Part shown: positions 1 to 64,000 of the stretch, one piece after another | How positions within the stretch are numbered: position 1 is the first letter of the stretch | Layout of the letters: every line of letters starts with the position of its first letter | Sequence record: KJ019143.1 | DNA length: 64,000 bases | Direction: 5' to 3' (one strand) | Notes under the pieces: model-generated | Told to the model about the DNA's origin: nothing | Seen by the model: the letters and a program-made list of their open reading frames with translations, nothing else | Database searches by the model: none | Made by a program: the position numbers and the translations under genes

Positions 1-930
1 ATGTCATTCGCCAATTTAAAGAAACAGTCCTCCCTTGGTTCTCTCACTGAGAAACTCGTGAAGGAAGTCGAGAAGATGAATAATACACAGTCCGGTGGTG
101 AAGACGACCGTTACTGGAAACTCACATGTGACAAGTCACAGAACGGATATGCAGTTATCCGTTTCCTCCCTGCACCAGACAGTGAGGATATGCCTTTCGT
201 GAAACTATACTCCCACGCCTTCCAATCAAAGGGTGGATGGTTTATCGAAAACAGTCTAACTACACTCAATCAGAAAGATCCTGTATCTGAGTATAACTCT
301 GAACTCTGGAACAACGGAACTGAAGCAGGTAAAGAACAGGCACGTAAGCAGAAACGTAAGCTCACCTATATCGCTAACATCTACGTAGTGAAGGATCCAG
401 CTAACCCCGACAATGAGGGTCGCGTATTCCTCTACAAGTTCGGTAAGAAGATCTTTGACAAACTCATGAGTGCAATGCAACCTGAGTTTGAAGATGAAGA
501 AGCCATCAACCCCTTTGATTTCTGGGAAGGTGCAAACTTCAACCTCAAGGCTAAGAGCGTTGCAGGTTATCGTAACTACGACTCCTCTGGATTCGGTAAG
601 GTTACTGCCCTCAACGATGATGATGAGGTTCTAGAAGGTGTCTGGAAGAAAGAATACTCTCTTGCTGAACTCGTAGCCCCTGATCAGTTCAAGGACTATG
701 AGACACTCAAGAAGCGTATGACTCAAGTTCTAGGACTTGGTGGCACTTCACGTCCCGCTCCACAGGAAGACACTGAAGACGATAACATTGAGTCTCAATT
801 GCGTTCCTCACGTCCTGCATTTGCTAAGGAAGAGTCTTCATACGCAGAACCTGAACTACCTTCTATGAGTTCTAGTGGAGACGATATGGATGAAAGTTTA
901 TCATATTTTCAATCGTTAGCTTCTGACTGA
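1..930 (+). CDS. gp32: Single-stranded DNA-binding protein (T4 gp32 family)
   Basis: N-terminal MSFANLKK basic arm, AVIRFLP, FIENSLTTL..DPV, YRNYDSS and acidic C-terminal tail typical of gp32. Confidence 0.97.
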   Translation: MSFANLKKQSSLGSLTEKLVKEVEKMNNTQSGGEDDRYWKLTCDKSQNGYAVIRFLPAPDSEDMPFVKLYSHAFQSKGGWFIENSLTTLNQKDPVSEYNSELWNNGTEAGKEQARKQKRKLTYIANIYVVKDPANPDNEGRVFLYKFGKKIFDKLMSAMQPEFEDEEAINPFDFWEGANFNLKAKSVAGYRNYDSSGFGKVTALNDDDEVLEGVWKKEYSLAELVAPDQFKDYETLKKRMTQVLGLGGTSRPAPQEDTEDDNIESQLRSSRPAFAKEESSYAEPELPSMSSSGDDMDESLSYFQSLASD

Positions 931-956
931 TATATAACCCAGGAGAATATTTTACT

Positions 957-1280
957 ATGAAAATTGTACTAGCTATCGTAGCTGCCTTCTTTCTTGCACT
1001 TCCTGCTTATGCTGCTGATGTTCAAATGGGTTTCAACGGAAACCTGGTATTTGAACCTAATGAACTCACAATCTCCGCAGGAGATACAGTCCACTTTCTG
1101 AACGATATGCTTCCTCCACATAATATTATTGTGGAGGCTAGACCTGACCTTTCACGAGAGTCGCTTATGTTTAACCCCGGTGAGTCACAAGATATTGTGT
1201 TCGCTGATGTAGGTGACTATGAGTTCTTCTGTGGTCCTCATCAGGGAGCCGGAATGACCGGAGTGATTCACGTTGAGTGA
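957..1280 (+). CDS. petE: Plastocyanin (auxiliary metabolic gene)
   Basis: Signal peptide ending AYA, type-1 copper ligands PHN and CGPHQGAGM. Confidence 0.96.
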   Translation: MKIVLAIVAAFFLALPAYAADVQMGFNGNLVFEPNELTISAGDTVHFLNDMLPPHNIIVEARPDLSRESLMFNPGESQDIVFADVGDYEFFCGPHQGAGMTGVIHVE

Positions 1281-1661
1281 TCAGTTCTGAACAAGATACT
1301 TTAGAGGTAGAGTCAATGCTGTCTTTACCTCTATAGTTTTTAACTCATAATACGAAGTTGCACTCTGGTTCCAGTCATACTGACGAACCTTATTTAAGTG
1401 CATATTATATCCAACAAACCCCCAGTTATACACTGCGTTCACCGATGTAATCGGATACTGATCGTAGAGTAGATTGGGGGTTTTTGCGTAGTAATTATAA
1501 ATATATACCTTTCCTGGTAGGGGGGCGTTGACTTCAGAGTCCTTGAGTCTAGCCATCACCAAGTCCATAATATCATCAGACTTTTCTGTTCCAACTAGAT
1601 TATCTAGAATAGGTTTCAGTCTATTAGAACTCTTCTGTTCAGATCTTTTCTTCCTAGCCAT
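1281..1661 (-). CDS. Hypothetical protein, possibly short DNA end-protector (gp2-like)
   Basis: PGKVYIYNYYAKTP..YDQYP..WGFVGYNMH resembles the gp2-like family; overlaps gp4 in the same operon. Confidence 0.55.
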   Translation of the reverse strand: MARKKRSEQKSSNRLKPILDNLVGTEKSDDIMDLVMARLKDSEVNAPLPGKVYIYNYYAKTPNLLYDQYPITSVNAVYNWGFVGYNMHLNKVRQYDWNQSATSYYELKTIEVKTALTLPLKYLVQN

Positions 1662-2094
1662 TCTTAAATAGATCCTTTTCTGTTAGTATCCTGAACTCTA
1701 ACCCATTATCAAGACAGAACTCTTCTGCCGCCTTCCACTTAGCTGTATTCTGTGCGTAGAGTGACTCAGCAATCATCACATTCTTAGTCCGCTTTGTATA
1801 TTTGGGTGGACTACACTCACGGTGGGGTTTGATTTCAATGAGACACTTCTTAATTCCACCACCCTTCTTCACATACTCCACATAGAAGTCTGGGAAATAC
1901 CTGGCTACTTTTTTCTTCATAGGGTTCCAATACTTGATGGCGATTTCCTCAGAGCCCCAACGTTGGACAGTTTCTCTACTATCCAAATAAACCATGAATT
2001 TTCTTTCCCAGCCTGATCTATACACAATCTGATTGGGATTTCCAATATACTTTTTGGGATTAGAGGGTTTATAAACACCCTTCATACTTGCCAT
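1654..2094 (-). CDS. gp4: Head completion protein (T4 gp4, PD-(D/E)xK nuclease fold)
   Basis: YRSGWERKF, YFPDFY, IEIKP, QNTAKWKAAEEFC, FRILTEKDL. Confidence 0.92.
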   Translation of the reverse strand: MASMKGVYKPSNPKKYIGNPNQIVYRSGWERKFMVYLDSRETVQRWGSEEIAIKYWNPMKKKVARYFPDFYVEYVKKGGGIKKCLIEIKPHRECSPPKYTKRTKNVMIAESLYAQNTAKWKAAEEFCLDNGLEFRILTEKDLFKNG

Positions 2095-2124
2095 ATAAAT
2101 AATAATAGTCCCTAGTAGTATTTA
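2094..2124. promoter_or_regulatory. Divergent T4-type late promoters
   Basis: TATAAATA at 2094-2101 (+) and TAAATA on the - strand at 2119-2124, between divergent starts. Confidence 0.75.
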
Positions 2125-2129
2125 GTAGA

Positions 2130-2876
2130 GTGAGAAGAGATCTAACCCTACAGGATGTTCGTCCTCTAATAGGGAACCTATCACGGACAAATATCTACCA
2201 AGTGCAATTTGGTGGATTGAGTCCTGGTCTTATTGGATATCTAGCTTCTAGGAGTGTTGGTTCCCAGTTTATCGCAGATGGTGCTGGTTTGATGTGCTAT
2301 GAAGCTTCCCTACCAGGATCCTCACTATCACAAGTTCAGAGTTCTAACTTCCACGGAGTGGTAGAGAACTTCGCACATACAAGAGTATTCACACCCATTA
2401 CCTTATCATTCTATTGTGACAGTGGTTATCAAACACTGAGAATGTTGGAACACTGGATGGAGTATGTTGTCAGTGGAAATGGAACAGCAGGAATGGCATA
2501 TGGTGGAAATAACTATAACTATCGTCTAAAGTATCCCAATGACCCATCAGATGGGTATAAGTGTGACTCTACTAGTGTATATAAGTTTGAAGGTGACAGG
2601 GAAAATGGAAGTGTGATGGAGTATTCCTTCATTGGACTGTATCCTTCCAACCTATCCTCAGTCCCTGTTAGATACGGACCCAATAATGAGATTACTAGAG
2701 TAACTTGTAGTTTCTCCTATGATAGATATGTTGCTGGATCTAAACGAAGTTTTGATTGGATTCTTGGTAACTCCAATAACAGAGATCAATCTAACGGTAA
2801 CTTTATTGACCAAACAGTTAGGAATCTTGTGGATGTTGGTGTTGACTTTGTTGGTAACATCCTAAACAGGAGATAA
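2130..2876 (+). CDS. Tail-tube-fold protein (gp19/gp54-like)
   Basis: CYEASLPG, TRVFTPITLSFYCD, YSFIGLYPSNLSSVPV, VTCSFSYDRY are tube-fold motifs; precedes gp48. Confidence 0.75.
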   Translation: MRRDLTLQDVRPLIGNLSRTNIYQVQFGGLSPGLIGYLASRSVGSQFIADGAGLMCYEASLPGSSLSQVQSSNFHGVVENFAHTRVFTPITLSFYCDSGYQTLRMLEHWMEYVVSGNGTAGMAYGGNNYNYRLKYPNDPSDGYKCDSTSVYKFEGDRENGSVMEYSFIGLYPSNLSSVPVRYGPNNEITRVTCSFSYDRYVAGSKRSFDWILGNSNNRDQSNGNFIDQTVRNLVDVGVDFVGNILNRR

Positions 2877-2884
2877 ATAGTAAT

Positions 2885-3844
2885 ATGGCAAAATCTAAGA
2901 AACAACTAAGATACCCACTTACTAGGATTGAGTCCAACTCTGACTATCTATCTATTAATGTGTGTAAATATAATCCACCAGGTTTTGCTGGGGGTAACAC
3001 TTCTGATACTATGTTCGATATCCCATCCAGCACTAGTATAGGTGGTGGTGGTAACTGCTCAAAGAAATCTATTGAGGGTAATATTTTATTGCCCATGCCT
3101 GATTCAATCGTAGACTCAAATATAACTAACTGGGAGAGTAATGAGATTAATAGTGTAGCTGCTTCTGCTATTGGCAGTATCAAACAGGGATTGGAGGAAT
3201 TTACACTAGATAGTATGATAAACAGCCCAGGCAAAAAACTCACAGATGGGTTAGCGCGCGCACAAACTACAGCAAGTAACGCTTTAGACGCCGCAAAGGA
3301 TCCAGCTGTTTCTGCTGCTTTGGAAAACTACTTTATTGGTAATGCTGTTAATCTATTTGGTGCAAACGTAGACGCAACATCACTCCTATCCAGAGAAAAG
3401 GGTTTAGTTCTTAACCCAAACATGGAGTTTCTATTCAAAGGTGTTCAACTTCGATCTTTCGACTTCACCTTTGTCATGAACCCCAGAAGTAGACAGGAGT
3501 CTATCGAGGTTAAATCTATCATCAATACTTTTAAGAAGAGAATGGCAGCTAAGAGTAGTGCTGAAGGATCAGGACCCAGGGGGTTATTTGTCAAAGCGCC
3601 TGATGTATTTGAACTCCAATTTAAGAGGGGTTCTTCCAAACATCCTTTCTTATATACTATGAAGACTTGCGCACTCACAAAGATGACTGTAGATTATATG
3701 AGAACTGGTAATTATATCACATATGAGGATAGTACCCCAGTTCAATTGGCACTGGCTTTGAGTTTCACTGAACTCAACCCAATATACGCAGAGGATTATG
3801 ATATGAATAACCTACCTGGTCCAAATGAAGGAGTTGGATTCTAA
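2885..3844 (+). CDS. gp48: Baseplate tail-tube cap
   Basis: NPNMEFLFKGVQLRSFDFTF, PDVFELQF, CALTKMTVDY, LSFTELNPI; ATAAATA at 2873-2879. Confidence 0.9.
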   Translation: MAKSKKQLRYPLTRIESNSDYLSINVCKYNPPGFAGGNTSDTMFDIPSSTSIGGGGNCSKKSIEGNILLPMPDSIVDSNITNWESNEINSVAASAIGSIKQGLEEFTLDSMINSPGKKLTDGLARAQTTASNALDAAKDPAVSAALENYFIGNAVNLFGANVDATSLLSREKGLVLNPNMEFLFKGVQLRSFDFTFVMNPRSRQESIEVKSIINTFKKRMAAKSSAEGSGPRGLFVKAPDVFELQFKRGSSKHPFLYTMKTCALTKMTVDYMRTGNYITYEDSTPVQLALALSFTELNPIYAEDYDMNNLPGPNEGVGF

Positions 3845-4503
3845 TGACTTATTTTAGAGAGCTACCAAACTTAGAGTACGAAAACTTCCTATCAGATTCC
3901 AATGGATCTGGTGATTATATCCTAATGAAGAATATCTTCGTTAGGGGAAAACTTCGTGATGACTTACAAAATGTATTAACTCTATTCAATAAGTATATTA
4001 TTGAAGAGGATGAGAGGCCAGATCAGATTGCTCTGAAACTATATGGTGATCCCGGTTTAGATTGGGTTGTTCGTATGGTAGGTGAAGTTACTAACATGCC
4101 CAACGATTGGCCAATATCTTCACAACAACTCTATGAGTTCTGTGTGGAAAAGTATGATGGTGAGAAGGGTATGAATGGTGTTAAGTATTATCAAACTACT
4201 GAAGTTAAAGACTCACAGGGTAGAATCTTACTAGCAGGTGGCCTCACAGTTGATAAGAACTTCACAATCCCTGATCCCGATCCAGATCACCAGGGTAATA
4301 TTATTAATCCAACTGAACCAGTTACTAACTACGCATACGAAACCAATCTTAACGATAGTAAGAGGGAACTATATGTATTGAAGAAGTCGTTCATTGGTCA
4401 GTTTGTGAGTGATATGAGAGATATTAATACATATGGATTCAACTCTGAGTTTGTGAATCCCAAAACTCTTCGTGTGGCAAACACTAGGGTAACCAATCCC
4501 TGA
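3844..4503 (+). CDS. gp53: Baseplate wedge subunit
   Basis: YFRELPNLEY, ERPDQIALKLYGDPGLDWVV, YETNLNDSKR. Confidence 0.9.
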   Translation: MTYFRELPNLEYENFLSDSNGSGDYILMKNIFVRGKLRDDLQNVLTLFNKYIIEEDERPDQIALKLYGDPGLDWVVRMVGEVTNMPNDWPISSQQLYEFCVEKYDGEKGMNGVKYYQTTEVKDSQGRILLAGGLTVDKNFTIPDPDPDHQGNIINPTEPVTNYAYETNLNDSKRELYVLKKSFIGQFVSDMRDINTYGFNSEFVNPKTLRVANTRVTNP

Positions 4504-4539
4504 TAAATACAGCATACCTTTCTATATTATTCTTACATC

Positions 4540-5250
4540 ATGGCGTTACCTAAGATTGCCAAGATAACCTATGAACTGGTTATTCCTTCCACTGGCAAAA
4601 AGATTAAGTATAGACCTTTTCTAGTTAAAGAAGAGAAAGTTCTTATTCTTGCACAAGAATCTGGTTCCCAAACGGAAATGACCAGAGCTATTAAAGATGT
4701 TATCTCCGCTTGTGTTCAAACTCGTGGATTTAAGGTCGATCAGATGGCAACCTTTGATATTGAGTATGTCTTCTTAAACATTAGGGGGAGATCTGTCGGT
4801 GAATCTGTGGATGTTATCGTCACCTGTCCAGATGACGAAAAGACTACAGTTCCCGTTACTATTTATCTAGATGAAATTGAGGTTATCTTTGATGAAAACC
4901 ACGAGGCAAACATCAAGTTAGATGATACTTACTCTGTACAGATGAAGTATCCCACTATGGAACAGGTCATGGAAGCAGATGCTGACAACATCTCCATCCA
5001 AGAAAGTCTAGAACTGATTGCCAAGTGTATTGATCAGATTTATAGTGAAGAGGAATCTTTCGCCGCTTCTGATTCTTCACTGAAGGAACTTGTATCATGG
5101 GTAGAGGATCTGGAACCTAAACAGTTTACTAAACTAGAGAACTTCTTCACCACCATGCCTAAGTTATCACACACTATTAATGTGATGAACCCAGAAACAG
5201 ATGTTGAAAGTTCTGTCGTATTGGAGGGACTGGGTAGTTTTTTCGCGTAA
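4540..5250 (+). CDS. gp26: Baseplate hub subunit / assembly chaperone
   Basis: KYRPFLVKEEK, FDIEYVFLNIRGRSVGE, VTCPDD, FFTTMPKL, LEGLGSFF; ATAAATA at 4503-4509. Confidence 0.9.
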   Translation: MALPKIAKITYELVIPSTGKKIKYRPFLVKEEKVLILAQESGSQTEMTRAIKDVISACVQTRGFKVDQMATFDIEYVFLNIRGRSVGESVDVIVTCPDDEKTTVPVTIYLDEIEVIFDENHEANIKLDDTYSVQMKYPTMEQVMEADADNISIQESLELIAKCIDQIYSEEESFAASDSSLKELVSWVEDLEPKQFTKLENFFTTMPKLSHTINVMNPETDVESSVVLEGLGSFFA

Positions 5251-5280
5251 GTATGGCTCACATGGATCTAGAGTCATACT
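5238..5280 (+). promoter_or_regulatory. Putative -1 programmed ribosomal frameshift signal
   Basis: In-frame T TTT TTC (5238-5244), 5-nt spacer, 10-bp hairpin 5250-5280, GGAGGG 9 nt upstream. Confidence 0.75.
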
Positions 5281-5432
5281 ATAAGACCAACTTTGCACTG
5301 ATGCAACACCACAAGTACAACCTCTCCGATATTGAAGATATGATCCCATGGGAGAGGGACATCTATGTTACTCTACTCAAGAACTGGATTGAGGAAGAGG
5401 AACAACGAATCGCACAACAGCAGAAAGGATGA
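5253..5432 (+). CDS. gp51: Baseplate hub assembly catalyst (59 aa, not in ORF track)
   Basis: Manual translation MAHMDLESYYKTNFALMQHHKYNLSDIEDMIPWERDIYVTLLKNWIEEEEQRIAQQQKG. Confidence 0.88.
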   Translation: MAHMDLESYYKTNFALMQHHKYNLSDIEDMIPWERDIYVTLLKNWIEEEEQRIAQQQKG

Positions 5433-7366
5433 GTTTATTCACCTCCGCTACTTCAGGTGTAGATCCCCAAACAGGATCTTACCTCTCTAAGGAACAAAGA
5501 GTTGCGATGTTCCAATCCTCCCGTGGTCGTGGAGGTGGTGGAAGCGCTACGCCTGAAGGTAAAAGAGGTAAAGTTGCACCACAGAATGCCATTGTTGTAG
5601 CAAACAAGATGGCACAGGTGGTTCAGACACTCCAGACAAATACACAGGAGACTGTTCAAGCTGTTAATGTAAAGGTTCAAGAGAACGCACAAAATATTGA
5701 AAACCTCTACAAATCTGTTCAGAATAACAGATCAGCAGAGGCTAAGGAAGAAAAAGCAGAGACAAAACTACTCAGAGGTGAGAGGGAGACAGCCCTAAGA
5801 TCAGGTAAGGAGAAACTTATTGAGGGCATGTCATCAGCTGTTGCTGGTCTTGTCGGTGTAGGTAGGAGTGCAGCTGATGCTGCACTTAAACCCGTTATGG
5901 GTTTCTGGGAAAAGATTAAAGGATTCTTGCTTAATATAGCAGCAGCTTGGGCTATTAAGAATCTCCCAATTATTATGGGTTATGTTGAAGATTTTGTTAG
6001 TTGGTTAGGTGACTTTAAGAGTTGGTTGCCTAAGTCTCTTACAGGTCTTCGTGGTGTATGGTCTATTGCGGATAATATTATCCGAGCAATGTGGCGCGGT
6101 TTCAGTCGTATTGGTGGCACAATATTCCGTATAGCTACATGGTTAACTAGAAAGCTATTTTCACTACTCAAGAGAATATTTGCACCTATTGGTAGATTTA
6201 TTTCAAGAATAGTAGGTGGTATTGTTGACTTCCTGAGACCAATAGTATCTAGAGCACTGAGAGGTTTGGGTGATGCACTTGGTGGAATGGGGAACTCCAT
6301 CAATCGAGCTTTTGGTGGTGGTGGTGGTAGTTCCAGTAGTCTAGGTGGAGTTAAAGGTGGCGCTGGTGTTGATCCTGGTCAGAAGGCAATAGCTGGAGCT
6401 GCCGAAGAAGGTGGCGGTCTTTTTGCAAGGTTCAACAGATTCCTCAAAGGGCTGACGCAGAAAGGCAAGGCTGCTTTTTCTAAAGGTCAAGAGTTATTTG
6501 CGAGTGGTGGTAAAAAGATTCAGCAGGGTATAGGTGCAATACAGGAAACCACCACTGGAATTAAACCGCAACCCGAAAAACATGCGGGGTGGCTTAAAAA
6601 AGCACTAACTCCTATTGGTGACCTTCTTCCCGGTATGAAGGGAGCACTTAGTGGTATAGGTAAACTAGTCAATGGTGTTCTTAAAGTTGTTCCTGGTATT
6701 GGTTTTGCTATTGATTTGGCTCTAAACAAGGGAATCAATGGTGATGACTGGACTACTGCTATTGTAGCCGCTCTTGGTTCCTCTGTCGTTGGTGGTATTG
6801 GTATTGCTGGTGGTGCTAAGATTGGTGGTGGAGTTGGTTTTGCTCTTGGTACTGCTATTCCTGGTATAGGTAACATTGTTGGTGCCGCTATTGGTGCCGG
6901 TCTTGGTGGTATTATCGGTGGTATTGCTGGTGGTGCTCTTGGTGATACTGCAGCCAGAATGGGTCTGGATGCATTAAATATAGGAGAAAGTGCTCAGTCG
7001 GAAAACAAACCAGCTGATGTGAGTTCTCCTGGAGGTGCGATGGATCTTGAGGGTGGTGCTCACGAAACAGTACCTGCTAGTTCTGTGGGAGCTACAACTA
7101 ACAATAACTCAACATCAGGTATGGTTAGTAGTGCAACCAGTGGTAGTAGCACACCAGAAGGTATGTCAGAACCAAACGGTGGTAATACTACTTCTGTTGA
7201 AACCATTAATCTAGCTCCTAATGTTGTAGATAGTGGTAAGGAGGATAGTTCTGGAAAACTTGAAGTGCCGTCTATGATTGATGATAACCCCTTCTGGCAG
7301 ACATCAGATCCAGCTTCTGATATGTACAGGAGTTTCGCTTCAACTGAATATGAGTTGGTACACTAA
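5429..7366 (+). CDS. Tape-measure-like tail/baseplate protein
   Basis: Follows gp26/gp51; coiled-coil N-terminus, amphipathic helices, glycine-zipper segment. Confidence 0.6.
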   Translation: MSLFTSATSGVDPQTGSYLSKEQRVAMFQSSRGRGGGGSATPEGKRGKVAPQNAIVVANKMAQVVQTLQTNTQETVQAVNVKVQENAQNIENLYKSVQNNRSAEAKEEKAETKLLRGERETALRSGKEKLIEGMSSAVAGLVGVGRSAADAALKPVMGFWEKIKGFLLNIAAAWAIKNLPIIMGYVEDFVSWLGDFKSWLPKSLTGLRGVWSIADNIIRAMWRGFSRIGGTIFRIATWLTRKLFSLLKRIFAPIGRFISRIVGGIVDFLRPIVSRALRGLGDALGGMGNSINRAFGGGGGSSSSLGGVKGGAGVDPGQKAIAGAAEEGGGLFARFNRFLKGLTQKGKAAFSKGQELFASGGKKIQQGIGAIQETTTGIKPQPEKHAGWLKKALTPIGDLLPGMKGALSGIGKLVNGVLKVVPGIGFAIDLALNKGINGDDWTTAIVAALGSSVVGGIGIAGGAKIGGGVGFALGTAIPGIGNIVGAAIGAGLGGIIGGIAGGALGDTAARMGLDALNIGESAQSENKPADVSSPGGAMDLEGGAHETVPASSVGATTNNNSTSGMVSSATSGSSTPEGMSEPNGGNTTSVETINLAPNVVDSGKEDSSGKLEVPSMIDDNPFWQTSDPASDMYRSFASTEYELVH

Positions 7367-9327
7367 TGGCACAACCACAAATTGCTGCAAACAAAACTAA
7401 AGCTCTGAGGATTGGTCAGAGGTTGATGACTGGTGCCAAGAGTTTTGGTAAAGGTGTCAGGAATAGTGTTGATACTTCACAACAGGTCATCACTCAGAGT
7501 GCTCGTAAGATCAAATCAGATCAGAAAAGAATCAACACAGAGAATAGGAAGCAGCAAAGGTTTGAGGAAGCAGTACGGGAAGAAACAGAGAGAAGACAGA
7601 AATCCCTAACAAAGGGTGCATATGGTGTTGGTAGTGCTGCCAAGAAGCTAACCGAGAAGGTTGTGGTGGATCCAATGAAAGCTATTTGGAACATTATTGC
7701 TGCTTGGGCTATTAAGAATCTCCCAACTATTGTTGATGAAGTTAGAAAATTTGTAAAGAAAGTGAGGATTGTAATAGCTGCTATTAATAACGCGTTTAGA
7801 GCAACTGGTAACCTATTTAAGGGGTGGTTATCATATGGACAGGCTTGGCTGACAAATATGGTTACCTTTGACTGGGGTGACTCCACAGGTAGGTTGGAAG
7901 ACGCACAGGCTGAAATAGATAATAGTTATGATGAATTAGATGCAAGTTGGAATACTATCTACAATGTATGGGGTAAGGAGGAAGAAGAGTTAGACAAAAT
8001 GCTAACTTGGTTGGATAGTGGTAAGACTGTTAAACAGGCTACTGATGCTATTACACAAGGTATTCCATTGCCACAGACACCTGCTTTTGGTGATGGTAGT
8101 AGGGAAGGTGGCGGAGGTTATGGTGGATCAGGCATCCAAATGAGTGCTGATGAACAGCAACTTACAGAGTCATTGATTGCTGGTGAGGAGGGGGTAAGAA
8201 CCAAAGCATATCAGGATAGTGAAGGTATTTGGACAATTGGTTATGGTCAGACTAGAATTAATGGTAGAGCAGTAAAACCAAGTGATACAATAACAAAAGC
8301 ACAAGCATTGAGTGGTTTTAGAGGTGCTCTCGCAGAACACCAACAAAGGGCAATCAATCAACTTGGTGAGGAGAGATGGTCACAACTGGACGCAAGATCT
8401 AGAGCAGTTCTCACCTCTATAACATACAACTATGGTAGTATTCCTGGTAGAGTTCTACCTGCTGCTAAAACTGGTAATGCTGAAGACATTGCTGTAGCGA
8501 TGAATAGTTTGTATGGAGATAATAGAGGAGTTCTAAAAGGTAGAAGACAGAGAGAGCAATCTATTCTCAGAGGCGGTACTTCTTCCTACTTAGATAAAGA
8601 CTTTATGGCTGGTGGTCAATTTGCAGGCTCTGGTACTGGTCCTCTAGTCATGGGTGGTGGAAATGAATCTACTTCAGGTTCAATATCTTCATCTGGAGGC
8701 ACAACCAACACAACTGCAATGAAGAGAGGTGATATGGTTGGTGGTTTTACTGTTAGTTCTGCATTTGGACGTAGAGCTGCACCTACTGCTGGTGCTAGTT
8801 CTAATCATGGGGGTCTTGATATTGCTACTCCACAAGGAACATACTTAGCTTTTGATGTTGATGTTGAGATTATGTTCGCTGGTTCAGCTGGTGGATATGG
8901 ATATGTCATTGATGCTTGGTCGGCATCATTAGGAATTCAGTTCCGTTGTGCTCACATGTCAGTATTAATGTGTAACCCAGGACAGAAAGTTCGTGCTGGA
9001 ACTGCTGTTGGTAGAACTGGTGGTGCAGTGGGAAGTCGTGGAGCTGGTACATCCACTGGACCTCATCTTCACTTTGAAGTGAGTAATCAGAAGGGTTCTG
9101 CTAACTATGGTGGTTCAAATAGTGCTAGTATGTTAGCCAGATACGCAAAACACTTAATCCTTAGCTCATCTAAACCACAACCACAGTCACTCAGACCAGC
9201 TACAGTGAGTTCTTCCTCACAGCAAACCGCTAATCAACTTAACTCTTCTGCTTCCTCCAGAAGAACTAATGGTAGGAGAACTGATCAAAAAATAATACTA
9301 ATCAAGGAAAATACTATTATTAAATAA
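7366..9327 (+). CDS. Tape-measure-like protein with lysozyme (GH24-like) and M23 peptidase domains
   Basis: EEGVRTKAYQDSEGIWTIGYG lysozyme motif; HGGLDIA...HMS...GPHLHFEV M23 motif. Confidence 0.82.
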   Translation: MAQPQIAANKTKALRIGQRLMTGAKSFGKGVRNSVDTSQQVITQSARKIKSDQKRINTENRKQQRFEEAVREETERRQKSLTKGAYGVGSAAKKLTEKVVVDPMKAIWNIIAAWAIKNLPTIVDEVRKFVKKVRIVIAAINNAFRATGNLFKGWLSYGQAWLTNMVTFDWGDSTGRLEDAQAEIDNSYDELDASWNTIYNVWGKEEEELDKMLTWLDSGKTVKQATDAITQGIPLPQTPAFGDGSREGGGGYGGSGIQMSADEQQLTESLIAGEEGVRTKAYQDSEGIWTIGYGQTRINGRAVKPSDTITKAQALSGFRGALAEHQQRAINQLGEERWSQLDARSRAVLTSITYNYGSIPGRVLPAAKTGNAEDIAVAMNSLYGDNRGVLKGRRQREQSILRGGTSSYLDKDFMAGGQFAGSGTGPLVMGGGNESTSGSISSSGGTTNTTAMKRGDMVGGFTVSSAFGRRAAPTAGASSNHGGLDIATPQGTYLAFDVDVEIMFAGSAGGYGYVIDAWSASLGIQFRCAHMSVLMCNPGQKVRAGTAVGRTGGAVGSRGAGTSTGPHLHFEVSNQKGSANYGGSNSASMLARYAKHLILSSSKPQPQSLRPATVSSSSQQTANQLNSSASSRRTNGRRTDQKIILIKENTIIK

Positions 9328-9361
9328 CCTATAAATACCTAATATAGGTGTGTAAGGTGTA

Positions 9362-10711
9362 ATGTCTAAGAGACCAGCAATATATAGAAAAGTCTCAGTA
9401 GTTACTAAAGATGGTTTTAGGGCAGATATTCGTCTTGCTTGTGTGTCAATTGACTTCTTTCAGGATATAATGTCACCTGCACTAACGGCAAAGATTATTA
9501 TTGCCAATACTATGACTAATATTGAGGATGATCAGGGTGCCACCGTATCTCTCTATGAAGGATTGAAGTTGCGCGGTGGTGAGGCAGTTGAGATTGAAAT
9601 AGAAGCAAATAGTGAAGATAACTTACCTATTGAATTTAATAATCCTGCGTTGTATGTCAGTGGTGTATCTGAAATGAGTAGGAAGTCACTCAAACAGTTC
9701 TTCACTATCAACTTATACACCAAGGAGGCATATGATAATGAGACTAAGTTCCTAGAGAAAGCATATCCAAAAGAATCTAGAGTGAGTGATCATGTTAGTA
9801 CTATAGTTTCTGAGTCTTTTCCTACAACTACTCTCAATAAGGTAGATACTACCTCAAATACTTATGGTTTTTTGGGTAATCAACTCAAGCCATTCTATGC
9901 TCTTATCAGGTTAGCAAGTAAAGCAGTTCCTGAAGGTGCTGGTAGTGGTGGAAATAGTGCGACAGCTGGTTTCTTCTTCTACCAATCTATGAGTGGATTT
10001 AACTTTAGATCCATTGATAAAATGATGGGGGAAGAACCAAAGGCACAATATACTTACACTGAAGTTAGTTCATCTGAAGAGACTGGAGATTTTGAAGCTA
10101 CCCCAGAACTACCTTCTAATAGGTTTAAGATTGAGAAGTTTCACGTCACTAAAAACCAGAACCTCTTGAAGAACCTTAGTCAAGGTGTATATGCCTCTGC
10201 TAAGAAGTTCTTTAACCCTGTAGATTTTACAGTCACCCCACCACAAGAGTTCTTCAGTGGTGATAAGTACATCAGGGGTGTTAGTAACTTGGGTCAGGCT
10301 TTTGATCCACAAGACATCAGCTTAGTGGGTGATTCTTTGAGTTTCACTAATGTACCATCTAGGATTCTTAATGAGGTATATGATATTGGAACTGTTGAGA
10401 AAGAAGTGAATCAGGAACCTACACAAAACCCTGATGAGTTTCTAGCACAGAGAAAGATGAGGTATAATACATTATTCACTCAAGATGTTTATATTCAAGT
10501 TAGTGTTAATACTAATCTTGAGGCTGGTGATCTTGTTAAATGTCTATTCCCTAAAACTCAAGAGTGTCCTACTGATGATATAGATCAGGATCAGTTAAGT
10601 GGTCTATATATGATTAAGGAAATTAGACATCACTTTGATACTAGGGGTTCTTATTCATCTATGAGACTACTTCGTGACACCTTTGGTTTATATGGAGTGA
10701 ATAACAAATGA
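9362..10711 (+). CDS. Baseplate hub protein (gp27-like position)
   Basis: IDFFQDIMSPALTA, FFFYQSMSGFNFRSID, SGLYMIKEIRHHF; TATAAATA at 9330-9337; precedes gp5. Confidence 0.65.
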   Translation: MSKRPAIYRKVSVVTKDGFRADIRLACVSIDFFQDIMSPALTAKIIIANTMTNIEDDQGATVSLYEGLKLRGGEAVEIEIEANSEDNLPIEFNNPALYVSGVSEMSRKSLKQFFTINLYTKEAYDNETKFLEKAYPKESRVSDHVSTIVSESFPTTTLNKVDTTSNTYGFLGNQLKPFYALIRLASKAVPEGAGSGGNSATAGFFFYQSMSGFNFRSIDKMMGEEPKAQYTYTEVSSSEETGDFEATPELPSNRFKIEKFHVTKNQNLLKNLSQGVYASAKKFFNPVDFTVTPPQEFFSGDKYIRGVSNLGQAFDPQDISLVGDSLSFTNVPSRILNEVYDIGTVEKEVNQEPTQNPDEFLAQRKMRYNTLFTQDVYIQVSVNTNLEAGDLVKCLFPKTQECPTDDIDQDQLSGLYMIKEIRHHFDTRGSYSSMRLLRDTFGLYGVNNK

Positions 10712-12765
10712 CAATTAAACTTGGTAGAATCGCTGACATTGAACCACAAAAGGAACAGGTCGATGGTGGTGGATGGGCGTGGAGATACAAAGTACGCATC
10801 CTAGACAAACACTCACAGGATAAGAATGTTCTTCCTGATGAGGATCTACCGTGGGCACAGGTTATTATGCCTGTCACGGCAGGTTCTGGTGCTGCTAACT
10901 ATGCAGTATCGCCTATGATTAACCAGGGTGACACTGTAAGAATTGAGTATTATGATCTAGACGAACAACAACCAGTTATTACAGGTATCCTCCCTAGAAC
11001 TAAAAAGGTTTCTACAGGTCCAGTGGGTGAGAATAACGGATATCTACCACACACTGGTTATACAGAGAGGAGAGAGCCAAACTCCAAACAGGTAAAGGAT
11101 GAGTCACATGAATCTAATAAGGAGAGTCAAGTATCCACAAGGTCAGATAGGTTCTCCAGTGTTTTTGGTGATACAACAGTTCTAGCAGATAGTTGTGATC
11201 CTAATGCTTATAAGATTAACGCAGTAACTTCTGCTATCACTAATCTATTCAACCAGATTAATAACTTTGCTAATCAAGCGTCATACATTGAGACTATCAC
11301 ACAAGCAACTATTGATAGAATTCATGCCATTGTAAATCCATATGTGGGACAAATCTTCAATGGATTGTTTGAGGGATTGGTTCCTATTCTCAACCAGGGT
11401 TTGGCTGCATTATACAAGAAAATATTCGCTCAAGTATTGGCTGCCACTAATGGTAATGTAATTGCTGCCACTGCTGCCGCAGAAGCAGCACTCATCGCAC
11501 TTATGCCAGCTATTATGGCACTACAGGAAGCCATTCAGATGTTGGCATCTCTAACAGTTGAGCAAATGTTAGACGAGATTGATTCCCTAGTTAGGGATGC
11601 AGTTGATAATAATGATGACTTCTCCCGTTGTGCGGCAGAAGACTTCGCTTCTGCTATGATCAACGATATTGTTGATAAGACTGATAATGGTATGCAACCA
11701 CTACTAAACGCAGTCACTATTATTCTAGCACTCGCAAGTGTTGGTAGTGGATTCACCGCTGGTACTGCTATTCGTAGTACTTTGGATGTCCTAAAAGATC
11801 TCACATCTGCTCTACTTGCACCAGGTCAAAGTGGTGGTGGTAATTGTGGTGGAATCACAAAGGAATATGCATTTGGTATAGGTCCTGTGAAGGATGTGGG
11901 TGATGTTATGGATGCTCTTCTAGAGTCAGCAAACATAGCAAAGTCACTAGTAGATGAGGCAAAGAAAACACAACAGGAAGTTGATGGTCTCCTAGACACA
12001 TTTGGTGACTTCCCATTTATGAGTTCCACTACAAATATTATATCTAATCTAGACAAGTGTTCCACACTAGAACCTACTACTTGTTTTGGTCCTGAAGTTG
12101 TATTATTTGGTGGTAGAGGTGATGGTGCTGAAGCTCGTGCTATTATTGGCAACACAAAATCAAAATCAGATGATAGAATTGCTGGTAATGCGCAGGGTGG
12201 CATTGTTGCTATTGAAGTTCTGGATGGTGGTTCAGGTTATGAGTACCCACCATATGTGGATATCAGAGACAATTGTGGTCTAGGTATTGGTGGTGTTGGT
12301 AGAGCAGTCCTAAAGGGTGATAAGGTAGATAAAATCTATATGGTGAATATTGGTGAAGACTATCCTGGAGATGCACCTGGGGACTTTATTGTTGATACTA
12401 TTATCATCGTTGATGGTGGCATAGGATATGAACCAGGTATTACTCCTGGAGGTGAATATGAAGTTATTACTGACCCAGGTGGAACAGTTATTGGTATTAT
12501 TCCCACACAACCAGTACCACTCCCTGGTATCCCAAATATAAATATTCCAGATGTATCTCCACCTATTCCACCAGGAGGTAATATCATTGATGGTAATGTT
12601 GTAGATGAGAATGGTAAAGTAATAGCACCCGCTAAGATTGGTACTGGTTTAGTATTCTATCCAGTTATCAAACAGATACCCCCACTTAAGGACCTCCTTG
12701 AGGGTAATGTTCCTGGATTTACACCGGAAGAAGTTGTATTCATTATTGATTGTATTCAGAGTTAG
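10708..12765 (+). CDS. gp5: Baseplate hub/spike protein, gp5 N-terminal OB-fold part
   Basis: GWAWRYKVRILDKH, DEDLPWAQVIMPVTAGSG, QQPVITG; no lysozyme motif seen. Confidence 0.75.
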   Translation: MTIKLGRIADIEPQKEQVDGGGWAWRYKVRILDKHSQDKNVLPDEDLPWAQVIMPVTAGSGAANYAVSPMINQGDTVRIEYYDLDEQQPVITGILPRTKKVSTGPVGENNGYLPHTGYTERREPNSKQVKDESHESNKESQVSTRSDRFSSVFGDTTVLADSCDPNAYKINAVTSAITNLFNQINNFANQASYIETITQATIDRIHAIVNPYVGQIFNGLFEGLVPILNQGLAALYKKIFAQVLAATNGNVIAATAAAEAALIALMPAIMALQEAIQMLASLTVEQMLDEIDSLVRDAVDNNDDFSRCAAEDFASAMINDIVDKTDNGMQPLLNAVTIILALASVGSGFTAGTAIRSTLDVLKDLTSALLAPGQSGGGNCGGITKEYAFGIGPVKDVGDVMDALLESANIAKSLVDEAKKTQQEVDGLLDTFGDFPFMSSTTNIISNLDKCSTLEPTTCFGPEVVLFGGRGDGAEARAIIGNTKSKSDDRIAGNAQGGIVAIEVLDGGSGYEYPPYVDIRDNCGLGIGGVGRAVLKGDKVDKIYMVNIGEDYPGDAPGDFIVDTIIIVDGGIGYEPGITPGGEYEVITDPGGTVIGIIPTQPVPLPGIPNINIPDVSPPIPPGGNIIDGNVVDENGKVIAPAKIGTGLVFYPVIKQIPPLKDLLEGNVPGFTPEEVVFIIDCIQS

Positions 12766-12767
12766 AC

Positions 12768-13469
12768 ATGGCAGAACAAAATTGGGAAAGAAGAATACTC
12801 CAGAGTTTTGGTGCTAACTTTCGACTAGATGTTAGTAACCCACAGAAGACTGTTGGTGGTGAAGATGTATATAACTTCTACTCTGTTACAGATGAGGAGA
12901 AAGTATGTCTAATGGGACAACAACAGGATGGTCTCTGGCGCCTCTACAATGATGATAAGGTAGAGATTGTAGGTGGTGCCAAAGTTGTTGAGGATGGTGT
13001 ATGTGTAACTATTGTTGGTAAGAACGGTGATGTAGTTATTAACGCTGACAACAACGGGAGGGTTAGAATCCGTGGGCAGAATATCAACCTCCAGGCAGAT
13101 GAGGATGTTAATATCACTGCGGGTAGGAATGTTAATATCAAATCTGGTTCTGGTAGAACTCTCCTTGCGGGCAATACCCTGGAGAAAGACGCACTCAAAG
13201 GTAATCTATTAGACCCAGAGAAACAATGGGCATGGAGAGTATTTGAAGGAACTGGACTACCTGCTGGTATGTTCCCACAACTCATGTCACCCTTCAGTGG
13301 TATTACAGACCTAGCGGGATCTATTGTTGGTGGAGTTGGGTTCGGTGATGCAATCAGTGGGGCTGTGAGTAGTGCAGTCAGTGGGGCAGTCAGTGGTGCT
13401 GTTGGTGGTGTCGCCGGTGGTGTCGCCGGTGATATTGCTGGTGACGCAATTGGTGGTATTATACCCTGA
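12768..13469 (+). CDS. Spike beta-helix protein (gp5 C-terminal-like)
   Basis: Beta-strand repeats GDVVINADNNGRVRIRGQNINLQADEDVNITAGRNVNIKSG; ATG 12768 preferred to TTG 12750. Confidence 0.6.
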   Translation: MAEQNWERRILQSFGANFRLDVSNPQKTVGGEDVYNFYSVTDEEKVCLMGQQQDGLWRLYNDDKVEIVGGAKVVEDGVCVTIVGKNGDVVINADNNGRVRIRGQNINLQADEDVNITAGRNVNIKSGSGRTLLAGNTLEKDALKGNLLDPEKQWAWRVFEGTGLPAGMFPQLMSPFSGITDLAGSIVGGVGFGDAISGAVSSAVSGAVSGAVGGVAGGVAGDIAGDAIGGIIP

Positions 13470-13507
13470 TAAATATAAGAAGCACCTATAACTAGCACCT
13501 ATTAGTA

Positions 13508-16297
13508 ATGGCAAGCATTCAATTCCCAGCAAATCCGAAAGTTGGTGATACTTACTACGACGTAGATACAAATATAACTTACACCTGGGAGGGTGAATAC
13601 TGGTTTGCAACAGGACCAGGCACAGGTATTGGTGCCACTGGAGCAACTGGAGCACAAGGAAATCAAGGTTCTAGTGGTGAAAAGGGTGAGCCAGGAACTC
13701 GCGGAATTAAAGGAGATACTGGATCTACTGGTTCTACCGGTCCCACAGGTCCTGGTGGTTTTATTGGATTAACAGGTGCAACTGGTCCTCAAGGTTCTCC
13801 CGGTGGTGCTACCGGTGCTACAGGTAATATTGGTCCTTTAGGAACTACTGGTGCAACTGGTCCTGATGGTGCTAGTGGTGCTACAGGTATTCAGGGTCCT
13901 ATTGGTACTCCAGGTGGTGCAACTGGCGCTACTGGTTTAGCTGGTCCTCCAGGAAATGTTGGTGCTACTGGTCCTCTCGGTCCTAATGGTACTCCAGGTG
14001 GTGCTACTGGTCCTCTTGGTCCTGTTGGTTCTACTGGAGCCACTGGTGCTGGTGCTACTGGCTCTGATGGTGCTACTGGTTCTACAGGTATTCAGGGACT
14101 ACAAGGTTCCCCAGGTGGTGCAACTGGTGCTACTGGTATTGATGGTTTACTAGGTCCTATTGGTGCCACAGGTACTACAGGAGCTACCGGTGTTGATGGT
14201 CCTATTGGTGCCACAGGTACTACAGGTGCCACAGGTGAGACAGGTGATACAGGTTCAACCGGTGCTGCTGGTCCTACCGGTATTCCTGGAGCCACTGGAT
14301 TTACTGGTCCCGAAGGTGCTACGGGTTCCAAAGGTGATGAAGGTTCTACAGGTAGTACAGGTCCTCAAGGTTCTCCAGGTGGTGCCACTGGTGCTACTGG
14401 TGTTGATGGTCCTGTAGGTTCTACAGGTGCCACAGCTGCTACTGGTGCAACTGGTCCTGACGGTCCTACTGGTCCCGCAGGTCCTACAGGTTTATTAGGT
14501 GCCACTGGTGCTACTGGTGATGATGGTTCTACCGGAGCCACTGGTGCTACTGGTTTTGGTGCTACAGGTGCTGATGGTGCTACTGGTTCTACAGGTTCTA
14601 CAGGTCCTGATGGTCCTCTTGGTTCTACTGGTGCCACTGGTATTGCAGGTGGTGTGAGTCATGTATGGTCACCAGATGTTTCTATCCTAACTGCCAACAA
14701 CTCTTTCCTATTCACCCACGATGTAGACGAAGATATTAAGATCCTAAAGATCTCCAAGTTTAGTTCAACATTCACCAATGAGGAGGCACTACTTAATAGT
14801 TTTGCAATCGGTGATTCACTTAGACTAACATCAGGTCCAGCAACATTCCAATATACTGTTAGAGCCAATGGTGGACTCACAGTATCATCTGGTGTTGACG
14901 TGTTTATGTTACTCGTCAGTGATGGTTTCTTAGCATCTGGTAGTGGAACACTCAATGGTTCAACAGTTGTTCTTCAACGTCCCACATCATCCACCTTCGC
15001 TACATTTAACTTCGGTGTATCCACTATCAACTGGCCTACTACTGATGGTGATGTAACTATTGACTATCCATTCCTAGTAAACAATGGTCCTAGGTATGTT
15101 GCATTCAATCAGAAGGATCTACTAGGTAGGGATGATGAGCAGTTCTTCTTTGAACCTTTAGTATCTACAGACCTAAACTCATTCCAGTTCCAGGTTAAGA
15201 CTACTAACTTCTTCAAATCAGAAATTGAAGGTGGTTACTACTATAGTGATATTGATGCCTATGTGTATCTAACTGATATCACCGAACTATATTCAGATCC
15301 AAGTAATCCAGTAACCAGTGTGGGTTCACCTTGGAATGTTCAGGTTGTAGGTATTGCCTCCGCCATTCCTGGTGTTGCTGGTTCTCCAGGTGGTGCAACC
15401 GGTGCTACTGGTCCTGCTGGTCCTCCAAGTGGTGCAACTGGTGCTACAGGTGATCTTGGTCCTATTGGTCCCGGTGGTCCTACTGGTCCCGTTGGTGTTA
15501 ACGGATCCCCAGGTTCACCCGGTGGTGCAACTGGTGCCACTGGTGCTGATGGTCCTGAAGGTGCTACTGGTTCTACAGGTGCAACAGGTGCATTCGTTAC
15601 TGGTAGTAATCTTGTAGCAGGTATTATCACAGCCACCACATTTGATGGTGATGCCACATCAGCTAATAAGATTAAGACTAACCAATCCACCAGTGCGGCT
15701 GTTAACTATCTAACTTTCGTTTCTGATGATAACACTGGTGGTGCCGTTAGTGAAACCCTCAAGACAAACTTGAATGTAAGTTTCATTCCTTCTTCTGGTG
15801 ATTTTATCGCTAGTAGGATTACAGCAAGTAACAACTTCTACCTGGGTGGTACTGAGGTCAATTCTTCAGCATCTGAACTAAATGTGTTGGTTGGTGTTAC
15901 TGACTTCTTAGATGAAGATAATATGGCATCCGATAGTCCTACGGCTATCCCATCACAACAATCAGTTAAGAGGTATGTTGACGCTAACGCTTTCTCTGGT
16001 ATTACTACAGTTAGTATCCTAGTGGGCGCTGGTTCTAGTGATGTATACTTCGCAAGTTCTATTGTTCCAACTACTAATGAGTCTATTGATTTAGGTAGTA
16101 TTGACTATAAGTTCAGAGACCTCTACCTATCAGACACAACCATATATACTAACACTGGTGAACTTAGTGTAGGTTTGAATACCACAGCACCAACCGCAAA
16201 GGTTGTTCTTGGTCCAGCACTACAAACAATTGTTCAACAGTCCACTGATTTTGATGACTTTAAGATCAGAATCGCAGCACAAAGTTGGGGTGGTTAA
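13508..16297 (+). CDS. Collagen-like virion fibre protein
   Basis: Two G-X-Y tracts (about 13615-14650 and 15365-15595) rich in GAT/GST/GPT; N-terminal FPANP..GD..YTW anchor; ATAAATA at 13469-13475. Confidence 0.9.
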
Positions 16298-16300
16298 TTA

Positions 16301-16723
16301 ATGGGTTATCGTAATGAGAAAGCTCCCCACACTGGGAGCTTATTGGTAGGAACTGGAGGTAAAGTTACATTTACCGGTAGATCCTCTGGTGATATGAATA
16401 AGATTGCCACTTGGGGTGAAGAGGGGGGACAGATAGAATCCACCAACTTTTCTGATCTTCTGGCACTCTATGAGGAAGAATTTGCAGTGTCTATTGTCAG
16501 TGAAGATGAACCTTCGCTAAGACCTTTGGGTGAAGACCTAAAACTAGGAGATTTGTGGTATAGTACGTCAGAACGGAGACAGTATGTTTTTACAAATGGA
16601 ATTGATGACCTTCCAGTCACCTTTAGAGGCTGGACACCTGTTATTTCAGGACTTAGTACGATTGCTAACGGATTTGTTGTATCCAATGGTATCATTGTTG
16701 GTGTGGCAGCAACAACTCCATAA
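16301..16723 (+). CDS. Hypothetical protein, probably fibre-associated
   Basis: GDLWYSTSERRQYVF..W motif; directly follows collagen gene. Confidence 0.6.
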   Translation: MGYRNEKAPHTGSLLVGTGGKVTFTGRSSGDMNKIATWGEEGGQIESTNFSDLLALYEEEFAVSIVSEDEPSLRPLGEDLKLGDLWYSTSERRQYVFTNGIDDLPVTFRGWTPVISGLSTIANGFVVSNGIIVGVAATTP

Positions 16724-16758
16724 TATGGTATAATGGTGGGTAAGTATCTTATACCCAC

Positions 16759-17322
16759 ATGAGCCACGAGCACGAAGATTACGAATTTGAAAAAGATTAT
16801 TGGGGTGATTGTTGTAATACCTTCGATGAGGATCAGAAACACTATGTGTATGCCCGTCTAATGGGATTAGAACAGGCACACTATAGTTTTCGTTTGCCTG
16901 GTATTTCTGTAATTGATATTGGTGGCGGTCCTTCTTCGATGTTATTGAAGACTGAAGGACTTACTAGAGGTTTGGTTGTAGATCCTATTTCATATCCTCA
17001 ATGGACTAAAGATAGGTATTCAGTAAAGAATATTGAAGTCCATGTAGATGTTGGTGAGAATGTAACAGAGACAGGATATGATGAGGTGTGGATATACAAT
17101 TGTATGCAACACGCTATTGATCCAGAGAAGATTATTGCTAACGCAAGGGAAGCAGCACCAGTCCTAAGATTGTTTGAGTGGATTGATATTCCAGCACACG
17201 ATGGTCACCCCCACGAACTAACAGAGCAATCACTAAATAAGTGGATTGGTCAAACCGGTAGTGTTACATCTCTAGCAGAGAGTGGTTGCTATGGTAAAGC
17301 ATATTATGGAGTATTTGAGTGA
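16759..17322 (+). CDS. Class I SAM-dependent methyltransferase-like protein
   Basis: VIDIGGGPSS, LVVDP, YDEVWIYNCMQH..DPEKII. Confidence 0.72.
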   Translation: MSHEHEDYEFEKDYWGDCCNTFDEDQKHYVYARLMGLEQAHYSFRLPGISVIDIGGGPSSMLLKTEGLTRGLVVDPISYPQWTKDRYSVKNIEVHVDVGENVTETGYDEVWIYNCMQHAIDPEKIIANAREAAPVLRLFEWIDIPAHDGHPHELTEQSLNKWIGQTGSVTSLAESGCYGKAYYGVFE

Positions 17323-18410
17323 GTAATAAGTTTCGATTTCATATTCTCGGACTCCCCCATACTGTTACGCATCCAGACTTCTCCGCATGTGCGTACACAT
17401 CTAAAGTCTTAAAGTTCGGTAAGATGATGAAGGCACGTGGGCATGAAATCATTCACTATGGACACGAAGATAGTGAGTTGGTTTGTGATGAACATGTTAC
17501 AGTAACTACCAACAAAGACTTAGAGATTGCTTATGGTGATTATGACTGGAGAAAGAACTTCTTCAAGTTCAATACATCGGACCACGCATATCAAACCTTC
17601 TACAAGAATGCTATTGAAGAAGTAGGTAAGCGCAAACAGAAGAATGATTTCATCCTACCTTTCTGGGGTAGTGGTACTCGTCCAGTTTGTGATGCTCACC
17701 CAGAAATGATTTGTGTGGAACCTGGTATTGGTTATGCTGGTGGTCACTGGTCTCAGTGGAAAGTGTTTGAGAGTTATGCCATTCTCCACGCTTATCAGAA
17801 CCTAACATCAGTAGGAACCTGTAAACAGAGTTGGTATGAGGTTGTAATCCCTAACTATTTTGACTTAGATGATTTCACCTACGCCCCAGAAACTAAAGAA
17901 GACTATTTTCTATTCTTGGGGCGCGTATATAGTGGTAAGGGCATTGATATTGCTGTACAGGTTACTGAACACATAGGTGCTAAACTAAAAGTAGCAGGAC
18001 AGAACCCAGAGAATAGAACTTTCCCACCACATGTGGAGTTTGTTGGATATGCTGATATTGAGATGAGACGGGAGTTGATGTCTAAAGCAAAGGCATCCTT
18101 TGTTGCATCACAATACCTAGAACCTTTCGGTGGTGTTCAGGTGGAGAACTTATTATCAGGAACTCCTACTATCACTACAGACTGGGGTGCTTTCGTTGAG
18201 AACAACCCAGACGGACTAACTGGTTTCCGTTGTCGTACATTCGGTGACTTTGTTGATGCCGCTAATAACATTGACCAGATATCTCCTGCAGTATGTCGCA
18301 CTTTCGGTGAGCAGTTTGCACTGGAGAATATTGCTCCCAAGTACGAGAAGTATTTCCAGGATGTTCTCAATGTATATACTGGAAAGGGATGGTATGAACT
18401 AAATGAATGA
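17319..18410 (+). CDS. Glycosyltransferase (GT-B, family 4-like)
   Basis: FLFLGRVYSGKGIDIA, YLEPFGGVQVENLLSGTPTITTDWGAFVE. Confidence 0.9.
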   Translation: MSNKFRFHILGLPHTVTHPDFSACAYTSKVLKFGKMMKARGHEIIHYGHEDSELVCDEHVTVTTNKDLEIAYGDYDWRKNFFKFNTSDHAYQTFYKNAIEEVGKRKQKNDFILPFWGSGTRPVCDAHPEMICVEPGIGYAGGHWSQWKVFESYAILHAYQNLTSVGTCKQSWYEVVIPNYFDLDDFTYAPETKEDYFLFLGRVYSGKGIDIAVQVTEHIGAKLKVAGQNPENRTFPPHVEFVGYADIEMRRELMSKAKASFVASQYLEPFGGVQVENLLSGTPTITTDWGAFVENNPDGLTGFRCRTFGDFVDAANNIDQISPAVCRTFGEQFALENIAPKYEKYFQDVLNVYTGKGWYELNE

Positions 18411-18996
18411 ACTAATACAAACGATTGATTGTATTACTCAAACTGAAATCAATACAATCAAAGAATATGTCCAAGATGATTGGTGGCAACCTACTACTAT
18501 CTTTGGAATGTCTGGTTGTGAAATTAATACAGATGTTAGATCCAATGATAGAATATCTCTCCATGATGATAGTATTGCCGCTCAGATTATTCATACGGGT
18601 ATGAATAAGGCACTCCTTGAGTATAGAACACAACTCTATAATGTTGATCCATACTTCAACAATTACCCAGTTCCAGGATCATATAGGACTAATTGTCATA
18701 GGGAAGGTATTCAACTCCTTAGATATAAAGAAGGACAACACTACAACTGGCATCACGATACTGCAGCAGAACGTGCAGTAAATGAGTATCACAGAACGAT
18801 CTCTATTGTGTTATACTTATCAGATGACTTTGAGGGTGGTAGAACAGTCTTCCCCCACAGAGCATACAAACCAAAAGCAGGTCAGGCACTAATTTTTCCC
18901 TCTAACTGGTGTTTCCCACATAAGTGTGAACCAATCACAAAGGGTGTGAAGTTAGCATCTGTTTCCTGGTACTATTCACATTATAACTATGACTGA
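18403..18996 (+). CDS. 2OG-Fe(II) oxygenase (prolyl-hydroxylase-like)
   Basis: WHHD, ISIVLYLSDDFEGG, FPSNWCFPHKCEPI, K-x-A-S. Confidence 0.92.
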   Translation: MNELIQTIDCITQTEINTIKEYVQDDWWQPTTIFGMSGCEINTDVRSNDRISLHDDSIAAQIIHTGMNKALLEYRTQLYNVDPYFNNYPVPGSYRTNCHREGIQLLRYKEGQHYNWHHDTAAERAVNEYHRTISIVLYLSDDFEGGRTVFPHRAYKPKAGQALIFPSNWCFPHKCEPITKGVKLASVSWYYSHYNYD

Positions 18997-19165
18997 AAAT
19001 AAGACTACACCACAAACAGTAGAAGAAGCAACTCATGCTGCTTTCACTGGAAAGATGAACATGATCAAGTGTGCAGAACACTGTGGGATGACGATAAAAC
19101 AGTTTAAATTAACCTTCCGTGAGTATCTAAAATACCACCCAATAGACGAAAATTATCCTATCTAA
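18989..19165 (+). CDS. Small hypothetical protein (58 aa, not in ORF track)
   Basis: MTENKTTPQTVEEATHAAFTGKMNMIKCAEHCGMT...; fills gap, overlaps upstream stop. Confidence 0.6.
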   Translation: MTENKTTPQTVEEATHAAFTGKMNMIKCAEHCGMTIKQFKLTFREYLKYHPIDENYPI

Positions 19166-19199
19166 ATATATGTAAGCAAGTATATGATGGTACGGAACA

Positions 19200-22100
19200 T
19201 TGCCCCTTAATAAGTTAGAGAATTTCATTAAGAATACGGATGGACGTACTCTGTATGTTAATCCAAACGATCTTAATGCTACTGATAGTATTACAAACCA
19301 AGGCACTTCCCTTACAGAACCCTTCAGAACTATTCAGAGGGCGTTAATTGAGAGTGCGCGTTTCTCATATGTGCGTGGTGATGATAATGATCTCATCGAG
19401 AGAACCACCATCATGGTGTATCCCGGTGAGCATCCTATCGATAACCGTCCTGGTTTCGGTATTAAGACAGTAGGTAATAGTCCGGTAGCGGTAACTCCTT
19501 CAGGTGAATTGATTGATCCGTTCCAAGCATTTAACCTGACTGATGCTAGTAACTTTGATATTGAGTCTAGTAATAACGTTCTCTATAGATTTAACAGTAT
19601 CTACGGTGGTGTTGTTGTTCCCCGTGGTACTTCTATCGTGGGTATGGACCTACGTAAGACAAAGATTCGTCCGATATATGTTCCCAACCCCACTGATGAT
19701 TCAGTAGATTACTCAGCGATCTTCCGTATCACAGGTACTTGCTACTTCTGGCAGTTCACCATCTTCGATGGTAATGAGAATGGTGTAGTATTCACTGATC
19801 CAAGAGATTTCTCTGAGAATAACCAGTCCAGACCCACTTTCTCACACCACAAACTAACAGCATTTGAATACGCTGATGGTGTTAACCCAGCGGTAGAATC
19901 AGGGTTTGAACTTACTGACCTTGCTATGTATTATAGTAAGTTGTCTAACGCATATAATGAAGCATCTGGTCGTCCTATTGATGAGAAGTATCCATCAGAT
20001 CCTGGTGGTTTTTCACCACAACGTCCTGAGTTTGAGATTGTTGGTGCATTCGCAACTGACCCAATCAATATCACTCGTTTAATCTCTGGTGATGGTTTTG
20101 TCCCTGATGCTGTCATCACAGTAGATACACAGGTCCCACATGAACTAAACACCGGAACACCAATTAAGATTCGTGGTGTTGCCATCAGTGACTATAATAT
20201 CTCTACAAAAGTATCTGCAGTTCTTAGTCCTACTAGGTTTACGTATAACCTATCATTCGTAAGACCTAACCTACCAGCAGAACCTTCAGTATCCTCTGCA
20301 ACTGTAACCGTTGAGACTGATACTGTAACAGGTGCTTCACCATACATCTTTAACTGTTCGATGAGATCAGTTTGGGGTATCAATGGAATGCACGCCGATG
20401 GTGCCAAAGCAACTGGATTCCGTTCCATGGTTGTTGCTCAGTTCACCGCGATCTCCCTTCAAAAAGATGATAGATCCTTCGTTACTTATAATAAACAGGC
20501 ACGTAGATACGATGGTATCAACGTCAATAAGACTGTAAGGGGTGCTGAACTATCTGCACAGTCATCTTCTACTAACTCAGCAACTGTATACCACCTAGAT
20601 CCTGACGCTATCTATCGTCCTGACTGGGGTACAACTCACATCAAGATGAGTAATGATGCAGTCATTCAGATTGTGTCTGTATTCGCTATTGGTTTCAATC
20701 AACACTTTGCTTCTATTGGTGGAGCTGATGCATCAATCACAAACTCTAACTCCAACTTTGGTCAGTTTGCACTGAAAGCTGATGGATTCAAGAATGATGC
20801 TTTCCTCAAAGATGATAAAGGTTTCCTAACATCATTTGTTTCTCCTAAGAGTGCGTATAACCCAGAAACTGATGATATTGAGATCATTGACTGGATCAAC
20901 ATTGACTTTGATCTAACTCGTAGTATTGCCTTTGCTAATCAACTCTATCTAACTGGTTATACTAACGCGGAAGATAAACCACCAGTAGTTAATCAGGGTT
21001 TCCGAATTGGTGCCAACTACAAAGAGAGTCTCATTCAGAGAACAACAGTTGGTGCTGGTGCAGATGTAACCTCATCAGTAAGAATGTGTGATAATATTCT
21101 CGGTCCTGGTAACAATCAAGCCAATGGTAGTAGTGTTGCTAGGAAAGTATATCAAGTTCTAGCAGGACCTATCAACAATACCCTCTCACTGGGTGTTCAT
21201 GGACTACTTAATGGTGAGAGTGTAAGAGTATTCTCATCAACAGGTGACCTACCTGAGAACCTAGAAAGAGGTGCCCTATACTACGCAAATGTGGTTGATG
21301 GTGAGAATATTCGTATTGCTACTTCCGAGTCTAATGCACTCAACAACATCTTCCTCAACATCTATGGTGGTGTTGAACTTCGTGTTGAGTCTAGAGTTAA
21401 TGATAAGGAAGCAGGTGAAAGAGGTCATCCCGTTCAGTATGACTACACTAACCAGAACTGGTTTGTTCATACTGATGCCAATAGTGATATCTATCAGTAT
21501 ATTGTAGCCAACCCAACCTCTACAGATGGTATTGACTTTGTATCCATATTCAAGAGATTTGGTGATAACAGGGCACTAGAAGACAAACTATATCGCCTCA
21601 GGTATGTTATTCCTAAGGAGTCAAGGAACGCAAAACCACCTACCCCTGGTTATGTTCTACAAGCATCAGCAACAACAGGTGCTAGGAATAACGATGACTT
21701 TATCCTACAGGATATTGGTATCAATGACTATGAATATAACAGAAACCCACGTTATGTTGTAAGTTGTACTGTTATTGCTAATGAAGTTGAGGTTCGTAGT
21801 GAGATTCCACACAACTTGAATGTTGGTGATAAGATTAAAATAGTGAATGTTGCCAGTACAAATAACACTGGCGCATCACAAATCAAAGGTTTCAATGGTG
21901 AGTTCCTAGTTACTAGAGTTATCAACTCTCGTGAGTTTAGGTATGATATTACTGATGTAAATGGTTTTAGTAGAAATCCTGGTACCTTCACCAACAACAT
22001 CAATGAAAGAAACATTCTTCTACCTCGTTTTGAGAGAAAGGATCTACAGAGTAATGTATTCGTATATCGTATTGAAACTATCACTGATTTCCTAGAAGGT

Positions 22101-25067
22101 GAGAGAGATGGTATCTACCACTTATTCCTTCTTAATGGTTCTAACCCAGTAACAGAGACATTCACTGATATCCAATACAATCAACCTGTGGAAGATTTAT
22201 ATCCACAGATGGATCCTGATAACCTTATTCAGAACCCCCCTGCAACCACAACGTTTGCTAAGAGGGCACCCCTAGGTGATGTTACTATTGATGAACAACA
22301 GAACTCCATTACTAAAGAGTCTGTTGATAAAATATACAAGACACTTAATGTTGGTATCATTGAGACTGCTACTGATGGCACTGTTGGTGCTGGTGGAACA
22401 CGTACAACCACACTAACATTCCAAAGAGAGCACGAGTTCAACTCTGTGTATAGTTACACCACACTAGTTGGTGGTGGTGGATATACTGATGGTACTTTCT
22501 ATGATGTTAAACTACTCAGTGAGTTTGGCACAGTATGGGGAGGTGCTTCTGCTGTTGTTACTGTTACTGCTGGTACAGTTACCGCAGTTACTATCATGGA
22601 TCCTGGTTCAGGTTATTCTGCAGGTCAGACACTATTCATCGATGGAACTACAATTGGTGGTGGTACTAACGCTACTATTAGTATTACTCAGGCAGACTTA
22701 GAGGATAACAAGCATAGTATCCTACAGATTTCTGGTGGTGCTTTGTATAACCCAGATTCATATGTAGTGATGACCAGTGTTGAGGATCAGTCTTCAGTTG
22801 GTGTTGCTAGAACTTCTGGAAGTCCTGCTATTATTCCTGGTATGTACGCATATCCAGCAGATAGTGGAACAGGTATTTCTTCAACTACATATAACTCCGA
22901 TACAGGTTTAACAACACTAGTATCTACAGGTAGTGCTGGTTTTGGTCTTCAGAGGGGTAACACTTTCGTTGTATTCAGTAGTAACTATAGCTATCTCGGT
23001 AAGTTCTTTGTATCTAATGTTCCAACTCCAGATACATTGGAGTTCTACTCATACCGAGATCTAGGAACTGTATCTATTGTAGGTAAGACAGGTTTAGATG
23101 TAAATGATGCTAACACTGGTTCCTTAGGTGAGAACGTGGGTGTTAGAGCTACACCACTATATGATAACGGTGTATTCTATCTTGAACAGTCTTCAGGTAC
23201 TGGAACACAACTAACAGTTAGGGCTGAAGATGGTGGTGTGGCTGGTAATGTAGACTCTAAGATGTACCTAGGAAGATACTTCCAAATGGGTTCTGAGATT
23301 ATCAGAGTTGCTAGTAAGAACTTTGATGGAGCCAATAACAATATCGTAACTGTTATCCGTGGTGCTCTTGGTACCGTTGTTAGCAACCTTCCCATTAATA
23401 CTAAGGTGAAGGCAATCAGACCTTCCGCACTAGAACTTAGAAGACCTTCTATTCTACGTGCCTCAGGTCACACCTTTGAATATCTTGGTTATGGTCCTGG
23501 TAACTATTCCACTTCATTACCACAACTACAGGTTAAGCAACTCCCAGATGATGAAATTTACCTAGTACAGGCTCAGGAACTATCCTGTGGTCAGGTTGTT
23601 TATACTGGTATGAGTGATAATGGTGACTTCTATATCGGTAATACCAAGTATTCCGCAACCTCAGGAACACAATCAACCTTTGATGTTCCCATCCCAACTG
23701 TTGCTGGTCAACCAGGTAGTTCTAATAATGTTGTGTTTGATGAAGTTATCATCAACCGTCGTCTATTCGTATCTGGTGGTGAAACTAATGAGGTTCAGTC
23801 ACAGTTTGATGGTCCTGTTAAGTTTACCCAGTCTGTTACTATTCAGAACAATCTTTTCGTAACTGGTACAACTCAACTCAATAGAATTGAGATCACCAGT
23901 ACAGAGAACGCAACCAGTTCTGCTAATGGTGGAGCACTAACTATCAGAGGTGGTGCTGCTATTGGTAAAGACTTCTATGTTGGTGGTGAAATGTACACCA
24001 ACGCATATCAAATAGAAGATACAAGTGCAGTTCTTGAAATTGGTACTAACCAGTCATCTAAGGATATCTCTGTTGGTGGTTCAACTGATACAGATAGAGT
24101 TGTTTTTAATACAACTAAACTAGCAACAGGTGAAGGTGCTGAAGAGGTAGTTAACGCAGACGCTGGTGTTGTTGTTGAGGGTGGATTAGTTGTTCGTGAT
24201 GTTATTATCGCGAAAGAGTTTAGAGGTGCTGGAACTGGTGGTGGTCCTGGTACTATCCTACTCTGGGGTGGTTCTACTAGTGCTCTCCCTGACAGATATC
24301 TACTCTGCAACGGAGCTACTCTCAATAAAAACACATATAACAAACTATTCGAAGCCATTGGTTATATCCATGGTGGTAGTGGTAATAGTTTTAAGTTACC
24401 AGATTTGAGAAATAGGTTTATCCCTGGTGCTGGTAGTTCTTATGCGGTAGCTGCAAAAGGTGGGGATGATTCAGTTGTACTAACTGAAACGCAGATGCCA
24501 CGCCACACGCACTCAACTTCAGCAGTCAACGCACCACATACTCACCCAGTATCGTTTACTAGTGGAGCGGCAAATGCACCACATAAACACCCAGCTGGCA
24601 CAGGTGGCGGTGGAAATCATAACCACCCATCAGGTGGCACAGGTGGTGGTGGTAATCACAATCACCCATCAGGTGGCTCTAACAATACAGGCAACCATGG
24701 ACACCCGTATAGTGCTCCGGGGCAATCCAAAACTGATGTTGCTAATTCTAACGAGAAGAATGTAACTAGCAACGTCAATGCCTCAGGTGCAGGAACCGGT
24801 GGTGGTGGAGCACACTCCCACTCTGTTTCAGTTAACAGTACATCCTCAGCTCATAATCACCCAGTAAGTGTCAACTCTGGATCTTCAGCTCATAATCACC
24901 CTGTTAGTGTTAATTCAGCTAATGCACCACATTCCCACCCAATTAGTGGTAATGCAGGTTCTGCAAACGCACCTCACGTTCACCCAATTGGTAATACTGG
25001 TGGTACTGCTTCCTTTGACAATAGACCCAAATACTACGCTCTCTGCTATATTATCCAATCAGAGTGA
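19200..25067 (+). CDS. Large tail-fibre/virion structural protein with C-terminal collar domain
   Basis: MPLNKLENF..LYVNPND..PFRTIQRALIE; collar GTILLWGG..YLLCNG..LFEAIG..FKLPDLRNRF; HxH-rich tip; TTG start; TAAATA at 19163-19168. Confidence 0.85.
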   Translation: MPLNKLENFIKNTDGRTLYVNPNDLNATDSITNQGTSLTEPFRTIQRALIESARFSYVRGDDNDLIERTTIMVYPGEHPIDNRPGFGIKTVGNSPVAVTPSGELIDPFQAFNLTDASNFDIESSNNVLYRFNSIYGGVVVPRGTSIVGMDLRKTKIRPIYVPNPTDDSVDYSAIFRITGTCYFWQFTIFDGNENGVVFTDPRDFSENNQSRPTFSHHKLTAFEYADGVNPAVESGFELTDLAMYYSKLSNAYNEASGRPIDEKYPSDPGGFSPQRPEFEIVGAFATDPINITRLISGDGFVPDAVITVDTQVPHELNTGTPIKIRGVAISDYNISTKVSAVLSPTRFTYNLSFVRPNLPAEPSVSSATVTVETDTVTGASPYIFNCSMRSVWGINGMHADGAKATGFRSMVVAQFTAISLQKDDRSFVTYNKQARRYDGINVNKTVRGAELSAQSSSTNSATVYHLDPDAIYRPDWGTTHIKMSNDAVIQIVSVFAIGFNQHFASIGGADASITNSNSNFGQFALKADGFKNDAFLKDDKGFLTSFVSPKSAYNPETDDIEIIDWINIDFDLTRSIAFANQLYLTGYTNAEDKPPVVNQGFRIGANYKESLIQRTTVGAGADVTSSVRMCDNILGPGNNQANGSSVARKVYQVLAGPINNTLSLGVHGLLNGESVRVFSSTGDLPENLERGALYYANVVDGENIRIATSESNALNNIFLNIYGGVELRVESRVNDKEAGERGHPVQYDYTNQNWFVHTDANSDIYQYIVANPTSTDGIDFVSIFKRFGDNRALEDKLYRLRYVIPKESRNAKPPTPGYVLQASATTGARNNDDFILQDIGINDYEYNRNPRYVVSCTVIANEVEVRSEIPHNLNVGDKIKIVNVASTNNTGASQIKGFNGEFLVTRVINSREFRYDITDVNGFSRNPGTFTNNINERNILLPRFERKDLQSNVFVYRIETITDFLEGERDGIYHLFLLNGSNPVTETFTDIQYNQPVEDLYPQMDPDNLIQNPPATTTFAKRAPLGDVTIDEQQNSITKESVDKIYKTLNVGIIETATDGTVGAGGTRTTTLTFQREHEFNSVYSYTTLVGGGGYTDGTFYDVKLLSEFGTVWGGASAVVTVTAGTVTAVTIMDPGSGYSAGQTLFIDGTTIGGGTNATISITQADLEDNKHSILQISGGALYNPDSYVVMTSVEDQSSVGVARTSGSPAIIPGMYAYPADSGTGISSTTYNSDTGLTTLVSTGSAGFGLQRGNTFVVFSSNYSYLGKFFVSNVPTPDTLEFYSYRDLGTVSIVGKTGLDVNDANTGSLGENVGVRATPLYDNGVFYLEQSSGTGTQLTVRAEDGGVAGNVDSKMYLGRYFQMGSEIIRVASKNFDGANNNIVTVIRGALGTVVSNLPINTKVKAIRPSALELRRPSILRASGHTFEYLGYGPGNYSTSLPQLQVKQLPDDEIYLVQAQELSCGQVVYTGMSDNGDFYIGNTKYSATSGTQSTFDVPIPTVAGQPGSSNNVVFDEVIINRRLFVSGGETNEVQSQFDGPVKFTQSVTIQNNLFVTGTTQLNRIEITSTENATSSANGGALTIRGGAAIGKDFYVGGEMYTNAYQIEDTSAVLEIGTNQSSKDISVGGSTDTDRVVFNTTKLATGEGAEEVVNADAGVVVEGGLVVRDVIIAKEFRGAGTGGGPGTILLWGGSTSALPDRYLLCNGATLNKNTYNKLFEAIGYIHGGSGNSFKLPDLRNRFIPGAGSSYAVAAKGGDDSVVLTETQMPRHTHSTSAVNAPHTHPVSFTSGAANAPHKHPAGTGGGGNHNHPSGGTGGGGNHNHPSGGSNNTGNHGHPYSAPGQSKTDVANSNEKNVTSNVNASGAGTGGGGAHSHSVSVNSTSSAHNHPVSVNSGSSAHNHPVSVNSANAPHSHPISGNAGSANAPHVHPIGNTGGTASFDNRPKYYALCYIIQSE

Positions 25068-25109
25068 TGGTATAAATATCTATAAGGTACTCTAACCATT
25101 TTATAGATA

Positions 25110-27218
25110 ATGGCGAATTTTAATAAGGCGTTTAACTTTAGAGGTGGCTTCCAAGTTGATGAAGACACCTTTTTGGTGCGCGGTTCTAACGTTGGTATCG
25201 GATCTTCTGTTCCATCAGAAAGACTAGATGTTGACGGTGTTATTAAAGCTCGCGGTTTAATTATTGACTCCACTGATGTTGTTGCCATTACTACCGCATA
25301 TGTTGGTGTTGTAAGTGCAACTGAGGTTCAATCCGGTATATTCACTGGAACTCCAAAAAATGGTGGTATTGCTACTTACTATGGTGATGGATCACAACTA
25401 ATCAATCTCCCCACATCTCAGTGGGTTGATATTGATGTAGGATTAGGCTTCACTAGTATCTACGCAGCTGGAAATGTTGGTGTTGATACTGTAGATCCTA
25501 GGTATAAGTTTCAGGTCGGTGGAGTTCCTTTCAAAACCAAAACTGGTCCCCTCTTACAAGCACAAGATGGTGTAGGTGTTGAGGATGGTAACATTTATTT
25601 CTCTGGTATTGCCTCTGCCAGATTCAAACCCGGTCTAGAAAAGCAGGGTTTTGTGGGTTATGGTTCATATATTAATACATTAAATGCAGCTGAACTCACC
25701 ACTGGTGATATTCCTTCATATGCATATGGTGATCTTATTATCACCGAAGAAATTATAGCACCTAAACTAACAGGTATTGCATCAACTGCTATCGGTGTTA
25801 CAACTGATGCTCAGTTATCATTTGATACTGCAGTAGCAAACGAACTTAGAGCAAAGAATAGATTTATCAGTACAGAAGGTTATCTTCAGATTGGTACTGA
25901 TGAAGATGTTGCTGGTGTAGGTGATATTGAAGTAGTAAAAGATACAGATAACTCCAACATCTATTCAATATCTAATACTCGAGCACAAATTCTGGTGGGT
26001 AATGAGAGACCCGGTGGATCTAATCGTGGTATTGGTGGAATAAGGAAGGGCACATTTACTAGTGATCCACTCACATCAGCCACTGATGTAGATTTGGTTA
26101 ACTATGATGTCGGTAACCTAAACTTCTATCTCCATAACGGATCTGGTGGTCAGGGTGCAACAACTGGTAAGTTCCGTTGGATATATGGCCAGAGAGATAT
26201 TTCAGTTATGGAGCTGGATAAAGATGGTCAATTAGTTCTACCTGATAATGTAGTGGTTACAGGTCCACTCCTAAGTGTTGGTGGAAGTGCATATCTCAAG
26301 AATGGTGCTCAGTTAGATGGTGATCTAAATGTTACATCAGGTATTGGTTCTTTCGCTAATGATGTTAATATCTTTGGAGAACTCAGTGTAGGTAGTATCT
26401 CAATATCTGGTGTTGTTACATTTAGTGGTATTGACACAGATATCCTAACTGTAGGATCAGACACAGTTATTCAATCTGGCATTGCAACCATTGCAAGAAT
26501 TATGGTTGTTAATGATACAACCAATTCAGTAGATATCGATGGTTCTCTTGAGTCATCAACATTAGTAACAACTAACGCTAGTTCTTCCACATTAGTATTC
26601 TCACAGAGTTTAACAGGACCGAATGGTTTCACAGTATCATCTGATGGTAGTGTAACAGCCTCTAGTGTGGATGTATCAGGTAATATAGGTGCTGGTGGGA
26701 CTTTTGAAGGTGTTGATATTGTTACAAACACCGGAAGCATCAACGACCTCACTGTTAGTGAATTAATCGGATCTAAAGTCGATGTTAGTGAGGTCGAAAC
26801 TGATAGTCTCAATGTAGCAAACTCATCCACAGTTAATGACCTAAGTGCTACTAGTATTGAGACCACATCCATTCAGGCAGACACCACTGATTTCAATGCC
26901 ATGGAAGCAACTGCCGCAAGTGTGGATAGTTTAGGTTCTAAGAGTGGATCAAAAGTAGATATATCTGATGATCTAGACTTACAGAACAACGATATCGATG
27001 GAGTTAATGAGATAAACGTTGAGAACCTCAACGCAAACGATAGGGTTTCTAGCTCCTTTGGGCGCTATGGTATTACTAACAACAACTACGTTTCTATTGA
27101 TTATGGGGACAGAGGTTTCGGTAGTCAAGATCTTCCAGCTATTACTTTCGAGGTGTTTGATGATAACAACGTTTCCCTAGGACAGACATACTTCAAACTA
27201 TATACCCCTGTCCCCTGA
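25110..27218 (+). CDS. Virion structural/fibre protein
   Basis: MANFNKAFNFRGGFQVD..NVGIGS, beta-repeat character; TATAAATA at 25071-25078. Confidence 0.75.
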   Translation: MANFNKAFNFRGGFQVDEDTFLVRGSNVGIGSSVPSERLDVDGVIKARGLIIDSTDVVAITTAYVGVVSATEVQSGIFTGTPKNGGIATYYGDGSQLINLPTSQWVDIDVGLGFTSIYAAGNVGVDTVDPRYKFQVGGVPFKTKTGPLLQAQDGVGVEDGNIYFSGIASARFKPGLEKQGFVGYGSYINTLNAAELTTGDIPSYAYGDLIITEEIIAPKLTGIASTAIGVTTDAQLSFDTAVANELRAKNRFISTEGYLQIGTDEDVAGVGDIEVVKDTDNSNIYSISNTRAQILVGNERPGGSNRGIGGIRKGTFTSDPLTSATDVDLVNYDVGNLNFYLHNGSGGQGATTGKFRWIYGQRDISVMELDKDGQLVLPDNVVVTGPLLSVGGSAYLKNGAQLDGDLNVTSGIGSFANDVNIFGELSVGSISISGVVTFSGIDTDILTVGSDTVIQSGIATIARIMVVNDTTNSVDIDGSLESSTLVTTNASSSTLVFSQSLTGPNGFTVSSDGSVTASSVDVSGNIGAGGTFEGVDIVTNTGSINDLTVSELIGSKVDVSEVETDSLNVANSSTVNDLSATSIETTSIQADTTDFNAMEATAASVDSLGSKSGSKVDISDDLDLQNNDIDGVNEINVENLNANDRVSSSFGRYGITNNNYVSIDYGDRGFGSQDLPAITFEVFDDNNVSLGQTYFKLYTPVP

Positions 27219-27225
27219 AGAATAA

Positions 27226-27284
27226 TGTGACAGTCGACAAACTGGCACAGGGGGGTTGGCAAACCCCCTTTTTTGTGCTATAAT
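27226..27284 (+). promoter_or_regulatory. First copy: palindrome + hairpin terminator overlapping sigma70-like promoter
   Basis: GGGGGG-TTGGCAAA-CCCCC-TTTTTT; -35 TTGGCA 27256-27261; TG-C-TATAAT 27279-27284. Confidence 0.85.
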
Positions 27285-27317
27285 AACAGGGTAGTCAAAC
27301 AGAGAGGTTAGGTTCTA

Positions 27318-27668
27318 GTGGGTTTCCTGAAGTCTCTGTTTGCTACTGCCTTGGTGGGTATTGTTGGTGTGGTGTCTCCCGCCGAGGCAAGTGTAGGTGG
27401 CAATATGTCTCCAGTCGTAGAGGGTATGTGTATAAAGTACACACCCTTTGGTGATTTGCCCTGTAAGATTAGAGTATACGATAGTGAAGAACTAGTGTAT
27501 ATTACAGATGGTCATAATACTATGACATATACCAAGCACCCATTCATACCATATGCGTGGACAATGTATGTGAATGAACAACGGATATCTAATATGTTAT
27601 GCTCCCTAGATAAGTATAACTTCTCTTGTTTCACCTCAATCCAATTTGTTCCTGATTATGAAAACTAA
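27318..27668 (+). CDS. Hypothetical exported protein
   Basis: Signal peptide ending PAEA; first gene after element. Confidence 0.65.
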   Translation: MGFLKSLFATALVGIVGVVSPAEASVGGNMSPVVEGMCIKYTPFGDLPCKIRVYDSEELVYITDGHNTMTYTKHPFIPYAWTMYVNEQRISNMLCSLDKYNFSCFTSIQFVPDYEN

Positions 27669-27990
27669 ATCATTGATGCTCACCAGTTTGATGGTGGCAA
27701 CGATAACCGCATCACCTGTCATGGCGTACGGATATCGCCAACCATACTATCAACAACCCCCAGTTGTTATTCAACAGCCAGCACCTGTTATCATTCAACA
27801 ACCAAGACCAAGTACCCTAGAAACTGTTTTGGGTATTGCAGTTATTGGTGCAGGTTTATACTGGAATAGTCCAGCATATCAGAACGATCATGGATATTAT
27901 AATGGAAATAGAAACCACCATCACAACCAATACCAAGGTGGCAAAACATATGTAATTTGTAATGATTACGGACGGAGGTATTACTGCTGA
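27646..27990 (+). CDS. Hypothetical exported protein
   Basis: Signal peptide ending VMA, QQPPVVIQQP repeat, one TM. Confidence 0.65.
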   Translation: MFLIMKTKSLMLTSLMVATITASPVMAYGYRQPYYQQPPVVIQQPAPVIIQQPRPSTLETVLGIAVIGAGLYWNSPAYQNDHGYYNGNRNHHHNQYQGGKTYVICNDYGRRYYC

Positions 27991-28199
27991 TGGATTTTGT
28001 GGCATTTATGATTGATAAGGAAAACGCCTTATCACTGATACAATCACTTCACGAATCTGCCGATAAGTGTAGTAAAGATGGAAGACGAATTATGGAAGCA
28101 AACTATACCAAACTAGCAGACATGATGATGGAACAATACCTAGTATCAGAGAGTATCCACAGGAAGAGAAAAAGAAATAACGGAGATTATATCGGCTAA
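27990..28199 (+). CDS. Hypothetical protein
   Basis: Translationally coupled ORF. Confidence 0.6.
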   Translation: MDFVAFMIDKENALSLIQSLHESADKCSKDGRRIMEANYTKLADMMMEQYLVSESIHRKRKRNNGDYIG

Positions 28200-28771
28200 T
28201 GATTGACTATCTTACCATCCCTAATAGCTTATCAGACAAACTTTGTGACGACATCATTCACAAGTTTGACAGTGATGATAGAGTTGATTATGGTAAAATT
28301 AATATGGGAGATGTTGATACTGAGGTCAAAAGATGTAAAGAGTTGTTCATATCAATCCTAGATAACTGGCGAGATCTTGACAATCAGGTATTCAATGCGT
28401 CGGTGAAGGGGTTAAGTCAATACCGTGAGTACATTAATGAGTTATACGATGCCGATTATCTTCTAGGATCAGATAATTCTGATCAAGGTTACCGGGTAAA
28501 GAGATACGATATTGGTGAAGATTACTTTCATTGGCATCATGATCTACGCATAGATGAAAACCGTAGGATGAGATCAGTTGCCTTCATATGGTATCTAAAT
28601 GATGTGGAAGAGGGTGGTGAAACAGAATTTAGTAATGGTCTAAAGATACGTCCAGAGAAAGGTAAACTACTTCTATTTCCATCTACATGGAACAACGTAC
28701 ACAGAGGGAATACACCAATAAGTAATACGAAGTATGCTATTACTAGTTTCCTCTATTCCTCCTACGATTAG
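28199..28771 (+). CDS. 2OG-Fe(II) oxygenase
   Basis: FHWHHD, RSVAFIWYLNDVEEGGETEF, FPSTWNNVHRG. Confidence 0.92.
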   Translation: MIDYLTIPNSLSDKLCDDIIHKFDSDDRVDYGKINMGDVDTEVKRCKELFISILDNWRDLDNQVFNASVKGLSQYREYINELYDADYLLGSDNSDQGYRVKRYDIGEDYFHWHHDLRIDENRRMRSVAFIWYLNDVEEGGETEFSNGLKIRPEKGKLLLFPSTWNNVHRGNTPISNTKYAITSFLYSSYD

Positions 28772-28800
28772 GTGATATATACTAAGTATGGGATACTTCA

Positions 28801-29355
28801 GTGACAAAGGGTTATCGAATCAGGGGAGACTTTATTGCAAGTCTCATTAAACAACACGACTGTAAGATTGGTTATGAAATTGGGGTATCCAATGGTGCAA
28901 CTTTTGGTAAGATCTTAAAGAAATGTGATAATATTGAGTGGCATGGTGTAGATCCATGGGTTGTATGTTCCGAGTATGATAAACGCCCCAATGGTAAGGG
29001 TAAGTGGAATCATGATGGTAACTATAAGAAAGTTCAGGAGATTGTTAGTAAGTATCCAAAGCGTGCATATACCCACCGCATGACCTCTGTAGAGGCTGCA
29101 AAGGAGGTAGAGGATAGAAGTATTGATATTATCTTTATAGACGGTCTGCACACCTACGAGGGGGTGAAGGAAGATCTAGAGGCTTGGGTGCCAAAGATCA
29201 AAATAGGTGGTATAATCTCTGGACATGACTATAAAGGTATGAAGAGACATGAGGGTGTGACTATACGAGTGAATGAAGTATTTGGTGAAGAAAACATTAC
29301 TACTGGTCCAGATGTGACCTGGTGGTTATACAAAACGGAGGAACACGATGACTGA
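28801..29355 (+). CDS. Class I SAM-dependent methyltransferase (Methyltransf_24-like)
   Basis: YEIGVSNGAT, HGVDPW, IDIIFIDGLHTYEGVKEDL, GGIISGHDY. Confidence 0.9.
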   Translation: MTKGYRIRGDFIASLIKQHDCKIGYEIGVSNGATFGKILKKCDNIEWHGVDPWVVCSEYDKRPNGKGKWNHDGNYKKVQEIVSKYPKRAYTHRMTSVEAAKEVEDRSIDIIFIDGLHTYEGVKEDLEAWVPKIKIGGIISGHDYKGMKRHEGVTIRVNEVFGEENITTGPDVTWWLYKTEEHDD

Positions 29356-30109
29356 GGGTTATGTTGTTATTGCACTTGGCGATAAGTATGTTCAACTCGC
29401 CAAGAACTTTGAAGATACACTAAGACAAAACGGTGACAATCGTCCTGTTCATGTTGTCACTGAAGACATGATTGATAAGGATAATGATAAGTACAGGGAC
29501 TGTGATGTTCCCAACGAAAGGTATAACTGCTACCCCAAACTTCACTTCAATGAGTATGCGATATTTGATCATAGTATCCTAATCGATGCCGATGTTCTGT
29601 GCGTAGGTGATACCCAACACGTTTGGGATATGTGTAAAGAACAGGAACAGTTTATTCTTCACCGTGGGTGGGGACAAGTTACTAAATGGAATAGAGAACT
29701 ACAGAAGAAAGTGTGGGACGTTCATGGGTTCGTACCTCCTCGCATTCACGGAGCTTTCTGTTATCTAAGGAAGGCAGATATCAATGAAGACTTCTTTGAA
29801 TTTATCCAAAATAATGTGTGGTTTCAGTATACTGAATGGTGTACGGAAGATGTCAAAGCAAGACATCACAGGTTAAGTAGATCAGACCAGGTGATATATG
29901 CTATTGGTTATGGTAAGTTTGATCTCATGCCCTGTCAGTTAATGGAAGTCCCTATTATGACTCATATATTGACAGCGGCACACGTTAATCCTCCATACGA
30001 TAGAATCACTTTTAAGGATCAAATTGGACCCGATTTACAACATCCAGTGGCATTTGCCCATATCGAACAACTATTTCAGGAGAGCACCCCAGAAAGTTTT
30101 CTAAGGTGA
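29348..30109 (+). CDS. Glycosyltransferase (GT-A, GT8-like)
   Basis: YPKL, ILIDADVL DxD motif, SDQVIY. Confidence 0.7.
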   Translation: MTEGYVVIALGDKYVQLAKNFEDTLRQNGDNRPVHVVTEDMIDKDNDKYRDCDVPNERYNCYPKLHFNEYAIFDHSILIDADVLCVGDTQHVWDMCKEQEQFILHRGWGQVTKWNRELQKKVWDVHGFVPPRIHGAFCYLRKADINEDFFEFIQNNVWFQYTEWCTEDVKARHHRLSRSDQVIYAIGYGKFDLMPCQLMEVPIMTHILTAAHVNPPYDRITFKDQIGPDLQHPVAFAHIEQLFQESTPESFLR

Positions 30110-30189
30110 CAGTCCACAAACTGGCACACAGGGCTTGGCAACCCTCCAAAAAGGTGCTATACTATCCAAGTAACCAAAGGAAATGATTT

Positions 30190-30411
30190 ATGAAACCAGC
30201 AGAAATTCTCTACGAAATGCAATCCATTCGTAAAGTCTGGCATAATAATAATTTCGTTATCAGTCCCGAACTAAACCGTCGCTATTGTGAACTTCTTAAA
30301 CTCCGCCGTGAACGAGTTTCTCAATTCTATAAAGAGGGAAGGGTCGCTACAGGATCACAGACCCCCGACCTCAAAGCCCGAGAAGCCGCAAGACAAGCCG
30401 AGGTTGGTTGA
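30190..30411 (+). CDS. Hypothetical protein
   Basis: Follows element copy 30105 and AAAGGA SD. Confidence 0.72.
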   Translation: MKPAEILYEMQSIRKVWHNNNFVISPELNRRYCELLKLRRERVSQFYKEGRVATGSQTPDLKAREAARQAEVG

Positions 30412-30415
30412 GCCT

Positions 30416-30655
30416 ATGCAGGAACTTCTAGATACTTTCTATACAACTCCCTATGGTGATTTTGCCATTAGAAAGACTCGTTTCGGTGTTCATACCTCAT
30501 ATGATCGAGAGGGAACCGATTTGGTGACAGGTTTAGAGTGGATTGACGTATTCACCACCACACCTTGTCACCTACAATGGGAGAAGGAGGGTTACAAACC
30601 CCCCGAAGGTACAGTTCAAGCAACCTATGATAGTGTAGTCTCTGGAAAACTCTAA
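30416..30655 (+). CDS. Hypothetical protein
   Basis: ATG 30416 avoids overlap; ends YDSVVSGKL. Confidence 0.68.
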   Translation: MQELLDTFYTTPYGDFAIRKTRFGVHTSYDREGTDLVTGLEWIDVFTTTPCHLQWEKEGYKPPEGTVQATYDSVVSGKL

Positions 30656-31002
30656 TGGAAGACCGAAAATCACAACTATACAGCATCATGTATGATGCCA
30701 TCAGTGAATTAACTGAGCATGAGAGTGCTGAGGATATCTTTGACAATATTGTAGAGTATTTTGCTCTACGTGTTGAAGAAGCCCGTACTGAGGTTGATAC
30801 TTACACGGATATGTTAAACGTATTCCGCAAAGACAACCCAGTGAGAGACGTTCCTAGTGCAGATCCATACAAGAGAACTGAATGGGAACACGCATTTGGT
30901 GATATGGATGACATCAATCAAACATACATGCCATCAAACCAACACATCTGGAACGAGTTTCTTAAGAATATCAAATTCACGGACAATCAAGATACTAAAT
31001 AA
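30655..31002 (+). CDS. Hypothetical protein
   Basis: Coupled TAATG start, 115 aa. Confidence 0.7.
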   Translation: MEDRKSQLYSIMYDAISELTEHESAEDIFDNIVEYFALRVEEARTEVDTYTDMLNVFRKDNPVRDVPSADPYKRTEWEHAFGDMDDINQTYMPSNQHIWNEFLKNIKFTDNQDTK

Positions 31003-31022
31003 ACACTATCAGGAGAAAAGAG

Positions 31023-31220
31023 ATGACTACTGACCCAAACGATAAGTACGCTAAGTTCAAAGTACCATTTGGCACTAATGAACATCACGAAGATGATGAA
31101 TGGGATCCCACAACTGAGGGTAAAATCTCTGATTGGCACAACCGACATCAAGATAAACTCTTAGATGAGTTTTGTGACACTCACCCAGGCGCACCCCAGT
31201 GTAAGGTGTTTGACGATTAA
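31023..31220 (+). CDS. Small protein with CP12-like C-terminal motif
   Basis: FCDTHPGAPQCKVFDD matches CP12 C-x8-C-x2-[YF]DD; TAAATA at 30996-31001. Confidence 0.62.
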   Translation: MTTDPNDKYAKFKVPFGTNEHHEDDEWDPTTEGKISDWHNRHQDKLLDEFCDTHPGAPQCKVFDD

Positions 31221-31290
31221 CAAAGTGGCACAAGACCACTTGACAGTACCACATTATTAGGTTACAGTACATTTGTTCAAGAGGTTTCTC

Positions 31291-31461
31291 ATGACTACCG
31301 TTGTTGATTCAGAGGTTATCTTTGCTGACGCTTTCAGTGAAGATGGTATAGACTACGGAACTGGTTATTATGTAACTAAGTTCTATAGCAATGGTATGAC
31401 CGACCTATTTGGACCATACAATTTTGAGGAAGACGCCCTCAATCTTGCCACTGTTTATTGA
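31291..31461 (+). CDS. Hypothetical protein
   Basis: GAGG SD before ATG 31291, after TTGACA promoter. Confidence 0.6.
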   Translation: MTTVVDSEVIFADAFSEDGIDYGTGYYVTKFYSNGMTDLFGPYNFEEDALNLATVY

Positions 31462-31636
31462 TTCCTTCCTTTTTATTATGACTTTTGACACCTACGAAGA
31501 CGAAAGTATCTTCACTATTCTCGGTATTGCCGAAGAAGGTGAAGAAGAAACAGAAAACCCCTATTCCACTGAGGATACTAAAACACTAAAAGAATATGGC
31601 TATTGATTTCTCGTTCATTCTAGGTTTAGTTTTCAT

Positions 31637-31966
31637 TTGGTTGGGACTAAATATCCGTATAGTGAGAGAGGTGGAATAGTGGATTTCAGGGTAACAGTAA
31701 GAACACACACCGGGGCAGTTAGAGTTGTCGAGGTGAGCAACATGCCGAACGAGGAGGCAGCCAGAGCGGAAGCTGTTGGTATGACTTTCGGTAGGGTTCT
31801 GCAGGTTGAGTGTTTAGATGAGATCCCAGAACAATCCAAACCTAAAAAGAAAAGAGGACCAGTTCAAGAGATTGAACGAGAACTTAGACCAGGTGAAACC
31901 GAAACAATTGTAACAGGTTACAATAGCAACCCGTTAGCAGTGTTCTTCACTTTAGATGTTTTTTAG
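31637..31966 (+). CDS. Hypothetical protein
   Basis: 109-aa ORF, start uncertain (GTG 31679 possible). Confidence 0.55.
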   Translation: MVGTKYPYSERGGIVDFRVTVRTHTGAVRVVEVSNMPNEEAARAEAVGMTFGRVLQVECLDEIPEQSKPKKKRGPVQEIERELRPGETETIVTGYNSNPLAVFFTLDVF

Positions 31967-32019
31967 GGGTTGACACACCCCTTTTTTTGTGCTATACTTA
32001 TACCAATCGCAGGAGATCA

Positions 32020-32286
32020 ATGGAAGAAAACATGTCGATTTCGACAGAACTTCTAACCAGCATAAACGACGCCATGTATGTTGCCACTAACAACGCAGCT
32101 ACTTACATGCACGGTGATAGAGGTGCTGACGCTATGTGTCTCCTAAACGAGTGGACTACAGAGGATGGTGAATGTTTACTCACACAATATGCAAAGGGTG
32201 AAGTATGTGAGCACATGGGAACTTTCATGTTTATCAACCTAGAAGAAGAAACATGGGGTGAGTTTATTATATCCGATGATGAGTAA
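32020..32286 (+). CDS. Hypothetical protein
   Basis: AGGAG SD after TTGACA-17-TATACT promoter (31970-31998). Confidence 0.68.
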   Translation: MEENMSISTELLTSINDAMYVATNNAATYMHGDRGADAMCLLNEWTTEDGECLLTQYAKGEVCEHMGTFMFINLEEETWGEFIISDDE

Positions 32287-32533
32287 ACTATATACTACAG
32301 ACAATTATTCAGGTACAATGAACCTAACTGAACATCAAAAGATTCAACTCTCACAATTTATTCATGAGTCGTTCTCTACATTCTATGAGGAGGAACTAAA
32401 GTTTCAAGTAGAAACTCTAAAAGATGATGATAAGTTGGATTGGACTTATACAATCACACCAAGAGACTCAGGGGAGATTTATGATAAGGTTCAGGAATTA
32501 TTCACACTGGAAAGGCGTGTGACAGTAGAATAA
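32276..32533 (+). CDS. Hypothetical protein
   Basis: Ends RRVTVE* inside element 32518. Confidence 0.62.
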   Translation: MMSKLYTTDNYSGTMNLTEHQKIQLSQFIHESFSTFYEEELKFQVETLKDDDKLDWTYTITPRDSGEIYDKVQELFTLERRVTVE

Positions 32534-32599
32534 GTGACACAAGGGGGGTTGGCAAACCCCCTTTTTGCTGCCATAATATACTCATACACACAAAGACCA

Positions 32600-32728
32600 A
32601 TGAACGTCCCCAACTGGCAGAAACACTCCAAGAAAGACCAGAAGGGTCGCGGAGTGAGCAAGGGTCAGATGAGAGCCCGCAAACAGGCTCTACGTGCCCT
32701 AAAGGCAAAGCTCCTTGTGACAGTCTAG
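32600..32728 (+). CDS. Small basic hypothetical protein
   Basis: MNVPNWQKHSKK...LLVTV*, single gene between two elements. Confidence 0.65.
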   Translation: MNVPNWQKHSKKDQKGRGVSKGQMRARKQALRALKAKLLVTV

Positions 32729-32798
32729 GAAGTGGCACAAGCCCCCTAGGCAAGACCCCCAAACCCTGCTATACTAAACACATACAAAGGAAACCACC

Positions 32799-33203
32799 AT
32801 GGCTCGTCACTCTGAAGTTCTCATCCAAGGCACTGAAGTTCCTGGTCTTCGTATGATCGTAACCGTCCCCGTTGACCACACCTGGGCATCAGAAACCGCC
32901 GAGAGTATCTATGGATTTGGTGGCAACACCCAATACATCTGGCGGAAGTCTTGGGAGACTAACCAACCCGCTCGTCGCAGTGGTGGTGGTTCCTCCTCCT
33001 CTGGAATGGGTCCTGGAGCTATCCTGATGGGGATGATTGGTCTTATCCTGGTTGCTGGTATTGGTTCCGCCTTTGAGGATGACTCCCCCTCAGCTCCTTC
33101 CTATGACGCTCCCGCACCTATTGAGCGGACATATGTCCCACAGGCACCCGCAGCCTCCTATGACAATGGCCCTTGTCTAACCGCTAACTTCGAACCTTGT
33201 TAA
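32799..33203 (+). CDS. Hypothetical membrane protein
   Basis: One TM segment, Pro/Ala-rich C-terminus. Confidence 0.7.
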   Translation: MARHSEVLIQGTEVPGLRMIVTVPVDHTWASETAESIYGFGGNTQYIWRKSWETNQPARRSGGGSSSSGMGPGAILMGMIGLILVAGIGSAFEDDSPSAPSYDAPAPIERTYVPQAPAASYDNGPCLTANFEPC

Positions 33204-33370
33204 TATGAAAGACTTTCGTCCTCCGCATCACACCACCACTAAAGAAGAGTGGGAGTTTATTTTCCAAACACAGATACATAACTGCGCCCAACTAAAGAAC
33301 ACAGAACTCCAACGTTTTGTGTGTGTAGATAGTACGGGCAACAAAACTACCAAATACGTTATCGAATACA

Positions 33371-33661
33371 ATGACTGAAAAAGAAGTAGAGCTACACTTT
33401 GGGAGTGAGTATGAGGCTGGCATTGACTATGGGGATAGTGATGATTCAGACATTTTAGACTACACCAAAGAAGTAAGTGTCACACTAACCCGTTCAGATT
33501 GGAATTGGTTTGTTACACTGATGTCAGACTCCGTTAATAAGATGGAGGCTGCAGTTTCTGCACAAGGTATGGATGCTGAGTCCTTCCTTTCTATTGATGT
33601 TCTTCGCACTATTCGTAATGAAATCGCAACTCAGAGTGGGCTCACTCAATACATTGATTGA
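33371..33661 (+). CDS. Hypothetical protein
   Basis: 96-aa acidic ORF in operon. Confidence 0.62.
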   Translation: MTEKEVELHFGSEYEAGIDYGDSDDSDILDYTKEVSVTLTRSDWNWFVTLMSDSVNKMEAAVSAQGMDAESFLSIDVLRTIRNEIATQSGLTQYID

Positions 33662-33662
33662 G

Positions 33663-33935
33663 ATGCCAGTAGTGGCACCTAAAGGTTATCACTATGAGGC
33701 AGTAGAACACAAACAAAACGTAGTGGCTATTTGGTTATGTGGAGGTCCAACATACCTCTACAAGATGGGAGAAACTGCTAGAACTATTCACTCCTTCTAT
33801 AATATTAAGAAGAAAACCTGGTATGCACCTATCAACTGCAAGAAGCCAGGTAAGGAGGTATCAGTGGATAAGATACGACCTTACACATCAATGCAACTGA
33901 ACTACAACCCTCTGGAGATGCTACTATATGGCTAA
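33663..33935 (+). CDS. Hypothetical protein of a cyanophage-type family
   Basis: PKGYHYE..HSFYNIKKK..PINCKKPGKEV..PYTSMQLN. Confidence 0.72.
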   Translation: MPVVAPKGYHYEAVEHKQNVVAIWLCGGPTYLYKMGETARTIHSFYNIKKKTWYAPINCKKPGKEVSVDKIRPYTSMQLNYNPLEMLLYG

Positions 33936-33970
33936 ATATATGTTATAATAACATAACATATATCACGAAT

Positions 33971-34192
33971 ATGAAGTCCAAAGACCAATACAAGAAAGAG
34001 TTTCAATTCACACTGAATACATCTGATGATAAGATCGCGGAAGAGAATATTCTTCACGATTTCGCCAGAGAGGTTTCAGTTATTGATGCTTTCCTACAAG
34101 GTGGGAAGGTATCACTAAAGGAGGCAAAACAGCGTATCAAAGATGTATACAAAGTGTGGAAGAACTCACTGAAAAACAACAACCAAATGTAA
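33971..34192 (+). CDS. Hypothetical protein
   Basis: TAAATA at 33933-33938 upstream. Confidence 0.65.
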   Translation: MKSKDQYKKEFQFTLNTSDDKIAEENILHDFAREVSVIDAFLQGGKVSLKEAKQRIKDVYKVWKNSLKNNNQM

Positions 34193-34579
34193 ATGGAACC
34201 TTTCCTGCTAATGGCTGTTGATGTAGCTGAGTCTTCACCTTCTAGAAAGAAGGTTGGAGCTGTTCTAATGAATAAGAACAAAGTTATAGCAACAGCCACA
34301 AATCATGATTGTAAATCACACCCTCTACAAGCAAAGTGGGCAGAACGTGTGGGACTATCTGAAAAGATATATCTACACGCTGAAATGTCAGCAATGATCA
34401 AAGCTCGTGATGACTCAGACAAAATCGTTGTAGTTAGACTAGGAGGACATTCTGGTCACGAACTACGACAATCTCGTCCTTGTCCTATATGTGAATCATA
34501 CCTGAAACATTCAGGCATTGAACACGTATATTATTCCACTGGGAATAACAAATTTACCTATGAATACTGGGGGAAATGA
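34193..34579 (+). CDS. Zinc-dependent nucleoside/nucleotide deaminase (CDA superfamily)
   Basis: LHAEMSA and SRPCPIC zinc motifs, KVGAVL strand. Confidence 0.88.
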   Translation: MEPFLLMAVDVAESSPSRKKVGAVLMNKNKVIATATNHDCKSHPLQAKWAERVGLSEKIYLHAEMSAMIKARDDSDKIVVVRLGGHSGHELRQSRPCPICESYLKHSGIEHVYYSTGNNKFTYEYWGK

Positions 34580-34776
34580 TGGAAACGTTCACAGCAACTT
34601 GTCCCAAAGACTACGACAGACATCACTATTCAGTTGTCAACAAAGACGGCACGAATAGGATGTTTAGTAGTTGGGAACTCGCACAGAGTTACTGGTGGCA
34701 TACTAACAAACTTGGTACACTATCACACATCGATGTGATAGACTATAAAGAACAATCAAGAGGTTTTGGAGCATGA
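34576..34776 (+). CDS. Hypothetical protein
   Basis: Coupled ORF; CPKDYDRHHY. Confidence 0.65.
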   Translation: MMETFTATCPKDYDRHHYSVVNKDGTNRMFSSWELAQSYWWHTNKLGTLSHIDVIDYKEQSRGFGA

Positions 34777-34991
34777 ACATGTTGGGTAAACAATCAGAGA
34801 CTGGGATGAAAGTAACCTTTCTTGGTTATATCCCAGAACAAGTGAAGTTTGCAGGATCTGACACACCAGACAAACTGAATACCACTACAACATATACCAT
34901 TGAACAGGTAAAACGATTCAACTCGTATACCAAGATCAAACTAGTTGGTGATGATCTGTGGTATAATTCAGTTCACTTTAGAGTTACTTAA
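34773..34991 (+). CDS. Hypothetical protein
   Basis: Coupled ORF. Confidence 0.65.
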   Translation: MNMLGKQSETGMKVTFLGYIPEQVKFAGSDTPDKLNTTTTYTIEQVKRFNSYTKIKLVGDDLWYNSVHFRVT

Positions 34992-35191
34992 TGGATAACA
35001 TCTATGGGCGTGAGTATCACAGACATGCTGTTGATTACGCTCTGATGATAGGTGAGTTAGAAGGAACTTACACTCACCTGAAACGAATGTCTTACTTTGA
35101 GGATGCTGCTATCCTTGAAGAAATGAAGAAACGTTACTACAAGATCTACTTCCGTACCTTACGTGAAGAAAGAGAAAAAGCAGAAAACTAA
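34991..35191 (+). CDS. Hypothetical protein
   Basis: Coupled TAATG start. Confidence 0.62.
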   Translation: MDNIYGREYHRHAVDYALMIGELEGTYTHLKRMSYFEDAAILEEMKKRYYKIYFRTLREEREKAEN

Positions 35192-35209
35192 CCTAATTGA
35201 GGATTTTGA

Positions 35210-35518
35210 ATGGTGTTAACTTGGACCGACGAAGAGAAAGTAAACCTAACCCGTGCAGAGGTTAGTATTCATGGGGAGAATATCACTCCAGATAAACTAG
35301 ACAACAAAACTCTACCAACAGATATTCATGTCATTGAATATGAGATGGAAGGTGTAACTTACTACGACGCGGTTCGTGCCTACAAAATGGTTAGCATCTT
35401 TGATGTATATCACGATAAGCTAAAAGGTGGTGGTAAAGTTGTTAGAATCACCAATGGGTATGGTAGCATTAGACCTAACCTGTGGAACAACAATAAGAGT
35501 GAGAAAGGTGATGAGTGA
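35210..35518 (+). CDS. Hypothetical protein of a cyanophage-type family
   Basis: LPTDIHVIEY..YYDAVRAYKMVSIFDVYHD..GYGSIRPNLW. Confidence 0.72.
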   Translation: MVLTWTDEEKVNLTRAEVSIHGENITPDKLDNKTLPTDIHVIEYEMEGVTYYDAVRAYKMVSIFDVYHDKLKGGGKVVRITNGYGSIRPNLWNNNKSEKGDE

Positions 35519-35690
35519 GAGGAAGTCTGAAGACTGGATTAGTGAGTGGAAAGGAATGAATGATGAGTTCATTGAAGAAGACACTATGTTCAGACTTGAC
35601 ATTCCTTCCACTGAAAAGACACAAGAATGGATGGATAGAGAACCATTAATCTTAAAAGTAGATCACTCGAAGTATTATTTTGATGACTGA
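35511..35690 (+). CDS. Hypothetical protein
   Basis: Coupled ORF. Confidence 0.55.
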   Translation: MSERKSEDWISEWKGMNDEFIEEDTMFRLDIPSTEKTQEWMDREPLILKVDHSKYYFDD

Positions 35691-35886
35691 AGAAGATCCA
35701 ATGATCAACTGGAAACAGAAGATGATGAAACATTGCACCCACGATTGGGAAAAGCAACTATTACGTGAAGGTGCCACATCATCTGTGACAGCAATGGGTA
35801 TAATGTCACTAAAGAAACGATACAAAAGGATTATGGGTATTGATGATGATCCAAAGCCACCTGTAGTTCAGTACGCCTCCTATTGA
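35680..35886 (+). CDS. Hypothetical protein
   Basis: Coupled ORF. Confidence 0.62.
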   Translation: MMTEEDPMINWKQKMMKHCTHDWEKQLLREGATSSVTAMGIMSLKKRYKRIMGIDDDPKPPVVQYASY

Positions 35887-35892
35887 TACTTT

Positions 35893-36297
35893 ATGAATAA
35901 GAACAAGCACAATGAGACTGTAGGATCTACAGTAGAAAGATCAGACGAGAGGATCAAAGACACTGGGGAGGTATTCACTCCCCTAGAACTGTGTCGTGAG
36001 ATGGTGAACGAGATCCCCGAATCTACCCTACAAGATCCCAACTCCACCTTTTTAGATAATTCTGCTGGCTGTGGTAACTTCCTCATCGCCCTCAGGGACC
36101 GGCTATTGGAATATCATGAGTTATCACATATCGTAGACAATATGATCTACTGTGTGGAACTTATGGAGGACAACCATAGGGAAATATGTAAGACAATGGG
36201 TGTATCTACCGATCATCCACACTATGTAAGGGCAAATGCACTGGAATACGATTATAGCTTCGGCAACCCCGTTGGGTTGGAAGGTTTCTTCGTGTGA
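35893..36297 (+). CDS. Short N6-adenine DNA methyltransferase-like protein (SAM-binding half only)
   Basis: TGEVFTP, FLDNSAGCGNFL, VELMEDN; no NPPY motif; stop inside element 36293. Confidence 0.8.
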   Translation: MNKNKHNETVGSTVERSDERIKDTGEVFTPLELCREMVNEIPESTLQDPNSTFLDNSAGCGNFLIALRDRLLEYHELSHIVDNMIYCVELMEDNHREICKTMGVSTDHPHYVRANALEYDYSFGNPVGLEGFFV

Positions 36298-36374
36298 CAC
36301 CTGAATAACTGGCACAAGGGGGGTAGGCACCCCCCTTTTTTTGTGCTATACTACATTCATACCAAACCAATACT

Positions 36375-36551
36375 ATGTTTGAATTGATGTTACTGGCGGG
36401 GGTGGCATTCACACCTCTCCAAGGATCAGAAACTATCAACCAATTTTGTTCTGAAGTTGTTGGTATCCCATACGCCAGTGATAACTTCACTGATGAAGAA
36501 TGGGAACGTTTTACTTATTGTCGTGAATCTATCAAGGTACCTCAAAAATGA
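36375..36551 (+). CDS. Small hypothetical protein (58 aa, not in ORF track)
   Basis: MFELMLLAGVAFTPLQGS..FCSEVVGIPYASDNF..YCR; follows element leader. Confidence 0.6.
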   Translation: MFELMLLAGVAFTPLQGSETINQFCSEVVGIPYASDNFTDEEWERFTYCRESIKVPQK

Positions 36552-36835
36552 AAGAATCAATCATGTCTGGCATCAAAGGCGCTCTAATCGGCACAGGTTC
36601 TGCACTCGTTGTGTTTGCTGGAATTGAGTTCTTCTTCCCTACCCCAGATACATACACAATCGATCTCAACAAAAGAGAAACTATCTCCCTAAAGATGTCT
36701 GTTATTCGCACACCCTGTGGATATGATTATTGTTTCATTCCTGCCATCAAAGAAGGAGAAGCAATTGAGATTGAAACACATAACCCAAACCCTGAGCCCG
36801 GTTTCCTTCGCCCTGTAGAATCTACTGATTACTGA
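36548..36835 (+). CDS. Hypothetical membrane-anchored protein
   Basis: N-terminal hydrophobic segment. Confidence 0.62.
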   Translation: MKESIMSGIKGALIGTGSALVVFAGIEFFFPTPDTYTIDLNKRETISLKMSVIRTPCGYDYCFIPAIKEGEAIEIETHNPNPEPGFLRPVESTDY

Positions 36836-36836
36836 T

Positions 36837-37046
36837 ATGGATTATCAACCCCCAACTCTCTGTATTCGGAGTATTGAACCAGCTGCAACTCCCGGTAGGT
36901 TCCTGTTAGATATGCCTTCACTTTGGAGAGAACCAGGAGCATTAGAGGTGGATCAATATACCATCGATTATGTTACTGGTGGGAAATATGAGGTTCCTAA
37001 ATGTCCCCCAGGTTATCCAAATCCACCAACCCCCGATACACAATGA
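36837..37046 (+). CDS. Hypothetical protein
   Basis: 69-aa Pro-rich ORF in operon. Confidence 0.6.
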   Translation: MDYQPPTLCIRSIEPAATPGRFLLDMPSLWREPGALEVDQYTIDYVTGGKYEVPKCPPGYPNPPTPDTQ

Positions 37047-37233
37047 CACCCGAAGAATTTGAAGAGAACGCAAGAATTATCACGGGTGACCCAACATGGT
37101 CACTAGATGATGATGTGACAGTTGAGGAAGTGTCACAAGCCCCCTTGGCAAACCCCCTGAAACCTGTTATCTTATAGGAGTGGGAGAGATACACCCCCCA
37201 CACCAAACAAACCCCTTACAACCCCTTCTAAGT

Positions 37234-37584
37234 ATGAATCTCAAGGCACTGGCACTCACTTCCGTTCTCGCCGTTGGTGGTATCTTTGGATCAGTTGCAC
37301 CAGCATCAGCTGGCACCTGTTGGTTTGAAAACTACAGTGGTAGTTTGTCTCCAACATATTGTTCCACATATGTTAGGACTAACGCTAACGGACACAGGGT
37401 TGTGGATGTTGTTGACTATGAAGGAACCGCGATGACGTTAGTATTCTGGACTGATAGTTCAGTTGAGATTCTCTACACTAACGGACAATACAATGGTAAC
37501 CGAGTTGTGGCAACTTGGTACTTCGATGATGATGGTGACCGTCGCATCTATGTTGGTGACTTTGAAATGAGTCTCCGAGTTTGA
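37234..37584 (+). CDS. Hypothetical exported protein
   Basis: Signal peptide MNLKALALTSVLAV..APASA. Confidence 0.72.
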   Translation: MNLKALALTSVLAVGGIFGSVAPASAGTCWFENYSGSLSPTYCSTYVRTNANGHRVVDVVDYEGTAMTLVFWTDSSVEILYTNGQYNGNRVVATWYFDDDGDRRIYVGDFEMSLRV

Positions 37585-37591
37585 TAACACT

Positions 37592-37616
37592 GGAGGGTTA
37601 TAAACCCTCCTTTTTT
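37592..37616 (+). terminator. Intrinsic terminator
   Basis: GGAGGGTT-ATA-AACCCTCC followed by T6. Confidence 0.85.
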
Positions 37617-37678
37617 ATGCCATGTTGCCACTACAGTGAATATGTGTTATAATACCTTTGTCAGGATCAGTAGGGATT

Positions 37679-37945
37679 ATGAAACGCAAAGCAACCAGGA
37701 ACTTCGACCTTAGAATAAGGTTAGACGGCAACAAGTGGAAGGTAGTTCAGTTAGAAGAAGGTAAGATTATTACCCCAGCTAAGTTGAAAGAACTGAACGC
37801 TAGACAGATAAGAGATTATACAGAAGAAGTTAAAGAGGTTGACTTAAGTTTTCTATCACCAGAAGATAAGCGTTACTACCGTAAACATAAGTCTAATCCA
37901 GATATGGATTGGGCTCTAGATATTCTCTCCTACCCCTCCAACTAA
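37679..37945 (+). CDS. Hypothetical protein
   Basis: Preceded by TTGCCA..TGTTATAAT promoter-like sequence. Confidence 0.6.
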   Translation: MKRKATRNFDLRIRLDGNKWKVVQLEEGKIITPAKLKELNARQIRDYTEEVKEVDLSFLSPEDKRYYRKHKSNPDMDWALDILSYPSN

Positions 37946-38120
37946 ATGAAAAGCAAGTATGTAGAGCTTATGTCCTTATGGAAAAGAGCTATGTCAATGA
38001 ACAACAAAGAGGAAGCATTCCGTCTAAAGAGTGAGGCTAACCAACTCATTATAGAAGGGAAGGTAACAGATAGGGAGATAACAGCAGGTAAGTTTATTGG
38101 TTGGCGTTGATTGATATAAA

Positions 38121-38262
38121 CTGATTTTCTCATATTCAGGGAGCACGGGGTGACCTGTTCTCCCTTTCTTTATGCCGATATGGATTTTTACGAGTTTGGG
38201 TCTAGTGCCTGACTGGGTTCTCAGGGGGCAACAAACCCCATATCACCCTGATACCACCCCCC
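38121..38262. repeat. Non-coding fixed-spacing element, copy A
   Basis: Blocks CTGATTTT, CCGATATGGATTTTT, GTCTAGTG, ACTGGGTTCTCAG shared with 47950-48071. Confidence 0.8.
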
Positions 38263-38388
38263 TACACAAAACCACAAACCATTGTGCCAGTTGGACTAGT
38301 GGCACAACCCCCCTAGGCAAACCCACAGCAGTCGTGTATTGTATAGAAGTGGAGGGGAGACCCACCACACAAACCATTCACCAAAACA

Positions 38389-38580
38389 ATGACTGAGATT
38401 TACACACAACCAACATTCTCAGTTCATTACTCAAGTGATGAACACGATCAAATCTTAACTGAAACTGATTCTCTCTTTGAAGCAACTTGTGAGTACTACG
38501 AGATGATCGAAGATTTAGAAGATGATGAATGGATTTCAATCTACAATGAAGATTACAAAATCCTCAAGATTTCAGAATGA
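38389..38580 (+). CDS. Acidic hypothetical protein
   Basis: Flanked by 25-nt direct repeats. Confidence 0.62.
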   Translation: MTEIYTQPTFSVHYSSDEHDQILTETDSLFEATCEYYEMIEDLEDDEWISIYNEDYKILKISE

Positions 38581-38615
38581 GGGGAGACCCACCACACAAA
38601 CCACTAACTAACCAA

Positions 38616-38798
38616 ATGAACCGTATCCAAATCAACAAAGAACTCACACAACTTCGCGAAGAACGTGAAAAAGCACAGCGTGAAGTTGATAACATTCAAG
38701 CATGTATGAATGAGTTGATGAAGAAGCGTAATGAGTTGGATATGGAACAAGAAGAGCGTTCAGGTCAGATGTTATTCGACCAGATGTTCGGAGGTTGA
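38616..38798 (+). CDS. Coiled-coil hypothetical protein
   Basis: ATG 38616 after A/C-rich leader. Confidence 0.62.
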   Translation: MNRIQINKELTQLREEREKAQREVDNIQACMNELMKKRNELDMEQEERSGQMLFDQMFGG

Positions 38799-38827
38799 GT
38801 TAGTAACACAAACTATTCACTAAAACA

Positions 38828-39073
38828 ATGAACACAACAACAATCAACATTCTCAAATCACTGGACATTCTTTCCACTTTGATTCAGGCATTCTATGAGA
38901 TTGGATATGAACTTGGCACCTTCTATCGCAACCATCTTCATTCACATGTGAAGTTTGCTATTGAATACTCTGGTCTTGTTATTCGTGAGACCTATGGTAA
39001 CCGTCAAGAGTATTTCACAAAACTGAATAACTTCCGCAACCAAGCTGGTTCATACTTTGTCTATAGCGTGTGA
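38828..39073 (+). CDS. Hypothetical protein
   Basis: Stop is the TGA of element 39069. Confidence 0.65.
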   Translation: MNTTTINILKSLDILSTLIQAFYEIGYELGTFYRNHLHSHVKFAIEYSGLVIRETYGNRQEYFTKLNNFRNQAGSYFVYSV

Positions 39074-39153
39074 CAGTTGAGGAAGTGGCACAACCCCCCT
39101 TGGCAAACCCCTCAGGGGGTGCTATACTATATTCATACCAAAGGGAACCACCC

Positions 39154-39396
39154 ATGACTCACCTTTCCTTCACTCAGACCACACAAAACGCACTCCGTGA
39201 GTTAGATCGTTTAGAGGGAATTAAAGTTAGACTCGCTGGTCTGATTGTTGATCTTAAAGAGACACCATCAGCTAACTCTGAGACTTGGGTCAGGATGTAT
39301 ACTGACCGCCTCGTTTCTAATGTTATCCCAGCCATCAAGGAAGTTAAAGAATATCTCACTAGTCAGGATGCACTAGTTACCAAAGCATCCAACTGA
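39154..39396 (+). CDS. Hypothetical protein
   Basis: ATG after element leader; the ORF-track start at 39070 reads through the promoter. Confidence 0.68.
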   Translation: MTHLSFTQTTQNALRELDRLEGIKVRLAGLIVDLKETPSANSETWVRMYTDRLVSNVIPAIKEVKEYLTSQDALVTKASN

Positions 39397-39473
39397 CAAA
39401 CTGGCACACAGGGGGTTGGCAAGACCCCCCAAAACCCCTATACTAAACACATACCAAACAAAGGGAACAACCC

Positions 39474-39725
39474 ATGGCTCAACAAATCAAAATGAGAACA
39501 CGAGTTTATTCTGATGTGACAGTACGAGATCCACAGAAATATTATGATAGTGTGTTTCAGGGTTATAATGAGTACTGGACACTATTAGATTCAGAAGATC
39601 CACAATGTATCTTAGTTGAGACTACAGCACAATATGATCTAAACCCAGAGGGTTTGGATAACTTATACGACTTGATTACTCCTGAAATGTATCAGTCAAC
39701 ATCAAGGACTTATGTGAAAGTATAA
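39474..39725 (+). CDS. Hypothetical protein
   Basis: Single-gene cassette. Confidence 0.68.
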   Translation: MAQQIKMRTRVYSDVTVRDPQKYYDSVFQGYNEYWTLLDSEDPQCILVETTAQYDLNPEGLDNLYDLITPEMYQSTSRTYVKV

Positions 39726-39807
39726 GGTGTGACAGTTGGAGAAGTGGCACACGCTTCCCCGCAAACCACCCCACACCTGCTATACTATATTCATACCAAA
39801 GGAACCA

Positions 39808-39975
39808 ATGTTTAAGTCACAAGTTCAGCGAATCGTCCGCGACACTGTTATTGGTCAGAGTGCTTCACTCACACGCGAAGAGAAGTGGTCCGTGTTCATC
39901 CAAGTCTGTGATGGTCTCTACAGTGACGGTCGCATCACACTCAAGCAACATGAAAGTTGGACATCCCCTTTCTGA
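39808..39975 (+). CDS. Hypothetical protein
   Basis: Single-gene cassette MFKSQVQRIV..KQHESWTSPF. Confidence 0.68.
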   Translation: MFKSQVQRIVRDTVIGQSASLTREEKWSVFIQVCDGLYSDGRITLKQHESWTSPF

Positions 39976-40068
39976 TCACCCTGATGTGACAGTTGGACTA
40001 GTGGCACAAACCCCCTAGGCAAACCCCTCCACACCTGCTATACTATATTCATACCAAAGGAACCCAAC

Positions 40069-40266
40069 ATGGTTATCGACACTGACAACTATTTCACCAC
40101 TGACAACGATCTTCTTCAGGCAGTATCACAATTCATTCTCTCACTGAATAACAAACTTATCAGTCAGAATGAGAACTTCCAGAGAGATACTGGTATCACT
40201 ACTCTTGATAGTTTCAATGAGTGTCTTATCGCTGAATGTGAAGAATACAAGTGTTATGATGTATAA
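40069..40266 (+). CDS. Hypothetical protein
   Basis: First gene of cassette. Confidence 0.65.
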   Translation: MVIDTDNYFTTDNDLLQAVSQFILSLNNKLISQNENFQRDTGITTLDSFNECLIAECEEYKCYDV

Positions 40267-40426
40267 TGAGATTACTTATTCTCTTCTTGTTTGTTACTGG
40301 GTTTCTAGTCCTTAGATTCGGAGTTGTCCCCCATGACAACTACGTATTCGATTGTGACAACATCCCACAAACAACAATCAACACCATCGCCTGTGGTGGT
40401 TAACACTCAACCTCAACTATTTCATC

Positions 40427-40936
40427 ATGACTGATACTAACAAGGCTCAAACAATTGAAGAGCTGAAAGCTGAAGTTTCTGAACTGAAGGCAGCTAGGAA
40501 GGAAGAACTTCTGGCACAGGCAGAACAACGAAAGCAAGATGAGGAACTTCGTTCACTCGAACTTCAGAAACAAGCTCTAGAAAGTGGTTCCCTCCCCTCC
40601 CCCACAGGCACACCCCAGTCACTACAACGTAGGATGACTGATGTTGAAAACGCACGAGTTCGCACCTGGGCATATGCACTAGGAGCTTATTTCACTGGTC
40701 CTATCATGCCAGCTGTGGTGGCTAATCGTACTAAGAATTGGACACCTTTCTGGGCTGGATTGGGTCTTGGTATTGTATCTCTCCCCCTAGCATTTGCTGA
40801 CCTTGGTATCATCTCCTCTGTTCCTGCAGCTGCTTTAGGAACTGTACTTCAGGCTCAGAAATCTAACAAGAAGCGTGAGGAGTTGGGTATTGTTTCCCCT
40901 GAGGAAGCTGACCTCCTCCGGTTCAAACAGTTCTGA
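40427..40936 (+). CDS. Hypothetical membrane protein with N-terminal coiled coil
   Basis: Coiled coil then 2-3 hydrophobic segments. Confidence 0.72.
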   Translation: MTDTNKAQTIEELKAEVSELKAARKEELLAQAEQRKQDEELRSLELQKQALESGSLPSPTGTPQSLQRRMTDVENARVRTWAYALGAYFTGPIMPAVVANRTKNWTPFWAGLGLGIVSLPLAFADLGIISSVPAAALGTVLQAQKSNKKREELGIVSPEEADLLRFKQF

Positions 40937-41033
40937 TTAAGTTACATCTCTGACCTCCTCAGTTTATACTGACGACTAAACCAACCGAGAGCGCTGGTCC
41001 CCTCTCACAACTCACCTTATCTAACTATCTACT

Positions 41034-41579
41034 ATGGCTATTTTCTCCGAAGAGTTCACCAACAGCATCAAGTCTAAAGTTGATTCAGCAAAGAACAAAA
41101 TCTCTAACATTAACATTGGGAAACAGAGTGTCGTTGCTATTGTGGGAGGTACTTTAGTATTCTCAACCCTCGCAGTTGGTGCAGTTGGTGCTACAGTTCG
41201 TCAGGTTGTTGGTTCTAACATTGGCAAAGAATGTAATGTGGCTGTTGGTGACTATGTGAGGTTGGCTGAAGTTCAAGAGACACAACTACTCAAGGCTAAT
41301 GGATATATTCAATCGGTTCTAGAAAACCCTTGGAGCGCCCTAGTCCTTGGTGCTAGGATGTCTGAGATGGCAGACGAGATGAGTGCTCGTTGGGATGAGA
41401 TTGGTGAAGCTGATGACACTTACCTTGAATCATGTGTTCTTGATGGTGACTTCAAGCGTTGGGTATTTGGTGGATATGTTCAAGAGGATCGTGAAGTGAA
41501 GTGGGAAGCTCAAGCTAACCTAGAGGAAACTCGTCAGGTTACAGTTAAACTCTCTGAGCAACTAGATAGCCGGTACTGA
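41034..41579 (+). CDS. Hypothetical membrane-anchored protein
   Basis: One TM; stop abuts element 41580. Confidence 0.72.
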   Translation: MAIFSEEFTNSIKSKVDSAKNKISNINIGKQSVVAIVGGTLVFSTLAVGAVGATVRQVVGSNIGKECNVAVGDYVRLAEVQETQLLKANGYIQSVLENPWSALVLGARMSEMADEMSARWDEIGEADDTYLESCVLDGDFKRWVFGGYVQEDREVKWEAQANLEETRQVTVKLSEQLDSRY

Positions 41580-41663
41580 TGTGACAGTTGAATAAGTGGC
41601 ACAAGGGGGGTTCGCAACCCTCCTTTTTTATGCTATACTATATTCATACCAAAGGAACCACAC

Positions 41664-41915
41664 ATGCCCAACCCTTTCGAGTCACTGACCCCTGAGGAGT
41701 TTTCGTTTCTATCTGACGCCTGTGCCCTCTCTGAGCAGATGTGGAGGGAGCGCTCCCGTTCTATAAAAGCAGGAGAGTCGCGTTGGTTTCTAGATGGTGA
41801 GCCCATGTTCACTGAAGAGGAATGTCGCTCAGAGATGAAACGATACCGTGAGTTACAGAAGCGAGTTTCCTGGTTCTCCCTCACACCAGAAGAGATGGAG
41901 CGTGTGACAGTCTAG
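41664..41915 (+). CDS. Hypothetical protein
   Basis: Single-gene cassette ending ERVTV* in element. Confidence 0.68.
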   Translation: MPNPFESLTPEEFSFLSDACALSEQMWRERSRSIKAGESRWFLDGEPMFTEEECRSEMKRYRELQKRVSWFSLTPEEMERVTV

Positions 41916-41984
41916 AAACTGGCACAAGCCCCCTAGGCAAACCCCTCCTTTTCTGCTATACTATTCACATACAGACAAAACACT

Positions 41985-42890
41985 ATGGCTAAGAATCTCC
42001 ACCTAGAACACCCAGAAGACCAGCTCCTCACTGGTGATGATAGTGTCATCAGTTGGTTCTATGCAACCTCTAGTTCCTCTGTGAAGATGGATGGTAGTCC
42101 TGCAATAGTTTGGGGAACTAACCCAGAAAATGGTGAGTTCTTTGTGGGAACTAAGTCAGTCTTCAATAAGAAGAAGATCAAGATATGTTATACCCAGAAA
42201 GATATTACAACCTTATATGGTCATCAACCTAATGTGGTTGCTATCCTTACCGCCTGTTTGGCATACCTCCCCCGCACTGATGTAGTGTATCAGGGTGACT
42301 TTATTGGGTTTGGTGGTGATGATACCTACACCCCAAATACTGTCACCTATGTGTTCCCTGAGGTTATTCAGGAACGTGTTATCATGGCACCCCATACTTT
42401 CTATGTGGGTGAGAAGATGACTGAGATGGATGCCTTCCCTATCTTATCCACTCTAGATGAATCACGTCATGTTCACTTTGTTCAACCCACTGTAGATATC
42501 TACAACGATAAGGCAAACTGGGAAGAGTTTCAGCGTTGTTATGATGAAGTGAAAGAGGTAGATGGTTTCCTAGGTATCAAGAGAGCCGCAGAGGCAAAGA
42601 TCATCATCAACCAGTTACTTCGTAACAACAAGTATCTCAGTATCCCACTATTGACTGAGATCTTTGGTACTAAAGAGATGGCTATTCTGTACACCTTCGC
42701 ACTACATGAGAAGTTCAGAATCCTTGAGGATGCTATCTACTACGATGGTCCTCAGTGTTTGTTAGATGGTGATGATGTAGAGTCTGAGGGTATTGTTAGA
42801 ACCAATCAGTTTGGTTCTATGAAACTCGTCAATCGTTACATCTTCAGTGTAGCAAACTTCAACAACAGCAAGTTCAGAGAGGTGAAGTAA
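41985..42890 (+). CDS. Protein with ATP-dependent ligase/nucleotidyltransferase-like motifs
   Basis: KMDG (I), QGDF (III-like), EGIV (IV), MKLV (V). Confidence 0.65.
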   Translation: MAKNLHLEHPEDQLLTGDDSVISWFYATSSSSVKMDGSPAIVWGTNPENGEFFVGTKSVFNKKKIKICYTQKDITTLYGHQPNVVAILTACLAYLPRTDVVYQGDFIGFGGDDTYTPNTVTYVFPEVIQERVIMAPHTFYVGEKMTEMDAFPILSTLDESRHVHFVQPTVDIYNDKANWEEFQRCYDEVKEVDGFLGIKRAAEAKIIINQLLRNNKYLSIPLLTEIFGTKEMAILYTFALHEKFRILEDAIYYDGPQCLLDGDDVESEGIVRTNQFGSMKLVNRYIFSVANFNNSKFREVK

Positions 42891-43084
42891 TGATTGACTT
42901 CGATACTCTAACCCACGAAGAACTAGAGAGACTATCTGATGACTGTGAAGACTTTCTTCTTCATAGAAATATACCTCTAAGGTCACATTCCTATGAGAAT
43001 ATCATCAGACATGCTATCTTGGAAGGATACCAACTCTCTCGGTATCCTGGTGTGACACCTCAGAAACTGGCACAAGACCCCTAG
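42890..43084 (+). CDS. Hypothetical protein
   Basis: Reads through element 43051. Confidence 0.6.
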   Translation: MIDFDTLTHEELERLSDDCEDFLLHRNIPLRSHSYENIIRHAILEGYQLSRYPGVTPQKLAQDP

Positions 43085-43134
43085 ACAGGGACCCCAAACC
43101 CTGATATACTACATTCATACCAAACAAACAACCC

Positions 43135-43392
43135 ATGCAACTCACAGCACAACACGCAAACATCGTTGTTGATTTCTACCCTGTAAAGTATTCTGATGGT
43201 ACTATCAGTGAGCGTCTAATGTATAAAACAGTGAAGTTCGTTGGTTCACCCCCATCCAAGTCATATATCAACAAAGAATCCTTCGAAAAGGAAGTTGATT
43301 CCCGTGTTTATGGTTTTGGTTATGAGGTGACTGCTCTACATACAGAGCCACAACTCTTCAACTCTGCACTTGTTCAAACTCGCTGGTCATAA
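43135..43392 (+). CDS. Hypothetical protein
   Basis: First gene of cassette. Confidence 0.7.
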   Translation: MQLTAQHANIVVDFYPVKYSDGTISERLMYKTVKFVGSPPSKSYINKESFEKEVDSRVYGFGYEVTALHTEPQLFNSALVQTRWS

Positions 43393-43394
43393 GT

Positions 43395-43586
43395 ATGAAT
43401 TACACACAACGGTTGTATGAAGCTGAACAACTCTCCACTATGTGTTACCTCCAGGATATTGATCTAATGGATTGTATCATGGAGGTACGTGATTATCTAG
43501 AGTTGGGTTATAATGAAAGTAAAGATATTGCCTCAGGTACATATAAAGTTCTCTCATCAATGAATCCCAATGAGCCTATCAAATGA
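43395..43586 (+). CDS. Hypothetical protein
   Basis: Operon ORF. Confidence 0.58.
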   Translation: MNYTQRLYEAEQLSTMCYLQDIDLMDCIMEVRDYLELGYNESKDIASGTYKVLSSMNPNEPIK

Positions 43587-43941
43587 ATCAATGAAGAAAC
43601 TTGTGGAAAACGTTGGACCTGATGTTTTCCATCTAATTGCTTCTGACCCATACTATACTGAGACCTTTATGAACCTATTACCTGGTGCAATCACTGAGGT
43701 TATTGGTGACACTTCCCCTGAACTTATTGGTGCTTTGGGTATCAGTATCATGAACAGAATTGAGTTTGTTGGTGACGATGATGGTGGTGATAATAAAGCC
43801 GCTAAAGTATGGGAGGAGAGATATAGATCTCTGTTTCGTTATGTCAAAAACACATACGCATCAGAGTATGTTGATGGGGCAGAATATGGTCAGATGGGTA
43901 CAATGTATGGAGATTTTACTAGTACCTCGGAGTTAGACTGA
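43570..43941 (+). CDS. Hypothetical protein
   Basis: Operon ORF, 123 aa. Confidence 0.65.
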   Translation: MSLSNESMKKLVENVGPDVFHLIASDPYYTETFMNLLPGAITEVIGDTSPELIGALGISIMNRIEFVGDDDGGDNKAAKVWEERYRSLFRYVKNTYASEYVDGAEYGQMGTMYGDFTSTSELD

Positions 43942-44144
43942 TGCCATCATTTACACCCTATGGTAGATACCAACTAACATCAGTTCAGGTAGATTTGATC
44001 CTACACTGCATGAGTGAGTATAAAGGACTCACCACACAGGAAGATAACGAGAGGAGAAAGATTGTAGAAGAACTTAGCAACTCTTTTGCTGATACTGACC
44101 CATCAGATCCTTACCTAGATCATTACTATACTTGTGACTATTGA
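43941..44144 (+). CDS. Hypothetical protein
   Basis: Coupled TGATG start. Confidence 0.62.
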   Translation: MPSFTPYGRYQLTSVQVDLILHCMSEYKGLTTQEDNERRKIVEELSNSFADTDPSDPYLDHYYTCDY

Positions 44145-44518
44145 TGAATGAACTCTTTCCTTTTCCTGGTTTCCAGTATAGGCTAGACTATACAGATAAC
44201 GGAACTCCAAAGCTATGTTGGTTTGAATGTGAGGATCATTTAGCCAAACATATATCTAGATACAAACTAACAAAGAAAACTCACAGGGCAAAGATCCAAA
44301 CCCCTCGCGGTGTGAAGTTGGCGAAAGACCCGCTATCCACCAAACCAGCCAGGAAACGGAAAACCACCCCCCAGAAACCCAGTGATACCAAGGGTTCTAA
44401 AGTATCAAAAACACAAAAATCCATAACGAAGGGCAAGAAGGTAGAAACACCCACCCCCTCCCGTAGGAAAGCGAAGAAATCAGTTTTTAGTACCGTGGAG
44501 GACTTCTTTACCAAATGA
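44141..44518 (+). CDS. Hypothetical protein with Lys-rich C-terminus
   Basis: FPFPGFQYRLDY..CWFECEDHLAKHISRYKL. Confidence 0.68.
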   Translation: MMNELFPFPGFQYRLDYTDNGTPKLCWFECEDHLAKHISRYKLTKKTHRAKIQTPRGVKLAKDPLSTKPARKRKTTPQKPSDTKGSKVSKTQKSITKGKKVETPTPSRRKAKKSVFSTVEDFFTK

Positions 44519-44706
44519 TTGTACCTAACGAATCAGAATTGCTTCACCTAAAGATACAAGCAGCAATGAGGGAGAATGCTTTTCCTCACAATCAGTTGAT
44601 GTATCTGGGTGAGAGAGAAGATCAACACTGGTATCTAATAGCAGGAAAACATGAAGTGCCAGTAACAATGTTAGAAGGATTTGAGAGGATTGATGATGAA
44701 GAATGA
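44515..44706 (+). CDS. Hypothetical protein
   Basis: Coupled ORF; HWYLIAGKHEVP. Confidence 0.65.
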   Translation: MIVPNESELLHLKIQAAMRENAFPHNQLMYLGEREDQHWYLIAGKHEVPVTMLEGFERIDDEE

Positions 44707-44844
44707 TAAACTAAAGACATATCACCTAAAGGTAAAGTTTATGGATGAACTAACCTATGGTCAGTTTATTACAGCACCCAGTGAAGAGGAAGCCATGAGA
44801 CTTTTCATTGAGGAGTATATCTACATCGCATCGGAGAGAGACAC

Positions 44845-45036
44845 ATGAACCACAATAAGGTAGCAGAGGCTCTTCATGAAGAAGTAACTGATTATATCTT
44901 TAAGAACCATTATCGCCATATCAAATCAGTTTATACTGATGTTGTTGAGGAATACATAGAGAGGGAAGTGGGTCCTCTAACTGAGAAGAACCACAAACAA
45001 CTAGTTAAACAACTCGTTAAATTCTACATCTCCTGA
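44845..45036 (+). CDS. Hypothetical protein
   Basis: Operon ORF. Confidence 0.6.
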   Translation: MNHNKVAEALHEEVTDYIFKNHYRHIKSVYTDVVEEYIEREVGPLTEKNHKQLVKQLVKFYIS

Positions 45037-45050
45037 TTGAGCTTTTCGTT

Positions 45051-45260
45051 ATGTCTTCACCATCAGCATTCACACCAGCATTAGGTCTAGAAGTTGAATA
45101 CAGGGGATTTGTGGGTTATATCAAGTTTATAGATGAAGAATATTTAACAGTGTGTGTGAAGAAGAAAGAGCACCAAATGTTTGGTGATGTTTGTATGGTT
45201 GTGTATCCAAGTCAGTGGGAACACATTAAACTAATGGGCGGACCTCACAGAGACCGATAG
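45051..45260 (+). CDS. Hypothetical protein (SH3-like beta pattern)
   Basis: GLEVEYRGFVGYIKFIDEEYLTVCV; stop overlaps element 45258. Confidence 0.65.
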   Translation: MSSPSAFTPALGLEVEYRGFVGYIKFIDEEYLTVCVKKKEHQMFGDVCMVVYPSQWEHIKLMGGPHRDR

Positions 45261-45344
45261 GACAGCTGAGGAAGTGGCACAAGGGGGCTAGGCAAGCCCC
45301 CTTTGTCGTGCTATACTATATTCATACCAAAGGGAACCACCCCC

Positions 45345-45491
45345 ATGACTATCAACCTTAAAAGTCTATTCATCACCACTTGTGTGGGTCTCACCCTAAT
45401 ACTAGGGAGCTTCGCTTTTACCAGTGATTATGGTACTGAGACCGGGCGTGGCGAACAGACTGAGAGCCCTTACTACGGACCCGCTTTCTAA
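45345..45491 (+). CDS. Small membrane protein
   Basis: Single-gene cassette, one TM. Confidence 0.6.
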   Translation: MTINLKSLFITTCVGLTLILGSFAFTSDYGTETGRGEQTESPYYGPAF

Positions 45492-45559
45492 AGTGTCACA
45501 AGGGGGGTTGGCAATACCCTCTACACCTGCTATACTAAACACATACCAAACAAAGAACC

Positions 45560-45736
45560 ATGTTCAAACTTCAACTCAAGTGGCAGAAAGAAGGTGAGTG
45601 GATTGATACAGTATACGCTCCTACAGAATACGCAACAGCTTTCTTTCGTTGGAGACAGTACCAAGAGCTTTGGGGTGATACTCACACCTATCGCCTCCTC
45701 GATGTGACACCTCAGGAAGTGGCACAAGCCTCCTAG
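45560..45736 (+). CDS. Small hypothetical protein (58 aa, not in ORF track)
   Basis: Single-gene cassette MFKLQLKWQKEGEW..., reads into element 45703. Confidence 0.6.
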   Translation: MFKLQLKWQKEGEWIDTVYAPTEYATAFFRWRQYQELWGDTHTYRLLDVTPQEVAQAS

Positions 45737-45785
45737 GCAAACCACCCCACACCTGCTATACTAAACACATACCAAACAAAGAACC

Positions 45786-46067
45786 ATGAATTTCAAGTCC
45801 TTCCTCCTTTCCTCACTCATCGTCACCACCGGGCTAGTAGCCTCAGCACCAGGAGCCAAAGCCGCTGAATGTTTCATGGGTGATGGCTATCGGGTTTGTA
45901 TGGAGAGCTTAGGCATGAATCGTTGGGAAGTATCCTTCGAGAACAACCATGGCTCAGAGTTTATGGAGGTTCAGTGTATTGGCAAGAGTGTGAGTGATTG
46001 GACATCACGAGGTGATTTGAGTCAGTCTGAGGCAAACTATCTCGCAGAACAGTTCTGTTCCTGGTAA
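45786..46067 (+). CDS. Exported 4-Cys protein (paralog of 49473-49790)
   Basis: Signal peptide ending AKA; C..GYRVC..G.E..VQC..W.SRG..A..AEQFC. Confidence 0.75.
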   Translation: MNFKSFLLSSLIVTTGLVASAPGAKAAECFMGDGYRVCMESLGMNRWEVSFENNHGSEFMEVQCIGKSVSDWTSRGDLSQSEANYLAEQFCSW

Positions 46068-46100
46068 GATATAACAACTAACCAACTCTACACTATTATC

Positions 46101-46259
46101 ATGTTTGTATCCTTCACTGAAATCCAAGACTACATTCGCGAAGATCAATACACATATAGTGAGCGCCAGTTCCGCTCACGCAAGTATAAAAAGAACGAAC
46201 GTCGTTATCAGCGTCGTCAGAAGCAACAACAAAGAGAACGCAACTACGATAGCGTGTGA
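46101..46259 (+). CDS. Small Arg/Gln-rich protein (52 aa, not in ORF track)
   Basis: MFVSFTEIQDYIRED..RRYQRRQKQQQRERNYDSV*, stop in element 46255. Confidence 0.58.
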   Translation: MFVSFTEIQDYIREDQYTYSERQFRSRKYKKNERRYQRRQKQQQRERNYDSV

Positions 46260-46338
46260 CAGTTGGAGAAGTGGCACACACTTCTCCGCAAACCCCTCAG
46301 GGGGTGCTATACTATATTCATACCAAAGGGAACCACCC

Positions 46339-46563
46339 ATGACCACCACCACTCCAAACCTCTACAACGAAGCTATCCGTCGTTTGGCTGACGGGTTCTC
46401 CTCAGAGTTCGCTGAGTTCTGTGCAGGAGACGAGAGGGTTCACGAGATCATGATGGACCTCGCTAGTGAGTTCGTAGAAACCAATATCCCTGTAGTGAGT
46501 GAGGATAGCCAGCACGACGTGGCTTCTGAGCTCCTCATGAGTATCACAGTCACCAAGGTGTGA
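46339..46563 (+). CDS. Hypothetical protein
   Basis: Single-gene cassette; stop is TGA of element 46559. Confidence 0.7.
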   Translation: MTTTTPNLYNEAIRRLADGFSSEFAEFCAGDERVHEIMMDLASEFVETNIPVVSEDSQHDVASELLMSITVTKV

Positions 46564-46643
46564 CAGTCTAGGAACTGGCACAAGGGGGGTTGGCAACACC
46601 CCCCAAAACCTCTATACTAAACACATACCAAACAACCCAGACC

Positions 46644-47192
46644 ATGAACTTCAAGAAACTCCTCCTTTCCACCCTCGCACTTGGTTCAGTTGTAGCCCCT
46701 TCAGCAAACGCTGGTTATACCTATGAGGGTTACCACTTGATGGATGGTTCTGACTTTCCTGGTTATGAGAGAGTGGCAACCCCAATGATTCAGGCTCTCA
46801 ATGAAATGGGTGTTCCTGTTGTTGATGGTGGTAAGAATAACGTAGAAATGTGTATTCCTGAAGAGGAAAAGATGACTCTTGGTTTCTACGTTCCAGCATC
46901 CAATGTGATGGTTATCTGTACCAAGTCTATCCCAGGTTGGCTTCAGATGGAGACACTTACCCACGAAACAGTTCACGTTATCCAAGACGCAAGAGCTGGT
47001 ATTGATAACGGAGATTTGGGAGAGGCACCAACCGATCACCTTATCACCCTCGCTAATGAGATGGATCCCGATAAGATGAATATCATCTACAGCCTCTACG
47101 ATGAGTCTGATTACGCAGTAGAGATTGAAGCTTTCTACTTTGAAACAGAACCCCAGGTGGTTATGAATGAGATCCAACGTTGGGCATTCTGA
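46644..47192 (+). CDS. Exported zincin-like metallopeptidase
   Basis: Signal peptide MNFKKLLLSTLAL..PSANA; HETVHVIQD HExxH; downstream EIEAF. Confidence 0.75.
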   Translation: MNFKKLLLSTLALGSVVAPSANAGYTYEGYHLMDGSDFPGYERVATPMIQALNEMGVPVVDGGKNNVEMCIPEEEKMTLGFYVPASNVMVICTKSIPGWLQMETLTHETVHVIQDARAGIDNGDLGEAPTDHLITLANEMDPDKMNIIYSLYDESDYAVEIEAFYFETEPQVVMNEIQRWAF

Positions 47193-47234
47193 TACACTAA
47201 GTAACACTCACCAAACACACTAACTAACAACATC

Positions 47235-47621
47235 ATGGGCACACGTTCACGCATCGGTTATCAACTTCCAACTGGCAATATCGTTTCTGTGTATCATCAT
47301 TGGGATTCCTATCCTACGTGGTTGGGTAAGAGACTCACCAAAAACTATATCACTGATAAAACTATCACCGAACTGATTGATGGTGGTGATATGTCATCTA
47401 TCGAGAGTAATCGCGACTGGGATCTTAATGAAGTTGCCCCACATGTTCAGTATTATTCACAACGTGGTGACACTGGATGTGAACCCCTCCTTCACAAAAA
47501 CCAAAGAGAGTTTATCAAAACCACTGTAGATTGTTGGGGTGAGTATTCCTACTTATACAGGAATGGACGTTGGTTCTGTTATGATGAGAAGGGTAAGTCT
47601 GTTTCACTGAAGAACTTATGA
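47235..47621 (+). CDS. Phage hypothetical protein
   Basis: MGTRSRIG..SVYHHWDSYPTWLG..GGDMSSI..EYSYLY..W. Confidence 0.75.
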   Translation: MGTRSRIGYQLPTGNIVSVYHHWDSYPTWLGKRLTKNYITDKTITELIDGGDMSSIESNRDWDLNEVAPHVQYYSQRGDTGCEPLLHKNQREFIKTTVDCWGEYSYLYRNGRWFCYDEKGKSVSLKNL

Positions 47622-47953
47622 TTAGCAAACTGTTTTCACTATCTCTTGTTCTTGCGGGTTCTATCTTACCCGCACAGTCATACCCCAATATCGTATATTG
47701 GGAACGCATTGATTGTAACCTCATCACCGAAACTATCCAGAAGTGTGATAGGTACAATGGGCAGAATGGAGTTTTCATCGAATCATACTACCTGGACATA
47801 TACACAAACGAACATAGCTTTATAGATCCACGAGGACCTGAAATAGTTGTACCTGATGTAATAGAAGAAGAGACACTAGATGATATCCAACCTGATGTAG
47901 AATACAACGAACCGATAACAACAACAGACCCACTCCTGAATGATAGTTACTGA
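47618..47953 (+). CDS. Hypothetical exported protein
   Basis: Signal peptide, acidic tail. Confidence 0.6.
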   Translation: MISKLFSLSLVLAGSILPAQSYPNIVYWERIDCNLITETIQKCDRYNGQNGVFIESYYLDIYTNEHSFIDPRGPEIVVPDVIEEETLDDIQPDVEYNEPITTTDPLLNDSY

Positions 47954-48071
47954 TTTTTCCATATTCCTGTCGGCAACCACCTCCTACCATACCCCCTGCC
48001 AAACCGATATGGATTTTTCACCTTTTCCGTCTAGTGACTCACTGGGTTCTCAGTGGGACCAAAATGAGAAT
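47950..48071. repeat. Non-coding fixed-spacing element, copy B
   Basis: Same four blocks and offsets as 38121-38262. Confidence 0.8.
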
Positions 48072-48191
48072 CCACCCCCATACCCCCAGACAGAGCAAAA
48101 CTCATAACCATGTGACAGTTGGATTAGTGGCACACGAAAGCCCGCAAACCCCTCAGGGGGTGCTATACTAAACCCATACACAACAAAACCA

Positions 48192-48548
48192 ATGATCTAC
48201 TCTATCACTCACCAGGAGACTGGCATTACGTATTCAGTTAGCACTGAAGATATTCGTAAAGTTGCTAACATCCTCCCAATGAACTCTGAGGAGTTGGCTG
48301 ACATGATGACAGGTCTGAATTGTGACTCATATGCAGATATGGCAGAAGAGTATATTGAAGAAGTTGCGGATATGTATGATGATGTGGCACTGGCAACTGA
48401 TAAGTTTATGAGTAGCACTGATGAAAGGGCACAAACAACGTTCGCCTACTATCGTATCATGAACTGTGATAACTCTGATGAAGTGACTACACAATATTGG
48501 CGTGATGACGCTATGGCTATGATCACTGACTACAATGATCGCAAATGA
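48192..48548 (+). CDS. Acidic hypothetical protein
   Basis: First gene of cassette. Confidence 0.68.
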   Translation: MIYSITHQETGITYSVSTEDIRKVANILPMNSEELADMMTGLNCDSYADMAEEYIEEVADMYDDVALATDKFMSSTDERAQTTFAYYRIMNCDNSDEVTTQYWRDDAMAMITDYNDRK

Positions 48549-48856
48549 AACGCTACGGACTTTATTGGCTGAGAGCTATCACCCTAGGTGCTGGTCTAAA
48601 CTTTGTTTTGACTGGTTACCTTATGGGCCACCAAAAGTGGAAGTTTCAACATGCAGCTCCACTCTCAGCGTTTATCTGTGTGAATCTATCGTATGTGGCG
48701 GATCGTCTCATCTTTGGTGATAAGAAGGAACCTGAAGATTTAGATCCAGATACTATTGTTATATCAACCCCACATTGTTGCCCCGTATGTTCAGAGTATC
48801 CTTGCACTTGTGACAGTTGGGAAAGTGGCACAACCCCCCTAGGCAACACCCTCTGA
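48545..48856 (+). CDS. Hypothetical membrane protein
   Basis: Two hydrophobic segments, CCPVCSEYPCTC; reads into element 48809. Confidence 0.58.
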   Translation: MKRYGLYWLRAITLGAGLNFVLTGYLMGHQKWKFQHAAPLSAFICVNLSYVADRLIFGDKKEPEDLDPDTIVISTPHCCPVCSEYPCTCDSWESGTTPLGNTL

Positions 48857-48892
48857 ACCTGCTATACTAAACACATACCAAAGGAACCAACC

Positions 48893-49090
48893 ATGAAAGT
48901 CTCTCAGGAAGTTTTCAAGAGTTACATTCAGATACTGGATGAAAACACACAAACATCATGGGATATCCTAAATGTTTTGAATGATATTGTTAGAGGTGAC
49001 TGGGATAACTCAGTCCAGTATTGTTTGGAAAATCCATCAGGCGACCCTATGGATGATTTCAACTACGCAGGCAGTCGCCACCACTATTGA
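48893..49090 (+). CDS. Hypothetical protein
   Basis: First gene of cassette. Confidence 0.65.
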   Translation: MKVSQEVFKSYIQILDENTQTSWDILNVLNDIVRGDWDNSVQYCLENPSGDPMDDFNYAGSRHHY

Positions 49091-49119
49091 TCACTAACTC
49101 ACCACACTAACTAACAACT

Positions 49120-49404
49120 ATGACACGCACTCCAATGACAGTCACCCTCAAGCGTAGCGACTGGGAATGTTATACAGACACCCCCGATACTATCATCGAA
49201 ACTATCAACTCATACTTCTCTTATGTGTTATCAACTAAAGATAACGCGTTTGATGCACAGTCTGAGATATTCAAGTTTCTGAATATGTTTAGTGAGTTTG
49301 GGTTTATGGATAGTGAGTGCCTAGAATGTGCAACTAGAGTCATCAACAGATATTTCGATTCATACCTCTCCCGATGGAGCCAGGTGGGTGATGTGACAGT
49401 CTAA
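49120..49404 (+). CDS. Hypothetical protein
   Basis: Ends DVTV* in element 49392. Confidence 0.65.
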   Translation: MTRTPMTVTLKRSDWECYTDTPDTIIETINSYFSYVLSTKDNAFDAQSEIFKFLNMFSEFGFMDSECLECATRVINRYFDSYLSRWSQVGDVTV

Positions 49405-49472
49405 GAAGTGGCACACGCTTCTCCGCAAACCCCTCAGGGGGTGCTATACTATATTCATACCAAAGGAACCAA

Positions 49473-49790
49473 ATGAATTTCAGAACACTAGCACTCACCA
49501 CCACCCTGGCTCTCTCCACTGTCCTAGGTGGTTTGGCTCCTGAAGCTAAGTCAGCTGACTTTTGTGACAACATCCCCGGCAACTCGGGATACGTTTGTGT
49601 TACCATGGGTCTCTGGTTCGACTTGGTTGAGGCAGACATACCCGCCTTTGGTGGTAAAGAGTCATTACACATCACCTGTGACAATGGCTGGTCATATCGA
49701 TCTAATGGTAACTGGAACAAAGACGCCGCTTCCCTTGTGGCTAAGGAATACTGTGAAGGTGCTGGCTGGAACAGCCACTCCGAGGTGTGA
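49473..49790 (+). CDS. Exported 4-Cys protein (paralog of 45786-46067)
   Basis: Signal peptide ending AKS; C..GYVC..GKE..ITC..W.YRSNG..A..AKEYC. Confidence 0.75.
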   Translation: MNFRTLALTTTLALSTVLGGLAPEAKSADFCDNIPGNSGYVCVTMGLWFDLVEADIPAFGGKESLHITCDNGWSYRSNGNWNKDAASLVAKEYCEGAGWNSHSEV

Positions 49791-49869
49791 CAGTCTAGGA
49801 AGTGGCACAAGCCCCCTAGGCAAGACCCCTCGGGTCTGCTATACTATATTCATACCAAACAAAGAAACC

Positions 49870-50136
49870 ATGTTCCCACACCTCCACATCTCTGAATCAA
49901 ACCTCGGACCTCACACCTCCATGTTTTTCAAAGTATCATCACAACCACAAGATGAGTGGCAGAATGGCATTTTCCATAACTCACCTTATGGCATCTTTCA
50001 CCTTCATTCTGAGAAAGGTGTTTATAAGTTGGAACTATCTTCCTCAGGTTTGAATACACCTAAGTTTCGCAAGTGTAAGTGTGAAGATGAACTTACCGCA
50101 CTCACTAAGATTCGTCAGTGGATGGATAAGTTCTGA
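49870..50136 (+). CDS. Phage hypothetical protein
   Basis: SSQPQDEWQNGIFHNSPYGIF..FRK; ATG after element leader. Confidence 0.72.
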   Translation: MFPHLHISESNLGPHTSMFFKVSSQPQDEWQNGIFHNSPYGIFHLHSEKGVYKLELSSSGLNTPKFRKCKCEDELTALTKIRQWMDKF

Positions 50137-50171
50137 TATTATCTAACACAAACCACTCACAACAAACTATC

Positions 50172-50345
50172 ATGAACCGACTAGAACTACTGACCCAACG
50201 TGAACAACTGATGGAGAGGATTGACTCTATCTGTGATGAATTCTTTTATAAGAACTATAATGGAGATACATCAGAAGCAGACGAATTAGTTCGTATTCTA
50301 TGTGATGCTGTTTGTGAAACCATAGACCCAGCGGGCATGGTGTGA
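50172..50345 (+). CDS. Small hypothetical protein (57 aa, not in ORF track)
   Basis: MNRLELLTQREQLMERID..LCDAVCE; stop in element 50341. Confidence 0.62.
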   Translation: MNRLELLTQREQLMERIDSICDEFFYKNYNGDTSEADELVRILCDAVCETIDPAGMV

Positions 50346-50424
50346 CAGTTGGAGAAGTGGCACACGCTTCTCCGCAAGACCCGCCTCACCTGCTATACTA
50401 TATTCATACCAAAGGAAACCGACC

Positions 50425-50688
50425 ATGTTCCAAGTCTGTACCGAAGACGCTCTAGATCACCGCTACACAATTGATGAGTTTGAGACACTGGAAGAAGCCC
50501 AATCTTGTTATAACGAGTGTGTGAAGGTTGGAGCTGAGGGTTATGAGATTTCGGTTGAGTTAGAGGAAATCATTGGCGATCATGATGATTACGTTTCCAT
50601 CGAGTTCACCGAGTGGTTTACACAAGAGAGTTGGGAGGAAGCTCATCCCTGGAATGAGAAGGAAGGAGTATGGGAAAACATAGACTGA
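50425..50688 (+). CDS. Acidic hypothetical protein
   Basis: Single-gene cassette. Confidence 0.68.
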   Translation: MFQVCTEDALDHRYTIDEFETLEEAQSCYNECVKVGAEGYEISVELEEIIGDHDDYVSIEFTEWFTQESWEEAHPWNEKEGVWENID

Positions 50689-50775
50689 TGTGACAGTTGG
50701 AGAAGTGGCACAAGCCCCCTAGGCAAACCCCTCCATACCTGCTATACTAAACACATACCAAACAAAGGAAACCAC

Positions 50776-51117
50776 ATGACCACCACCCAAACCAAAACCG
50801 AGTTCCTCACCGAGGCAATGATCGAACAGGTGAACAACCTCTGGAAGGTTTATAACGTGGAGTCAGGTCACACCATCACCCCACTTCTTAAGTATGAAGT
50901 GGCTAAGAAGTACATCAAGGTCTATCGTTTAGACGTTGTGAATGGTGAGATTCGTGACGGTCGTTCAGTGTTTATGTTTATCGATAAGGAGACTGGTGCA
51001 GTTCTGAAACCAGCCTCATGGAGAGCACCCGCTAAGGGTATCCGGTTCTACATTGAGTCGTTGGCTGAGAATCCTGAGCTGGTTGATCAGTATGGTAGTT
51101 TCCTCTACCGTCGCTGA
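50776..51117 (+). CDS. Phage hypothetical protein
   Basis: KKYIKVY..RSVFMFIDKETGAVLKPASWRAPAKGIRF. Confidence 0.78.
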   Translation: MTTTQTKTEFLTEAMIEQVNNLWKVYNVESGHTITPLLKYEVAKKYIKVYRLDVVNGEIRDGRSVFMFIDKETGAVLKPASWRAPAKGIRFYIESLAENPELVDQYGSFLYRR

Positions 51118-51199
51118 TGTGACAGCCACCAAGGTGGCACAGGGGGGCTAGGCAGCTCCCCTTCTTTATGCTATACTATATTCATACCAAAGGACCCCG

Positions 51200-52453
51200 A
51201 TGACCCTCACTCTCCGCCCCCACCAACTAGAAGCACTTCAGGTGATGGCTGAGACTCGTCTTGGTCAGATATTAGTTCCTACTGGTGGTGGTAAGACATT
51301 GATTGCCATCATGGACGTTGTGAGGACTCTAGAGAACGCAGGAACCCCTCAGACCATCGTTGTGGTGGCACCTAGGATATTGTTAGCCCAGCAACTCTGT
51401 AGTGAGTATATGGAGGTTCTGAGCGATAGGTTCGCCAACGTTATCCCCGCCCATATTCACTCAGGTCATACACCTCACTTTTCTACCACTAATATTCAGA
51501 AGATCCATCTTTTCGAGAAGATGATGGATACCGCCAACCTCCACCGCATATATTTCACCACATACAACTCACTTCCACGTTTAGCAGAAGCAGGTGTAAG
51601 TGTCGATACTATTATGTTCGACGAAGCTCATAACTCCACTCGTAATGACTTCTATCCCGCTACCAAGTATTTCTCACAGACCGCTAGTCGTTGTTACTAC
51701 TTTACAGCAACTCCCCGTCACTCAGTAACATCCAAGAGACACGGAATGAACGAGTCTGATGTATACGGACAGGTTATCTACAATGTTCCTGCCCCTACAC
51801 TTGTACAGGGTGGGTTTATCATCCCTCCTCAGGTTCGTGTTAAAGAGATGGAGTTCGTAGCTAAACATGAGCTCATCTCACAACGTGACACAAACCACCT
51901 CATCTCTTGTATTGATGACAACAACACGAGCAAAGTTCTAGTTTGTGCTAAGTCAGTCAAACAGATCATGCGTATGTTTAGTGAGACCGATATCAGCCAA
52001 CAACTTGATGATCGTGGTTTCTCCTATATGTACATCTCAGCTAAGACTGGTGGTGTTATCAATGGTAAGAAAGTATCACGTACTATGTTCTTCGATACTC
52101 TAAACGAGTGGGGTAAGGATAACAACAAGAAGTTCATTGTTCTTCATCATTCTATTCTCTCTGAGGGTATCAATGTAAGTGGTCTAGAGTCCGCTATCTT
52201 CTTACGTACTATGGACCACATTACTATCTCCCAAACGATTGGACGTGTCATTCGATTACATAAGGATGATGCTAAAGCTATGAGAGATGGTTCGATTCGC
52301 CCCGGTGATCTTAACTCCTATACTAAGTCCTTTGGTTTGTGTATTGTTCCAGTTTATTCTAAAACACAACAAACAGTTGCTAAGTCTCTTCAGGCAGTTG
52401 TTAATACCGTCTTTGTGGAAGGTGAAGCAGCAACCACAGTTGTGAGGCGTTAG
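51200..52453 (+). CDS. Superfamily 2 helicase (DExH, type III restriction Res-like)
   Basis: VPTGGGKT Walker A, FDEAH, FTATP, ILSEGINV, QTIGRVIR. Confidence 0.92.
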   Translation: MTLTLRPHQLEALQVMAETRLGQILVPTGGGKTLIAIMDVVRTLENAGTPQTIVVVAPRILLAQQLCSEYMEVLSDRFANVIPAHIHSGHTPHFSTTNIQKIHLFEKMMDTANLHRIYFTTYNSLPRLAEAGVSVDTIMFDEAHNSTRNDFYPATKYFSQTASRCYYFTATPRHSVTSKRHGMNESDVYGQVIYNVPAPTLVQGGFIIPPQVRVKEMEFVAKHELISQRDTNHLISCIDDNNTSKVLVCAKSVKQIMRMFSETDISQQLDDRGFSYMYISAKTGGVINGKKVSRTMFFDTLNEWGKDNNKKFIVLHHSILSEGINVSGLESAIFLRTMDHITISQTIGRVIRLHKDDAKAMRDGSIRPGDLNSYTKSFGLCIVPVYSKTQQTVAKSLQAVVNTVFVEGEAATTVVRR

Positions 52454-52561
52454 TATGAATTATCAAAACCAAGCTCTTGTGATACTTCTAGGTCTAATGT
52501 TCATAGCTGGTATTAACGTACTTCACTATGAACAACAATGGCAATGTAGGATGCATCAAAC

Positions 52562-53272
52562 CTATTGTTTTGTTTCTGAATAATACCATAAGTATCCTTT
52601 CCAACGCGAACCCCATTTGATAGAAGTACAAATACCCTTCCCACGATCCTCCTCATTAAAGGATCTCATCGCATCACTAATAGAGTCAAACACGGGAGTA
52701 ACATGACCAGTCTTATGAACTCCATAGACTTGTTTCTTATTCTTAGCGTGTTTATGAATCCACCATTTATAACCATATGCCGAACCCTCTCTTGTGATAC
52801 TTCTCCTGATATTTGATGGCCTACCATTCACAAACTCAGCGGCAGCAACCCAACCATGAAAGGTCTTAATCTTACCCGTTTCCAAGCACCTACACTTGAT
52901 GACGTTCTTATCATGTTTCTTAGGTTTCTTCTTTCGTTGATAACCCCATCTCCTATCCCCGTTATGATATGACTCTTTATTATTCAGCTTCCTAGTCTTA
53001 TGTTCTAACACCAAATTGTTATACTCAGGGTTATACTTATTCATCCAATATTCCACTCGTTCAGTAAGCTTATTCTCATTCACTTCTTCTAGTATACGTA
53101 TAGTAAAGTCATCGGAGTTATAGTAAGATAAGGCATTCGACAGAGGAGTATTTTCCTCCTTATGATTTTCCAATATCCCAGCCCAAACTTTATTCAGGGG
53201 AAGCGTATCATAACCGATGTATTTGTGAGAGGTTTGTCTATTCAAGATGATGTAGATGTTTGTGATGCTCAC
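52562..53272 (-). CDS. GIY-YIG homing endonuclease-like protein with NUMOD-type DNA-binding repeats
   Basis: NIY-x10-YIG, FTIRILEE, YNPEYN; FHGWVAAAEFV..AYGYKW and FDSISDAMR..WKGYLW. Confidence 0.8.
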   Translation of the reverse strand: MSITNIYIILNRQTSHKYIGYDTLPLNKVWAGILENHKEENTPLSNALSYYNSDDFTIRILEEVNENKLTERVEYWMNKYNPEYNNLVLEHKTRKLNNKESYHNGDRRWGYQRKKKPKKHDKNVIKCRCLETGKIKTFHGWVAAAEFVNGRPSNIRRSITREGSAYGYKWWIHKHAKNKKQVYGVHKTGHVTPVFDSISDAMRSFNEEDRGKGICTSIKWGSRWKGYLWYYSETKQ

Positions 53273-53351
53273 GGGAAATAGTCTCTATTCTGGTTGTATA
53301 TATAAACATTATCTTTTTTTATCACATGTGTTTGTTTATCTCCCTATTGGA

Positions 53352-53644
53352 TGTTATAATAGAAAGGAAGAGATCAACGTATATAACCAATGGAATTACC
53401 TAGGTAAGGATGAATAGAATAACCAATAGATTAACCTAGTAAGAAGTGATCTAATAGAAGGTAATCATATAGAGGAAGGTGAATAGAAAGCCCTATAGAA
53501 AGACCCAATAGAATGTAATCTAATCCATTGTAATCACCTATAGGATAGTATCATATAACGAGGTCTTTACAGCTCACTAAGCTCCTCCTAAACTCCACTG
53601 CCCGTTGCATATAAAGATCCATAGAAAGGTCTCTGCCCGTTGCA
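53352..53644. repeat. Non-coding tract with ~9 ATAGA(A) repeats and a 12-bp direct repeat
   Basis: ATAGA near 53359, 53414, 53426, 53454, 53469, 53483, 53495, 53508, 53621; CTGCCCGTTGCA at 53598-53609 and 53633-53644. Confidence 0.75.
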
Positions 53645-53807
53645 ACCTAAGCCCACCCTACCACGGGATTCCATTTTTGCCAAGGGATCTCCGAAAAACT
53701 TAATATTTCCGAGACACCCCAGACACCCACGGAACTGGCACAAACCCCCTTGGCAAACCCCCCGAAATGGCATATACTATATTCATACAAACAAAGGGAA
53801 CCGACCC

Positions 53808-54041
53808 ATGGAATTCATCCAAACTGACTACCCCGCTAACATGGCTCCCAATGTTATGGAGAGGAACTATGGTCGGGGTATCATCCTGACTCAGGTCAAT
53901 GAGGATGGTGTCATTCCATTCTCAGTATTCAATTTCAAAAAAGAGGATTGGAACTGGGGAGCTGACTACTACATGACCGAGCATAACTTCTATACACTAG
54001 AGGAGGCAGAGGCGGTAGTGACTCAGCTCGTAGCCAGCTGA
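53808..54041 (+). CDS. Hypothetical protein
   Basis: Single-gene cassette. Confidence 0.68.
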   Translation: MEFIQTDYPANMAPNVMERNYGRGIILTQVNEDGVIPFSVFNFKKEDWNWGADYYMTEHNFYTLEEAEAVVTQLVAS

Positions 54042-54114
54042 ACCACTGGCACATGGGGGCTAGGCACAGCCCCCTCTATACCCTATACTATATTCATACC
54101 AAAGGGAACACCCC

Positions 54115-54273
54115 ATGACCAAAGCAACTCAGAGACCTTCCACCCAGAGCCGTTACACCAGCCAGGTAGCCCAGGACCGTAAGGCAGCGGCACTCCAGAG
54201 GGCAGAGGAGCGTCGCCTCACGGGTTCTGCCGACGTGGATCAGGTGAACCGCCTCTACACTGTGACACTCTGA
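54115..54273 (+). CDS. Small hypothetical protein (52 aa)
   Basis: Single-gene cassette ending YTVTL* in element 54261. Confidence 0.58.
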   Translation: MTKATQRPSTQSRYTSQVAQDRKAAALQRAEERRLTGSADVDQVNRLYTVTL

Positions 54274-54344
54274 TAACTGGTACACAGGGGGTTGACAATA
54301 CACCCCCATGGCTCTATACTACACTCATACACAGATCCAACCCC

Positions 54345-54506
54345 ATGAACAGCCAACAGCATCTAGACTCCCTGGTATCCTCACTAGCCCAGGACGGTTG
54401 CCAAGAGATCGCAGTTATCAAGCTCCCTTCCCAAGCGAAGAGGAACCACAAGACCCTGTTCAGCCCACCCAACCGTAAAGGACCCCGGGCTAAGGTTTCA
54501 GCCTAA
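54345..54506 (+). CDS. Small hypothetical protein (53 aa)
   Basis: MNSQQHLDSL..IKLPSQAKRNHK; first gene after last element. Confidence 0.58.
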   Translation: MNSQQHLDSLVSSLAQDGCQEIAVIKLPSQAKRNHKTLFSPPNRKGPRAKVSA

Positions 54507-54545
54507 CTCCCCCATTCACTCATCCCCCCCTACACTCTGAGAACT

Positions 54546-54737
54546 ATGAACAACATCGACAATCTCGCCATGGACCGTTTGGATCAGTTGGCTTCTATGG
54601 TTATCCATCACACGGCGAATGGAAACGAATCACTCGCCGAACTCTGTGACCAGGAGGCAAGGGACCTACTGAACGAACTGGAATCCGAGGACTACACTTT
54701 CTGGACAATGCAAGACCTCAGCGGGCTGGAAGCCTAG
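54546..54737 (+). CDS. Hypothetical protein
   Basis: Last ORF of early array. Confidence 0.6.
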   Translation: MNNIDNLAMDRLDQLASMVIHHTANGNESLAELCDQEARDLLNELESEDYTFWTMQDLSGLEA

Positions 54738-54747
54738 GGACAGGTTA

Positions 54748-54951
54748 GGGGGCTGATCGACAGTCCCCCGTTTCGACAGTTGTTGGCGGCGGTCCCCCGA
54801 TACCCCCGGATCGCGATACCAAAAGCAATAGGGGACCCAACTCGAAACCTACAAACGTTTCCCAGCGGGCTATAATTATCGATCTCAATTTATTTTTCCC
54901 AGGTAGAAACCCCCCTACCCCCAATTTTTTTCCCAGGTAAAATTGTGCCAC
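54748..54951. other. Structured non-coding region closing the early array
   Basis: Three hairpins plus TTTTTCCCAGGTA twice (54893-54905, 54927-54939). Confidence 0.6.
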
Positions 54952-54959
54952 AAACCCCG

Positions 54960-55382
54960 CTAGGGGTTTTTCTTTGTATGAACTCCGAGATCCACTAAGT
55001 GTTTCCACACGGTCTTAAAGGGTCTCCCATACTCCTCCGATATCTCCCTGATACTCTTACCTTCCCTATAGAGGTTTCCCCAGGTCTCCGAAACCTCCGA
55101 GCTAATACAATATCTTCTGTTTCTCTGTTGCGTAGTCGCCGACGCCCAACGGCAGTTATCCTTTGAGTAACCTCGGTTATTATCGATACGGTCCAGGGAG
55201 TAACCTTGAGGACACTCTCCCATATCTGAGATAAAGTTTTCTACAGAGAACCAGAGAGGATCTTCAATAACTATCCCCCGTTCATAGTATCTCTCTGAGA
55301 AGGGGGAGGTTGGTGAAGTCCTACTGAGCATGTGTCTCCATATCTTATACTCTCTGGTGTGGGACAGTCCGTGGGTCTTCAT
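54960..55382 (-). CDS. HNH homing endonuclease
   Basis: EYKIWRHMLSR..RYYERGIVI..FISDMGECPQGYSLDRIDNNRGYSKDNCRWAS..QQRNRR, C-terminal HTH-like. Confidence 0.9.
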   Translation of the reverse strand: MKTHGLSHTREYKIWRHMLSRTSPTSPFSERYYERGIVIEDPLWFSVENFISDMGECPQGYSLDRIDNNRGYSKDNCRWASATTQQRNRRYCISSEVSETWGNLYREGKSIREISEEYGRPFKTVWKHLVDLGVHTKKNP

Positions 55383-55463
55383 ATTATACTTACCTACACA
55401 CTACCTATTATAACATAGAAAAGTGGTATAATGCTATATACAACAGTTGTTACCCCTATATGA

Positions 55464-55628
55464 ATGAAAAAGGAAAACACGTTTATCACTGAGTTACAAG
55501 AGAATGTCTCCACGGGAGATCTAATGGCTTCTATTCCTCCACAGGTCCTCTCAGAGATGGGATGGTATGAGGGCACAGAGTTACGTTGGGTCATCGATGG
55601 AAACGAGTTAGTTCTTATGGAGTCTTAG
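55464..55628 (+). CDS. AbrB/MazE-like swapped-hairpin small protein (54 aa, not in ORF track)
   Basis: TGDLMASIPPQVLSEMGWYEGTELRWVIDGNELVL; TG-G-TATAAT at about 55424-55432. Confidence 0.65.
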   Translation: MKKENTFITELQENVSTGDLMASIPPQVLSEMGWYEGTELRWVIDGNELVLMES

Positions 55629-55639
55629 AGACTAAAAAA

Positions 55640-55831
55640 ATGGCACAAAAAACATCCCTGTATCATATCTACGTCAACAAAGAGCCCATCTATGTCAATC
55701 TAGATGAGGATGATTTTAAGCGAGAATATAGTTACCTGTTGGGGTTTTTGGAGTTGACTAATCTAAAGAAAGATGCTACAATAGAGTATGAGGAATGTGA
55801 GACTATTCTTGGTTTAGAATCGTCTTACTAA
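55640..55831 (+). CDS. Hypothetical protein
   Basis: YHIYVNKEPIYVNLDEDDF. Confidence 0.68.
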   Translation: MAQKTSLYHIYVNKEPIYVNLDEDDFKREYSYLLGFLELTNLKKDATIEYEECETILGLESSY

Positions 55832-55872
55832 TCCTCTACATACTAGTATGAACACATTAATGGAGTATTGAA

Positions 55873-56640
55873 ATGGCAAAGGGTTTCACCGTGAAGGCGA
55901 AGACACCCCCTAAAGGAACCGAAGCTAAAAAGGCATCGGAATGGGATTATGATAAGGCTAAGGAGATTATGCGTGGTAAGAGCGTAGTATTCTGTCTCCC
56001 TGGTCGTGGCGTTAGTTATACGTATCTAAAGAACTTTGTTCAACTATGTTTTGACTTAGTTCAAATGGGAGCTTCGATTCAGATCTCTCAAGACTACAGT
56101 TCAATGGTTAACTTTGCACGTTGTAAGTGCTTAGGTGCCAACGTCCTACGGGGTCCTGATCAGATTCCATGGGATGGTCGACTTAAGTACGATTACCAAC
56201 TCTGGATTGATAGTGATATCGTATTCAACACTGAGAAGTTCCTACAACTTGTTCTAATGGACAAGGACATCGCTTCTGGTTGGTATTGTACTGAAGACGG
56301 ACGTACCTCCTCTGTAGCCCACTGGCTAGAGGAAGATGACTTTGCCAAGAATGGTGGTGTCATGAACCATGAGAACCTAGAAACAATGGCTAAGCGTAAG
56401 AAGCCTTTCACGGTTGATTACACTGGCTTCGGTTGGGTTCTTATCAAGAATGGTGTATTCGAACATCCTGAGATGAAGTATCCATGGTTCGCACCTAAGA
56501 TGCAGATCTTTGAATCTGGTGATGTACAGGATATGTGTGGTGAAGACGTTAGCTTCTGTTTAGATGCTATCGAAGCTGGATTTGAGATCTGGTGTGATCC
56601 CCGTATCCGTGTTGGACATGAGAAGTCACGAGTGATCTAA
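55873..56640 (+). CDS. Glycosyltransferase family 2-like protein
   Basis: MVNFARCKCLG, QLWIDSDIVF, VDYTGFGWVL, GEDVSFC, DPRIRVGHEK. Confidence 0.82.
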   Translation: MAKGFTVKAKTPPKGTEAKKASEWDYDKAKEIMRGKSVVFCLPGRGVSYTYLKNFVQLCFDLVQMGASIQISQDYSSMVNFARCKCLGANVLRGPDQIPWDGRLKYDYQLWIDSDIVFNTEKFLQLVLMDKDIASGWYCTEDGRTSSVAHWLEEDDFAKNGGVMNHENLETMAKRKKPFTVDYTGFGWVLIKNGVFEHPEMKYPWFAPKMQIFESGDVQDMCGEDVSFCLDAIEAGFEIWCDPRIRVGHEKSRVI

Positions 56641-56804
56641 TGGACCACTTGTATGATATAATCATAGAAGGTCAGGTTATTCATAGGGGAGTATGTGAAG
56701 AGGAGTTTCTAGATCTTATGGAGATCTTCTCTTCCAACTATTATGAATGTGGGTTCCCCCATCCTGACACCATCTCACACAAAATGTATAGTAAGGAGAA
56801 CTAA
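56640..56804 (+). CDS. Small hypothetical protein
   Basis: Coupled TAATG start and end. Confidence 0.6.
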   Translation: MDHLYDIIIEGQVIHRGVCEEEFLDLMEIFSSNYYECGFPHPDTISHKMYSKEN

Positions 56805-56935
56805 TGTACGGAAACACTAAGACTCAGGATGCGGCAAGACCTAAGAGAACCTCTCAAGGTCGTTCAGCAAACACTAAGATGAGTGCTACCTCACGAAACT
56901 CTCGTAAGAAGCGTTACCGCGGACAAGGTAGATAA
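56804..56935 (+). CDS. Small basic protein
   Basis: PKRTSQG..SRNSRKKRYRGQGR. Confidence 0.68.
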   Translation: MYGNTKTQDAARPKRTSQGRSANTKMSATSRNSRKKRYRGQGR

Positions 56936-56942
56936 GATATCT

Positions 56943-56973
56943 AACCACCTCTAAATACTAGGGGTGGTTTTTT
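56943..56973 (+). terminator. Intrinsic terminator with late promoter in its loop
   Basis: AACCACCTCTA-AATAC-TAGGGGTGGTT then T-run; TAAATA at 56952-56957. Confidence 0.75.
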
Positions 56974-56987
56974 AGTGCTATTTCTTT

Positions 56988-57596
56988 ATGGAAGTGTTGC
57001 ATGAGTTTTTGAATGTACATCCAGATGACATGTGGGTGTATAACAAACTACAACTTTGTCGTAAGTTGGAGTATATCTGTGGACCTCTAGGGGCACCAGT
57101 ACCCTTTCCTGGTTGGTATATCCTTAAGCCTGCTATAAACTTCCTTGGTATGGGAAGGAACTCAAGAAAGATATGGTTAACTCCTGAAGATAAGACAGAA
57201 AACTTTGGAATACCGGGTGAGTTTTGGTCTGAGTTCTTTGTAGGGGAACATATTAGTATAGATTATCACAAAAGACATCAGATATTAACTGTCAAGGGAT
57301 ACCCAGAGGATAAGAAACACATCTCTGAGTGCTCTAGATGGAAGAAGTGGACTAAAGTTGATAGAGAAGTACCATTCCCAGAAGTATTAGGGGATGTATG
57401 GAGGAACTATGCTACTATTAACATTGAATGCATTGGTGGAAATATGATTGAAGCCCATGTTAGAGGTAACCCTGACTTTGTTTGGGGTAATGAAGAGGCT
57501 ATTCCAGTGTGGAAAGGTGATAGAATAGATCCACCGGATGGTTATACATATGTCAAGAGTCCAGATTACGAAAGAGTTGGGTTCTACATCAAGTAA
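56988..57596 (+). CDS. Hypothetical protein, possibly ATP-grasp-like
   Basis: WVYNKL, YILKPAINFLGMG, FWSEFFVGEHISIDY, INIECIGGNMIEAHVRGNPDF. Confidence 0.68.
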   Translation: MEVLHEFLNVHPDDMWVYNKLQLCRKLEYICGPLGAPVPFPGWYILKPAINFLGMGRNSRKIWLTPEDKTENFGIPGEFWSEFFVGEHISIDYHKRHQILTVKGYPEDKKHISECSRWKKWTKVDREVPFPEVLGDVWRNYATINIECIGGNMIEAHVRGNPDFVWGNEEAIPVWKGDRIDPPDGYTYVKSPDYERVGFYIK

Positions 57597-57663
57597 ATAA
57601 AGTATCAGGGGATAGAAACCCCCTTAAAAGTTCTATAACTGTTGTTTTTAGGACTATAGTACT

Positions 57664-57801
57664 ATGGGAAGACCAGTAGATCGTTCAGAAGGAGTTCTTT
57701 TAGTCACCGATTATGGTGCTCTTGAGTGGGCATTGAAGAAAAAGAAGGAAATGTCTAAGAGATGTCCGTCATGTTCTTGTCAGACAAAGGCAACTTCCTG
57801 A
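57664..57801 (+). CDS. Small hypothetical protein (45 aa)
   Basis: MGRPVDRSEGVLLVTDYG; after TAAATA 57594-57599. Confidence 0.5.
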   Translation: MGRPVDRSEGVLLVTDYGALEWALKKKKEMSKRCPSCSCQTKATS

Positions 57802-57835
57802 TAATACACTAAATACAACTAAATACGCAACAATA

Positions 57836-58240
57836 ATGGCAGAAGTCACACGTATTTCTAGGGCATTTAAGGACATTAGTCTCTCGTTCAAACCTCATCC
57901 GGTTACGGGAGATATTTCTGTGCTCAAAAACGAGAGAGCGATCAACAAATCTGTACAGAATATCGTCGAAACCATTCCTGGTGAGAAGTTTTTCAATCCT
58001 AACTTTGGTTCTGACGTTAGATCAATGCTTTTTGAGTTAGTTGACTTTGGTAGTTCCGCATTAATTGAGGATCAGATCCTAACTTCCATTAATAACTACG
58101 AACCAAGAGTTAATAAAGTAAAAGTATCGGTAGATCCGAGACCTGATACTAATGAATTCGAGGTTACTGTTAATTATGAAATCATAGGACAACCATTTCC
58201 TTCCCAAACATTCACATTCATCTTAGAGGCAACTAGGTAA
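57836..58240 (+). CDS. gp25: Baseplate wedge subunit
   Basis: FKDISLSFKPHPVTGD, IPGEKFFNPNFGSD, INNYEPRV; tandem TAAATA at 57810 and 57820. Confidence 0.95.
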   Translation: MAEVTRISRAFKDISLSFKPHPVTGDISVLKNERAINKSVQNIVETIPGEKFFNPNFGSDVRSMLFELVDFGSSALIEDQILTSINNYEPRVNKVKVSVDPRPDTNEFEVTVNYEIIGQPFPSQTFTFILEATR

Positions 58241-60165
58241 TGGCATTTACTAAGTTCACTAACCTAGATTACGACCAGATTAAGGCGTCTATTAAGGATT
58301 ATCTAAGAGCAAACTCAGATTTCACTGGGTTTGACTTTGATGGTTCTAACTTTTCTGTGCTAATTGATACTTTAGCATACAACGCCTACATCAACTCAGT
58401 AAATGCCAACATGATTGTCAATGAATCCTTTTTGGATTCAGCAGTCGTTAGGAGAAACGTGGTTTCTCTTGCTGGAAATATCGGATATCTACCAAGATCA
58501 AAGAAAGCAGCACAAGCAAAGATTACACTTACTATTGCAACCGCCTCAGATACTCCTACGCTCACCCTGAAGGCGGGTTTGGTGTGTGTTGGGGCACAAG
58601 ATAACACAAACTATGTGTTCTCCATTCCAGAGGATATTACGACACTAGTAAATGATGGGGTTGCTCAGTTTGGAACTACTGAAGATCCCATTACTGTCTA
58701 CCAAGGAACATATTTACAGAACTCCTTTACCTATGATGGGTCCTTAGATCAGAGATTCATCATTACCAACTCCAATATGGACTACAGTACCCTTGTGGTG
58801 CGTGTTAAAGATCAAAATGAACAGACTCCTGGTAAAGTCTGGAACAGGGTAGAGAATATTATCAAGATCAATAGGGATAGTGAGATATATTTCTTAGCAG
58901 AAGTTGAAAAGGAGTACTATGAACTCCTATTTGGTGATGGAATCTTTGGTAAGAAGCTAAAACAGGGACAACAACCTGTTGCAAGTTACATTTTGACTGA
59001 TGGGTCATCAGGAAATGGACCTTCTAAGTTCAGTTATTCGGGTTCTGTGGTTAGTTCGACTGGTGGAGTGATAATCCCTACCAATACCATCGATATAACC
59101 ACTGTAGAGAGTGCTAGGAATGGTGCAAATATTGAATCTGTTGACTCTGTAAGGTATTATGCACCCAAACTCTATGGTGCTCAGTATAGAAGTGTAACTG
59201 CTCGTGATTACGAGGGTATTATTAAGGAAATTTACCCAAATACGGAGTCTGTCTCTGTTGTTGGTGGTGAAGAACTCGATCCACCCCAGTTTGGTAACGT
59301 TTTAATCAGTATCAAACCGGTAAATGGTACCGAAGTCTCTGATTTTGACAAAAAGAACATATTGGAGGGGTTGAAACAGTACACAATCGCTGGAATCAAC
59401 CAACAACTAGTGGATCTTAAGATTCTATTCGTCGAATTGGACTCTTATGTCTATTATGATGTAACTAAAGTGGCATCTGCTGACTCTTTGAAGACAGAAG
59501 TCATTGGTTCACTCAATACTTACGCAAAATCAGTCGATCTTAACAAGTTTGGCGGTAGATTCAAGTATTCAAAGGCACAGAAGGTAATTGACGACACCAG
59601 TATCGCTGTTACCTCCAATATTACTCGTGTTGTTATCCGTAGAAACCTATCTGCAGCGATTGGGCAATTTGCACAGTATGAATTGTGCTTTGGTAACGGT
59701 TTTCACATCAAAGCATCAGGTGGAAACATCAAAACCACTGGTTTCCGCATTACTGGGTTGAATGATGTTGTATACTTAACAGATACACCAAATAAAGATG
59801 CAAATGGAAATGTAGATAACTCAGGGAAGGGTAAGATTTCCGTAATTACTGGAATTGCCGATGATAATGGTAGTTTCCGATATACTGTTGTTATTGATAA
59901 GGCAGGAACAGTGGATTATACAAAAGGAGAGATAATGTTGAACACTTTACAGATAAGTTCTACTGTTAAACCCAATAGAATTGTTGAAGTGCAGGCATAC
60001 CCAACATCTAATGATATTATTGGTTTGAAGGACCTTTATGTGTCACTAGCTGTTCCTGATAGTGAGATAAATATGGTTAAGGATACTATTACCAGTGGTG
60101 AGCAAATCTCTGGTGTAGGATTCAAAGTAACCTCCAGTTACGGCAACGGCAAGTTAACACGGTAA
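58240..60165 (+). CDS. gp6: Baseplate wedge subunit
   Basis: NLDYDQIK, FTGFDFDGSNFSVLIDTLAYN, FGDGIFGKK, QYRSVTARDY. Confidence 0.95.
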   Translation: MAFTKFTNLDYDQIKASIKDYLRANSDFTGFDFDGSNFSVLIDTLAYNAYINSVNANMIVNESFLDSAVVRRNVVSLAGNIGYLPRSKKAAQAKITLTIATASDTPTLTLKAGLVCVGAQDNTNYVFSIPEDITTLVNDGVAQFGTTEDPITVYQGTYLQNSFTYDGSLDQRFIITNSNMDYSTLVVRVKDQNEQTPGKVWNRVENIIKINRDSEIYFLAEVEKEYYELLFGDGIFGKKLKQGQQPVASYILTDGSSGNGPSKFSYSGSVVSSTGGVIIPTNTIDITTVESARNGANIESVDSVRYYAPKLYGAQYRSVTARDYEGIIKEIYPNTESVSVVGGEELDPPQFGNVLISIKPVNGTEVSDFDKKNILEGLKQYTIAGINQQLVDLKILFVELDSYVYYDVTKVASADSLKTEVIGSLNTYAKSVDLNKFGGRFKYSKAQKVIDDTSIAVTSNITRVVIRRNLSAAIGQFAQYELCFGNGFHIKASGGNIKTTGFRITGLNDVVYLTDTPNKDANGNVDNSGKGKISVITGIADDNGSFRYTVVIDKAGTVDYTKGEIMLNTLQISSTVKPNRIVEVQAYPTSNDIIGLKDLYVSLAVPDSEINMVKDTITSGEQISGVGFKVTSSYGNGKLTR

Positions 60166-60177
60166 TAGGTATTAAAC

Positions 60178-63100
60178 ATGATCGGTACTGAGCTAGGTAT
60201 TGACGTGAGAGTTAAGATTCAGGATGTGGTTTCCTCACAACTTCCTGATTATATTTTAAGTGAAGCTCCACTCACCGACGATTTTCTAAAACAGTTTTAC
60301 ATATCTCAGGAATACCAAGGCGGTACTGTAGATTTTGCGTCAAACCTAGATCAATACCTCTCTCTGACAACACTTGGCAGTGAGAATCTTTATACTGCCT
60401 TTGAACTTACACAAGATGTAAGTATTGATGATACTATTATTCATGTTAATACTACAAGTACTTTCCCCAATGAATGGGGTCTTCTAAAGATTAATGATGA
60501 GATTGTCACCTATACCGGTCTCACCACAAACACCTTCACTGGAGTTGTAAGAGGTTTCAGTGGTATTTCTAGTTACAGAGATTCTGATAATCCTTCCGAA
60601 CTTGTATTTGAAACCACAACCGCTGCCACTCACACTACAGAAACCAATGTTGAGAATCTATCAACACTCTTCCTAAAGAATTTCTACGACAAACTCAAGT
60701 ATACCTTTGCTCCTGGTTTTGAGAACCTAGAGTTCAATAGTGAAGTTAGTGTTGGTCAGTGGATTCGTCAGGCAAGATCATTCTACCAATCTAAGGGTAG
60801 TGAAGAGTCCTTCAAGATTCTATTCAGAGTATTATATGGTGAAGATCCTCTAGTTATTGATCTAGAGCAGTTCCTTATCAAACCTTCCCAAGCAGAGTAC
60901 TCTAGAAGGGACTATGCGGTTGCTATTCCAGTCAGTGGTAACCCTATAACCCTCAAGGGTAAGACAGTGTATCAGAGTGATGCAGAGGACGTGTTTGGTG
61001 CCATCTCAGAGATTGAGACATTTACTAGAGATAACAAATTATATTACAGAATCTACTTCTTTGTTAGTAATGATGAAATTGCTAATGAGAGAAAACTATT
61101 CACTATCCCTGGTAGATCAAGAACACAGAGAGGATGGAATCAGGGTGACACTACAATCACTGTAGATACTACTCTTGGGTTTAGGGATAACAACGAGTTT
61201 ATCACTGAAGATGGAACTAAGTTTACATACTTGGAGAGAACTGTTAATCAGTTCCTAGGTGTTGAGTGTAGTGATACAGAGAAAACACTAGGTACTAATG
61301 AAGATATCATTGATGATATTACTATCTTTGGTATTAATGATGCTGGTGAGACTGTCTCACTACGTATGACTGGTGTTATCTCTGATATTGAGTTCCCCGA
61401 TGAAGTCCCATTCACTACACCTGGGGAGAAGATATCTGTAGATACCTTAGGTGAGAATATCATCTCTGCTGATGTAACTAGAAGTGAGCCTACACAGAGA
61501 CAGATCATTGCTAATAGTTTCATCTATAACACTTCAGTAAGAATGGAAGTAGATGAACTCAATGGTTCTGATTTCCAAATCAATACTGCCTACTTAGATA
61601 AAGCTTTCATTTCTCCTGGTGACTCTGTTGATATTCTCCAAAGAGGCTCGCAGCTTGTCTATGTCGCTAATCGCAAAGTAACCTCAGTTGACTATCTCAA
61701 TAGTATTATAACAATCAATGACTCATTTGGCATCCCTTTAGATCAATCACTTGATATCAGAAGGAATCAGAACTATGCAAAGAGTAGCACTACAGATATT
61801 GAGTATGGTCAGAACTCTGTTCTATCCAATGTTCTGAACCTTTATGATGCAACAGAGTTTGATGGTAACTTCTATGTTGCAACTAACTCCCTACCTTCCT
61901 ATGATATGGAAGTTAAAGTTGTTGAGAGTATTCTTACTGGAGTTACTACTTCTAACTTTGAAGGATATAACTCATTCACTGATCAGTACTCAACAATTAT
62001 CTTTGATTCTGCCACTTCATTCATAACTGGTGATCTAATTTCATATAGAGTTATCTCAGTAGAAAGAACAGGTATTCCCCTTATCACTGAAGGTGAATAC
62101 TTTGTAGAGGTTCTCAGCAACCCCAGAAAGATTAAACTATATGTATCACCTTCCTTTATTGGAAGTGATAACTTTGTTGGATTCGTGTATAACGATGCAG
62201 TAGGTGCTCATGCATTCACTCTAGAGGAACAGAAAGATAGAAGAATCAATACTAAGAATGTATTCAAGAAGATTCCCTTCACAGCAACCAAACAGAATAT
62301 CACTATCCCTAGAACACCCGATGTAACCCCCTCAGGTTCCCCTGTGGCAGTTCTTACTAATGGTGTAGAGGTATTGTCATATAAGTCACCAGATAAGGTG
62401 TTCTTGGGTCCTTTAGAAGAAGTTGTTCCTGTTGCTTCTGGTGAGGGTTATAGTGTTATTGGACCACCCAATATCCTAATCACACCACCTAATATTCAAG
62501 TTACAGATCCAACTGGTATTCCTACTGATGGTGGTGTTGCTAGAGTATCACCAGTTATCTCTGGTAGGTTGAAGAAGATCTATATCGATCCACAAGACTT
62601 TGATATTGAGGAAGTATTCTCAATCACTGTTGTTGGTGGTAACAGTCGTGGTGCCACAGCAAAACCACAGATTTCTAAGAGAACTCGTTCTATCCCCTTT
62701 GATACGAGACTTGATATCTACGGTGGTGGTATTAATCCAAATGAAGAGACCATCCTATTCTTAACTGAACACAAACTCGCCAAGGGTGATGCAATTATCT
62801 ACGAAAACAACGATACACAAAGTATTGGTGTTAATGTTGCTGGTGGTAGTAACATCTATAATGGCCAGACACTATCTAACGGTGCTGTGTATTTTGCAGA
62901 ACCCCTTAATAATGTAACCATTAAGATCTATGAGACTCTAGAAGATTTGAACTTGGGTATCAATACCGTTGGGTTCACTTCAAGTCAAACTGGGTTTGGT
63001 GTTCAGGACTTTACTACTATTCCTAGAAACCAACTCACTGGTGCTCTCATCACAGATGATGGTGGTGAGTTTGTATATCGTAAGATGGAGTTCCAACCAG

Positions 63101-64000
63101 AGAACATCTATCCTGAGTATGATGAGTTGAGATACGACGGTCATGGTTTCTCCAGTGGTGATTTGGTGGAGTATGGAACCTTTGGTTCTGTTGTTGGTGG
63201 TCTATCTACTGAGAAGCAATACTATGTTGATGCTTTAGATGAAAATATCATCAAACTATCTGATGCCGGTATTGGTGGAACAAGTAGGTTTGACTATGAT
63301 AGGAAGGACTATGTTGATTTCACCAACATTGGTGTTGGAACACAGTTTATCAAGTACCCTGATGTCACTGTCAATGTTGTAGTATCCTATGCCTCGTCTA
63401 TCACTGGTATCATTACAGCAACACCTATTATCCGCGGTGGTATTATTCAAACTTATGTTGATACTGGAGGATACTATGGTTCTGATATTCTCAACTTCGC
63501 CAAGACACCAGAAGTAACAGTTCAGACTGGTGAAGGTGCTAGAATCAAACCAGTTATTGTTAATGGTAAGGTTACCACAGTTCAGATTCTAAGTAAGGGT
63601 ATCAACTACCCACCCACACCAGATCTTCGTGTTATTGATAAGTCTCGTAAAGGTGCTGGTGCTCTTCTTCGCCCAGTAGTTATTGATGGTGCTATCCAGA
63701 GTGTTGTTGTTATTAGCACTGGTGAAAACTATGATCCATTGAATACTGATATTACAGTAATTGATACTGCTAGACGATGTATTCTTGTTCCTAGAATTAC
63801 ACCTCTCACAGTTAATACCTTTGCTAGATTTGGATTCGAAGGTCTATCTAATAATGACTACTCGGTTGTTGCCTATGACAGAAAGATTCGTGAGGATGTA
63901 TATGGTGACCTAGGTGCTTCCCACTCACCCATCATTGGTTGGGCAAACGATGGTAACCCCATCTATGGTGGTTTTGGTTTCGATGATCCAGAGAACTCCA
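60178..64000 (+). CDS. gp7: Baseplate wedge initiator, 3'-truncated by window end
   Basis: Not in ORF track (no stop). MIGT..SQLPDYI..FLKQFYISQEYQGG, FYQSKGSEESFKILFRVLYG, HSPIIGWANDGNPIYG in frame at window end. Confidence 0.9.
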   Translation, partial: MIGTELGIDVRVKIQDVVSSQLPDYILSEAPLTDDFLKQFYISQEYQGGTVDFASNLDQYLSLTTLGSENLYTAFELTQDVSIDDTIIHVNTTSTFPNEWGLLKINDEIVTYTGLTTNTFTGVVRGFSGISSYRDSDNPSELVFETTTAATHTTETNVENLSTLFLKNFYDKLKYTFAPGFENLEFNSEVSVGQWIRQARSFYQSKGSEESFKILFRVLYGEDPLVIDLEQFLIKPSQAEYSRRDYAVAIPVSGNPITLKGKTVYQSDAEDVFGAISEIETFTRDNKLYYRIYFFVSNDEIANERKLFTIPGRSRTQRGWNQGDTTITVDTTLGFRDNNEFITEDGTKFTYLERTVNQFLGVECSDTEKTLGTNEDIIDDITIFGINDAGETVSLRMTGVISDIEFPDEVPFTTPGEKISVDTLGENIISADVTRSEPTQRQIIANSFIYNTSVRMEVDELNGSDFQINTAYLDKAFISPGDSVDILQRGSQLVYVANRKVTSVDYLNSIITINDSFGIPLDQSLDIRRNQNYAKSSTTDIEYGQNSVLSNVLNLYDATEFDGNFYVATNSLPSYDMEVKVVESILTGVTTSNFEGYNSFTDQYSTIIFDSATSFITGDLISYRVISVERTGIPLITEGEYFVEVLSNPRKIKLYVSPSFIGSDNFVGFVYNDAVGAHAFTLEEQKDRRINTKNVFKKIPFTATKQNITIPRTPDVTPSGSPVAVLTNGVEVLSYKSPDKVFLGPLEEVVPVASGEGYSVIGPPNILITPPNIQVTDPTGIPTDGGVARVSPVISGRLKKIYIDPQDFDIEEVFSITVVGGNSRGATAKPQISKRTRSIPFDTRLDIYGGGINPNEETILFLTEHKLAKGDAIIYENNDTQSIGVNVAGGSNIYNGQTLSNGAVYFAEPLNNVTIKIYETLEDLNLGINTVGFTSSQTGFGVQDFTTIPRNQLTGALITDDGGEFVYRKMEFQPENIYPEYDELRYDGHGFSSGDLVEYGTFGSVVGGLSTEKQYYVDALDENIIKLSDAGIGGTSRFDYDRKDYVDFTNIGVGTQFIKYPDVTVNVVVSYASSITGIITATPIIRGGIIQTYVDTGGYYGSDILNFAKTPEVTVQTGEGARIKPVIVNGKVTTVQILSKGINYPPTPDLRVIDKSRKGAGALLRPVVIDGAIQSVVVISTGENYDPLNTDITVIDTARRCILVPRITPLTVNTFARFGFEGLSNNDYSVVAYDRKIREDVYGDLGASHSPIIGWANDGNPIYGGFGFDDPENS

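What the first reader, a model, noticed from the sequence alone, without database searches (positions are those of the whole stretch)
5223..5432. Complete -1 ribosomal frameshift signal fusing gp26 to gp51 just upstream of the tape-measure-like genes
Seen in sequence: gp26 ends ...AGT TTT TTC GCG TAA, giving an in-frame X XXY YYZ heptamer T TTT TTC (5238-5244). A 5-nt spacer is followed by a 10-bp hairpin AGTATGGCTC/GAGTCATACT (5250-5259 with 5271-5280, one G-U, 11-nt loop) that buries the gp51 ATG. An SD-like GGAGGG lies 9 nt upstream (5223-5228). The -1 frame reads TTT TTT CGC GTA AGT ATG straight into gp51, giving a 297-aa fusion. Established: lambda G/GT and P2 E/E' tail chaperones use this logic before the tape-measure gene, and dnaX uses SD plus hairpin stimulators. 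Inference: T4-type gp26/gp51 here act as a G/GT-like chaperone pair, which I do not know to be described for this group.
Basis: partly seen in the sequence, partly recalled or inferred. Interest (0 to 1): 0.88.

Follow-up and report, generated by a model that had tools for sequence, protein, structure and literature searches.

The report
Conserved gp26-gp51 tail-chaperone frameshift site
The end of the cyanophage gene gp26 carries a real, deeply conserved signal that lets some ribosomes slip back one base and read on into gp51, making a short and a long tail-assembly chaperone as phage lambda does; this was already described for T4-like phages in 2022.

Summary
The window is Synechococcus phage ACG-2014f.
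- in-frame T TTT TTC (5238-5244)
- GGAGGG 9 nt upstream
- a 5-nt spacer
- a 10-bp hairpin (5250-5280) that holds the gp51 ATG
- gp51 in the -1 frame

Comparative evidence is strong.
- 262 of 265 gp26 loci (41 of 44 clusters at 70% identity) keep an in-frame T TTT TTY, followed by a homologous gp51-like -1 ORF.
- 114 of those 262 loci have no start codon at the junction.
- T4 and Melville, whose gene 51 is a separate gene, code the same Phe-Phe non-slippery.
- In the window, only 1 of 25 in-frame Phe-Phe pairs is slippery.
- The upstream SD-like GAGG is backed by synonymous-codon bias.
- The hairpin covaries in the window's clade but is absent in many lineages.
- T4 gp51 equals a gp26-like N-part plus the small gp51 as its C-domain, which is the lambda G/GT logic.

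This is not new. Vladimirov, Gautam and Davidson (Virology 2022) identified the T4-like tail assembly chaperone genes, and citing papers mention their poly-T shift signals. Public records for this phage still annotate two separate genes. No expression data were available.

Verdict: real and ordinary. Interest is low to moderate.

The parts
4540..5250 (+). gp26, the short tail/hub assembly chaperone form (TAC-N), 236 aa
   Evidence: PF12322 T4_baseplate, E 1.3e-68. phrog_150, E 4.9e-79, profile positions 5-232 of 282. AF2 model pLDDT 86.
5223..5228 (+). SD-like GGAGGG, 9 nt 5' of the heptamer; candidate upstream stimulator
   Evidence: Sequence. At the homologous Glu-Gly codons, GAG is used in 98 of 133 unique junctions against 30% gene-wide. 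GGR is used in 120 of 173 against 35%. At cluster level, p = 0.002 and 0.001.
5235..5237 (+). [quoted passage not shown]
   Evidence: Sequence.
5238..5244 (+). Slippery heptamer T TTT TTC in gp26 phase
   Evidence: Kept as T TTT TTY in 262 of 265 loci and 41 of 44 clusters at 70% identity. Unique among the 25 in-frame Phe-Phe pairs of the window.
5245..5250 (+). One free sense codon plus the gp26 stop codon; 5245-5249 is the 5-nt spacer
   Evidence: The sense codon varies freely and all three stop codons occur. The stop lies one codon after the heptamer in 226 of 262 loci.
5250..5280 (+). 10-bp hairpin with an 11-nt loop that contains the gp51 ATG (5253-5255)
   Evidence: -12.7 kcal/mol. It sits at the 2.4th percentile of local windows. 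83.9% of cells are paired in 80 unique junctions of the ATG-bearing group, with double changes at three pairs (UA 41, AU 15, GC 5 at one of them). 0 of 500 shuffles reach the observed values.
5253..5432 (+). gp51 (Gp51_C-like domain), 59 codons from its ATG; the -1 frame is open from 5238
   Evidence: phrog_634, E 4.8e-31, and phrog_150 profile positions 240-277 of 282. Aligns to T4 gp51 residues 206-242. Homologous -1 ORF of 50-79 codons in all 262 loci.
5429..7366 (+). 645-aa ORF whose ATG overlaps the gp51 stop (ATGA); tape-measure-like, weakly supported
   Evidence: phrog_3405 (unknown function), with weak hits to tape measure phrog_167, E 6e-07. An ORF of about 570-650 aa sits in the same place in distant lineages; ValKK3's one also weakly hits a tape measure family. 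No PDB or NCBIfam match.

Best explanation
gp26 and gp51 are the two parts of the tail (hub/tube) assembly chaperone of a T4-like cyanophage. They are expressed like lambda G/GT.

Most ribosomes end at the gp26 stop and make the 236-aa short form. A minority slip back one base on T TTT TTC (5238-5244), with the two Phe tRNAs re-pairing on TTT TTT. They then read on in the -1 frame through gp51 and give a 297-aa long form, which has the gp26 body plus a Gp51_C tail.

In this clade the shift is probably helped by an SD-like GGAGGG 9 nt upstream and a hairpin 5 nt downstream. The gp51 stop overlaps the start of the next, tape-measure-like gene.

**Shown here:** the signals, their conservation and the homology relations.
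**Inferred:** that the shift happens, that it is ribosomal, its rate, and the chaperone role. The role rests on T4 genetics and the 2022 paper.
For: - **Heptamer:** in-frame T TTT TTY in 262 of 265 loci and 41 of 44 clusters at 70% identity. These include Kyanoviridae, Emdodecavirus, Menderavirus, Busanvirus, Chakrabartyvirus, Schizotequatrovirus and Ishigurovirus.
- **Wobble base before it:** the codon before the heptamer always ends in T although its amino acid varies (Ser, Asp, Asn, Ala, Gly, Thr).
- **Natural control:** T4 and Melville have gene 25 after gene 26 and a separate gene 51. They code the same Phe-Phe as TTC TTT.
- **Window control:** 1 of 25 Phe-Phe pairs is slippery.
- **Downstream ORF:** the gp51-like domain is always in the -1 frame. 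114 of 262 loci have no ATG, GTG or TTG at the junction, which is 28 of 41 clusters without an ATG.
- **T4 gp51:** it matches the gp26 family profile over positions 13-280 of 282 (E 2.6e-84). Its C-end matches the small gp51.
- **SD-like element:** synonymous-codon bias.
- **Hairpin:** covariation in the window's clade.
- **Literature:**
Against: - No expression data of any kind were available.
- The hairpin alone is not exceptional (z = -1.5). It is missing in many lineages that keep the heptamer (25 of 41 clusters are above the 10th percentile), so it is not essential to the mechanism.
- Half of the loci, the window included, do have an ATG 2 nt after the stop. Free gp51 by re-initiation cannot be excluded.
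- A T6-T8 run could also support transcriptional slippage.
- The structural likeness of gp26 to a solved tail assembly chaperone is weak (HK97 2ob9: probability 0.60, E 0.55).
- The tape measure identity of the next gene is weakly supported.
- I could not read the 2022 paper itself.
Confidence: 0.8

Rival explanations
1. The frame change is made by RNA polymerase, not the ribosome. Slippage on the T run adds one U to a share of the transcripts, and these encode the fusion in one frame.
For: - The site is a homopolymer.
- 10 of 41 clusters have runs of 7-8 T.
- Many lineages lack any stable 3' structure.
[quoted passage not shown] PRFect's summary, however, says this means separate short and long genes.
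Against: - 31 of 41 clusters cap the run at exactly 6 T with a C. From my own knowledge (the Atkins et al. 2016 review), that is shorter than runs known to slip efficiently.
- TTC is preferred at the last codon (88%) against 28% gene-wide, which shortens the run.
- The SD-like bias and a hairpin at 5-nt spacing are ribosome-directed features.
- Chaplin et al. cite the T4-like poly-T sites as -1 frameshift signals.
Confidence: 0.1
2. There is no recoding. gp26 and gp51 are two separate proteins, and gp51 is made from its own ATG by termination-reinitiation. The T run only reflects a conserved Phe-Phe motif.
For: - The window has an ATG 2 nt after the stop, and 144 of 262 loci have an ATG within 8 codons.
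- Vibrio phage K369 has no heptamer and an ATG overlapping the stop.
- Public records annotate two CDSs.
Against: - 114 of 262 loci have no start codon, yet the whole gp51 domain is conserved in frame.
- The wobble T before the Phe-Phe is kept across five or more different amino acids.
- T4 and Melville keep the Phe-Phe without the slippery coding.
- The window prefers TTC for Phe, and 24 of 25 Phe-Phe pairs are not slippery.
- The ATG lies inside the hairpin stem with no SD before it.
- T4 makes the long form as one protein.
Confidence: 0.07
3. The frame offset is a sequencing or assembly error, or a decayed single gene.
For: One low-coverage metagenome contig carries both parts in one frame as deposited.
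Against: The same offset is found in 262 independent loci from isolates and metagenomes, and in 45 near-identical ACG-2014f genomes. 119 of the 120 closest database proteins have the length of the short form (235-236 aa).
Confidence: 0.01

Closest known systems
[quoted passage not shown]
   Same: Same genes (26 and 51). Same idea of a short and a long form, and poly-T -1 shift signals at the end of the short gene, as reported by citing papers. My own tests agree.
   Different: I could not read the paper. I do not know whether it covers cyanomyoviruses, the SD-like bias, the clade-specific hairpins, or the count of start-less lineages.
Phage lambda G / GT (also P2 E / E+E', Mu gp41 / gp41'); Xu, Hendrix, Duda 2004
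   Same: -1 shift near the end of the gene just before the tape measure gene. Short major and long minor forms share the N-part. This row is from my own knowledge.
   Different: No detectable sequence homology. The slippery site differs, from my own knowledge. gp26 is about twice the size of lambda G. The fold likeness to a solved chaperone (HK97, 2ob9) is weak.
Phage T4 itself: genes 26 and 51
   Same: Homologous proteins. T4 gp51 is a gp26-like part plus the Gp51_C domain.
   Different: In T4 the two forms are separate, divergently transcribed genes. The Phe-Phe at the end of gp26 is coded non-slippery and gene 25 follows.
E. coli dnaX -1 frameshift cassette
   Same: Three-part layout: an SD-like element about 10 nt upstream, a heptamer, and a hairpin a few nt downstream. 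This row is from my own knowledge; the layout in the window is.
   Different: Different heptamer. In dnaX the shifted frame ends almost at once, whereas here it adds a 62-residue domain. The hairpin here is clade-specific.
Vandenendeviridae (Pakpunavirus) chaperone locus, Chaplin et al. 2025 (PMC12846349)
   Same: T-rich shift motif at the end of the short form, a start-less -1 continuation, and public annotation as two genes.
   Different: A different phage family and an unrelated gene sequence.

Membership tests
T4-like gp26 / gp51 chaperone pair | Short form belongs to the gp26 family | tested here: met
   PF12322, E 1.3e-68. phrog_150, E 4.9e-79. BFVD fold hits to gp26 proteins with TM up to 0.87.
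T4-like gp26 / gp51 chaperone pair | Downstream part is homologous to the C-domain of T4 gp51 | tested here: met
   phrog_634 holds both the window gp51 (E 4.8e-31) and T4 gp51 residues 147-246 (E 1.2e-23). hhalign to T4 gp51 residues 206-242: E 6.8e-05, probability 63.5%. The precomputed Pfam name is Gp51_C.
T4-like gp26 / gp51 chaperone pair | A long form holding both parts exists in nature as one protein | tested here: met
   T4 and Melville gp51 match phrog_150 over positions 13-281 of 282. The gp26 family profile aligns to T4 gp51 residues 12-185.
Programmed -1 ribosomal frameshift cassette | In-phase X XXY YYZ heptamer inside the overlap of the two frames | tested here: met
   5238-5244, within a shift window of 5238-5247. 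Conserved in 262 of 265 loci.
Programmed -1 ribosomal frameshift cassette | Heptamer conserved at synonymous sites beyond the protein constraint | tested here: met
   NNT TTT in all 262 loci against about 47% expected per lineage, giving 3e-14 over 41 clusters. T4 control. Window control.
Programmed -1 ribosomal frameshift cassette | Downstream ORF conserved but without its own start | tested here: met
   This holds for the family: 114 of 262 loci have no ATG, GTG or TTG. The window's own copy does have an ATG.
Programmed -1 ribosomal frameshift cassette | 3' stimulatory structure at 5-9 nt | tested here: inconclusive
   Present and covarying in the window's clade. 16 of 41 clusters fall below the 10th percentile (KS p = 0.0006). 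Many lineages have none.
Programmed -1 ribosomal frameshift cassette | Trans-frame product is made | not testable with these tools
   No proteome, ribosome profiling or transcript data are at hand.
Phage tail assembly chaperones (lambda G/GT type) | Gene pair lies directly before the tape measure gene | tested here: inconclusive
   A 645-aa ORF follows with an ATGA overlap. It has only weak tape measure profile hits (E 6e-07) and no PDB or NCBIfam match.
Phage tail assembly chaperones (lambda G/GT type) | Chaperone fold as in solved examples | tested here: inconclusive
   No significant PDB hit. The highest-probability hit is the HK97 tail assembly chaperone 2ob9 (probability 0.60, TM 0.43 by target, E 0.55). 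There is no sequence-level PDB relative.
Phage tail assembly chaperones (lambda G/GT type) | Needed for tail assembly but absent from the virion | not testable with these tools
   This rests on T4 genetics and structures (my own knowledge) and on a remark in PMC9024508 that T4 gp26 and gp51 are proposed chaperones or cofactors.

The most novel reading that the evidence does not exclude
The shift site itself is ancient and invariant, but its helpers are not. Different T4-like lineages have evolved unrelated 3' hairpins at the same place (at least two stem solutions and one palindrome), or none at all. An SD-like element is held by synonymous codon choice. In clades with an ATG buried in the hairpin, three products (short form, long form, and free gp51 by re-initiation) may be set in a tuned ratio. 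If the 2022 paper did not treat this, it would be a modest new point about how frameshift stimulators turn over around a fixed slippery site.
Probability: 0.25. Interest if true: 0.45.

Novelty: already known. Interest (0 to 1): 0.3.

Why it matters
The site explains how T4-like phages other than T4 make the long chaperone form. It also shows that the small gp51 ORFs are domains of a fusion, not free-standing genes.

The practical value lies in annotation.
- Records for this phage and its relatives list two genes.
- Other records truncate gp51 to an internal ATG or omit it entirely.
- The invariant heptamer with a start-less -1 ORF is a clean positive set for frameshift predictors.

It opens no new question, because the chaperone identity and the poly-T signal are already published.

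Tried and rejected
- **Rfam:** a scan of 5100-5450 found nothing.
- **Pfam and NCBIfam:** the local Pfam-A copy and NCBIfam have no model for the small gp51.
- **PDB:** a sequence search with a gp26 family profile, and with the 645-aa ORF, gave only chance-level hits.
- **Literature:** four searches pairing gp26 or gp51 with frameshift or slippery terms and two pairing them with tail assembly chaperone found nothing relevant. The prior art came up only through a Pakpunavirus paper. The 2022 paper itself is not held.
- **Structure prediction:** I used a shallower alignment of database relatives instead.
- **Sequencing artefact:** considered and rejected.
- **Phe-Phe motif as the cause of the T run:** considered and rejected.
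- **Synonymous-codon randomisation of the hairpin:** not run, to avoid generating altered phage sequences.

No sequence joined across the shift was built. -1-frame stretches were translated on their own.

My notebook records that contig's T-run length.

Full report
**Identity and anatomy.** The window is Synechococcus phage ACG-2014f (KJ019143.1, 100% identity, same coordinates). The record lists a baseplate hub subunit and a baseplate hub assembly catalyst as two separate CDSs.
- ORF 4540-5250 is a gp26 family protein: PF12322, E 1.3e-68, and phrog_150.
- ORF 5253-5432 (59 aa) hits phrog_634. It also hits positions 240-277 of the 282-position gp26 family profile phrog_150. That was a first hint that some family members carry both parts in one protein.
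  - T TTT TTC at 5238-5244, in phase
  - GGAGGG at 5223-5228
  - the gp26 stop at 5248-5250
  - a 5-nt spacer
  - a 10-bp hairpin, 5250-5259 with 5271-5280, that holds the gp51 ATG
- A -1-frame stop at 5235-5237 and the 0-frame stop bound the shift window to 5238-5247.
- The gp51 stop overlaps the ATG of a 645-aa ORF (5429-7366).

**Is it more than chance?** By itself the hairpin is ordinary: -12.7 kcal/mol, z = -1.5, and 14 of 200 shuffles fold as well. A heptamer at one of some sixty gene junctions could also be luck. The comparative data settle the matter.
- I collected 277 loci: 18 annotated phage records, 258 IMG/VR contigs, and the window's own stretch.
- Of these, 265 had a complete gp26 3' end.
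- 262 of the 265 have T TTT TTY in phase within the last codons of gp26. That is 41 of 44 clusters at 70% protein identity.
- The lineages are as far apart as Kyanoviridae, Sinorhizobium phiM19, Stenotrophomonas YB07, Acidovorax ACP17, Pseudomonas pf16, Rhizobium IC12, Vibrio ValKK3, Aeromonas 65 and Cronobacter S13.
- The codon before the heptamer codes Ser, Asp, Asn, Ala, Gly or Thr but always ends in T. The codon after it and the stop codon vary freely.
- With the family's own codon usage, the chance that 41 lineages keep NNT TTT is about 3e-14.
- In the window, only 1 of 25 in-frame Phe-Phe pairs is coded this way. This phage prefers TTC.
- T4 and Salmonella phage Melville are a natural control. 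In both, gene 25 follows gene 26 and gene 51 lies on the other strand. Both keep the Phe-Phe but code it TTC TTT.

**The downstream frame.**
- In all 262 loci a homologous ORF of 50-79 codons follows in the -1 frame.
- In 114 loci there is no ATG, GTG or TTG in the first codons after the heptamer. That corresponds to 28 of 41 clusters without an ATG.
- In those lineages the conserved N-part of the domain can only be reached from gp26.
- Where the window has Met, other lineages have Leu or Phe. The ATG may therefore be simply a hydrophobic codon.
- Public annotation reflects the problem. The gp51 part is missing, truncated to an internal ATG, or reduced to a 27-aa fragment in several records.

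**Stimulators.**
- *Upstream.* At the Glu-Gly codons homologous to the window's GGAGGG, GAG is used in 98 of 133 unique junctions against 30% gene-wide. GGR is used in 120 of 173 against 35%. A Glu four codons further up follows the background. At cluster level, p = 0.002 and 0.001.
- *Downstream.* The 42 nt after the heptamer fold unusually well in 16 of 41 clusters, falling below the 10th percentile of windows from the same locus (KS p = 0.0006). The window's lineage is at the 2.4th percentile. Other lineages, some of them large, have no structure.
- *Covariation.* In 80 unique junctions of the ATG-bearing group, 83.9% of the cells of the window's helix are paired. Three pairs show double changes (UA 41, AU 15, GC 5 at one of them). 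None of 500 shuffles reached the observed pairing or covariation, and the slid controls pair at only 31-53%.
- Other lineages use a different stem or a palindrome at the same place.
- The hairpin is therefore a real helper, but a clade-specific one.

**What the proteins are.**
- T4 gp51 (249 aa) matches the gp26 family profile over positions 13-280 of 282 (E 2.6e-84). T4 gp26 stops at position 235.
- A profile of diverse gp26 proteins aligns to T4 gp51 residues 12-185 (probability 92%). A profile of the small gp51 ORFs aligns to residues 206-242 (E 6.8e-05).
- T4 therefore encodes the short and the long form as two genes. Most other T4-like phages encode the long form through the frame change. 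This is the lambda G/GT logic.
- The gp26 model is confident (pLDDT 86). It has no significant PDB neighbour, but the highest-probability hit is the HK97 tail assembly chaperone (probability 0.60, TM 0.43, E 0.55). That is suggestive only.
- The next gene is tape-measure-like only by position, size and weak profile hits.

**Mechanism.** I favour ribosomal -1 slippage, for three reasons:
1. The T run is capped at six by a C in 31 of 41 clusters.
2. TTC is chosen at the last codon far above background.
3. The two helpers act on ribosomes.

Transcriptional slippage on the T run remains a live rival (about 0.1). Free gp51 by re-initiation may coexist with the fusion in ATG-bearing clades. No expression data were available, so the product itself is inferred.

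**Prior art.** Chaplin et al. [quoted passage not shown] They cite Vladimirov, Gautam and Davidson, Virology 2022; 566:9-15. The PRFect paper (PMC10885494) summarises the same work: some T4-like phages carry one short gene and one longer fusion gene instead of frameshifting. A Pfam family named Gp51_C also exists. I could not read the 2022 paper. I therefore cannot say whether the SD-like bias, the hairpin turnover or the cyanophage cases are covered there.

**Verdict.** Its remaining value is in annotation and, perhaps, in how the stimulators have evolved.

Noticed in passing
L005 (S-PRM1), L006 (S-RIM8), L090 (Aeromonas 65), L094 (Cronobacter S13), L097 (Acidovorax ACP17): The gp51 part is unannotated, cut to an internal ATG, or reduced to a 27-aa fragment in public records. 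None of the 18 records I opened annotates a joined CDS.
   Followed up: partly
L088 (Vibrio phage K369), about 2690-2940: This is the only lineage outside Tevenvirinae seen without the T run. Its gp51-like ORF is still in the -1 frame but starts at an ATG overlapping the gp26 stop.
   Followed up: no
28 IMG/VR loci, for example L204, L235, L253: The gp26 frame runs on for 8 codons after the heptamer instead of 1, so the overlap of the two frames is longer in this group.
   Followed up: no
L227, L230, L215 and others; L136, L141 and others: Unrelated hairpin solutions sit at the same distance from the heptamer: a GC-rich stem built from Leu and Glu codons, and a 14-nt palindrome.
   Followed up: partly
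L277 (ENA contig, about 1.6x coverage), gene 749-1651; protein P0095: A single low-coverage metagenome contig carries gp26 and gp51 in one frame as deposited (300 aa, PF12322 plus Gp51_C). It is probably a homopolymer read error, but a natural fusion is not excluded.
   Followed up: partly
window 7366-9327: A 653-aa ORF with a phage lysozyme domain and an M23 peptidase domain follows directly after the tape-measure-like ORF. It is a likely tail-associated lysin.
   Followed up: no
window 5429-7366 and the equivalent ORFs in L090, L094, L095, L096: The ORFs of about 570-650 aa after gp51 fall into different PHROG families of unknown function across lineages. Only weak tape measure hits appear, in two of them.
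   Followed up: partly
BFVD hits of the gp26 model: The gp26 fold recurs in myoviruses far from T4: Bacillus SP-15, Campylobacter CP220, Ralstonia phiRSL1, Pseudomonas PaBG and Leptospira LE4. Some of these proteins are much longer (370-670 aa).
   Followed up: no

Follow-up and report, generated by a model that had tools for sequence, protein, structure and literature searches.

The glycosyltransferase (GT) encoded downstream of a threonine-rich, collagen-like fibre gene in a marine cyanophage appears to be linked to such collagen genes well beyond this phage, and the link is well supported by gene neighborhoods in hundreds of related loci, viral and bacterial. Glycosylation of the phage's own 929-aa fibre is plausible on this basis. 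An earlier note on the DNA had proposed that a methyltransferase (MT), the GT and a 2OG-Fe(II) oxygenase form one fibre-modification system. The GT part of this proposal gained support, but the MT and the oxygenase proved only loosely tied to collagen, and the distributions of the three genes differ too much for a single conserved unit.

Gene layout and expression signals

The window, i.e., the whole 64,000-nucleotide stretch analyzed, corresponds to bases 1-64000 of KJ019143.1 from Synechococcus phage ACG-2014f, a marine T4-like cyanomyovirus. Positions 13508-18996 matched this record at 100% identity, and the GenBank gene boundaries agree. The cluster sits between a baseplate hub gene and the gene of a 1955-aa tail fibre (Table 1). 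Family and fold evidence confirmed the gene content and placement described earlier, namely a collagen-like gene followed by a small partner, a MTase, a GT4 and a 2OG-Fe(II) oxygenase. The MT and GT genes overlap by 4 bp, the GT and oxygenase genes by 8 bp, and the oxygenase gene and a 58-aa ORF by 8 bp. Homologues of the 58-aa ORF were found in S-CAM7-like loci, and neither of the two small ORFs contains a long hydrophobic run.

The earlier placement of the cluster within the late structural block also held. Ten 7-mer matches to a late-promoter-like motif were found in the window. This total is not above chance, and their placement alone is suggestive: nine are on the + strand, eight of these fall within the first 25 kb, and six of the eight (2095, 2873, 4503, 9331, 13469, 25072) lie at most 40 bp upstream of gene starts. 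No other such motif occurs between the one preceding the collagen gene and 25072. Inside the block before position 27249 there are weaker terminator-like matches and no hairpin of strength equal to the one found there. Motif placement, gene overlaps and terminator position together suggest a late-transcribed tail-fibre operon.

Table 1 Features of the collagen-to-fibre region and its flanks (positions in the window).
Feature	Position	Strand	Remarks
Baseplate hub gene	10708-12765		
Late-promoter-like motif	13468..13475	+	Overlaps stop codon of upstream gene; 32 bp 5' of collagen start codon
Collagen-like fibre protein, 929 aa	13508..16297	+	PF01391, E = 3.4e-41; PHROG tail-fibre families match
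140-aa ORF (small partner)	16301..16723	+	Matches phrog_36982 and phrog_34255, both also matched by the collagen protein
Class I SAM-dependent methyltransferase (by fold), uncurated family	16759..17322	+	AlphaFold and Foldseek
GT-B (GT4-type) glycosyltransferase	17319..18410	+	PF00534, 47.6 bits (cutoff 26.4)
P4H-type 2OG-Fe(II) oxygenase	18403..18996	+	PF13640, 66.7 bits
58-aa ORF	18989..19165	+	phrog_1920; syntenic with oxygenase and giant fibre gene in relatives
Tail fibre with Collar domain, 1955 aa	19200..25067	+	phrog_529, PF07484
Strong intrinsic-terminator-like hairpin	27249..27270	+	Marks end of structural block
Sigma-70-like promoter	27256-27284		After the 27249 terminator-like hairpin

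The collagen-like fibre and the glycosyltransferase

From N- to C-terminus, the 929-aa protein consists of an N-terminal domain, a first collagen block (aa 42-383), a globular middle (aa 384-628), a second block (aa 629-696) and a C-terminal domain. The two blocks hold 132 G-X-Y triplets, including 33 GAT, 13 GST and 5 GPT, which bears out its earlier description as Thr-rich: the Y position is Thr in 59/132 (45%) and Pro in 11/132, and Pro occupies X in 30. Only 3 Lys are present in the collagen segments. The motif G-[ST]-P-G-G-A-T-G occurs seven times, each at a one-residue register break. The adjacent 140-aa ORF shares 41% identity with the beginning of S-CAM7 gp015. This 636-aa protein is a second collagen fibre present in relatives, and the ORF is homologous to its N-terminal region.

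For the GT, conservation from residue 6 onward supports the GTG start at 17319, and the E-x7-E pair E268/E276 is invariant. Its structural model folds as a GT-B enzyme and superposes on a cyanobacterial GT4-type glucosyltransferase with a TM of 0.74. The nearest solved structures (glucosylsucrose synthase, a pterin glucosyltransferase and BshA) act on sugars or small molecules, and GtfA, a protein O-GlcNAc transferase, comes no higher than 40th among the structural neighbors. A C-terminal extension was present in 53/120 of the closest homologues. Most of the 53 owe it to fusion with a methyltransferase domain (PF13489/PF08241/PF13649 or PF05050), in one it is an HtrL domain, and in five it matched no Pfam domain; TylF-type or Methyltransf_23 genes adjoin the GT in other loci.

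GT homologues directly abut Thr-rich collagen genes in three genera of isolated phages (Atlauavirus, Mazuvirus and Aokuangvirus). Aokuangvirus lies outside Kyanoviridae, and its GT is only 31% identical; GTs of only 31-34% identity still adjoin Thr-rich collagen genes in some phages. A collagen ORF was found in 49/82 GT-centred viral loci and in 29/36 of those flanked by 6 kb or more on each side. The nearest collagen was on the same strand as the GT in all 37 dereplicated cases and at most 300 bp away in 19 of them, in at least seven different gene orders, which is far above a uniform spread over 10 kb. Among bacterial contigs (GC 0.34 to 0.70), 13/46 GT loci had a Thr-rich collagen, at most 300 bp away in 8 of the 13, and one Lachnospiraceae and one Bacillota contig carry the collagen and GT genes as an isolated pair amid housekeeping genes. 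The median fraction of Thr at Y was 0.60 in GT-only loci (n = 35) versus 0.15 in GT-less syntenic fibre modules (n = 47; Mann-Whitney p = 3e-14, with loci treated as independent of phylogeny; this and the other association statistics come from phylogenetically non-independent loci). The co-occurrence is incomplete: of the dereplicated GT loci flanked by 6 kb or more, only 27/64 contained a collagen gene, and no collagen occurs within 10 kb of the GT in three architectures, one of which bears its own set of MTase, 2OG oxygenase, GT and GT-like genes.

Methyltransferase and oxygenase distributions

The MT had no match in Pfam or NCBIfam and is assigned by fold only, as a probable class I SAM methyltransferase. 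Its AlphaFold model has a pLDDT of 91.7, the top 50 of at least 500 Foldseek matches are dominated by SAM-dependent methyltransferases, and its motif-I-like D-x-G-x-G-x-G does not vary across 44 homologues; 692 homologues were recovered. Judged by gene neighborhood, the MT is associated with the GT rather than with collagen. Window-type MTs adjoin a GT in 66/80 MT-centred loci, irrespective of gene order and strand, and the pairing persists through rearrangement and divergence down to 32% GT identity. Most MT-GT pairs have no collagen gene within 6-10 kb, and dereplicated GT loci with a window-type MT and at least 6 kb of flank had collagen in 6/21. GT-less MT homologues, 67-72% identical, lie inside tRNA arrays of 8-35 genes, near Thg1.

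A profile of 28 oxygenase orthologues matched the prolyl 4-hydroxylases (P4Hs) of Bacillus anthracis (1.3e-15), Chlamydomonas (8e-10) and PBCV-1 (3e-9); all of its best relatives with solved structures are P4Hs, and H117, D119, H173 and K183 are invariant. The most constant partner of the orthologue, by synteny, is the giant fibre gene, ahead of collagen: a giant-fibre homologue starts at most 3 kb downstream in 44/59 loci, a collagen ORF lies upstream in 27/35, and the other 8/35 have no sizeable collagen upstream. In most lineages the orthologue occurs without GT or MT. Median Pro at Y was 0.12 (up to 0.56) beside the oxygenase versus 0.02 in GT-only loci (p = 9e-6), and yet in 12/47 dereplicated loci the collagen beside the conserved oxygenase had at most 2% Pro at Y, 9 of the 12 also lacking Lys at Y. 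Since the oxygenase tracks the giant fibre and is kept beside low-Pro collagens, prolyl hydroxylation of the 929-aa fibre is possible, if weakly supported. A second P4H-like paralogue is located in the early region at 28199-28771, P4H-like oxygenases being multi-copy in ACG-2014f.

The trio of MT, GT and oxygenase in the form seen in the window occurs only in ACG-2014f. Occurrence of the cluster independently of collagen, which the earlier note had named as evidence against its reading, was found in part, as mostly collagen-free MT-GT pairs, MTs without GT in tRNA arrays and oxygenases without GT or MT. Co-occurrence with collagen genes, which it had named as a check, is well supported for the GT beside Thr-rich collagens; the oxygenase follows the giant fibre.

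Proposed mechanism, alternatives and known systems

Catalytic motifs are kept in all three enzymes. The best explanation taken whole, to which we give an even chance, is that the GT, probably together with methylation, O-glycosylates the GXT fibre. The GT would act in the cytoplasm of the infected cell, ahead of virion assembly, moving a sugar from a nucleotide-sugar donor to the fibre, most likely onto the hydroxyl of Thr at Y in the collagen repeats, and a methyltransferase would then methylate the glycan. The outcome would be a virion with a sugar-coated collagen stalk, comparable to BclA and BclA3 of spore-forming bacteria and to the glycosylated fibrils of giant viruses; triple-helix stability, receptor contact and shielding are candidate roles of the sugar. 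More tentatively, the oxygenase may be an older component of the fibre module with its own line of inheritance and a tie to the giant fibre gene. In ACG-2014f it could hydroxylate prolines of X-Pro-Gly sites, seven of which lie in the register-break motif.

It is unlikely, in our judgment, that the GT, the MT and the other GTs of relatives modify a glycan of the host envelope (a surface polysaccharide such as LPS O-chain), perhaps as a superinfection block, and lie in the fibre region only because it is hypervariable. Published work on T4-like cyano- and pelagimyophages reads GTs of the hypervariable fibre region this way by default (PMC7029224; PMC12801897), and the reading agrees with partner genes in relatives that include a GT2+HtrL_YibB protein and an LPS-type GT1-like protein, with the sugar- or small-molecule-extending nearest structures and with the collagen-free majority of GT loci. 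However, the cluster yielded no flippase, polyprenol-linked or membrane component, the genes are embedded and overlapping in the putative late fibre operon, and Thr-rich collagens occur at most 300 bp from the GT in many unrelated arrangements, including the isolated bacterial pairs; GT presence also correlates with Thr at Y. A role of the GT in glycosylating phage DNA, where a hypermodified base would protect against restriction, seems highly improbable. Phage GT-B enzymes of similar fold do glycosylate DNA, one Rhizobium phage GT shares the best PDB match, 7FG9 (PMC13326640), and dCMP deaminase adjoins the GT in some lineages, but the resemblance to 7FG9 is one generic to GT4 enzymes, no nucleotide hydroxymethylase or hydroxylase was seen next to the window GT, the gene belongs to the putative late fibre operon, and collagen adjacency recurs in bacterial chromosomes without DNA-modification logic.

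The three genes might also be hitch-hikers whose enzymes have unrelated substrates, in a hub-to-fibre region that simply serves accessory genes as a landing pad. The MT would then use RNA (tRNA) or a metabolite, the GT a small molecule or free sugar, and the oxygenase a small molecule, the giant fibre or some other protein. The separate distributions, the lone MTs in tRNA arrays, MT fold neighbors that include Trm112-dependent and tRNA methyltransferases, GTs in other lineages beside dCMP deaminase, DnaB, terminase, gp32 or heme oxygenase, the closer tie of the oxygenase to the giant fibre gene and the multi-copy P4H-like oxygenases of the phage all point this way. Against it stand the durable MT-GT pairing, the common GT-methyltransferase fusions, the excess of close GT-collagen spacing and the recurrence of a MTase, 2OG oxygenase and GT set, from non-orthologous genes, in another lineage; we think it improbable.

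For the proposed fibre modification, the parallels with known systems are partial. The oxygenase keeps the His-x-Asp...His triad and the 2OG-binding Lys of the Bacillus anthracis P4H, Chlamydomonas P4H-1 and PBCV-1 P4H, whereas only its C-terminal core (residues ~98-190) aligns with the solved enzymes, its N-terminal ~97 residues are unique, and its orthologues persist beside essentially proline-free collagens. The glycans of BclA contain methylated sugars. In Clostridioides difficile BclA3, as in Bacillus anthracis BclA, a G-X-Thr-rich collagen-like exosporium protein is encoded immediately beside a GT, and the enzyme of the former pair, SgtA, adds O-GlcNAc to Thr of GPT repeats (PMC7157674). 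SgtA, however, is reported to be a GT-A domain plus TPR (PMC7157674), unlike the GT-B phage enzyme, and BclA/BclA3 form a spore nap whereas the putative phage substrate is a tail fibre. Mimivirus likewise encodes collagen-like proteins together with 2OG oxygenase and GT activities, its L230 being a lysyl hydroxylase and glucosyltransferase that modifies viral collagen-like proteins (PMC9614988). L230 joins PLOD-like and GLT25-like parts in one fusion protein that acts on Lys, in contrast to the Lys-poor collagen segments of ACG-2014f, whose oxygenase is P4H-like and, like the GT, a separate gene with its own evolutionary distribution. In PBCV-1, the GT-GT-methyltransferase protein A064R and A061L build a methylated capsid glycan (PMC9614988), so that a viral GT and SAM methyltransferase are physically coupled, as they are in the phage by adjacency and in most of the extended GT homologues by fusion; A064R nevertheless has GT-A-type and novel GT domains, acts on an N-linked capsid glycan and has no sequence relationship to the phage GT. 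Mycobacteriophages, as summarized in papers citing Freeman et al. 2023 (PMC12801897; PMC12619734), offer a parallel among tailed phages, with their own GTs, encoded near structural genes, glycosylating virion proteins; the targets there are the C-termini of capsid and tail-tube subunits, not collagen repeats, and host and GT families differ.

The collagen-like gene and its neighbourhood

Synechococcus phage ACG-2014f isolate Syn7803C12 (KJ019143.1; Kyanoviridae, Atlauavirus) matches the region at 100% identity; the window comprises the first 64 kb of that genome. The earlier note had pointed to a collagen-like gene followed by a cluster of modifying enzymes, and this observation was confirmed. 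The collagen-like gene lies between the hub and fibre genes, and the downstream genes for a methyltransferase (MT), a glycosyltransferase (GT) and a 2OG-Fe(II) oxygenase overlap by 4 bp (MT/GT) and 8 bp (GT/oxygenase), with a further 8-bp overlap between the oxygenase and a 58-aa ORF. GenBank labels are present for the collagen-like protein, a 'group 1 glycosyl transferase' and 'PiuC'; the remaining ORFs are annotated as hypothetical.

Genes of the fibre region of ACG-2014f, with positions in the window
Product	Position	Strand	Match
gp5-like baseplate hub	10708-12765	+	phrog_1922, E = 7e-226
233-aa protein	12768-13469	+	
929-aa collagen-like protein	13508-16297	+	
140-aa ORF	16301-16723	+	
187-aa ORF (MT)	16759-17322	+	
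363-aa glycosyltransferase (GT)	17319-18410	+	
197-aa 2OG-Fe(II) oxygenase	18403-18996	+	
58-aa ORF	18989-19165	+	
1955-aa tail fibre	19200-25067	+	phrog_529, Collar domain
Further fibre-like protein	25110-27218	+	

The collagen-like protein, a putative trimeric virion fibre by its tail-fibre matches in PHROG and its place between hub and fibre genes, contains 132 G-X-Y triplets in 12 runs, arranged in two blocks (aa 42–383 and 629–696) that are separated by a 245-aa globular segment and followed by a 233-aa C-terminal domain. It matched PF01391 at E = 3.4e-41 (139 bits vs a cutoff of 27.2), and no relatives of the middle and C-terminal non-collagen domains were found in the PDB. Threonine occupies the Y position in 59 of the 132 triplets (GAT 33, GST 13 and GPT 5 times), and proline occurs 30 times at X and 11 times at Y. 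The 410 collagen residues include 74 Thr, 41 Pro and 3 Lys, with 12 Pro-Gly pairs in the two blocks. The motif G-[ST]-P-G-G-A-T-G is present seven times, every copy at a one-residue break of the triplet register. The 140-aa ORF shares homology with the N-terminal end of gp015 of S-CAM7, a second collagen fibre of 636 aa, and appears to be the start of a second fibre gene without a collagen stalk in ACG-2014f.

Just 5' of the collagen gene, the 233-aa protein ends in a low-complexity tail of Gly, Ala, Val and Ser (13300-13469); its hub and NfeD-like matches are weak. At the other end of the region, the 1955-aa fibre closes, after the Phage Tail Collar domain, with an extended series of short His-rich repeats of H-x-H-P-like units (C-terminal ~270 aa, 24249-25067).

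The window was also scanned for expression signals, using an 8-base pattern that we took to be the T4-type late-promoter consensus, and its 7-base core. A late-promoter-like octamer at 13468-13475 is followed 32 bp downstream by the collagen start codon. In the first 25 kb the core lies just 5' of six genes, and the next copy after 13469 is at 25072, before the next fibre gene. Neither the 8-mer nor the 7-mer counts in the window exceeded chance, so that only strand and placement are suggestive. Likewise, the sigma-70 promoter scan gave no more matches than shuffled sequences and is therefore uninformative inside the block. A very strong terminator-like hairpin at 27249-27270, overlapping an 11/12 sigma-70-like promoter (to 27284), sharply separates the late structural block from the long series of small ORFs that follows. 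Based on this layout, the three enzymes are probably co-transcribed late with the fibre genes.

Predicted identities of the three enzymes

The GT matched PF00534 at 47.6 bits (vs a gathering score of 26.4) as well as PF13692, and its AlphaFold model (pLDDT 86.4) shows the full two-Rossmann-domain GT-B fold. The best Foldseek match was the Thermosynechococcus glucosylsucrose synthase Tll1591 (TM 0.74), followed by cyanobacterial pterin glucosyltransferases, AviGT4, BshA and the methylmannose-polysaccharide mannosyltransferase; PimA, MshA and 2jjm, a 'family GT4' enzyme, were also similar, and the protein O-GlcNAc transferase GtfA ranked only 40th among the structural matches. E268 and E276 of the E-x7-E motif are invariant in 3 distant and 33 close homologues, and conservation from residue 6 onwards supports the GTG start at 17319. 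A possible lead to DNA glycosylation through 7FG9 was discarded as unspecific: this structure is a cyanobacterial glucosylsucrose synthase, and the paper on DNA modification names it only as the best, generic template of a single Rhizobium phage GT.

The GT family comprises at least 5,495 proteins. Among the 120 closest homologues, 53 (within our protein series P0134-P0240) are longer and carry a C-terminal extension, with the GT domain N-terminal in the 13 extended homologues checked by BLAST. According to precomputed Pfam assignments, the extensions are mostly methyltransferases, either PF13489/PF08241/PF13649 (Methyltransf_23/11/12/25) or FkbM-type PF05050 (Methyltransf_21); the remainder are one HtrL_YibB and five without a Pfam label.

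The MT itself had no match in Pfam, NCBIfam or named PHROG families, and its 692 homologues form a family without a Pfam label. The AlphaFold model built from 44 homologues (pLDDT 91.7) retrieved mostly SAM methyltransferases among the top 50 Foldseek matches listed (probability 1.00, TM 0.5–0.64). Its fold neighbours include sugar and natural-product O-methyltransferases, protein N-terminal methyltransferases and Trm112-type enzymes, and D53, G55 and G57 of the glycine-rich motif I are invariant in the 44 sequences. The predicted structure thus identifies the MT as a class I SAM-dependent methyltransferase. The only PDB sequence matches, to designer beta-propeller 'Cake' proteins, were rejected as spurious sums of weak repeat matches.

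The oxygenase matched PF13640 (66.7 bits vs a gathering score of 27), with the iron triad H117, D119 and H173 and the 2OG-binding K183 invariant in 28 orthologues. A profile of these orthologues searched against the PDB retrieved the prolyl 4-hydroxylases (P4H) of B. anthracis (1.3e-15), Chlamydomonas (8e-10) and PBCV-1 (3e-9) and human C-P4H alpha-2 (7e-6), with weaker matches to a PKHD-type hydroxylase (8e-4) and prolyl 3-hydroxylase 1 (1e-3). The closest characterised relatives are hence peptidyl-prolyl hydroxylases; no lysyl hydroxylase was among the PDB matches. A second P4H-like 2OG-Fe(II) oxygenase, 24% identical and with the catalytic residues kept, is encoded past the terminator among small genes (28199-28771). 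The three enzyme labels proposed in the earlier note therefore stand, as does its gene placement.

Associations of each enzyme with collagen genes

Three isolated phages carry the GT, namely ACG-2014f (45 records), S-CAM7 (85% identity) and S-CBWM1 (31% identity, outside Kyanoviridae), each time immediately 3' of a Thr-rich collagen gene; the two genes of the window share an operon, with 1 kb between them. We analyzed 82 GT-centred viral loci, made up of S-CAM7, S-CBWM1 and 80 loci from IMG/VR, where at least 470 relatives were found, and scored collagen ORFs of at least 20 triplets. Such an ORF was present in 49 of the 82 loci, and in 29 of 36 where both flanks were at least 6 kb. The nearest collagen gene was always on the strand of the GT, and 19 of 37 dereplicated viral cases had it no more than 300 bp away. 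Gene orders varied and included baseplate-GT-collagen-collagen, collagen-GT-GT-like, GT-fibre-small ORF-collagen and collagen-collagen-GT2-TylF methyltransferase-homing endonuclease-GT. For three GT architectures, no collagen gene was found within 10 kb.

Several of these contig loci (L-numbers, own coordinates) had unusual neighbours. In L061, L063 (for example 8704-9324) and L065 (for example 3180-3857), two collagen genes are followed by GT2+HtrL and the GT, with genes for a TylF-type sugar O-methyltransferase and for a NUMOD3 homing endonuclease inserted between these last two. One collagen-less architecture has consecutive genes for a methyltransferase, a PF13640 2OG oxygenase, the GT and a GT1-like protein (L040, L042, L046, L049 and L055, ~8275-12100), its methyltransferase and oxygenase being non-orthologous to those of the window. 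In L015 (441-986), L032, L033 and L044 the gene immediately 5' of the GT encodes a heme oxygenase, and in L021 (8085-8921) a papain-family (C1) peptidase gene lies upstream of GT-MT.

The pairing extends to bacteria. Of 46 bacterial GT loci (GT identity 30–75%, GC 0.34–0.70), 13 contained Thr-rich collagen ORFs, 8 of them within 300 bp of the GT. Isolated collagen-GT pairs with a 42–43% identical GT were found on Lachnospiraceae and Bacillota MAG contigs (L277 6598-9122; L289 4177-6445), surrounded by housekeeping genes (enolase, CorA, cation efflux, ABC transporter, two-component and EAL/GGDEF genes). A PHROG scan of the neighbours in two further bacterial GT-collagen loci found no phage families besides collagen, and these two are therefore probably not prophages. 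Overall, 64 dereplicated GT loci had adequate flanks, and 27 of these contained a collagen gene.

Collagen composition differed with the neighbouring enzyme. Mann-Whitney tests gave p = 3e-14 for Thr at Y and p = 9e-6 for Pro at Y, values that ignore phylogenetic relatedness. The Thr-richness beside the GT persists across widely differing bacterial GC, which speaks against a compositional artefact.

Collagen composition by neighbouring enzyme (medians over dereplicated loci; share of G-X-Y triplets with the residue at Y)
Loci	n	Thr at Y	Pro at Y
GT present, no oxygenase orthologue	35	0.60 (IQR 0.51-0.64)	0.02
Oxygenase orthologue present, no GT	47	0.15 (IQR 0.05-0.26)	0.12
GT and oxygenase both (ACG-2014f-, S-CAM7-like)	6	0.46	0.08

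The MT tracks the GT in its distribution. A GT homologue was found in 68 of 80 MT-centred viral loci, within 1.5 kb in 66, with varying order and strand and GT identities as low as 32%. Together with the GT-methyltransferase fusions, this adjacency makes the link between GT and methylation robust. Collagen ORFs of at least 25 triplets were found in only 12 of the 80 MT-centred loci, and presence of a window-type MT did not predict collagen among the GT loci (Fisher p = 0.18). MT copies without a GT (67–72% identical) were found on large phage contigs inside arrays of 8–35 tRNAs (L164, L166/L180, L172-L175, L177 and L222/L223; MT at ~8001-8570 or 10001-10560 in each); in L164, Thg1 and RlaP genes are nearby.

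The oxygenase has associations of its own. S-CAM7, P-SSM2 and about 139 IMG/VR stretches carry orthologues with 40–58% identity. In 44 of 59 loci the gene is followed within 3 kb by the start of a homologue of the 1955-aa fibre, and in 27 of 35 it is preceded by a collagen ORF of 25 triplets or more, so gene order suggests an old member of the fibre module. In P-SSM2 five collagen ORFs lie upstream of the orthologue, with a small ORF and a 1908-aa fibre gene downstream, and the fibre locus has no GT or MT homologue. These five consecutive ORFs (L084 3277-11118) have 11–89 triplets and are Pro-rich at X and Y. Collagens beside the oxygenase are often high in Pro at Y (up to 0.56), and in 12 of 47 dereplicated loci Pro at Y was 2% or less, 9 of these 12 also being without Lys at Y. 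A virion-associated 2OG oxygenase of cyanophage S-SCSM2R was considered and set aside, as it lies in a cell-wall gene cluster, not in a fibre module, and offered no orthologue lead.

Substrates and comparison with known systems

The earlier note had combined the three enzymes into one system that modifies the collagen fibre. This proposal was supported in part: the comparative signal with Thr-rich collagen speaks for the GT, and the MT and the oxygenase each have different associations. We propose with moderate confidence that the GT, in a step linked to methylation, adds sugar to the G-X-Thr collagen fibre. Collagen-like fibres are known to be common in cyanophage host-recognition modules, and the GTs of these modules are routinely dismissed as host-LPS modifiers. 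The main rival is modification of a host surface glycan by the GT, which is the published default reading (PMC7029224). The pairing with Thr-rich collagen favors the fibre. None of the cluster proteins matched the Gtr-type membrane GT/flippase Pfam families of O-antigen glucosylation by seroconverting phages, and the two small ORFs of the cluster contain no long hydrophobic runs.

For the window-type MT, the copies inside tRNA arrays make RNA or a general metabolite a possible substrate. Prolyl hydroxylation of collagen by the ACG-2014f oxygenase is possible; since orthologues also lie beside collagens with 2% or less Pro at Y, it cannot be the universal role. With low confidence, we suggest that the oxygenase may hydroxylate Pro at the X-Pro-Gly breaks of the collagen.

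The GT-collagen signal appears to be new and is easily checked, but the MT and the oxygenase depart from this simple picture. If the fibre is the substrate, the target, Thr of G-X-Thr repeats, would be chemically defined and readily sought. A wider reading, to which we would give somewhat less than even weight, is that the GT family is a widespread, previously unrecognised enzyme dedicated to O-glycosylating Thr-rich collagen-like surface fibres of phages and bacteria, and that abundant marine and freshwater cyanophages carry methyl-sugar-coated collagen fibres. If so, such fibres would influence how particles adsorb, which hosts they infect or how stable they are in the water column. The pairing in phages and bacteria at any GC also makes the GT a candidate enzyme for glycosylating bacterial collagen-like proteins.

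No paper on the cluster or on fibre modification in ACG-2014f was found in the literature library searched. The nearest precedent is SgtA of C. difficile, which is encoded beside bclA3 and O-GlcNAcylates Thr of GPT repeats (PMC7157674); in ACG-2014f and relatives a GT gene likewise adjoins a G-X-Thr collagen gene. The architectures differ: SgtA is reported to combine a GT-A domain with TPR (PMC7157674), whereas the phage GT is a GT-B enzyme (PF00534) without a GT-A or TPR match. Viral precedents are mimivirus L230 and PBCV-1 A064R (PMC9614988), as well as virion glycosylation of mycobacteriophages, as cited in PMC12801897. L230-type modification pairs a PLOD-like oxygenase with Lys at Y as acceptor, unlike ACG-2014f with its Lys-poor collagen (3 in 410 residues). 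Glycosylation of the fibre would place T4-like cyanophages with mycobacteriophages, chloroviruses and mimiviruses among the viruses that glycosylate their own particles, with a GT family that is non-homologous to those systems. The cluster is best grouped with collagen-like surface fibres glycosylated by a neighbouring enzyme, as a candidate case with a non-homologous GT family in a tailed phage.

Follow-up and report, generated by a model that had tools for sequence, protein, structure and literature searches.

A probable early-gene array in phage ACG-2014f

The window, the whole stretch of 64,000 nucleotides analysed here, comprises bases 1-64000 of Synechococcus phage ACG-2014f, a T4-like cyanomyovirus (KJ019143.1). 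Between a tail-fibre-like gene ending at position 27218 and a baseplate module lies an array of small genes, whose products are mostly DUFs or proteins with no assigned function, each in a separate PHROG. A scan of the whole window with the pattern TGTGACAST-N6-ASTGGCACA, allowing up to 3 mismatches, found 26 near-full palindromes on the + strand, against 0.19 matches expected from shuffled sequence; 23 matches on the - strand are the same palindromes read from the other strand. Four further copies (at 39385, 45477, 53719 and 54030) keep only the right, promoter-proximal half, and one terminator and promoter unit (37592-37653) has no palindrome, for a total of 31 units, with every copy on the + strand. 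An earlier note on this DNA had counted about 31 units, all in this orientation, and both statements hold; its division into 27 full or near-full and three right-half copies becomes 26 and four, while its single palindrome-less unit stands. A whole-genome motif scan places 26 of 29 copies within the 27 kb of the array, the other three lying upstream of cobS, of a small ORF and of psbA. Elements make up 9.4% of the array length, and 13 of the 29 intervals between them contain just one annotated gene, about 42-113 aa long, much as the same note had described (many intervals with one gene of 40-110 aa). The features are as follows.

27226..54344, +, putative early-gene hyperplastic array: ~80 small + strand ORFs with 30 composite elements (predicted promoters) between them
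27226..27317, +, element 1: full dyad; G6-TTGGCA-C5 hairpin and T-run, terminator-like; TATAAT
30105..30189, +, element 2: 1 mismatch in dyad
31209..31290, +, element 3: left arm degenerate, 3 mismatches; -35 is TTGACA
32518..32599, +, element 4: position 20 of dyad is T; G/C hairpin with T-run, terminator-like; CATAAT
32716..32798, +, element 5: full dyad
36293..36374, +, element 6: hot spot for insertions; terminator-like hairpin
37114..37233, +, element 7: dyad symmetric, its position 20 being T; TATCTT; leader long and structured
37592..37653, +, dyad-less unit: terminator hairpin, then predicted TTGCCA-17-TATAAT promoter
38283..38388, +, element 8: dyad of perfect type, TGTGCCAGT...GGCACA; leader long and structured
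39069..39153, +, element 9: left parent of a 2.8-kb deletion in isolate C19
39385..39473, +, element 10: dyad reduced to its right half
39728..39807, +, element 11: CCGCAA-type; left parent of a cassette deletion in C24
39985..40068, +, element 12: right parent of the same C24 deletion
41580..41663, +, element 13: hairpin resembling a terminator
41903..41984, +, element 14: right parent of the 2.8-kb deletion (left parent element 9)
43051..43134, +, element 15: near-full dyad
45258..45344, +, element 16: left arm degenerate; 0.6-kb cassette inserted here in C24
45477..45559, +, element 17: right half only, TGTCACA
45703..45785, +, element 18: near-full dyad
46255..46338, +, element 19: CCCCTCAGGGGG hairpin in spacer
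46559..46643, +, element 20: near-full dyad
48111..48191, +, element 21: missing together with gene 48192-48548 in several relatives
48809..48892, +, element 22: near-full dyad
49392..49472, +, element 23: borders, on the left, a slot with three unrelated alleles among isolates
49786..49869, +, element 24: right border of that three-allele slot
50341..50424, +, element 25: near-full dyad
50689..50775, +, element 26: slot into which relatives have taken two kinds of insert (0.30 kb; 0.24 kb)
51118..51199, +, element 27: hairpin resembling a terminator; predicted promoter of helicase gene
53719..53807, +, element 28: dyad reduced to its right half
54030..54114, +, element 29: left half of dyad missing
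54261..54344, +, element 30: -35 is TTGACA; three relatives have ~0.5-kb insertions at this point

Anatomy and conservation of the composite element

Over ~85 bp, an element starts with a 24-bp dyad (TGTGMCASTT-N4-AASTGGCACA) and, after a further 6-7 nt, continues with a weak -35, a spacer of 17 nt, a -10 of the form TGn-TATACT, a leader and the ATG. The leader, of which there are two types, is A/C-rich, about 20-25 nt long and contains a ribosome-binding site (AAGGA or AAAG), the ATG falling 20-30 nt downstream of the -10. An independent promoter scan with a sigma-70-like consensus called hexamer pairs at exactly 17-nt spacing, mostly with TG ahead of the -10, in agreement with the hexamers, spacing and two-type shared leader reported in the earlier note; its view of the elements as promoter units is upheld by hexamers, spacers, leader and ATG, as far as sequence can tell. 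Activity of the promoters, their early timing and their start sites are likewise predicted.

The dyad covers about -66 to -43, 29-30 nt ahead of the -10, and is centred at about -54, which fits the classical placement of neither class I nor class II activators. It adjoins or overlaps the stop codon of the upstream gene, and the TGA inside TGTGA terminates several genes. Strong G/C hairpins (-9.9 kcal/mol or lower) are present in 17 of the 30 elements, either enclosing the -35 in their loop or lying within the spacer, and absent from the other 13; a T-run is found in six. A sigma-54 promoter (TGGCAC-N5-TTGC, with GG and GC 10 nt apart) was considered and rejected, the GC of TGGCACA-N6-TTGGCA being 3 nt too far downstream; sigma-54 is known to be absent from cyanobacteria.

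Substitution rates across 147 orthologous element pairs separate slowly evolving parts (left arm 1.2%, right arm 2.0%, -10 0.34%, leader 1.0%) from fast ones (N6 7.8%, linker 8.8%, -35 5.7%, spacer 7.2%), compared with 1.5-2.2% in the flanking coding sequence. Judged by such rates, purifying selection acts on both arms of the palindrome, on the -10 and on the leader, and not on the -35 or the spacer. The exact dyad also occurs in at least 120 IMG/VR stretches, ending 29-30 nt before a -10 at 137 of 164 oriented sites, while the -35 region in this set holds next to zero information. Elements of the same type are present in S-SSM4, S-SSM7, S-SSM6 and S-PM2, and single promoter-associated copies of the palindrome are conserved in many cyanomyoviruses, for example upstream of psbA and cobS. 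The dyad ahead of -10 boxes is thus common in contigs of marine cyanomyoviruses; the earlier note had mentioned a motif upstream of early promoters in T4-like cyanophages.

Recombination between isolates

Comparison of nine isolates (ACG-2014f and close relatives) identified 22 independent indel or replacement events, 12 with both ends inside elements and six with one end. In the other four neither end lies in an element, and two of these are insertions of HNH endonucleases. Breakpoints are enriched at elements (P about 1e-5) even under a null model that places them only at gene boundaries, although selection favouring whole promoter-gene units could contribute. Flanking alignments overlap by 49-83 bp at the elements, and the junction elements are chimeras of two parental elements. 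In the cleanest of these the switch occurs within the 8-bp TGGCACAA with zero inconsistent sites; the parents are reconstructed from extant sequences, and 4-11 inconsistent sites occur in several of the three-way comparisons. Mapped crossover intervals lie at element positions 10-19, 18-25, 43-48, 52-54 (twice), 54-80, about 63, and 66-96, with two of nine crossovers within the palindrome. Because the crossover points are scattered over the element, exchange appears to be driven by homology rather than to be site-specific, and the suggestion in the earlier note that the palindrome itself is a recombination site does not survive a spread reaching from palindrome to leader.

Non-orthologous elements have an exact tract in common of median length 12 bp, and in 92 of 435 such pairs it reaches at least 20 bp, mostly in the dyad or the -10/leader; elements 9 and 19 are 91% identical across 101 bp. 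Some events outside full elements are bounded by 20-32 bp direct repeats of leader-type sequence. The leader of element 8 recurs at 38579-38600, and this repeat pair brackets a gene (38389-38580) that is deleted in relatives. Element 6 receives three kinds of insert in relatives (3.5 kb with methyltransferase and helicase, 3.1 kb restriction-modification-like, and 1.0 kb), each flanked by copies of element 6. Element 13 by itself is missing in two relatives, in which the flanking genes overlap (ATGA).

At the scale of isolates, fixed slots undergo indels and exchange of alleles; free shuffling is not seen. No transposed cassette, or cassette in a new slot, was found among the nine isolates, and scrambled order is seen only against a different genus. 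The shufflable cassettes of the earlier note are therefore borne out as units of gain, loss and replacement with chimeric junctions, and not as freely shuffling ones; cassette order is collinear across the nine isolates, and breakpoints are enriched at the elements.

Function of the element and alternative readings

We consider it likely that the region is an early-promoter array of the PeSL (promoter-early stem-loop) type, whose ~85-bp elements recombine by homology and thereby reshape the small genes of a T4-like cyanomyovirus. On the best reading, a predicted protein-binding dyad stands where PeSLs have an AT-rich upstream region. Each element, by its sequence and conservation, would be a promoter used by host RNA polymerase early in infection, with the dyad as an upstream recognition module in the role that a strong -35 or AT-rich UP element plays at other promoters, most likely bound by a dimeric DNA-binding protein or by the alpha C-terminal domains of the polymerase. 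The G/C hairpins may attenuate read-through out of upstream units. The elements supply short homologies because they are dispersed in direct orientation, and ectopic exchange between them, as the isolate comparison shows, removes, adds or replaces the genes in between, each exchange yielding a chimeric yet intact predicted promoter ahead of the next gene. General homologous or microhomology recombination could carry this out, making a site-specific recombinase unnecessary; the phage encodes UvsX, UvsY, UvsW and gp46/47, according to the record annotation.

The dyad has also been weighed as an operator for a phage-made repressor that closes early promoters at the early-to-middle switch rather than aiding initiation. 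Its presence on nearly all early-type promoters would allow coordinated control, its arms are under purifying selection, and T4-like cyanophages lack the AsiA/MotA system (PMC5780444). We nonetheless regard a repressor as rather unlikely, since the -35 is essentially unconserved in the wider set and some upstream feature must therefore help to recruit polymerase; moreover, a site ending at -43 leaves the core promoter unoccluded, and a family search of the array proteins found no helix-turn-helix protein. It is improbable that the dyad instead folds into an RNA or single-strand hairpin serving the upstream gene at its 3' end (a terminator, stabiliser or RNase site), as its position at or over the stop codon and a stem of up to 9 pairs might suggest. 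The fold is weak (mean -4.5 kcal/mol vs -2.1 in shuffles). Among 114 unselected sites, the bases at positions 8 and 17 are identical in 74 and complementary in 24, and A at position 5 with G at position 20 is frequent, so that base pairing is not the conserved feature of the dyad. The right-half-only copies, moreover, appear still to work within complete elements, and the constant 29-30 nt to the -10 indicates a promoter role. A similarly low probability attaches to the proposal that elements are mechanistically idle, breakpoints coinciding with them only through selection for whole promoter-gene units. Surviving indels of compact phage genomes do lie mostly at gene boundaries, but enrichment persists under the gene-boundary null, and both the 49-83 bp overlaps and the two-parent chimerism of junction elements point to a direct part in the exchange.

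An integron-like system, in which a site-specific recombinase with its gene elsewhere cuts and rejoins an attC-like palindrome and cassettes move as excised circles, would fit the one-orientation row of mostly single-gene units bounded by imperfect palindromes, as in attC arrays, the two crossovers of nine inside the palindrome, and the element present or absent on its own. We hold it to be extremely unlikely. Crossover intervals spread across the whole 85-95 bp element, from position 10 to 96, whereas integrons recombine at one fixed position; integron cassettes are promoterless, depend on one common promoter and have attC at the 3' end, whereas every unit here has its own predicted -35/-10 and a palindrome of 24 bp that lies 5', on the side of the promoter, with constant spacing to the -10. 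This palindrome is also kept as lone promoter-associated copies in many cyanomyoviruses (psbA, cobS), and cassette order is collinear among isolates. A family search found no integrase or other recombinase among the 81 array proteins, in line with the earlier note, which saw none in the window, and the wider search that it proposed meets no recombinase in the annotation of the 224.5-kb genome record; given own promoters, collinear order and no recombinase found, the comparison with integrons that it drew is abandoned. That the element is a selfish miniature mobile element spread by transposition, its promoter content incidental, is scarcely credible either. Some 30 similar copies per genome, one copy present or absent alone and pairs with 91% identity across 101 bp would suit such an origin, but the lone element indel has neither target-site duplications nor terminal inverted repeats, no transposase occurs among the 81 array proteins, strand and register to the downstream start codon are identical in every copy, and the -10 and leader are the most constrained parts.

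Within the preferred reading of a homology-recombining promoter array, a more specific joint proposal is put forward tentatively, as possible rather than probable, namely that the dyad is the docking site of a host or virion-delivered phage factor replacing -35 recognition at the early promoters of cyanomyoviruses and, at the same time, that dyad and -10/leader form a homology scaffold. If so, co-infecting cyanophages would swap ready-to-express cassettes without a dedicated recombinase, possibly via PeSL-like mini-circles.

Comparison with known systems

As an upstream module at fixed distance, in the zone of the alpha C-terminal domain or a class I activator, the dyad resembles CRP/FNR sites and UP elements. 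It differs from the CRP site (TGTGA-N6-TCACA, 16-bp core) in its 9-10 bp arms and the 16 nt between TGTG and CACA; it is also not AT-rich, and it is centred near -54. A novel early-gene control element, abundant and conserved among T4-like cyanophages, was reportedly described by Doron et al. in 2016 (ISME J), apparently without being treated as a recombination substrate. The dyad, which is conserved across T4-like cyanophages in the same way (at least 120 IMG/VR stretches), is probably that element.

Halovirus HF2 has dispersed intergenic repeats with promoters (PMC8707807), as the array repeats are predicted to have, but HF2 is an archaeal virus and its motifs are AT-rich. The closer parallel is with the PeSL cassettes of the T4-type phages RB49/phi1, T4/PST and KVP40/nt-1 (Arbiol 2010, PMC2839356; Comeau 2014, PMC4122927), which consist of a repeated sigma-70-type early promoter with a polyG/polyC stem-loop over the -35 or between -35 and -10, and which give rise to mini-circles by exchange between neighbouring repeats (PMC2839356; PMC4122927). 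Gene gain, loss and swap by recombination in promoter repeats is already described for these PeSLs of T4-related coliphages, whereas in cyanophage S-PM2 PeSLs were judged too sparse to matter (PMC4503421). The present array differs in having the conserved dyad TGTGMCAST-N6-ASTGGCACA in the upstream position, a weakly constrained -35, a cyanobacterial host and a strong stem-loop in only about half of its copies. PeSLs, to which the earlier note had likened the elements, are still the right comparison: promoter, hairpin, location and breakpoints all agree, with predicted sigma-70-like -35/-10 boxes in each element, a G/C stem-loop over or beside them in 17 of 30, the ribosome-binding site and start codon of the next gene at the 3' end, a concentration in a hyperplastic region upstream of ORFans, and indels or replacements between close relatives that are bounded by the repeats, at both ends in 12 of 22 events.

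Setting and layout of the array

The sequence studied matches KJ019143.1 exactly over its bases 1-64000, from Synechococcus phage ACG-2014f isolate Syn7803C12, a T4-like cyanomyovirus of 224.5 kb (Kyanoviridae, Atlauavirus). T4-like cyanophages rank with the most abundant viruses of the sea, and functions in host takeover and counter-defence are presumed to reside in the hypervariable blocks of small early genes in their genomes. The array (27226..54344, + strand) is flanked by a tail-fibre-like gene ending at 27218 and by the gp25/gp6 baseplate genes, which begin at 57836, and it contains about 80 short ORFs, on the + strand nearly throughout and almost all annotated as hypothetical, with a single annotated gene in 13 of the 29 inter-element intervals.

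Allowing up to three mismatches, the 24-bp dyad (TGTGACAST-N6-ASTGGCACA) occurs at 26 + strand sites in the window, against 0.19 expected from shuffled sequence. It is followed by 6-7 nt, a TTGGCA, TAGGCA or CCGCAA hexamer, 17 nt, a (TGn)TATACT box, one of two leaders and an ATG, a unit of about 85 bp referred to here as the element. The promoter-proximal half stands alone at 39385, 45477, 53719 and 54030 with the downstream layout unchanged, and a terminator and promoter unit lacking the dyad occupies 37592-37653. All 29 dyads in the genome are on the + strand: 26 lie inside the 27-kb array, and one each stands ahead of cobS, psbA and a small ORF. The earlier note had described such an array, and its description is accurate (26 near-full dyads, four half dyads and one dyad-less unit, all + strand, against 27, three and one in the note).

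A strong G/C hairpin immediately follows the dyad in 17 of 30 elements, either with the -35 hexamer in its loop (GGGGGG-TTGGCA-AACCCCC) or within the spacer (CCCCTCAGGGGG); six of the 17 are followed by a T-run and were scored as terminator-like in an independent scan. In two elements the leader is long (37174-37233, 38343-38388) and contains a conserved hairpin of the GUGGAGGGGAGACCCACCAC type; this leader recurs in unrelated IMG/VR contigs (L019, L062), and its hairpin, which has no Rfam match, may be a 5' stabilising stem-loop. A second leader copy at 38579-38600 brackets a gene deleted in some isolates. Neither Rfam nor tRNA scanning gave any match in the window.

Several individual loci deserve mention. 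The GenBank start of Syn7803C12_62, at 39085 (window 39085-39396), falls within promoter element 9, and the ATG at 39154, 3' of the leader, is a more plausible start, while an ORF directly 3' of the last element (54345-54506) is unannotated in the record. Cassette genes at 45786 and 46644 have similar N-termini (MNFK..LLLS). The elements ahead of them (45703 and 46559) are alike, with 79% identity across 115 bp and a similarity that continues into coding sequence, and the two genes may be paralogues encoding secreted or membrane proteins. Chance right-half motif matches at 24594-24700 are due to tandem Gly/His-rich repeats in the tail-fibre-like gene (GGTGGCACAGGTGG...AATCACAATCACCCATCAGGTGGC).

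Conservation and distribution of the element

Substitutions per position were counted over 147 aligned pairs of orthologous elements, drawn from eight sister isolates.

Substitution rates in the parts of the element and in flanking sequence
Dyad left arm: 1.2%
Dyad right arm: 2.0%, position 20 accounting for almost all
N6 centre: 7.8%
Linker: 8.8%
-35: 5.7%
Spacer: 7.2%
-10: 0.34%
Leader: 1.0%
Flanking coding sequence: 1.5-2.2%

These rates indicate constraint on both dyad arms, the leader and the -10 box, but not on the nominal -35.

Beyond this phage, the earlier note's mention of a motif upstream of early promoters in T4-like cyanophages is borne out for the -10 boxes of cyanomyoviruses. 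The exact dyad is present in at least 120 IMG/VR stretches, where an estimated few would be expected by chance, and elements of the same type were found in S-SSM4, S-SSM7, S-SSM6a/b and S-PM2. Among the IMG/VR matches listed, nearly every dyad has a -10 and then an ATG downstream, the distance from dyad end to -10 is 29-30 nt in 137 of 164 gene-oriented sites, the proximal arm reads TGGCACA in 87% of oriented sites, TGTGA and TGTGC are about equally frequent in the distal arm, and the -35 region has almost zero information content. In S-CAM7 the proximal half-site takes a variant form. Gene p015 of S-PM2 has a right-half copy, and the cited 'host-like early promoter' of that phage at 5322-5350, which p015 adjoins, contains no dyad.

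An exact-consensus scan of bacterial genomes returned 37 matches against about 35 expected by chance, five of them in phage-like contigs within MAGs and about ten cyanobacterial, the latter collapsing to some five independent loci, a modest excess. Such cyanobacterial matches are suggestive at most of a host regulon for the dyad, and the same scan found no site in a marine Synechococcus host. Exact dyads occur in Nodularia and relatives (stretches L135, L143, L150, L163, L165), one of them a conserved site of Nodularia between convergent genes just 3' of purH, and in Cyanothece (L160) an exact dyad lies directly 5' of a TTGACA box, before a gene for an exosortase-like membrane protein.

The dyad as a putative recognition site

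Folded as RNA, the dyad gives a weak hairpin (mean -4.5 kcal/mol). Positions 8 and 17 carry the same base in 74 and complementary bases in 24 of the unselected sites among the matches listed, usually G,G or C,C in the oriented copies, so that base pairing is not the selected feature and the centre, CAGT-N6-AGTG, is asymmetric. This centre is found in either orientation relative to the promoter, and its asymmetry could stem from the way a binding factor recognises it or from common ancestry within subfamilies of elements. The dyad thus appears to behave as a duplex recognition site at approximately -66 to -43 of a predicted promoter, whose activity and early timing we infer, and is best filed as a putative protein-binding upstream module. 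Readings of the dyad as a sigma-54 or a CRP site were ruled out on spacing, and phage MarR was set aside as a lead, the paper on it dealing with a podovirus. Outside the window, the genome encodes a 230-aa sigma-70-family protein (KJ019143.1 137505-138197; L003:23505-24197) in which Pfam recognises regions 2 and 4 (E = 4e-13 and 4e-7), additional to the T4-type late sigma gp55.

A 2016 abstract by Doron et al. reportedly presents a previously undescribed element that regulates the early genes of T4-like cyanophages and is conserved across that group, and we take the dyad probably to be that element. Our literature search, which covered sources other than the Doron 2016 and Mann 2005 texts, found no description of the dyad or of PeSLs (promoter-early stem-loop cassettes) in these genomes. 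AsiA and MotA are absent from T4-like cyanophages (PMC5780444); the 24-bp dyad, with its sharp limits, its signature of selection and its constant spacing to the -10, makes the question of how early transcription is directed without them testable, and offers a well-defined target for finding an early-transcription factor.

Exchange of cassettes among sister isolates

The array region was compared in all pairs among the window isolate and eight other ACG-2014f isolates, yielding 22 independent indel or replacement events after duplicates were collapsed. Breakpoints fall in elements at both ends of 12 events, at one end of six and at neither end of four, two of these last being insertions of free-standing HNH endonucleases. 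Elements make up 9.4% of array length, and the enrichment of events bounded at both ends has P ~1e-5 against a null confined to gene boundaries (30 of about 80 boundaries having an element). Flanking alignments of element-bounded events overlap by 49-83 bp. Two different inserts occur at slot 50689, three unrelated alleles at slot 49392-49786, and three different inserts at slot 36293:

L006 9867-13342: methyltransferase and helicase
L007 9858-12941: restriction-subunit-like gene and methyltransferase (restriction-modification-like), about 50% identical in protein sequence to S-CAM7 gp055/056
Third insert: two small ORFs

Slot 36293 is one promoter-bounded slot swapping cargo of defence or counter-defence type, and its alternation illustrates cassette turnover. 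Free-standing HNH endonuclease genes in relatives (38119/38175 and 50127/50172 equivalents) are insertions independent of the promoter elements, and a 'cox1-i7'/HNH-type homing-endonuclease gene (52562-53272, - strand) varies from 483 to 711 nt among isolates.

Elements at the junctions are chimeras. In sister isolate C19, the element left by a 2.8-kb deletion follows element 39069 up to and including the dyad centre, and element 41903 from just 3' of TGGCACAA, with no inconsistent sites. The nine mapped junctions place crossovers at element positions 10-19, 18-25, 43-48, 52-54 (twice), 54-80, about 63 and 66-96, one being ambiguous. They lie in or beside conserved blocks, which are the longest exact identities between non-orthologous elements (shared exact tract of median 12 bp, at least 20 bp in 92 of 435 pairs), and two events outside full elements are bounded by leader-type sequence, directly repeated over 20-32 bp. 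This combination of scattered crossovers, shared tracts and leader-type repeats is the pattern expected of homology-driven exchange rather than of a site-specific enzyme.

The earlier note had proposed an integron-like system in which the palindrome might serve as a recombination site. Crossover intervals running from position 10 to 96 of the element speak against such a role for the palindrome, and the integron analogy fails on the same scatter and on the failure to find a recombinase or integrase, either by family search of the 81 array proteins, in keeping with that note's own observation for the window, or in the annotation of the 224.5-kb genome, where UvsX, UvsY, UvsW and gp46/47 are encoded. 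The note had also named, as grounds for rejecting shuffling, collinear cassette order together with breakpoints unrelated to the element; order is indeed collinear in the nine isolates, with no transposed cassettes found among them, but breakpoints are tied to elements (P ~1e-5). S-CAM7, which belongs to another genus, shares 37 of 100 ORFs, in partly scrambled order. Through such exchange, the conserved promoter unit acts as the site of ectopic recombination behind the turnover of small early-gene blocks in the natural population, a concrete mechanism for turnover of hypervariable regions in wild cyanophages.

Relation to PeSL cassettes

In the PeSLs of T4-type phages, an early promoter of sigma-70 type is accompanied by polyG/polyC stem-loops, whose position varies, and followed by a Shine-Dalgarno sequence and the start codon (Arbiol 2010, PMC2839356; Comeau 2014, PMC4122927). 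The array elements match this layout of promoter, stem-loop, Shine-Dalgarno and start codon, whereas the dyad takes the position of the AT-rich upstream part of PeSLs; with 12 of 22 events bounded by elements at both ends, the PeSL analogy drawn in the earlier note is upheld. Beyond the window, the record splits the gp43 DNA polymerase gene (KJ019143.1 120641-123657) into two ORFs with two small ORFs between them, and plasticity of the same kind at this locus in other T4-like phages is described in the PeSL paper.

PeSLs were judged unlikely to matter in S-PM2 in the ORFanage paper on that phage (PMC4503421), promoters and repeats go unmentioned in the population genomics of the present isolates (Gregory 2016), and our literature search found no link between such an element and cassette exchange in cyanophages. 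The most fitting place for the array is among PeSL-type promoter cassettes, as their cyanophage variant, in which a conserved, putatively protein-binding dyad forms the upstream module. Shuffling by PeSLs and an early element of cyanophages had both been published before, so the array extends known ideas rather than founding a new class.
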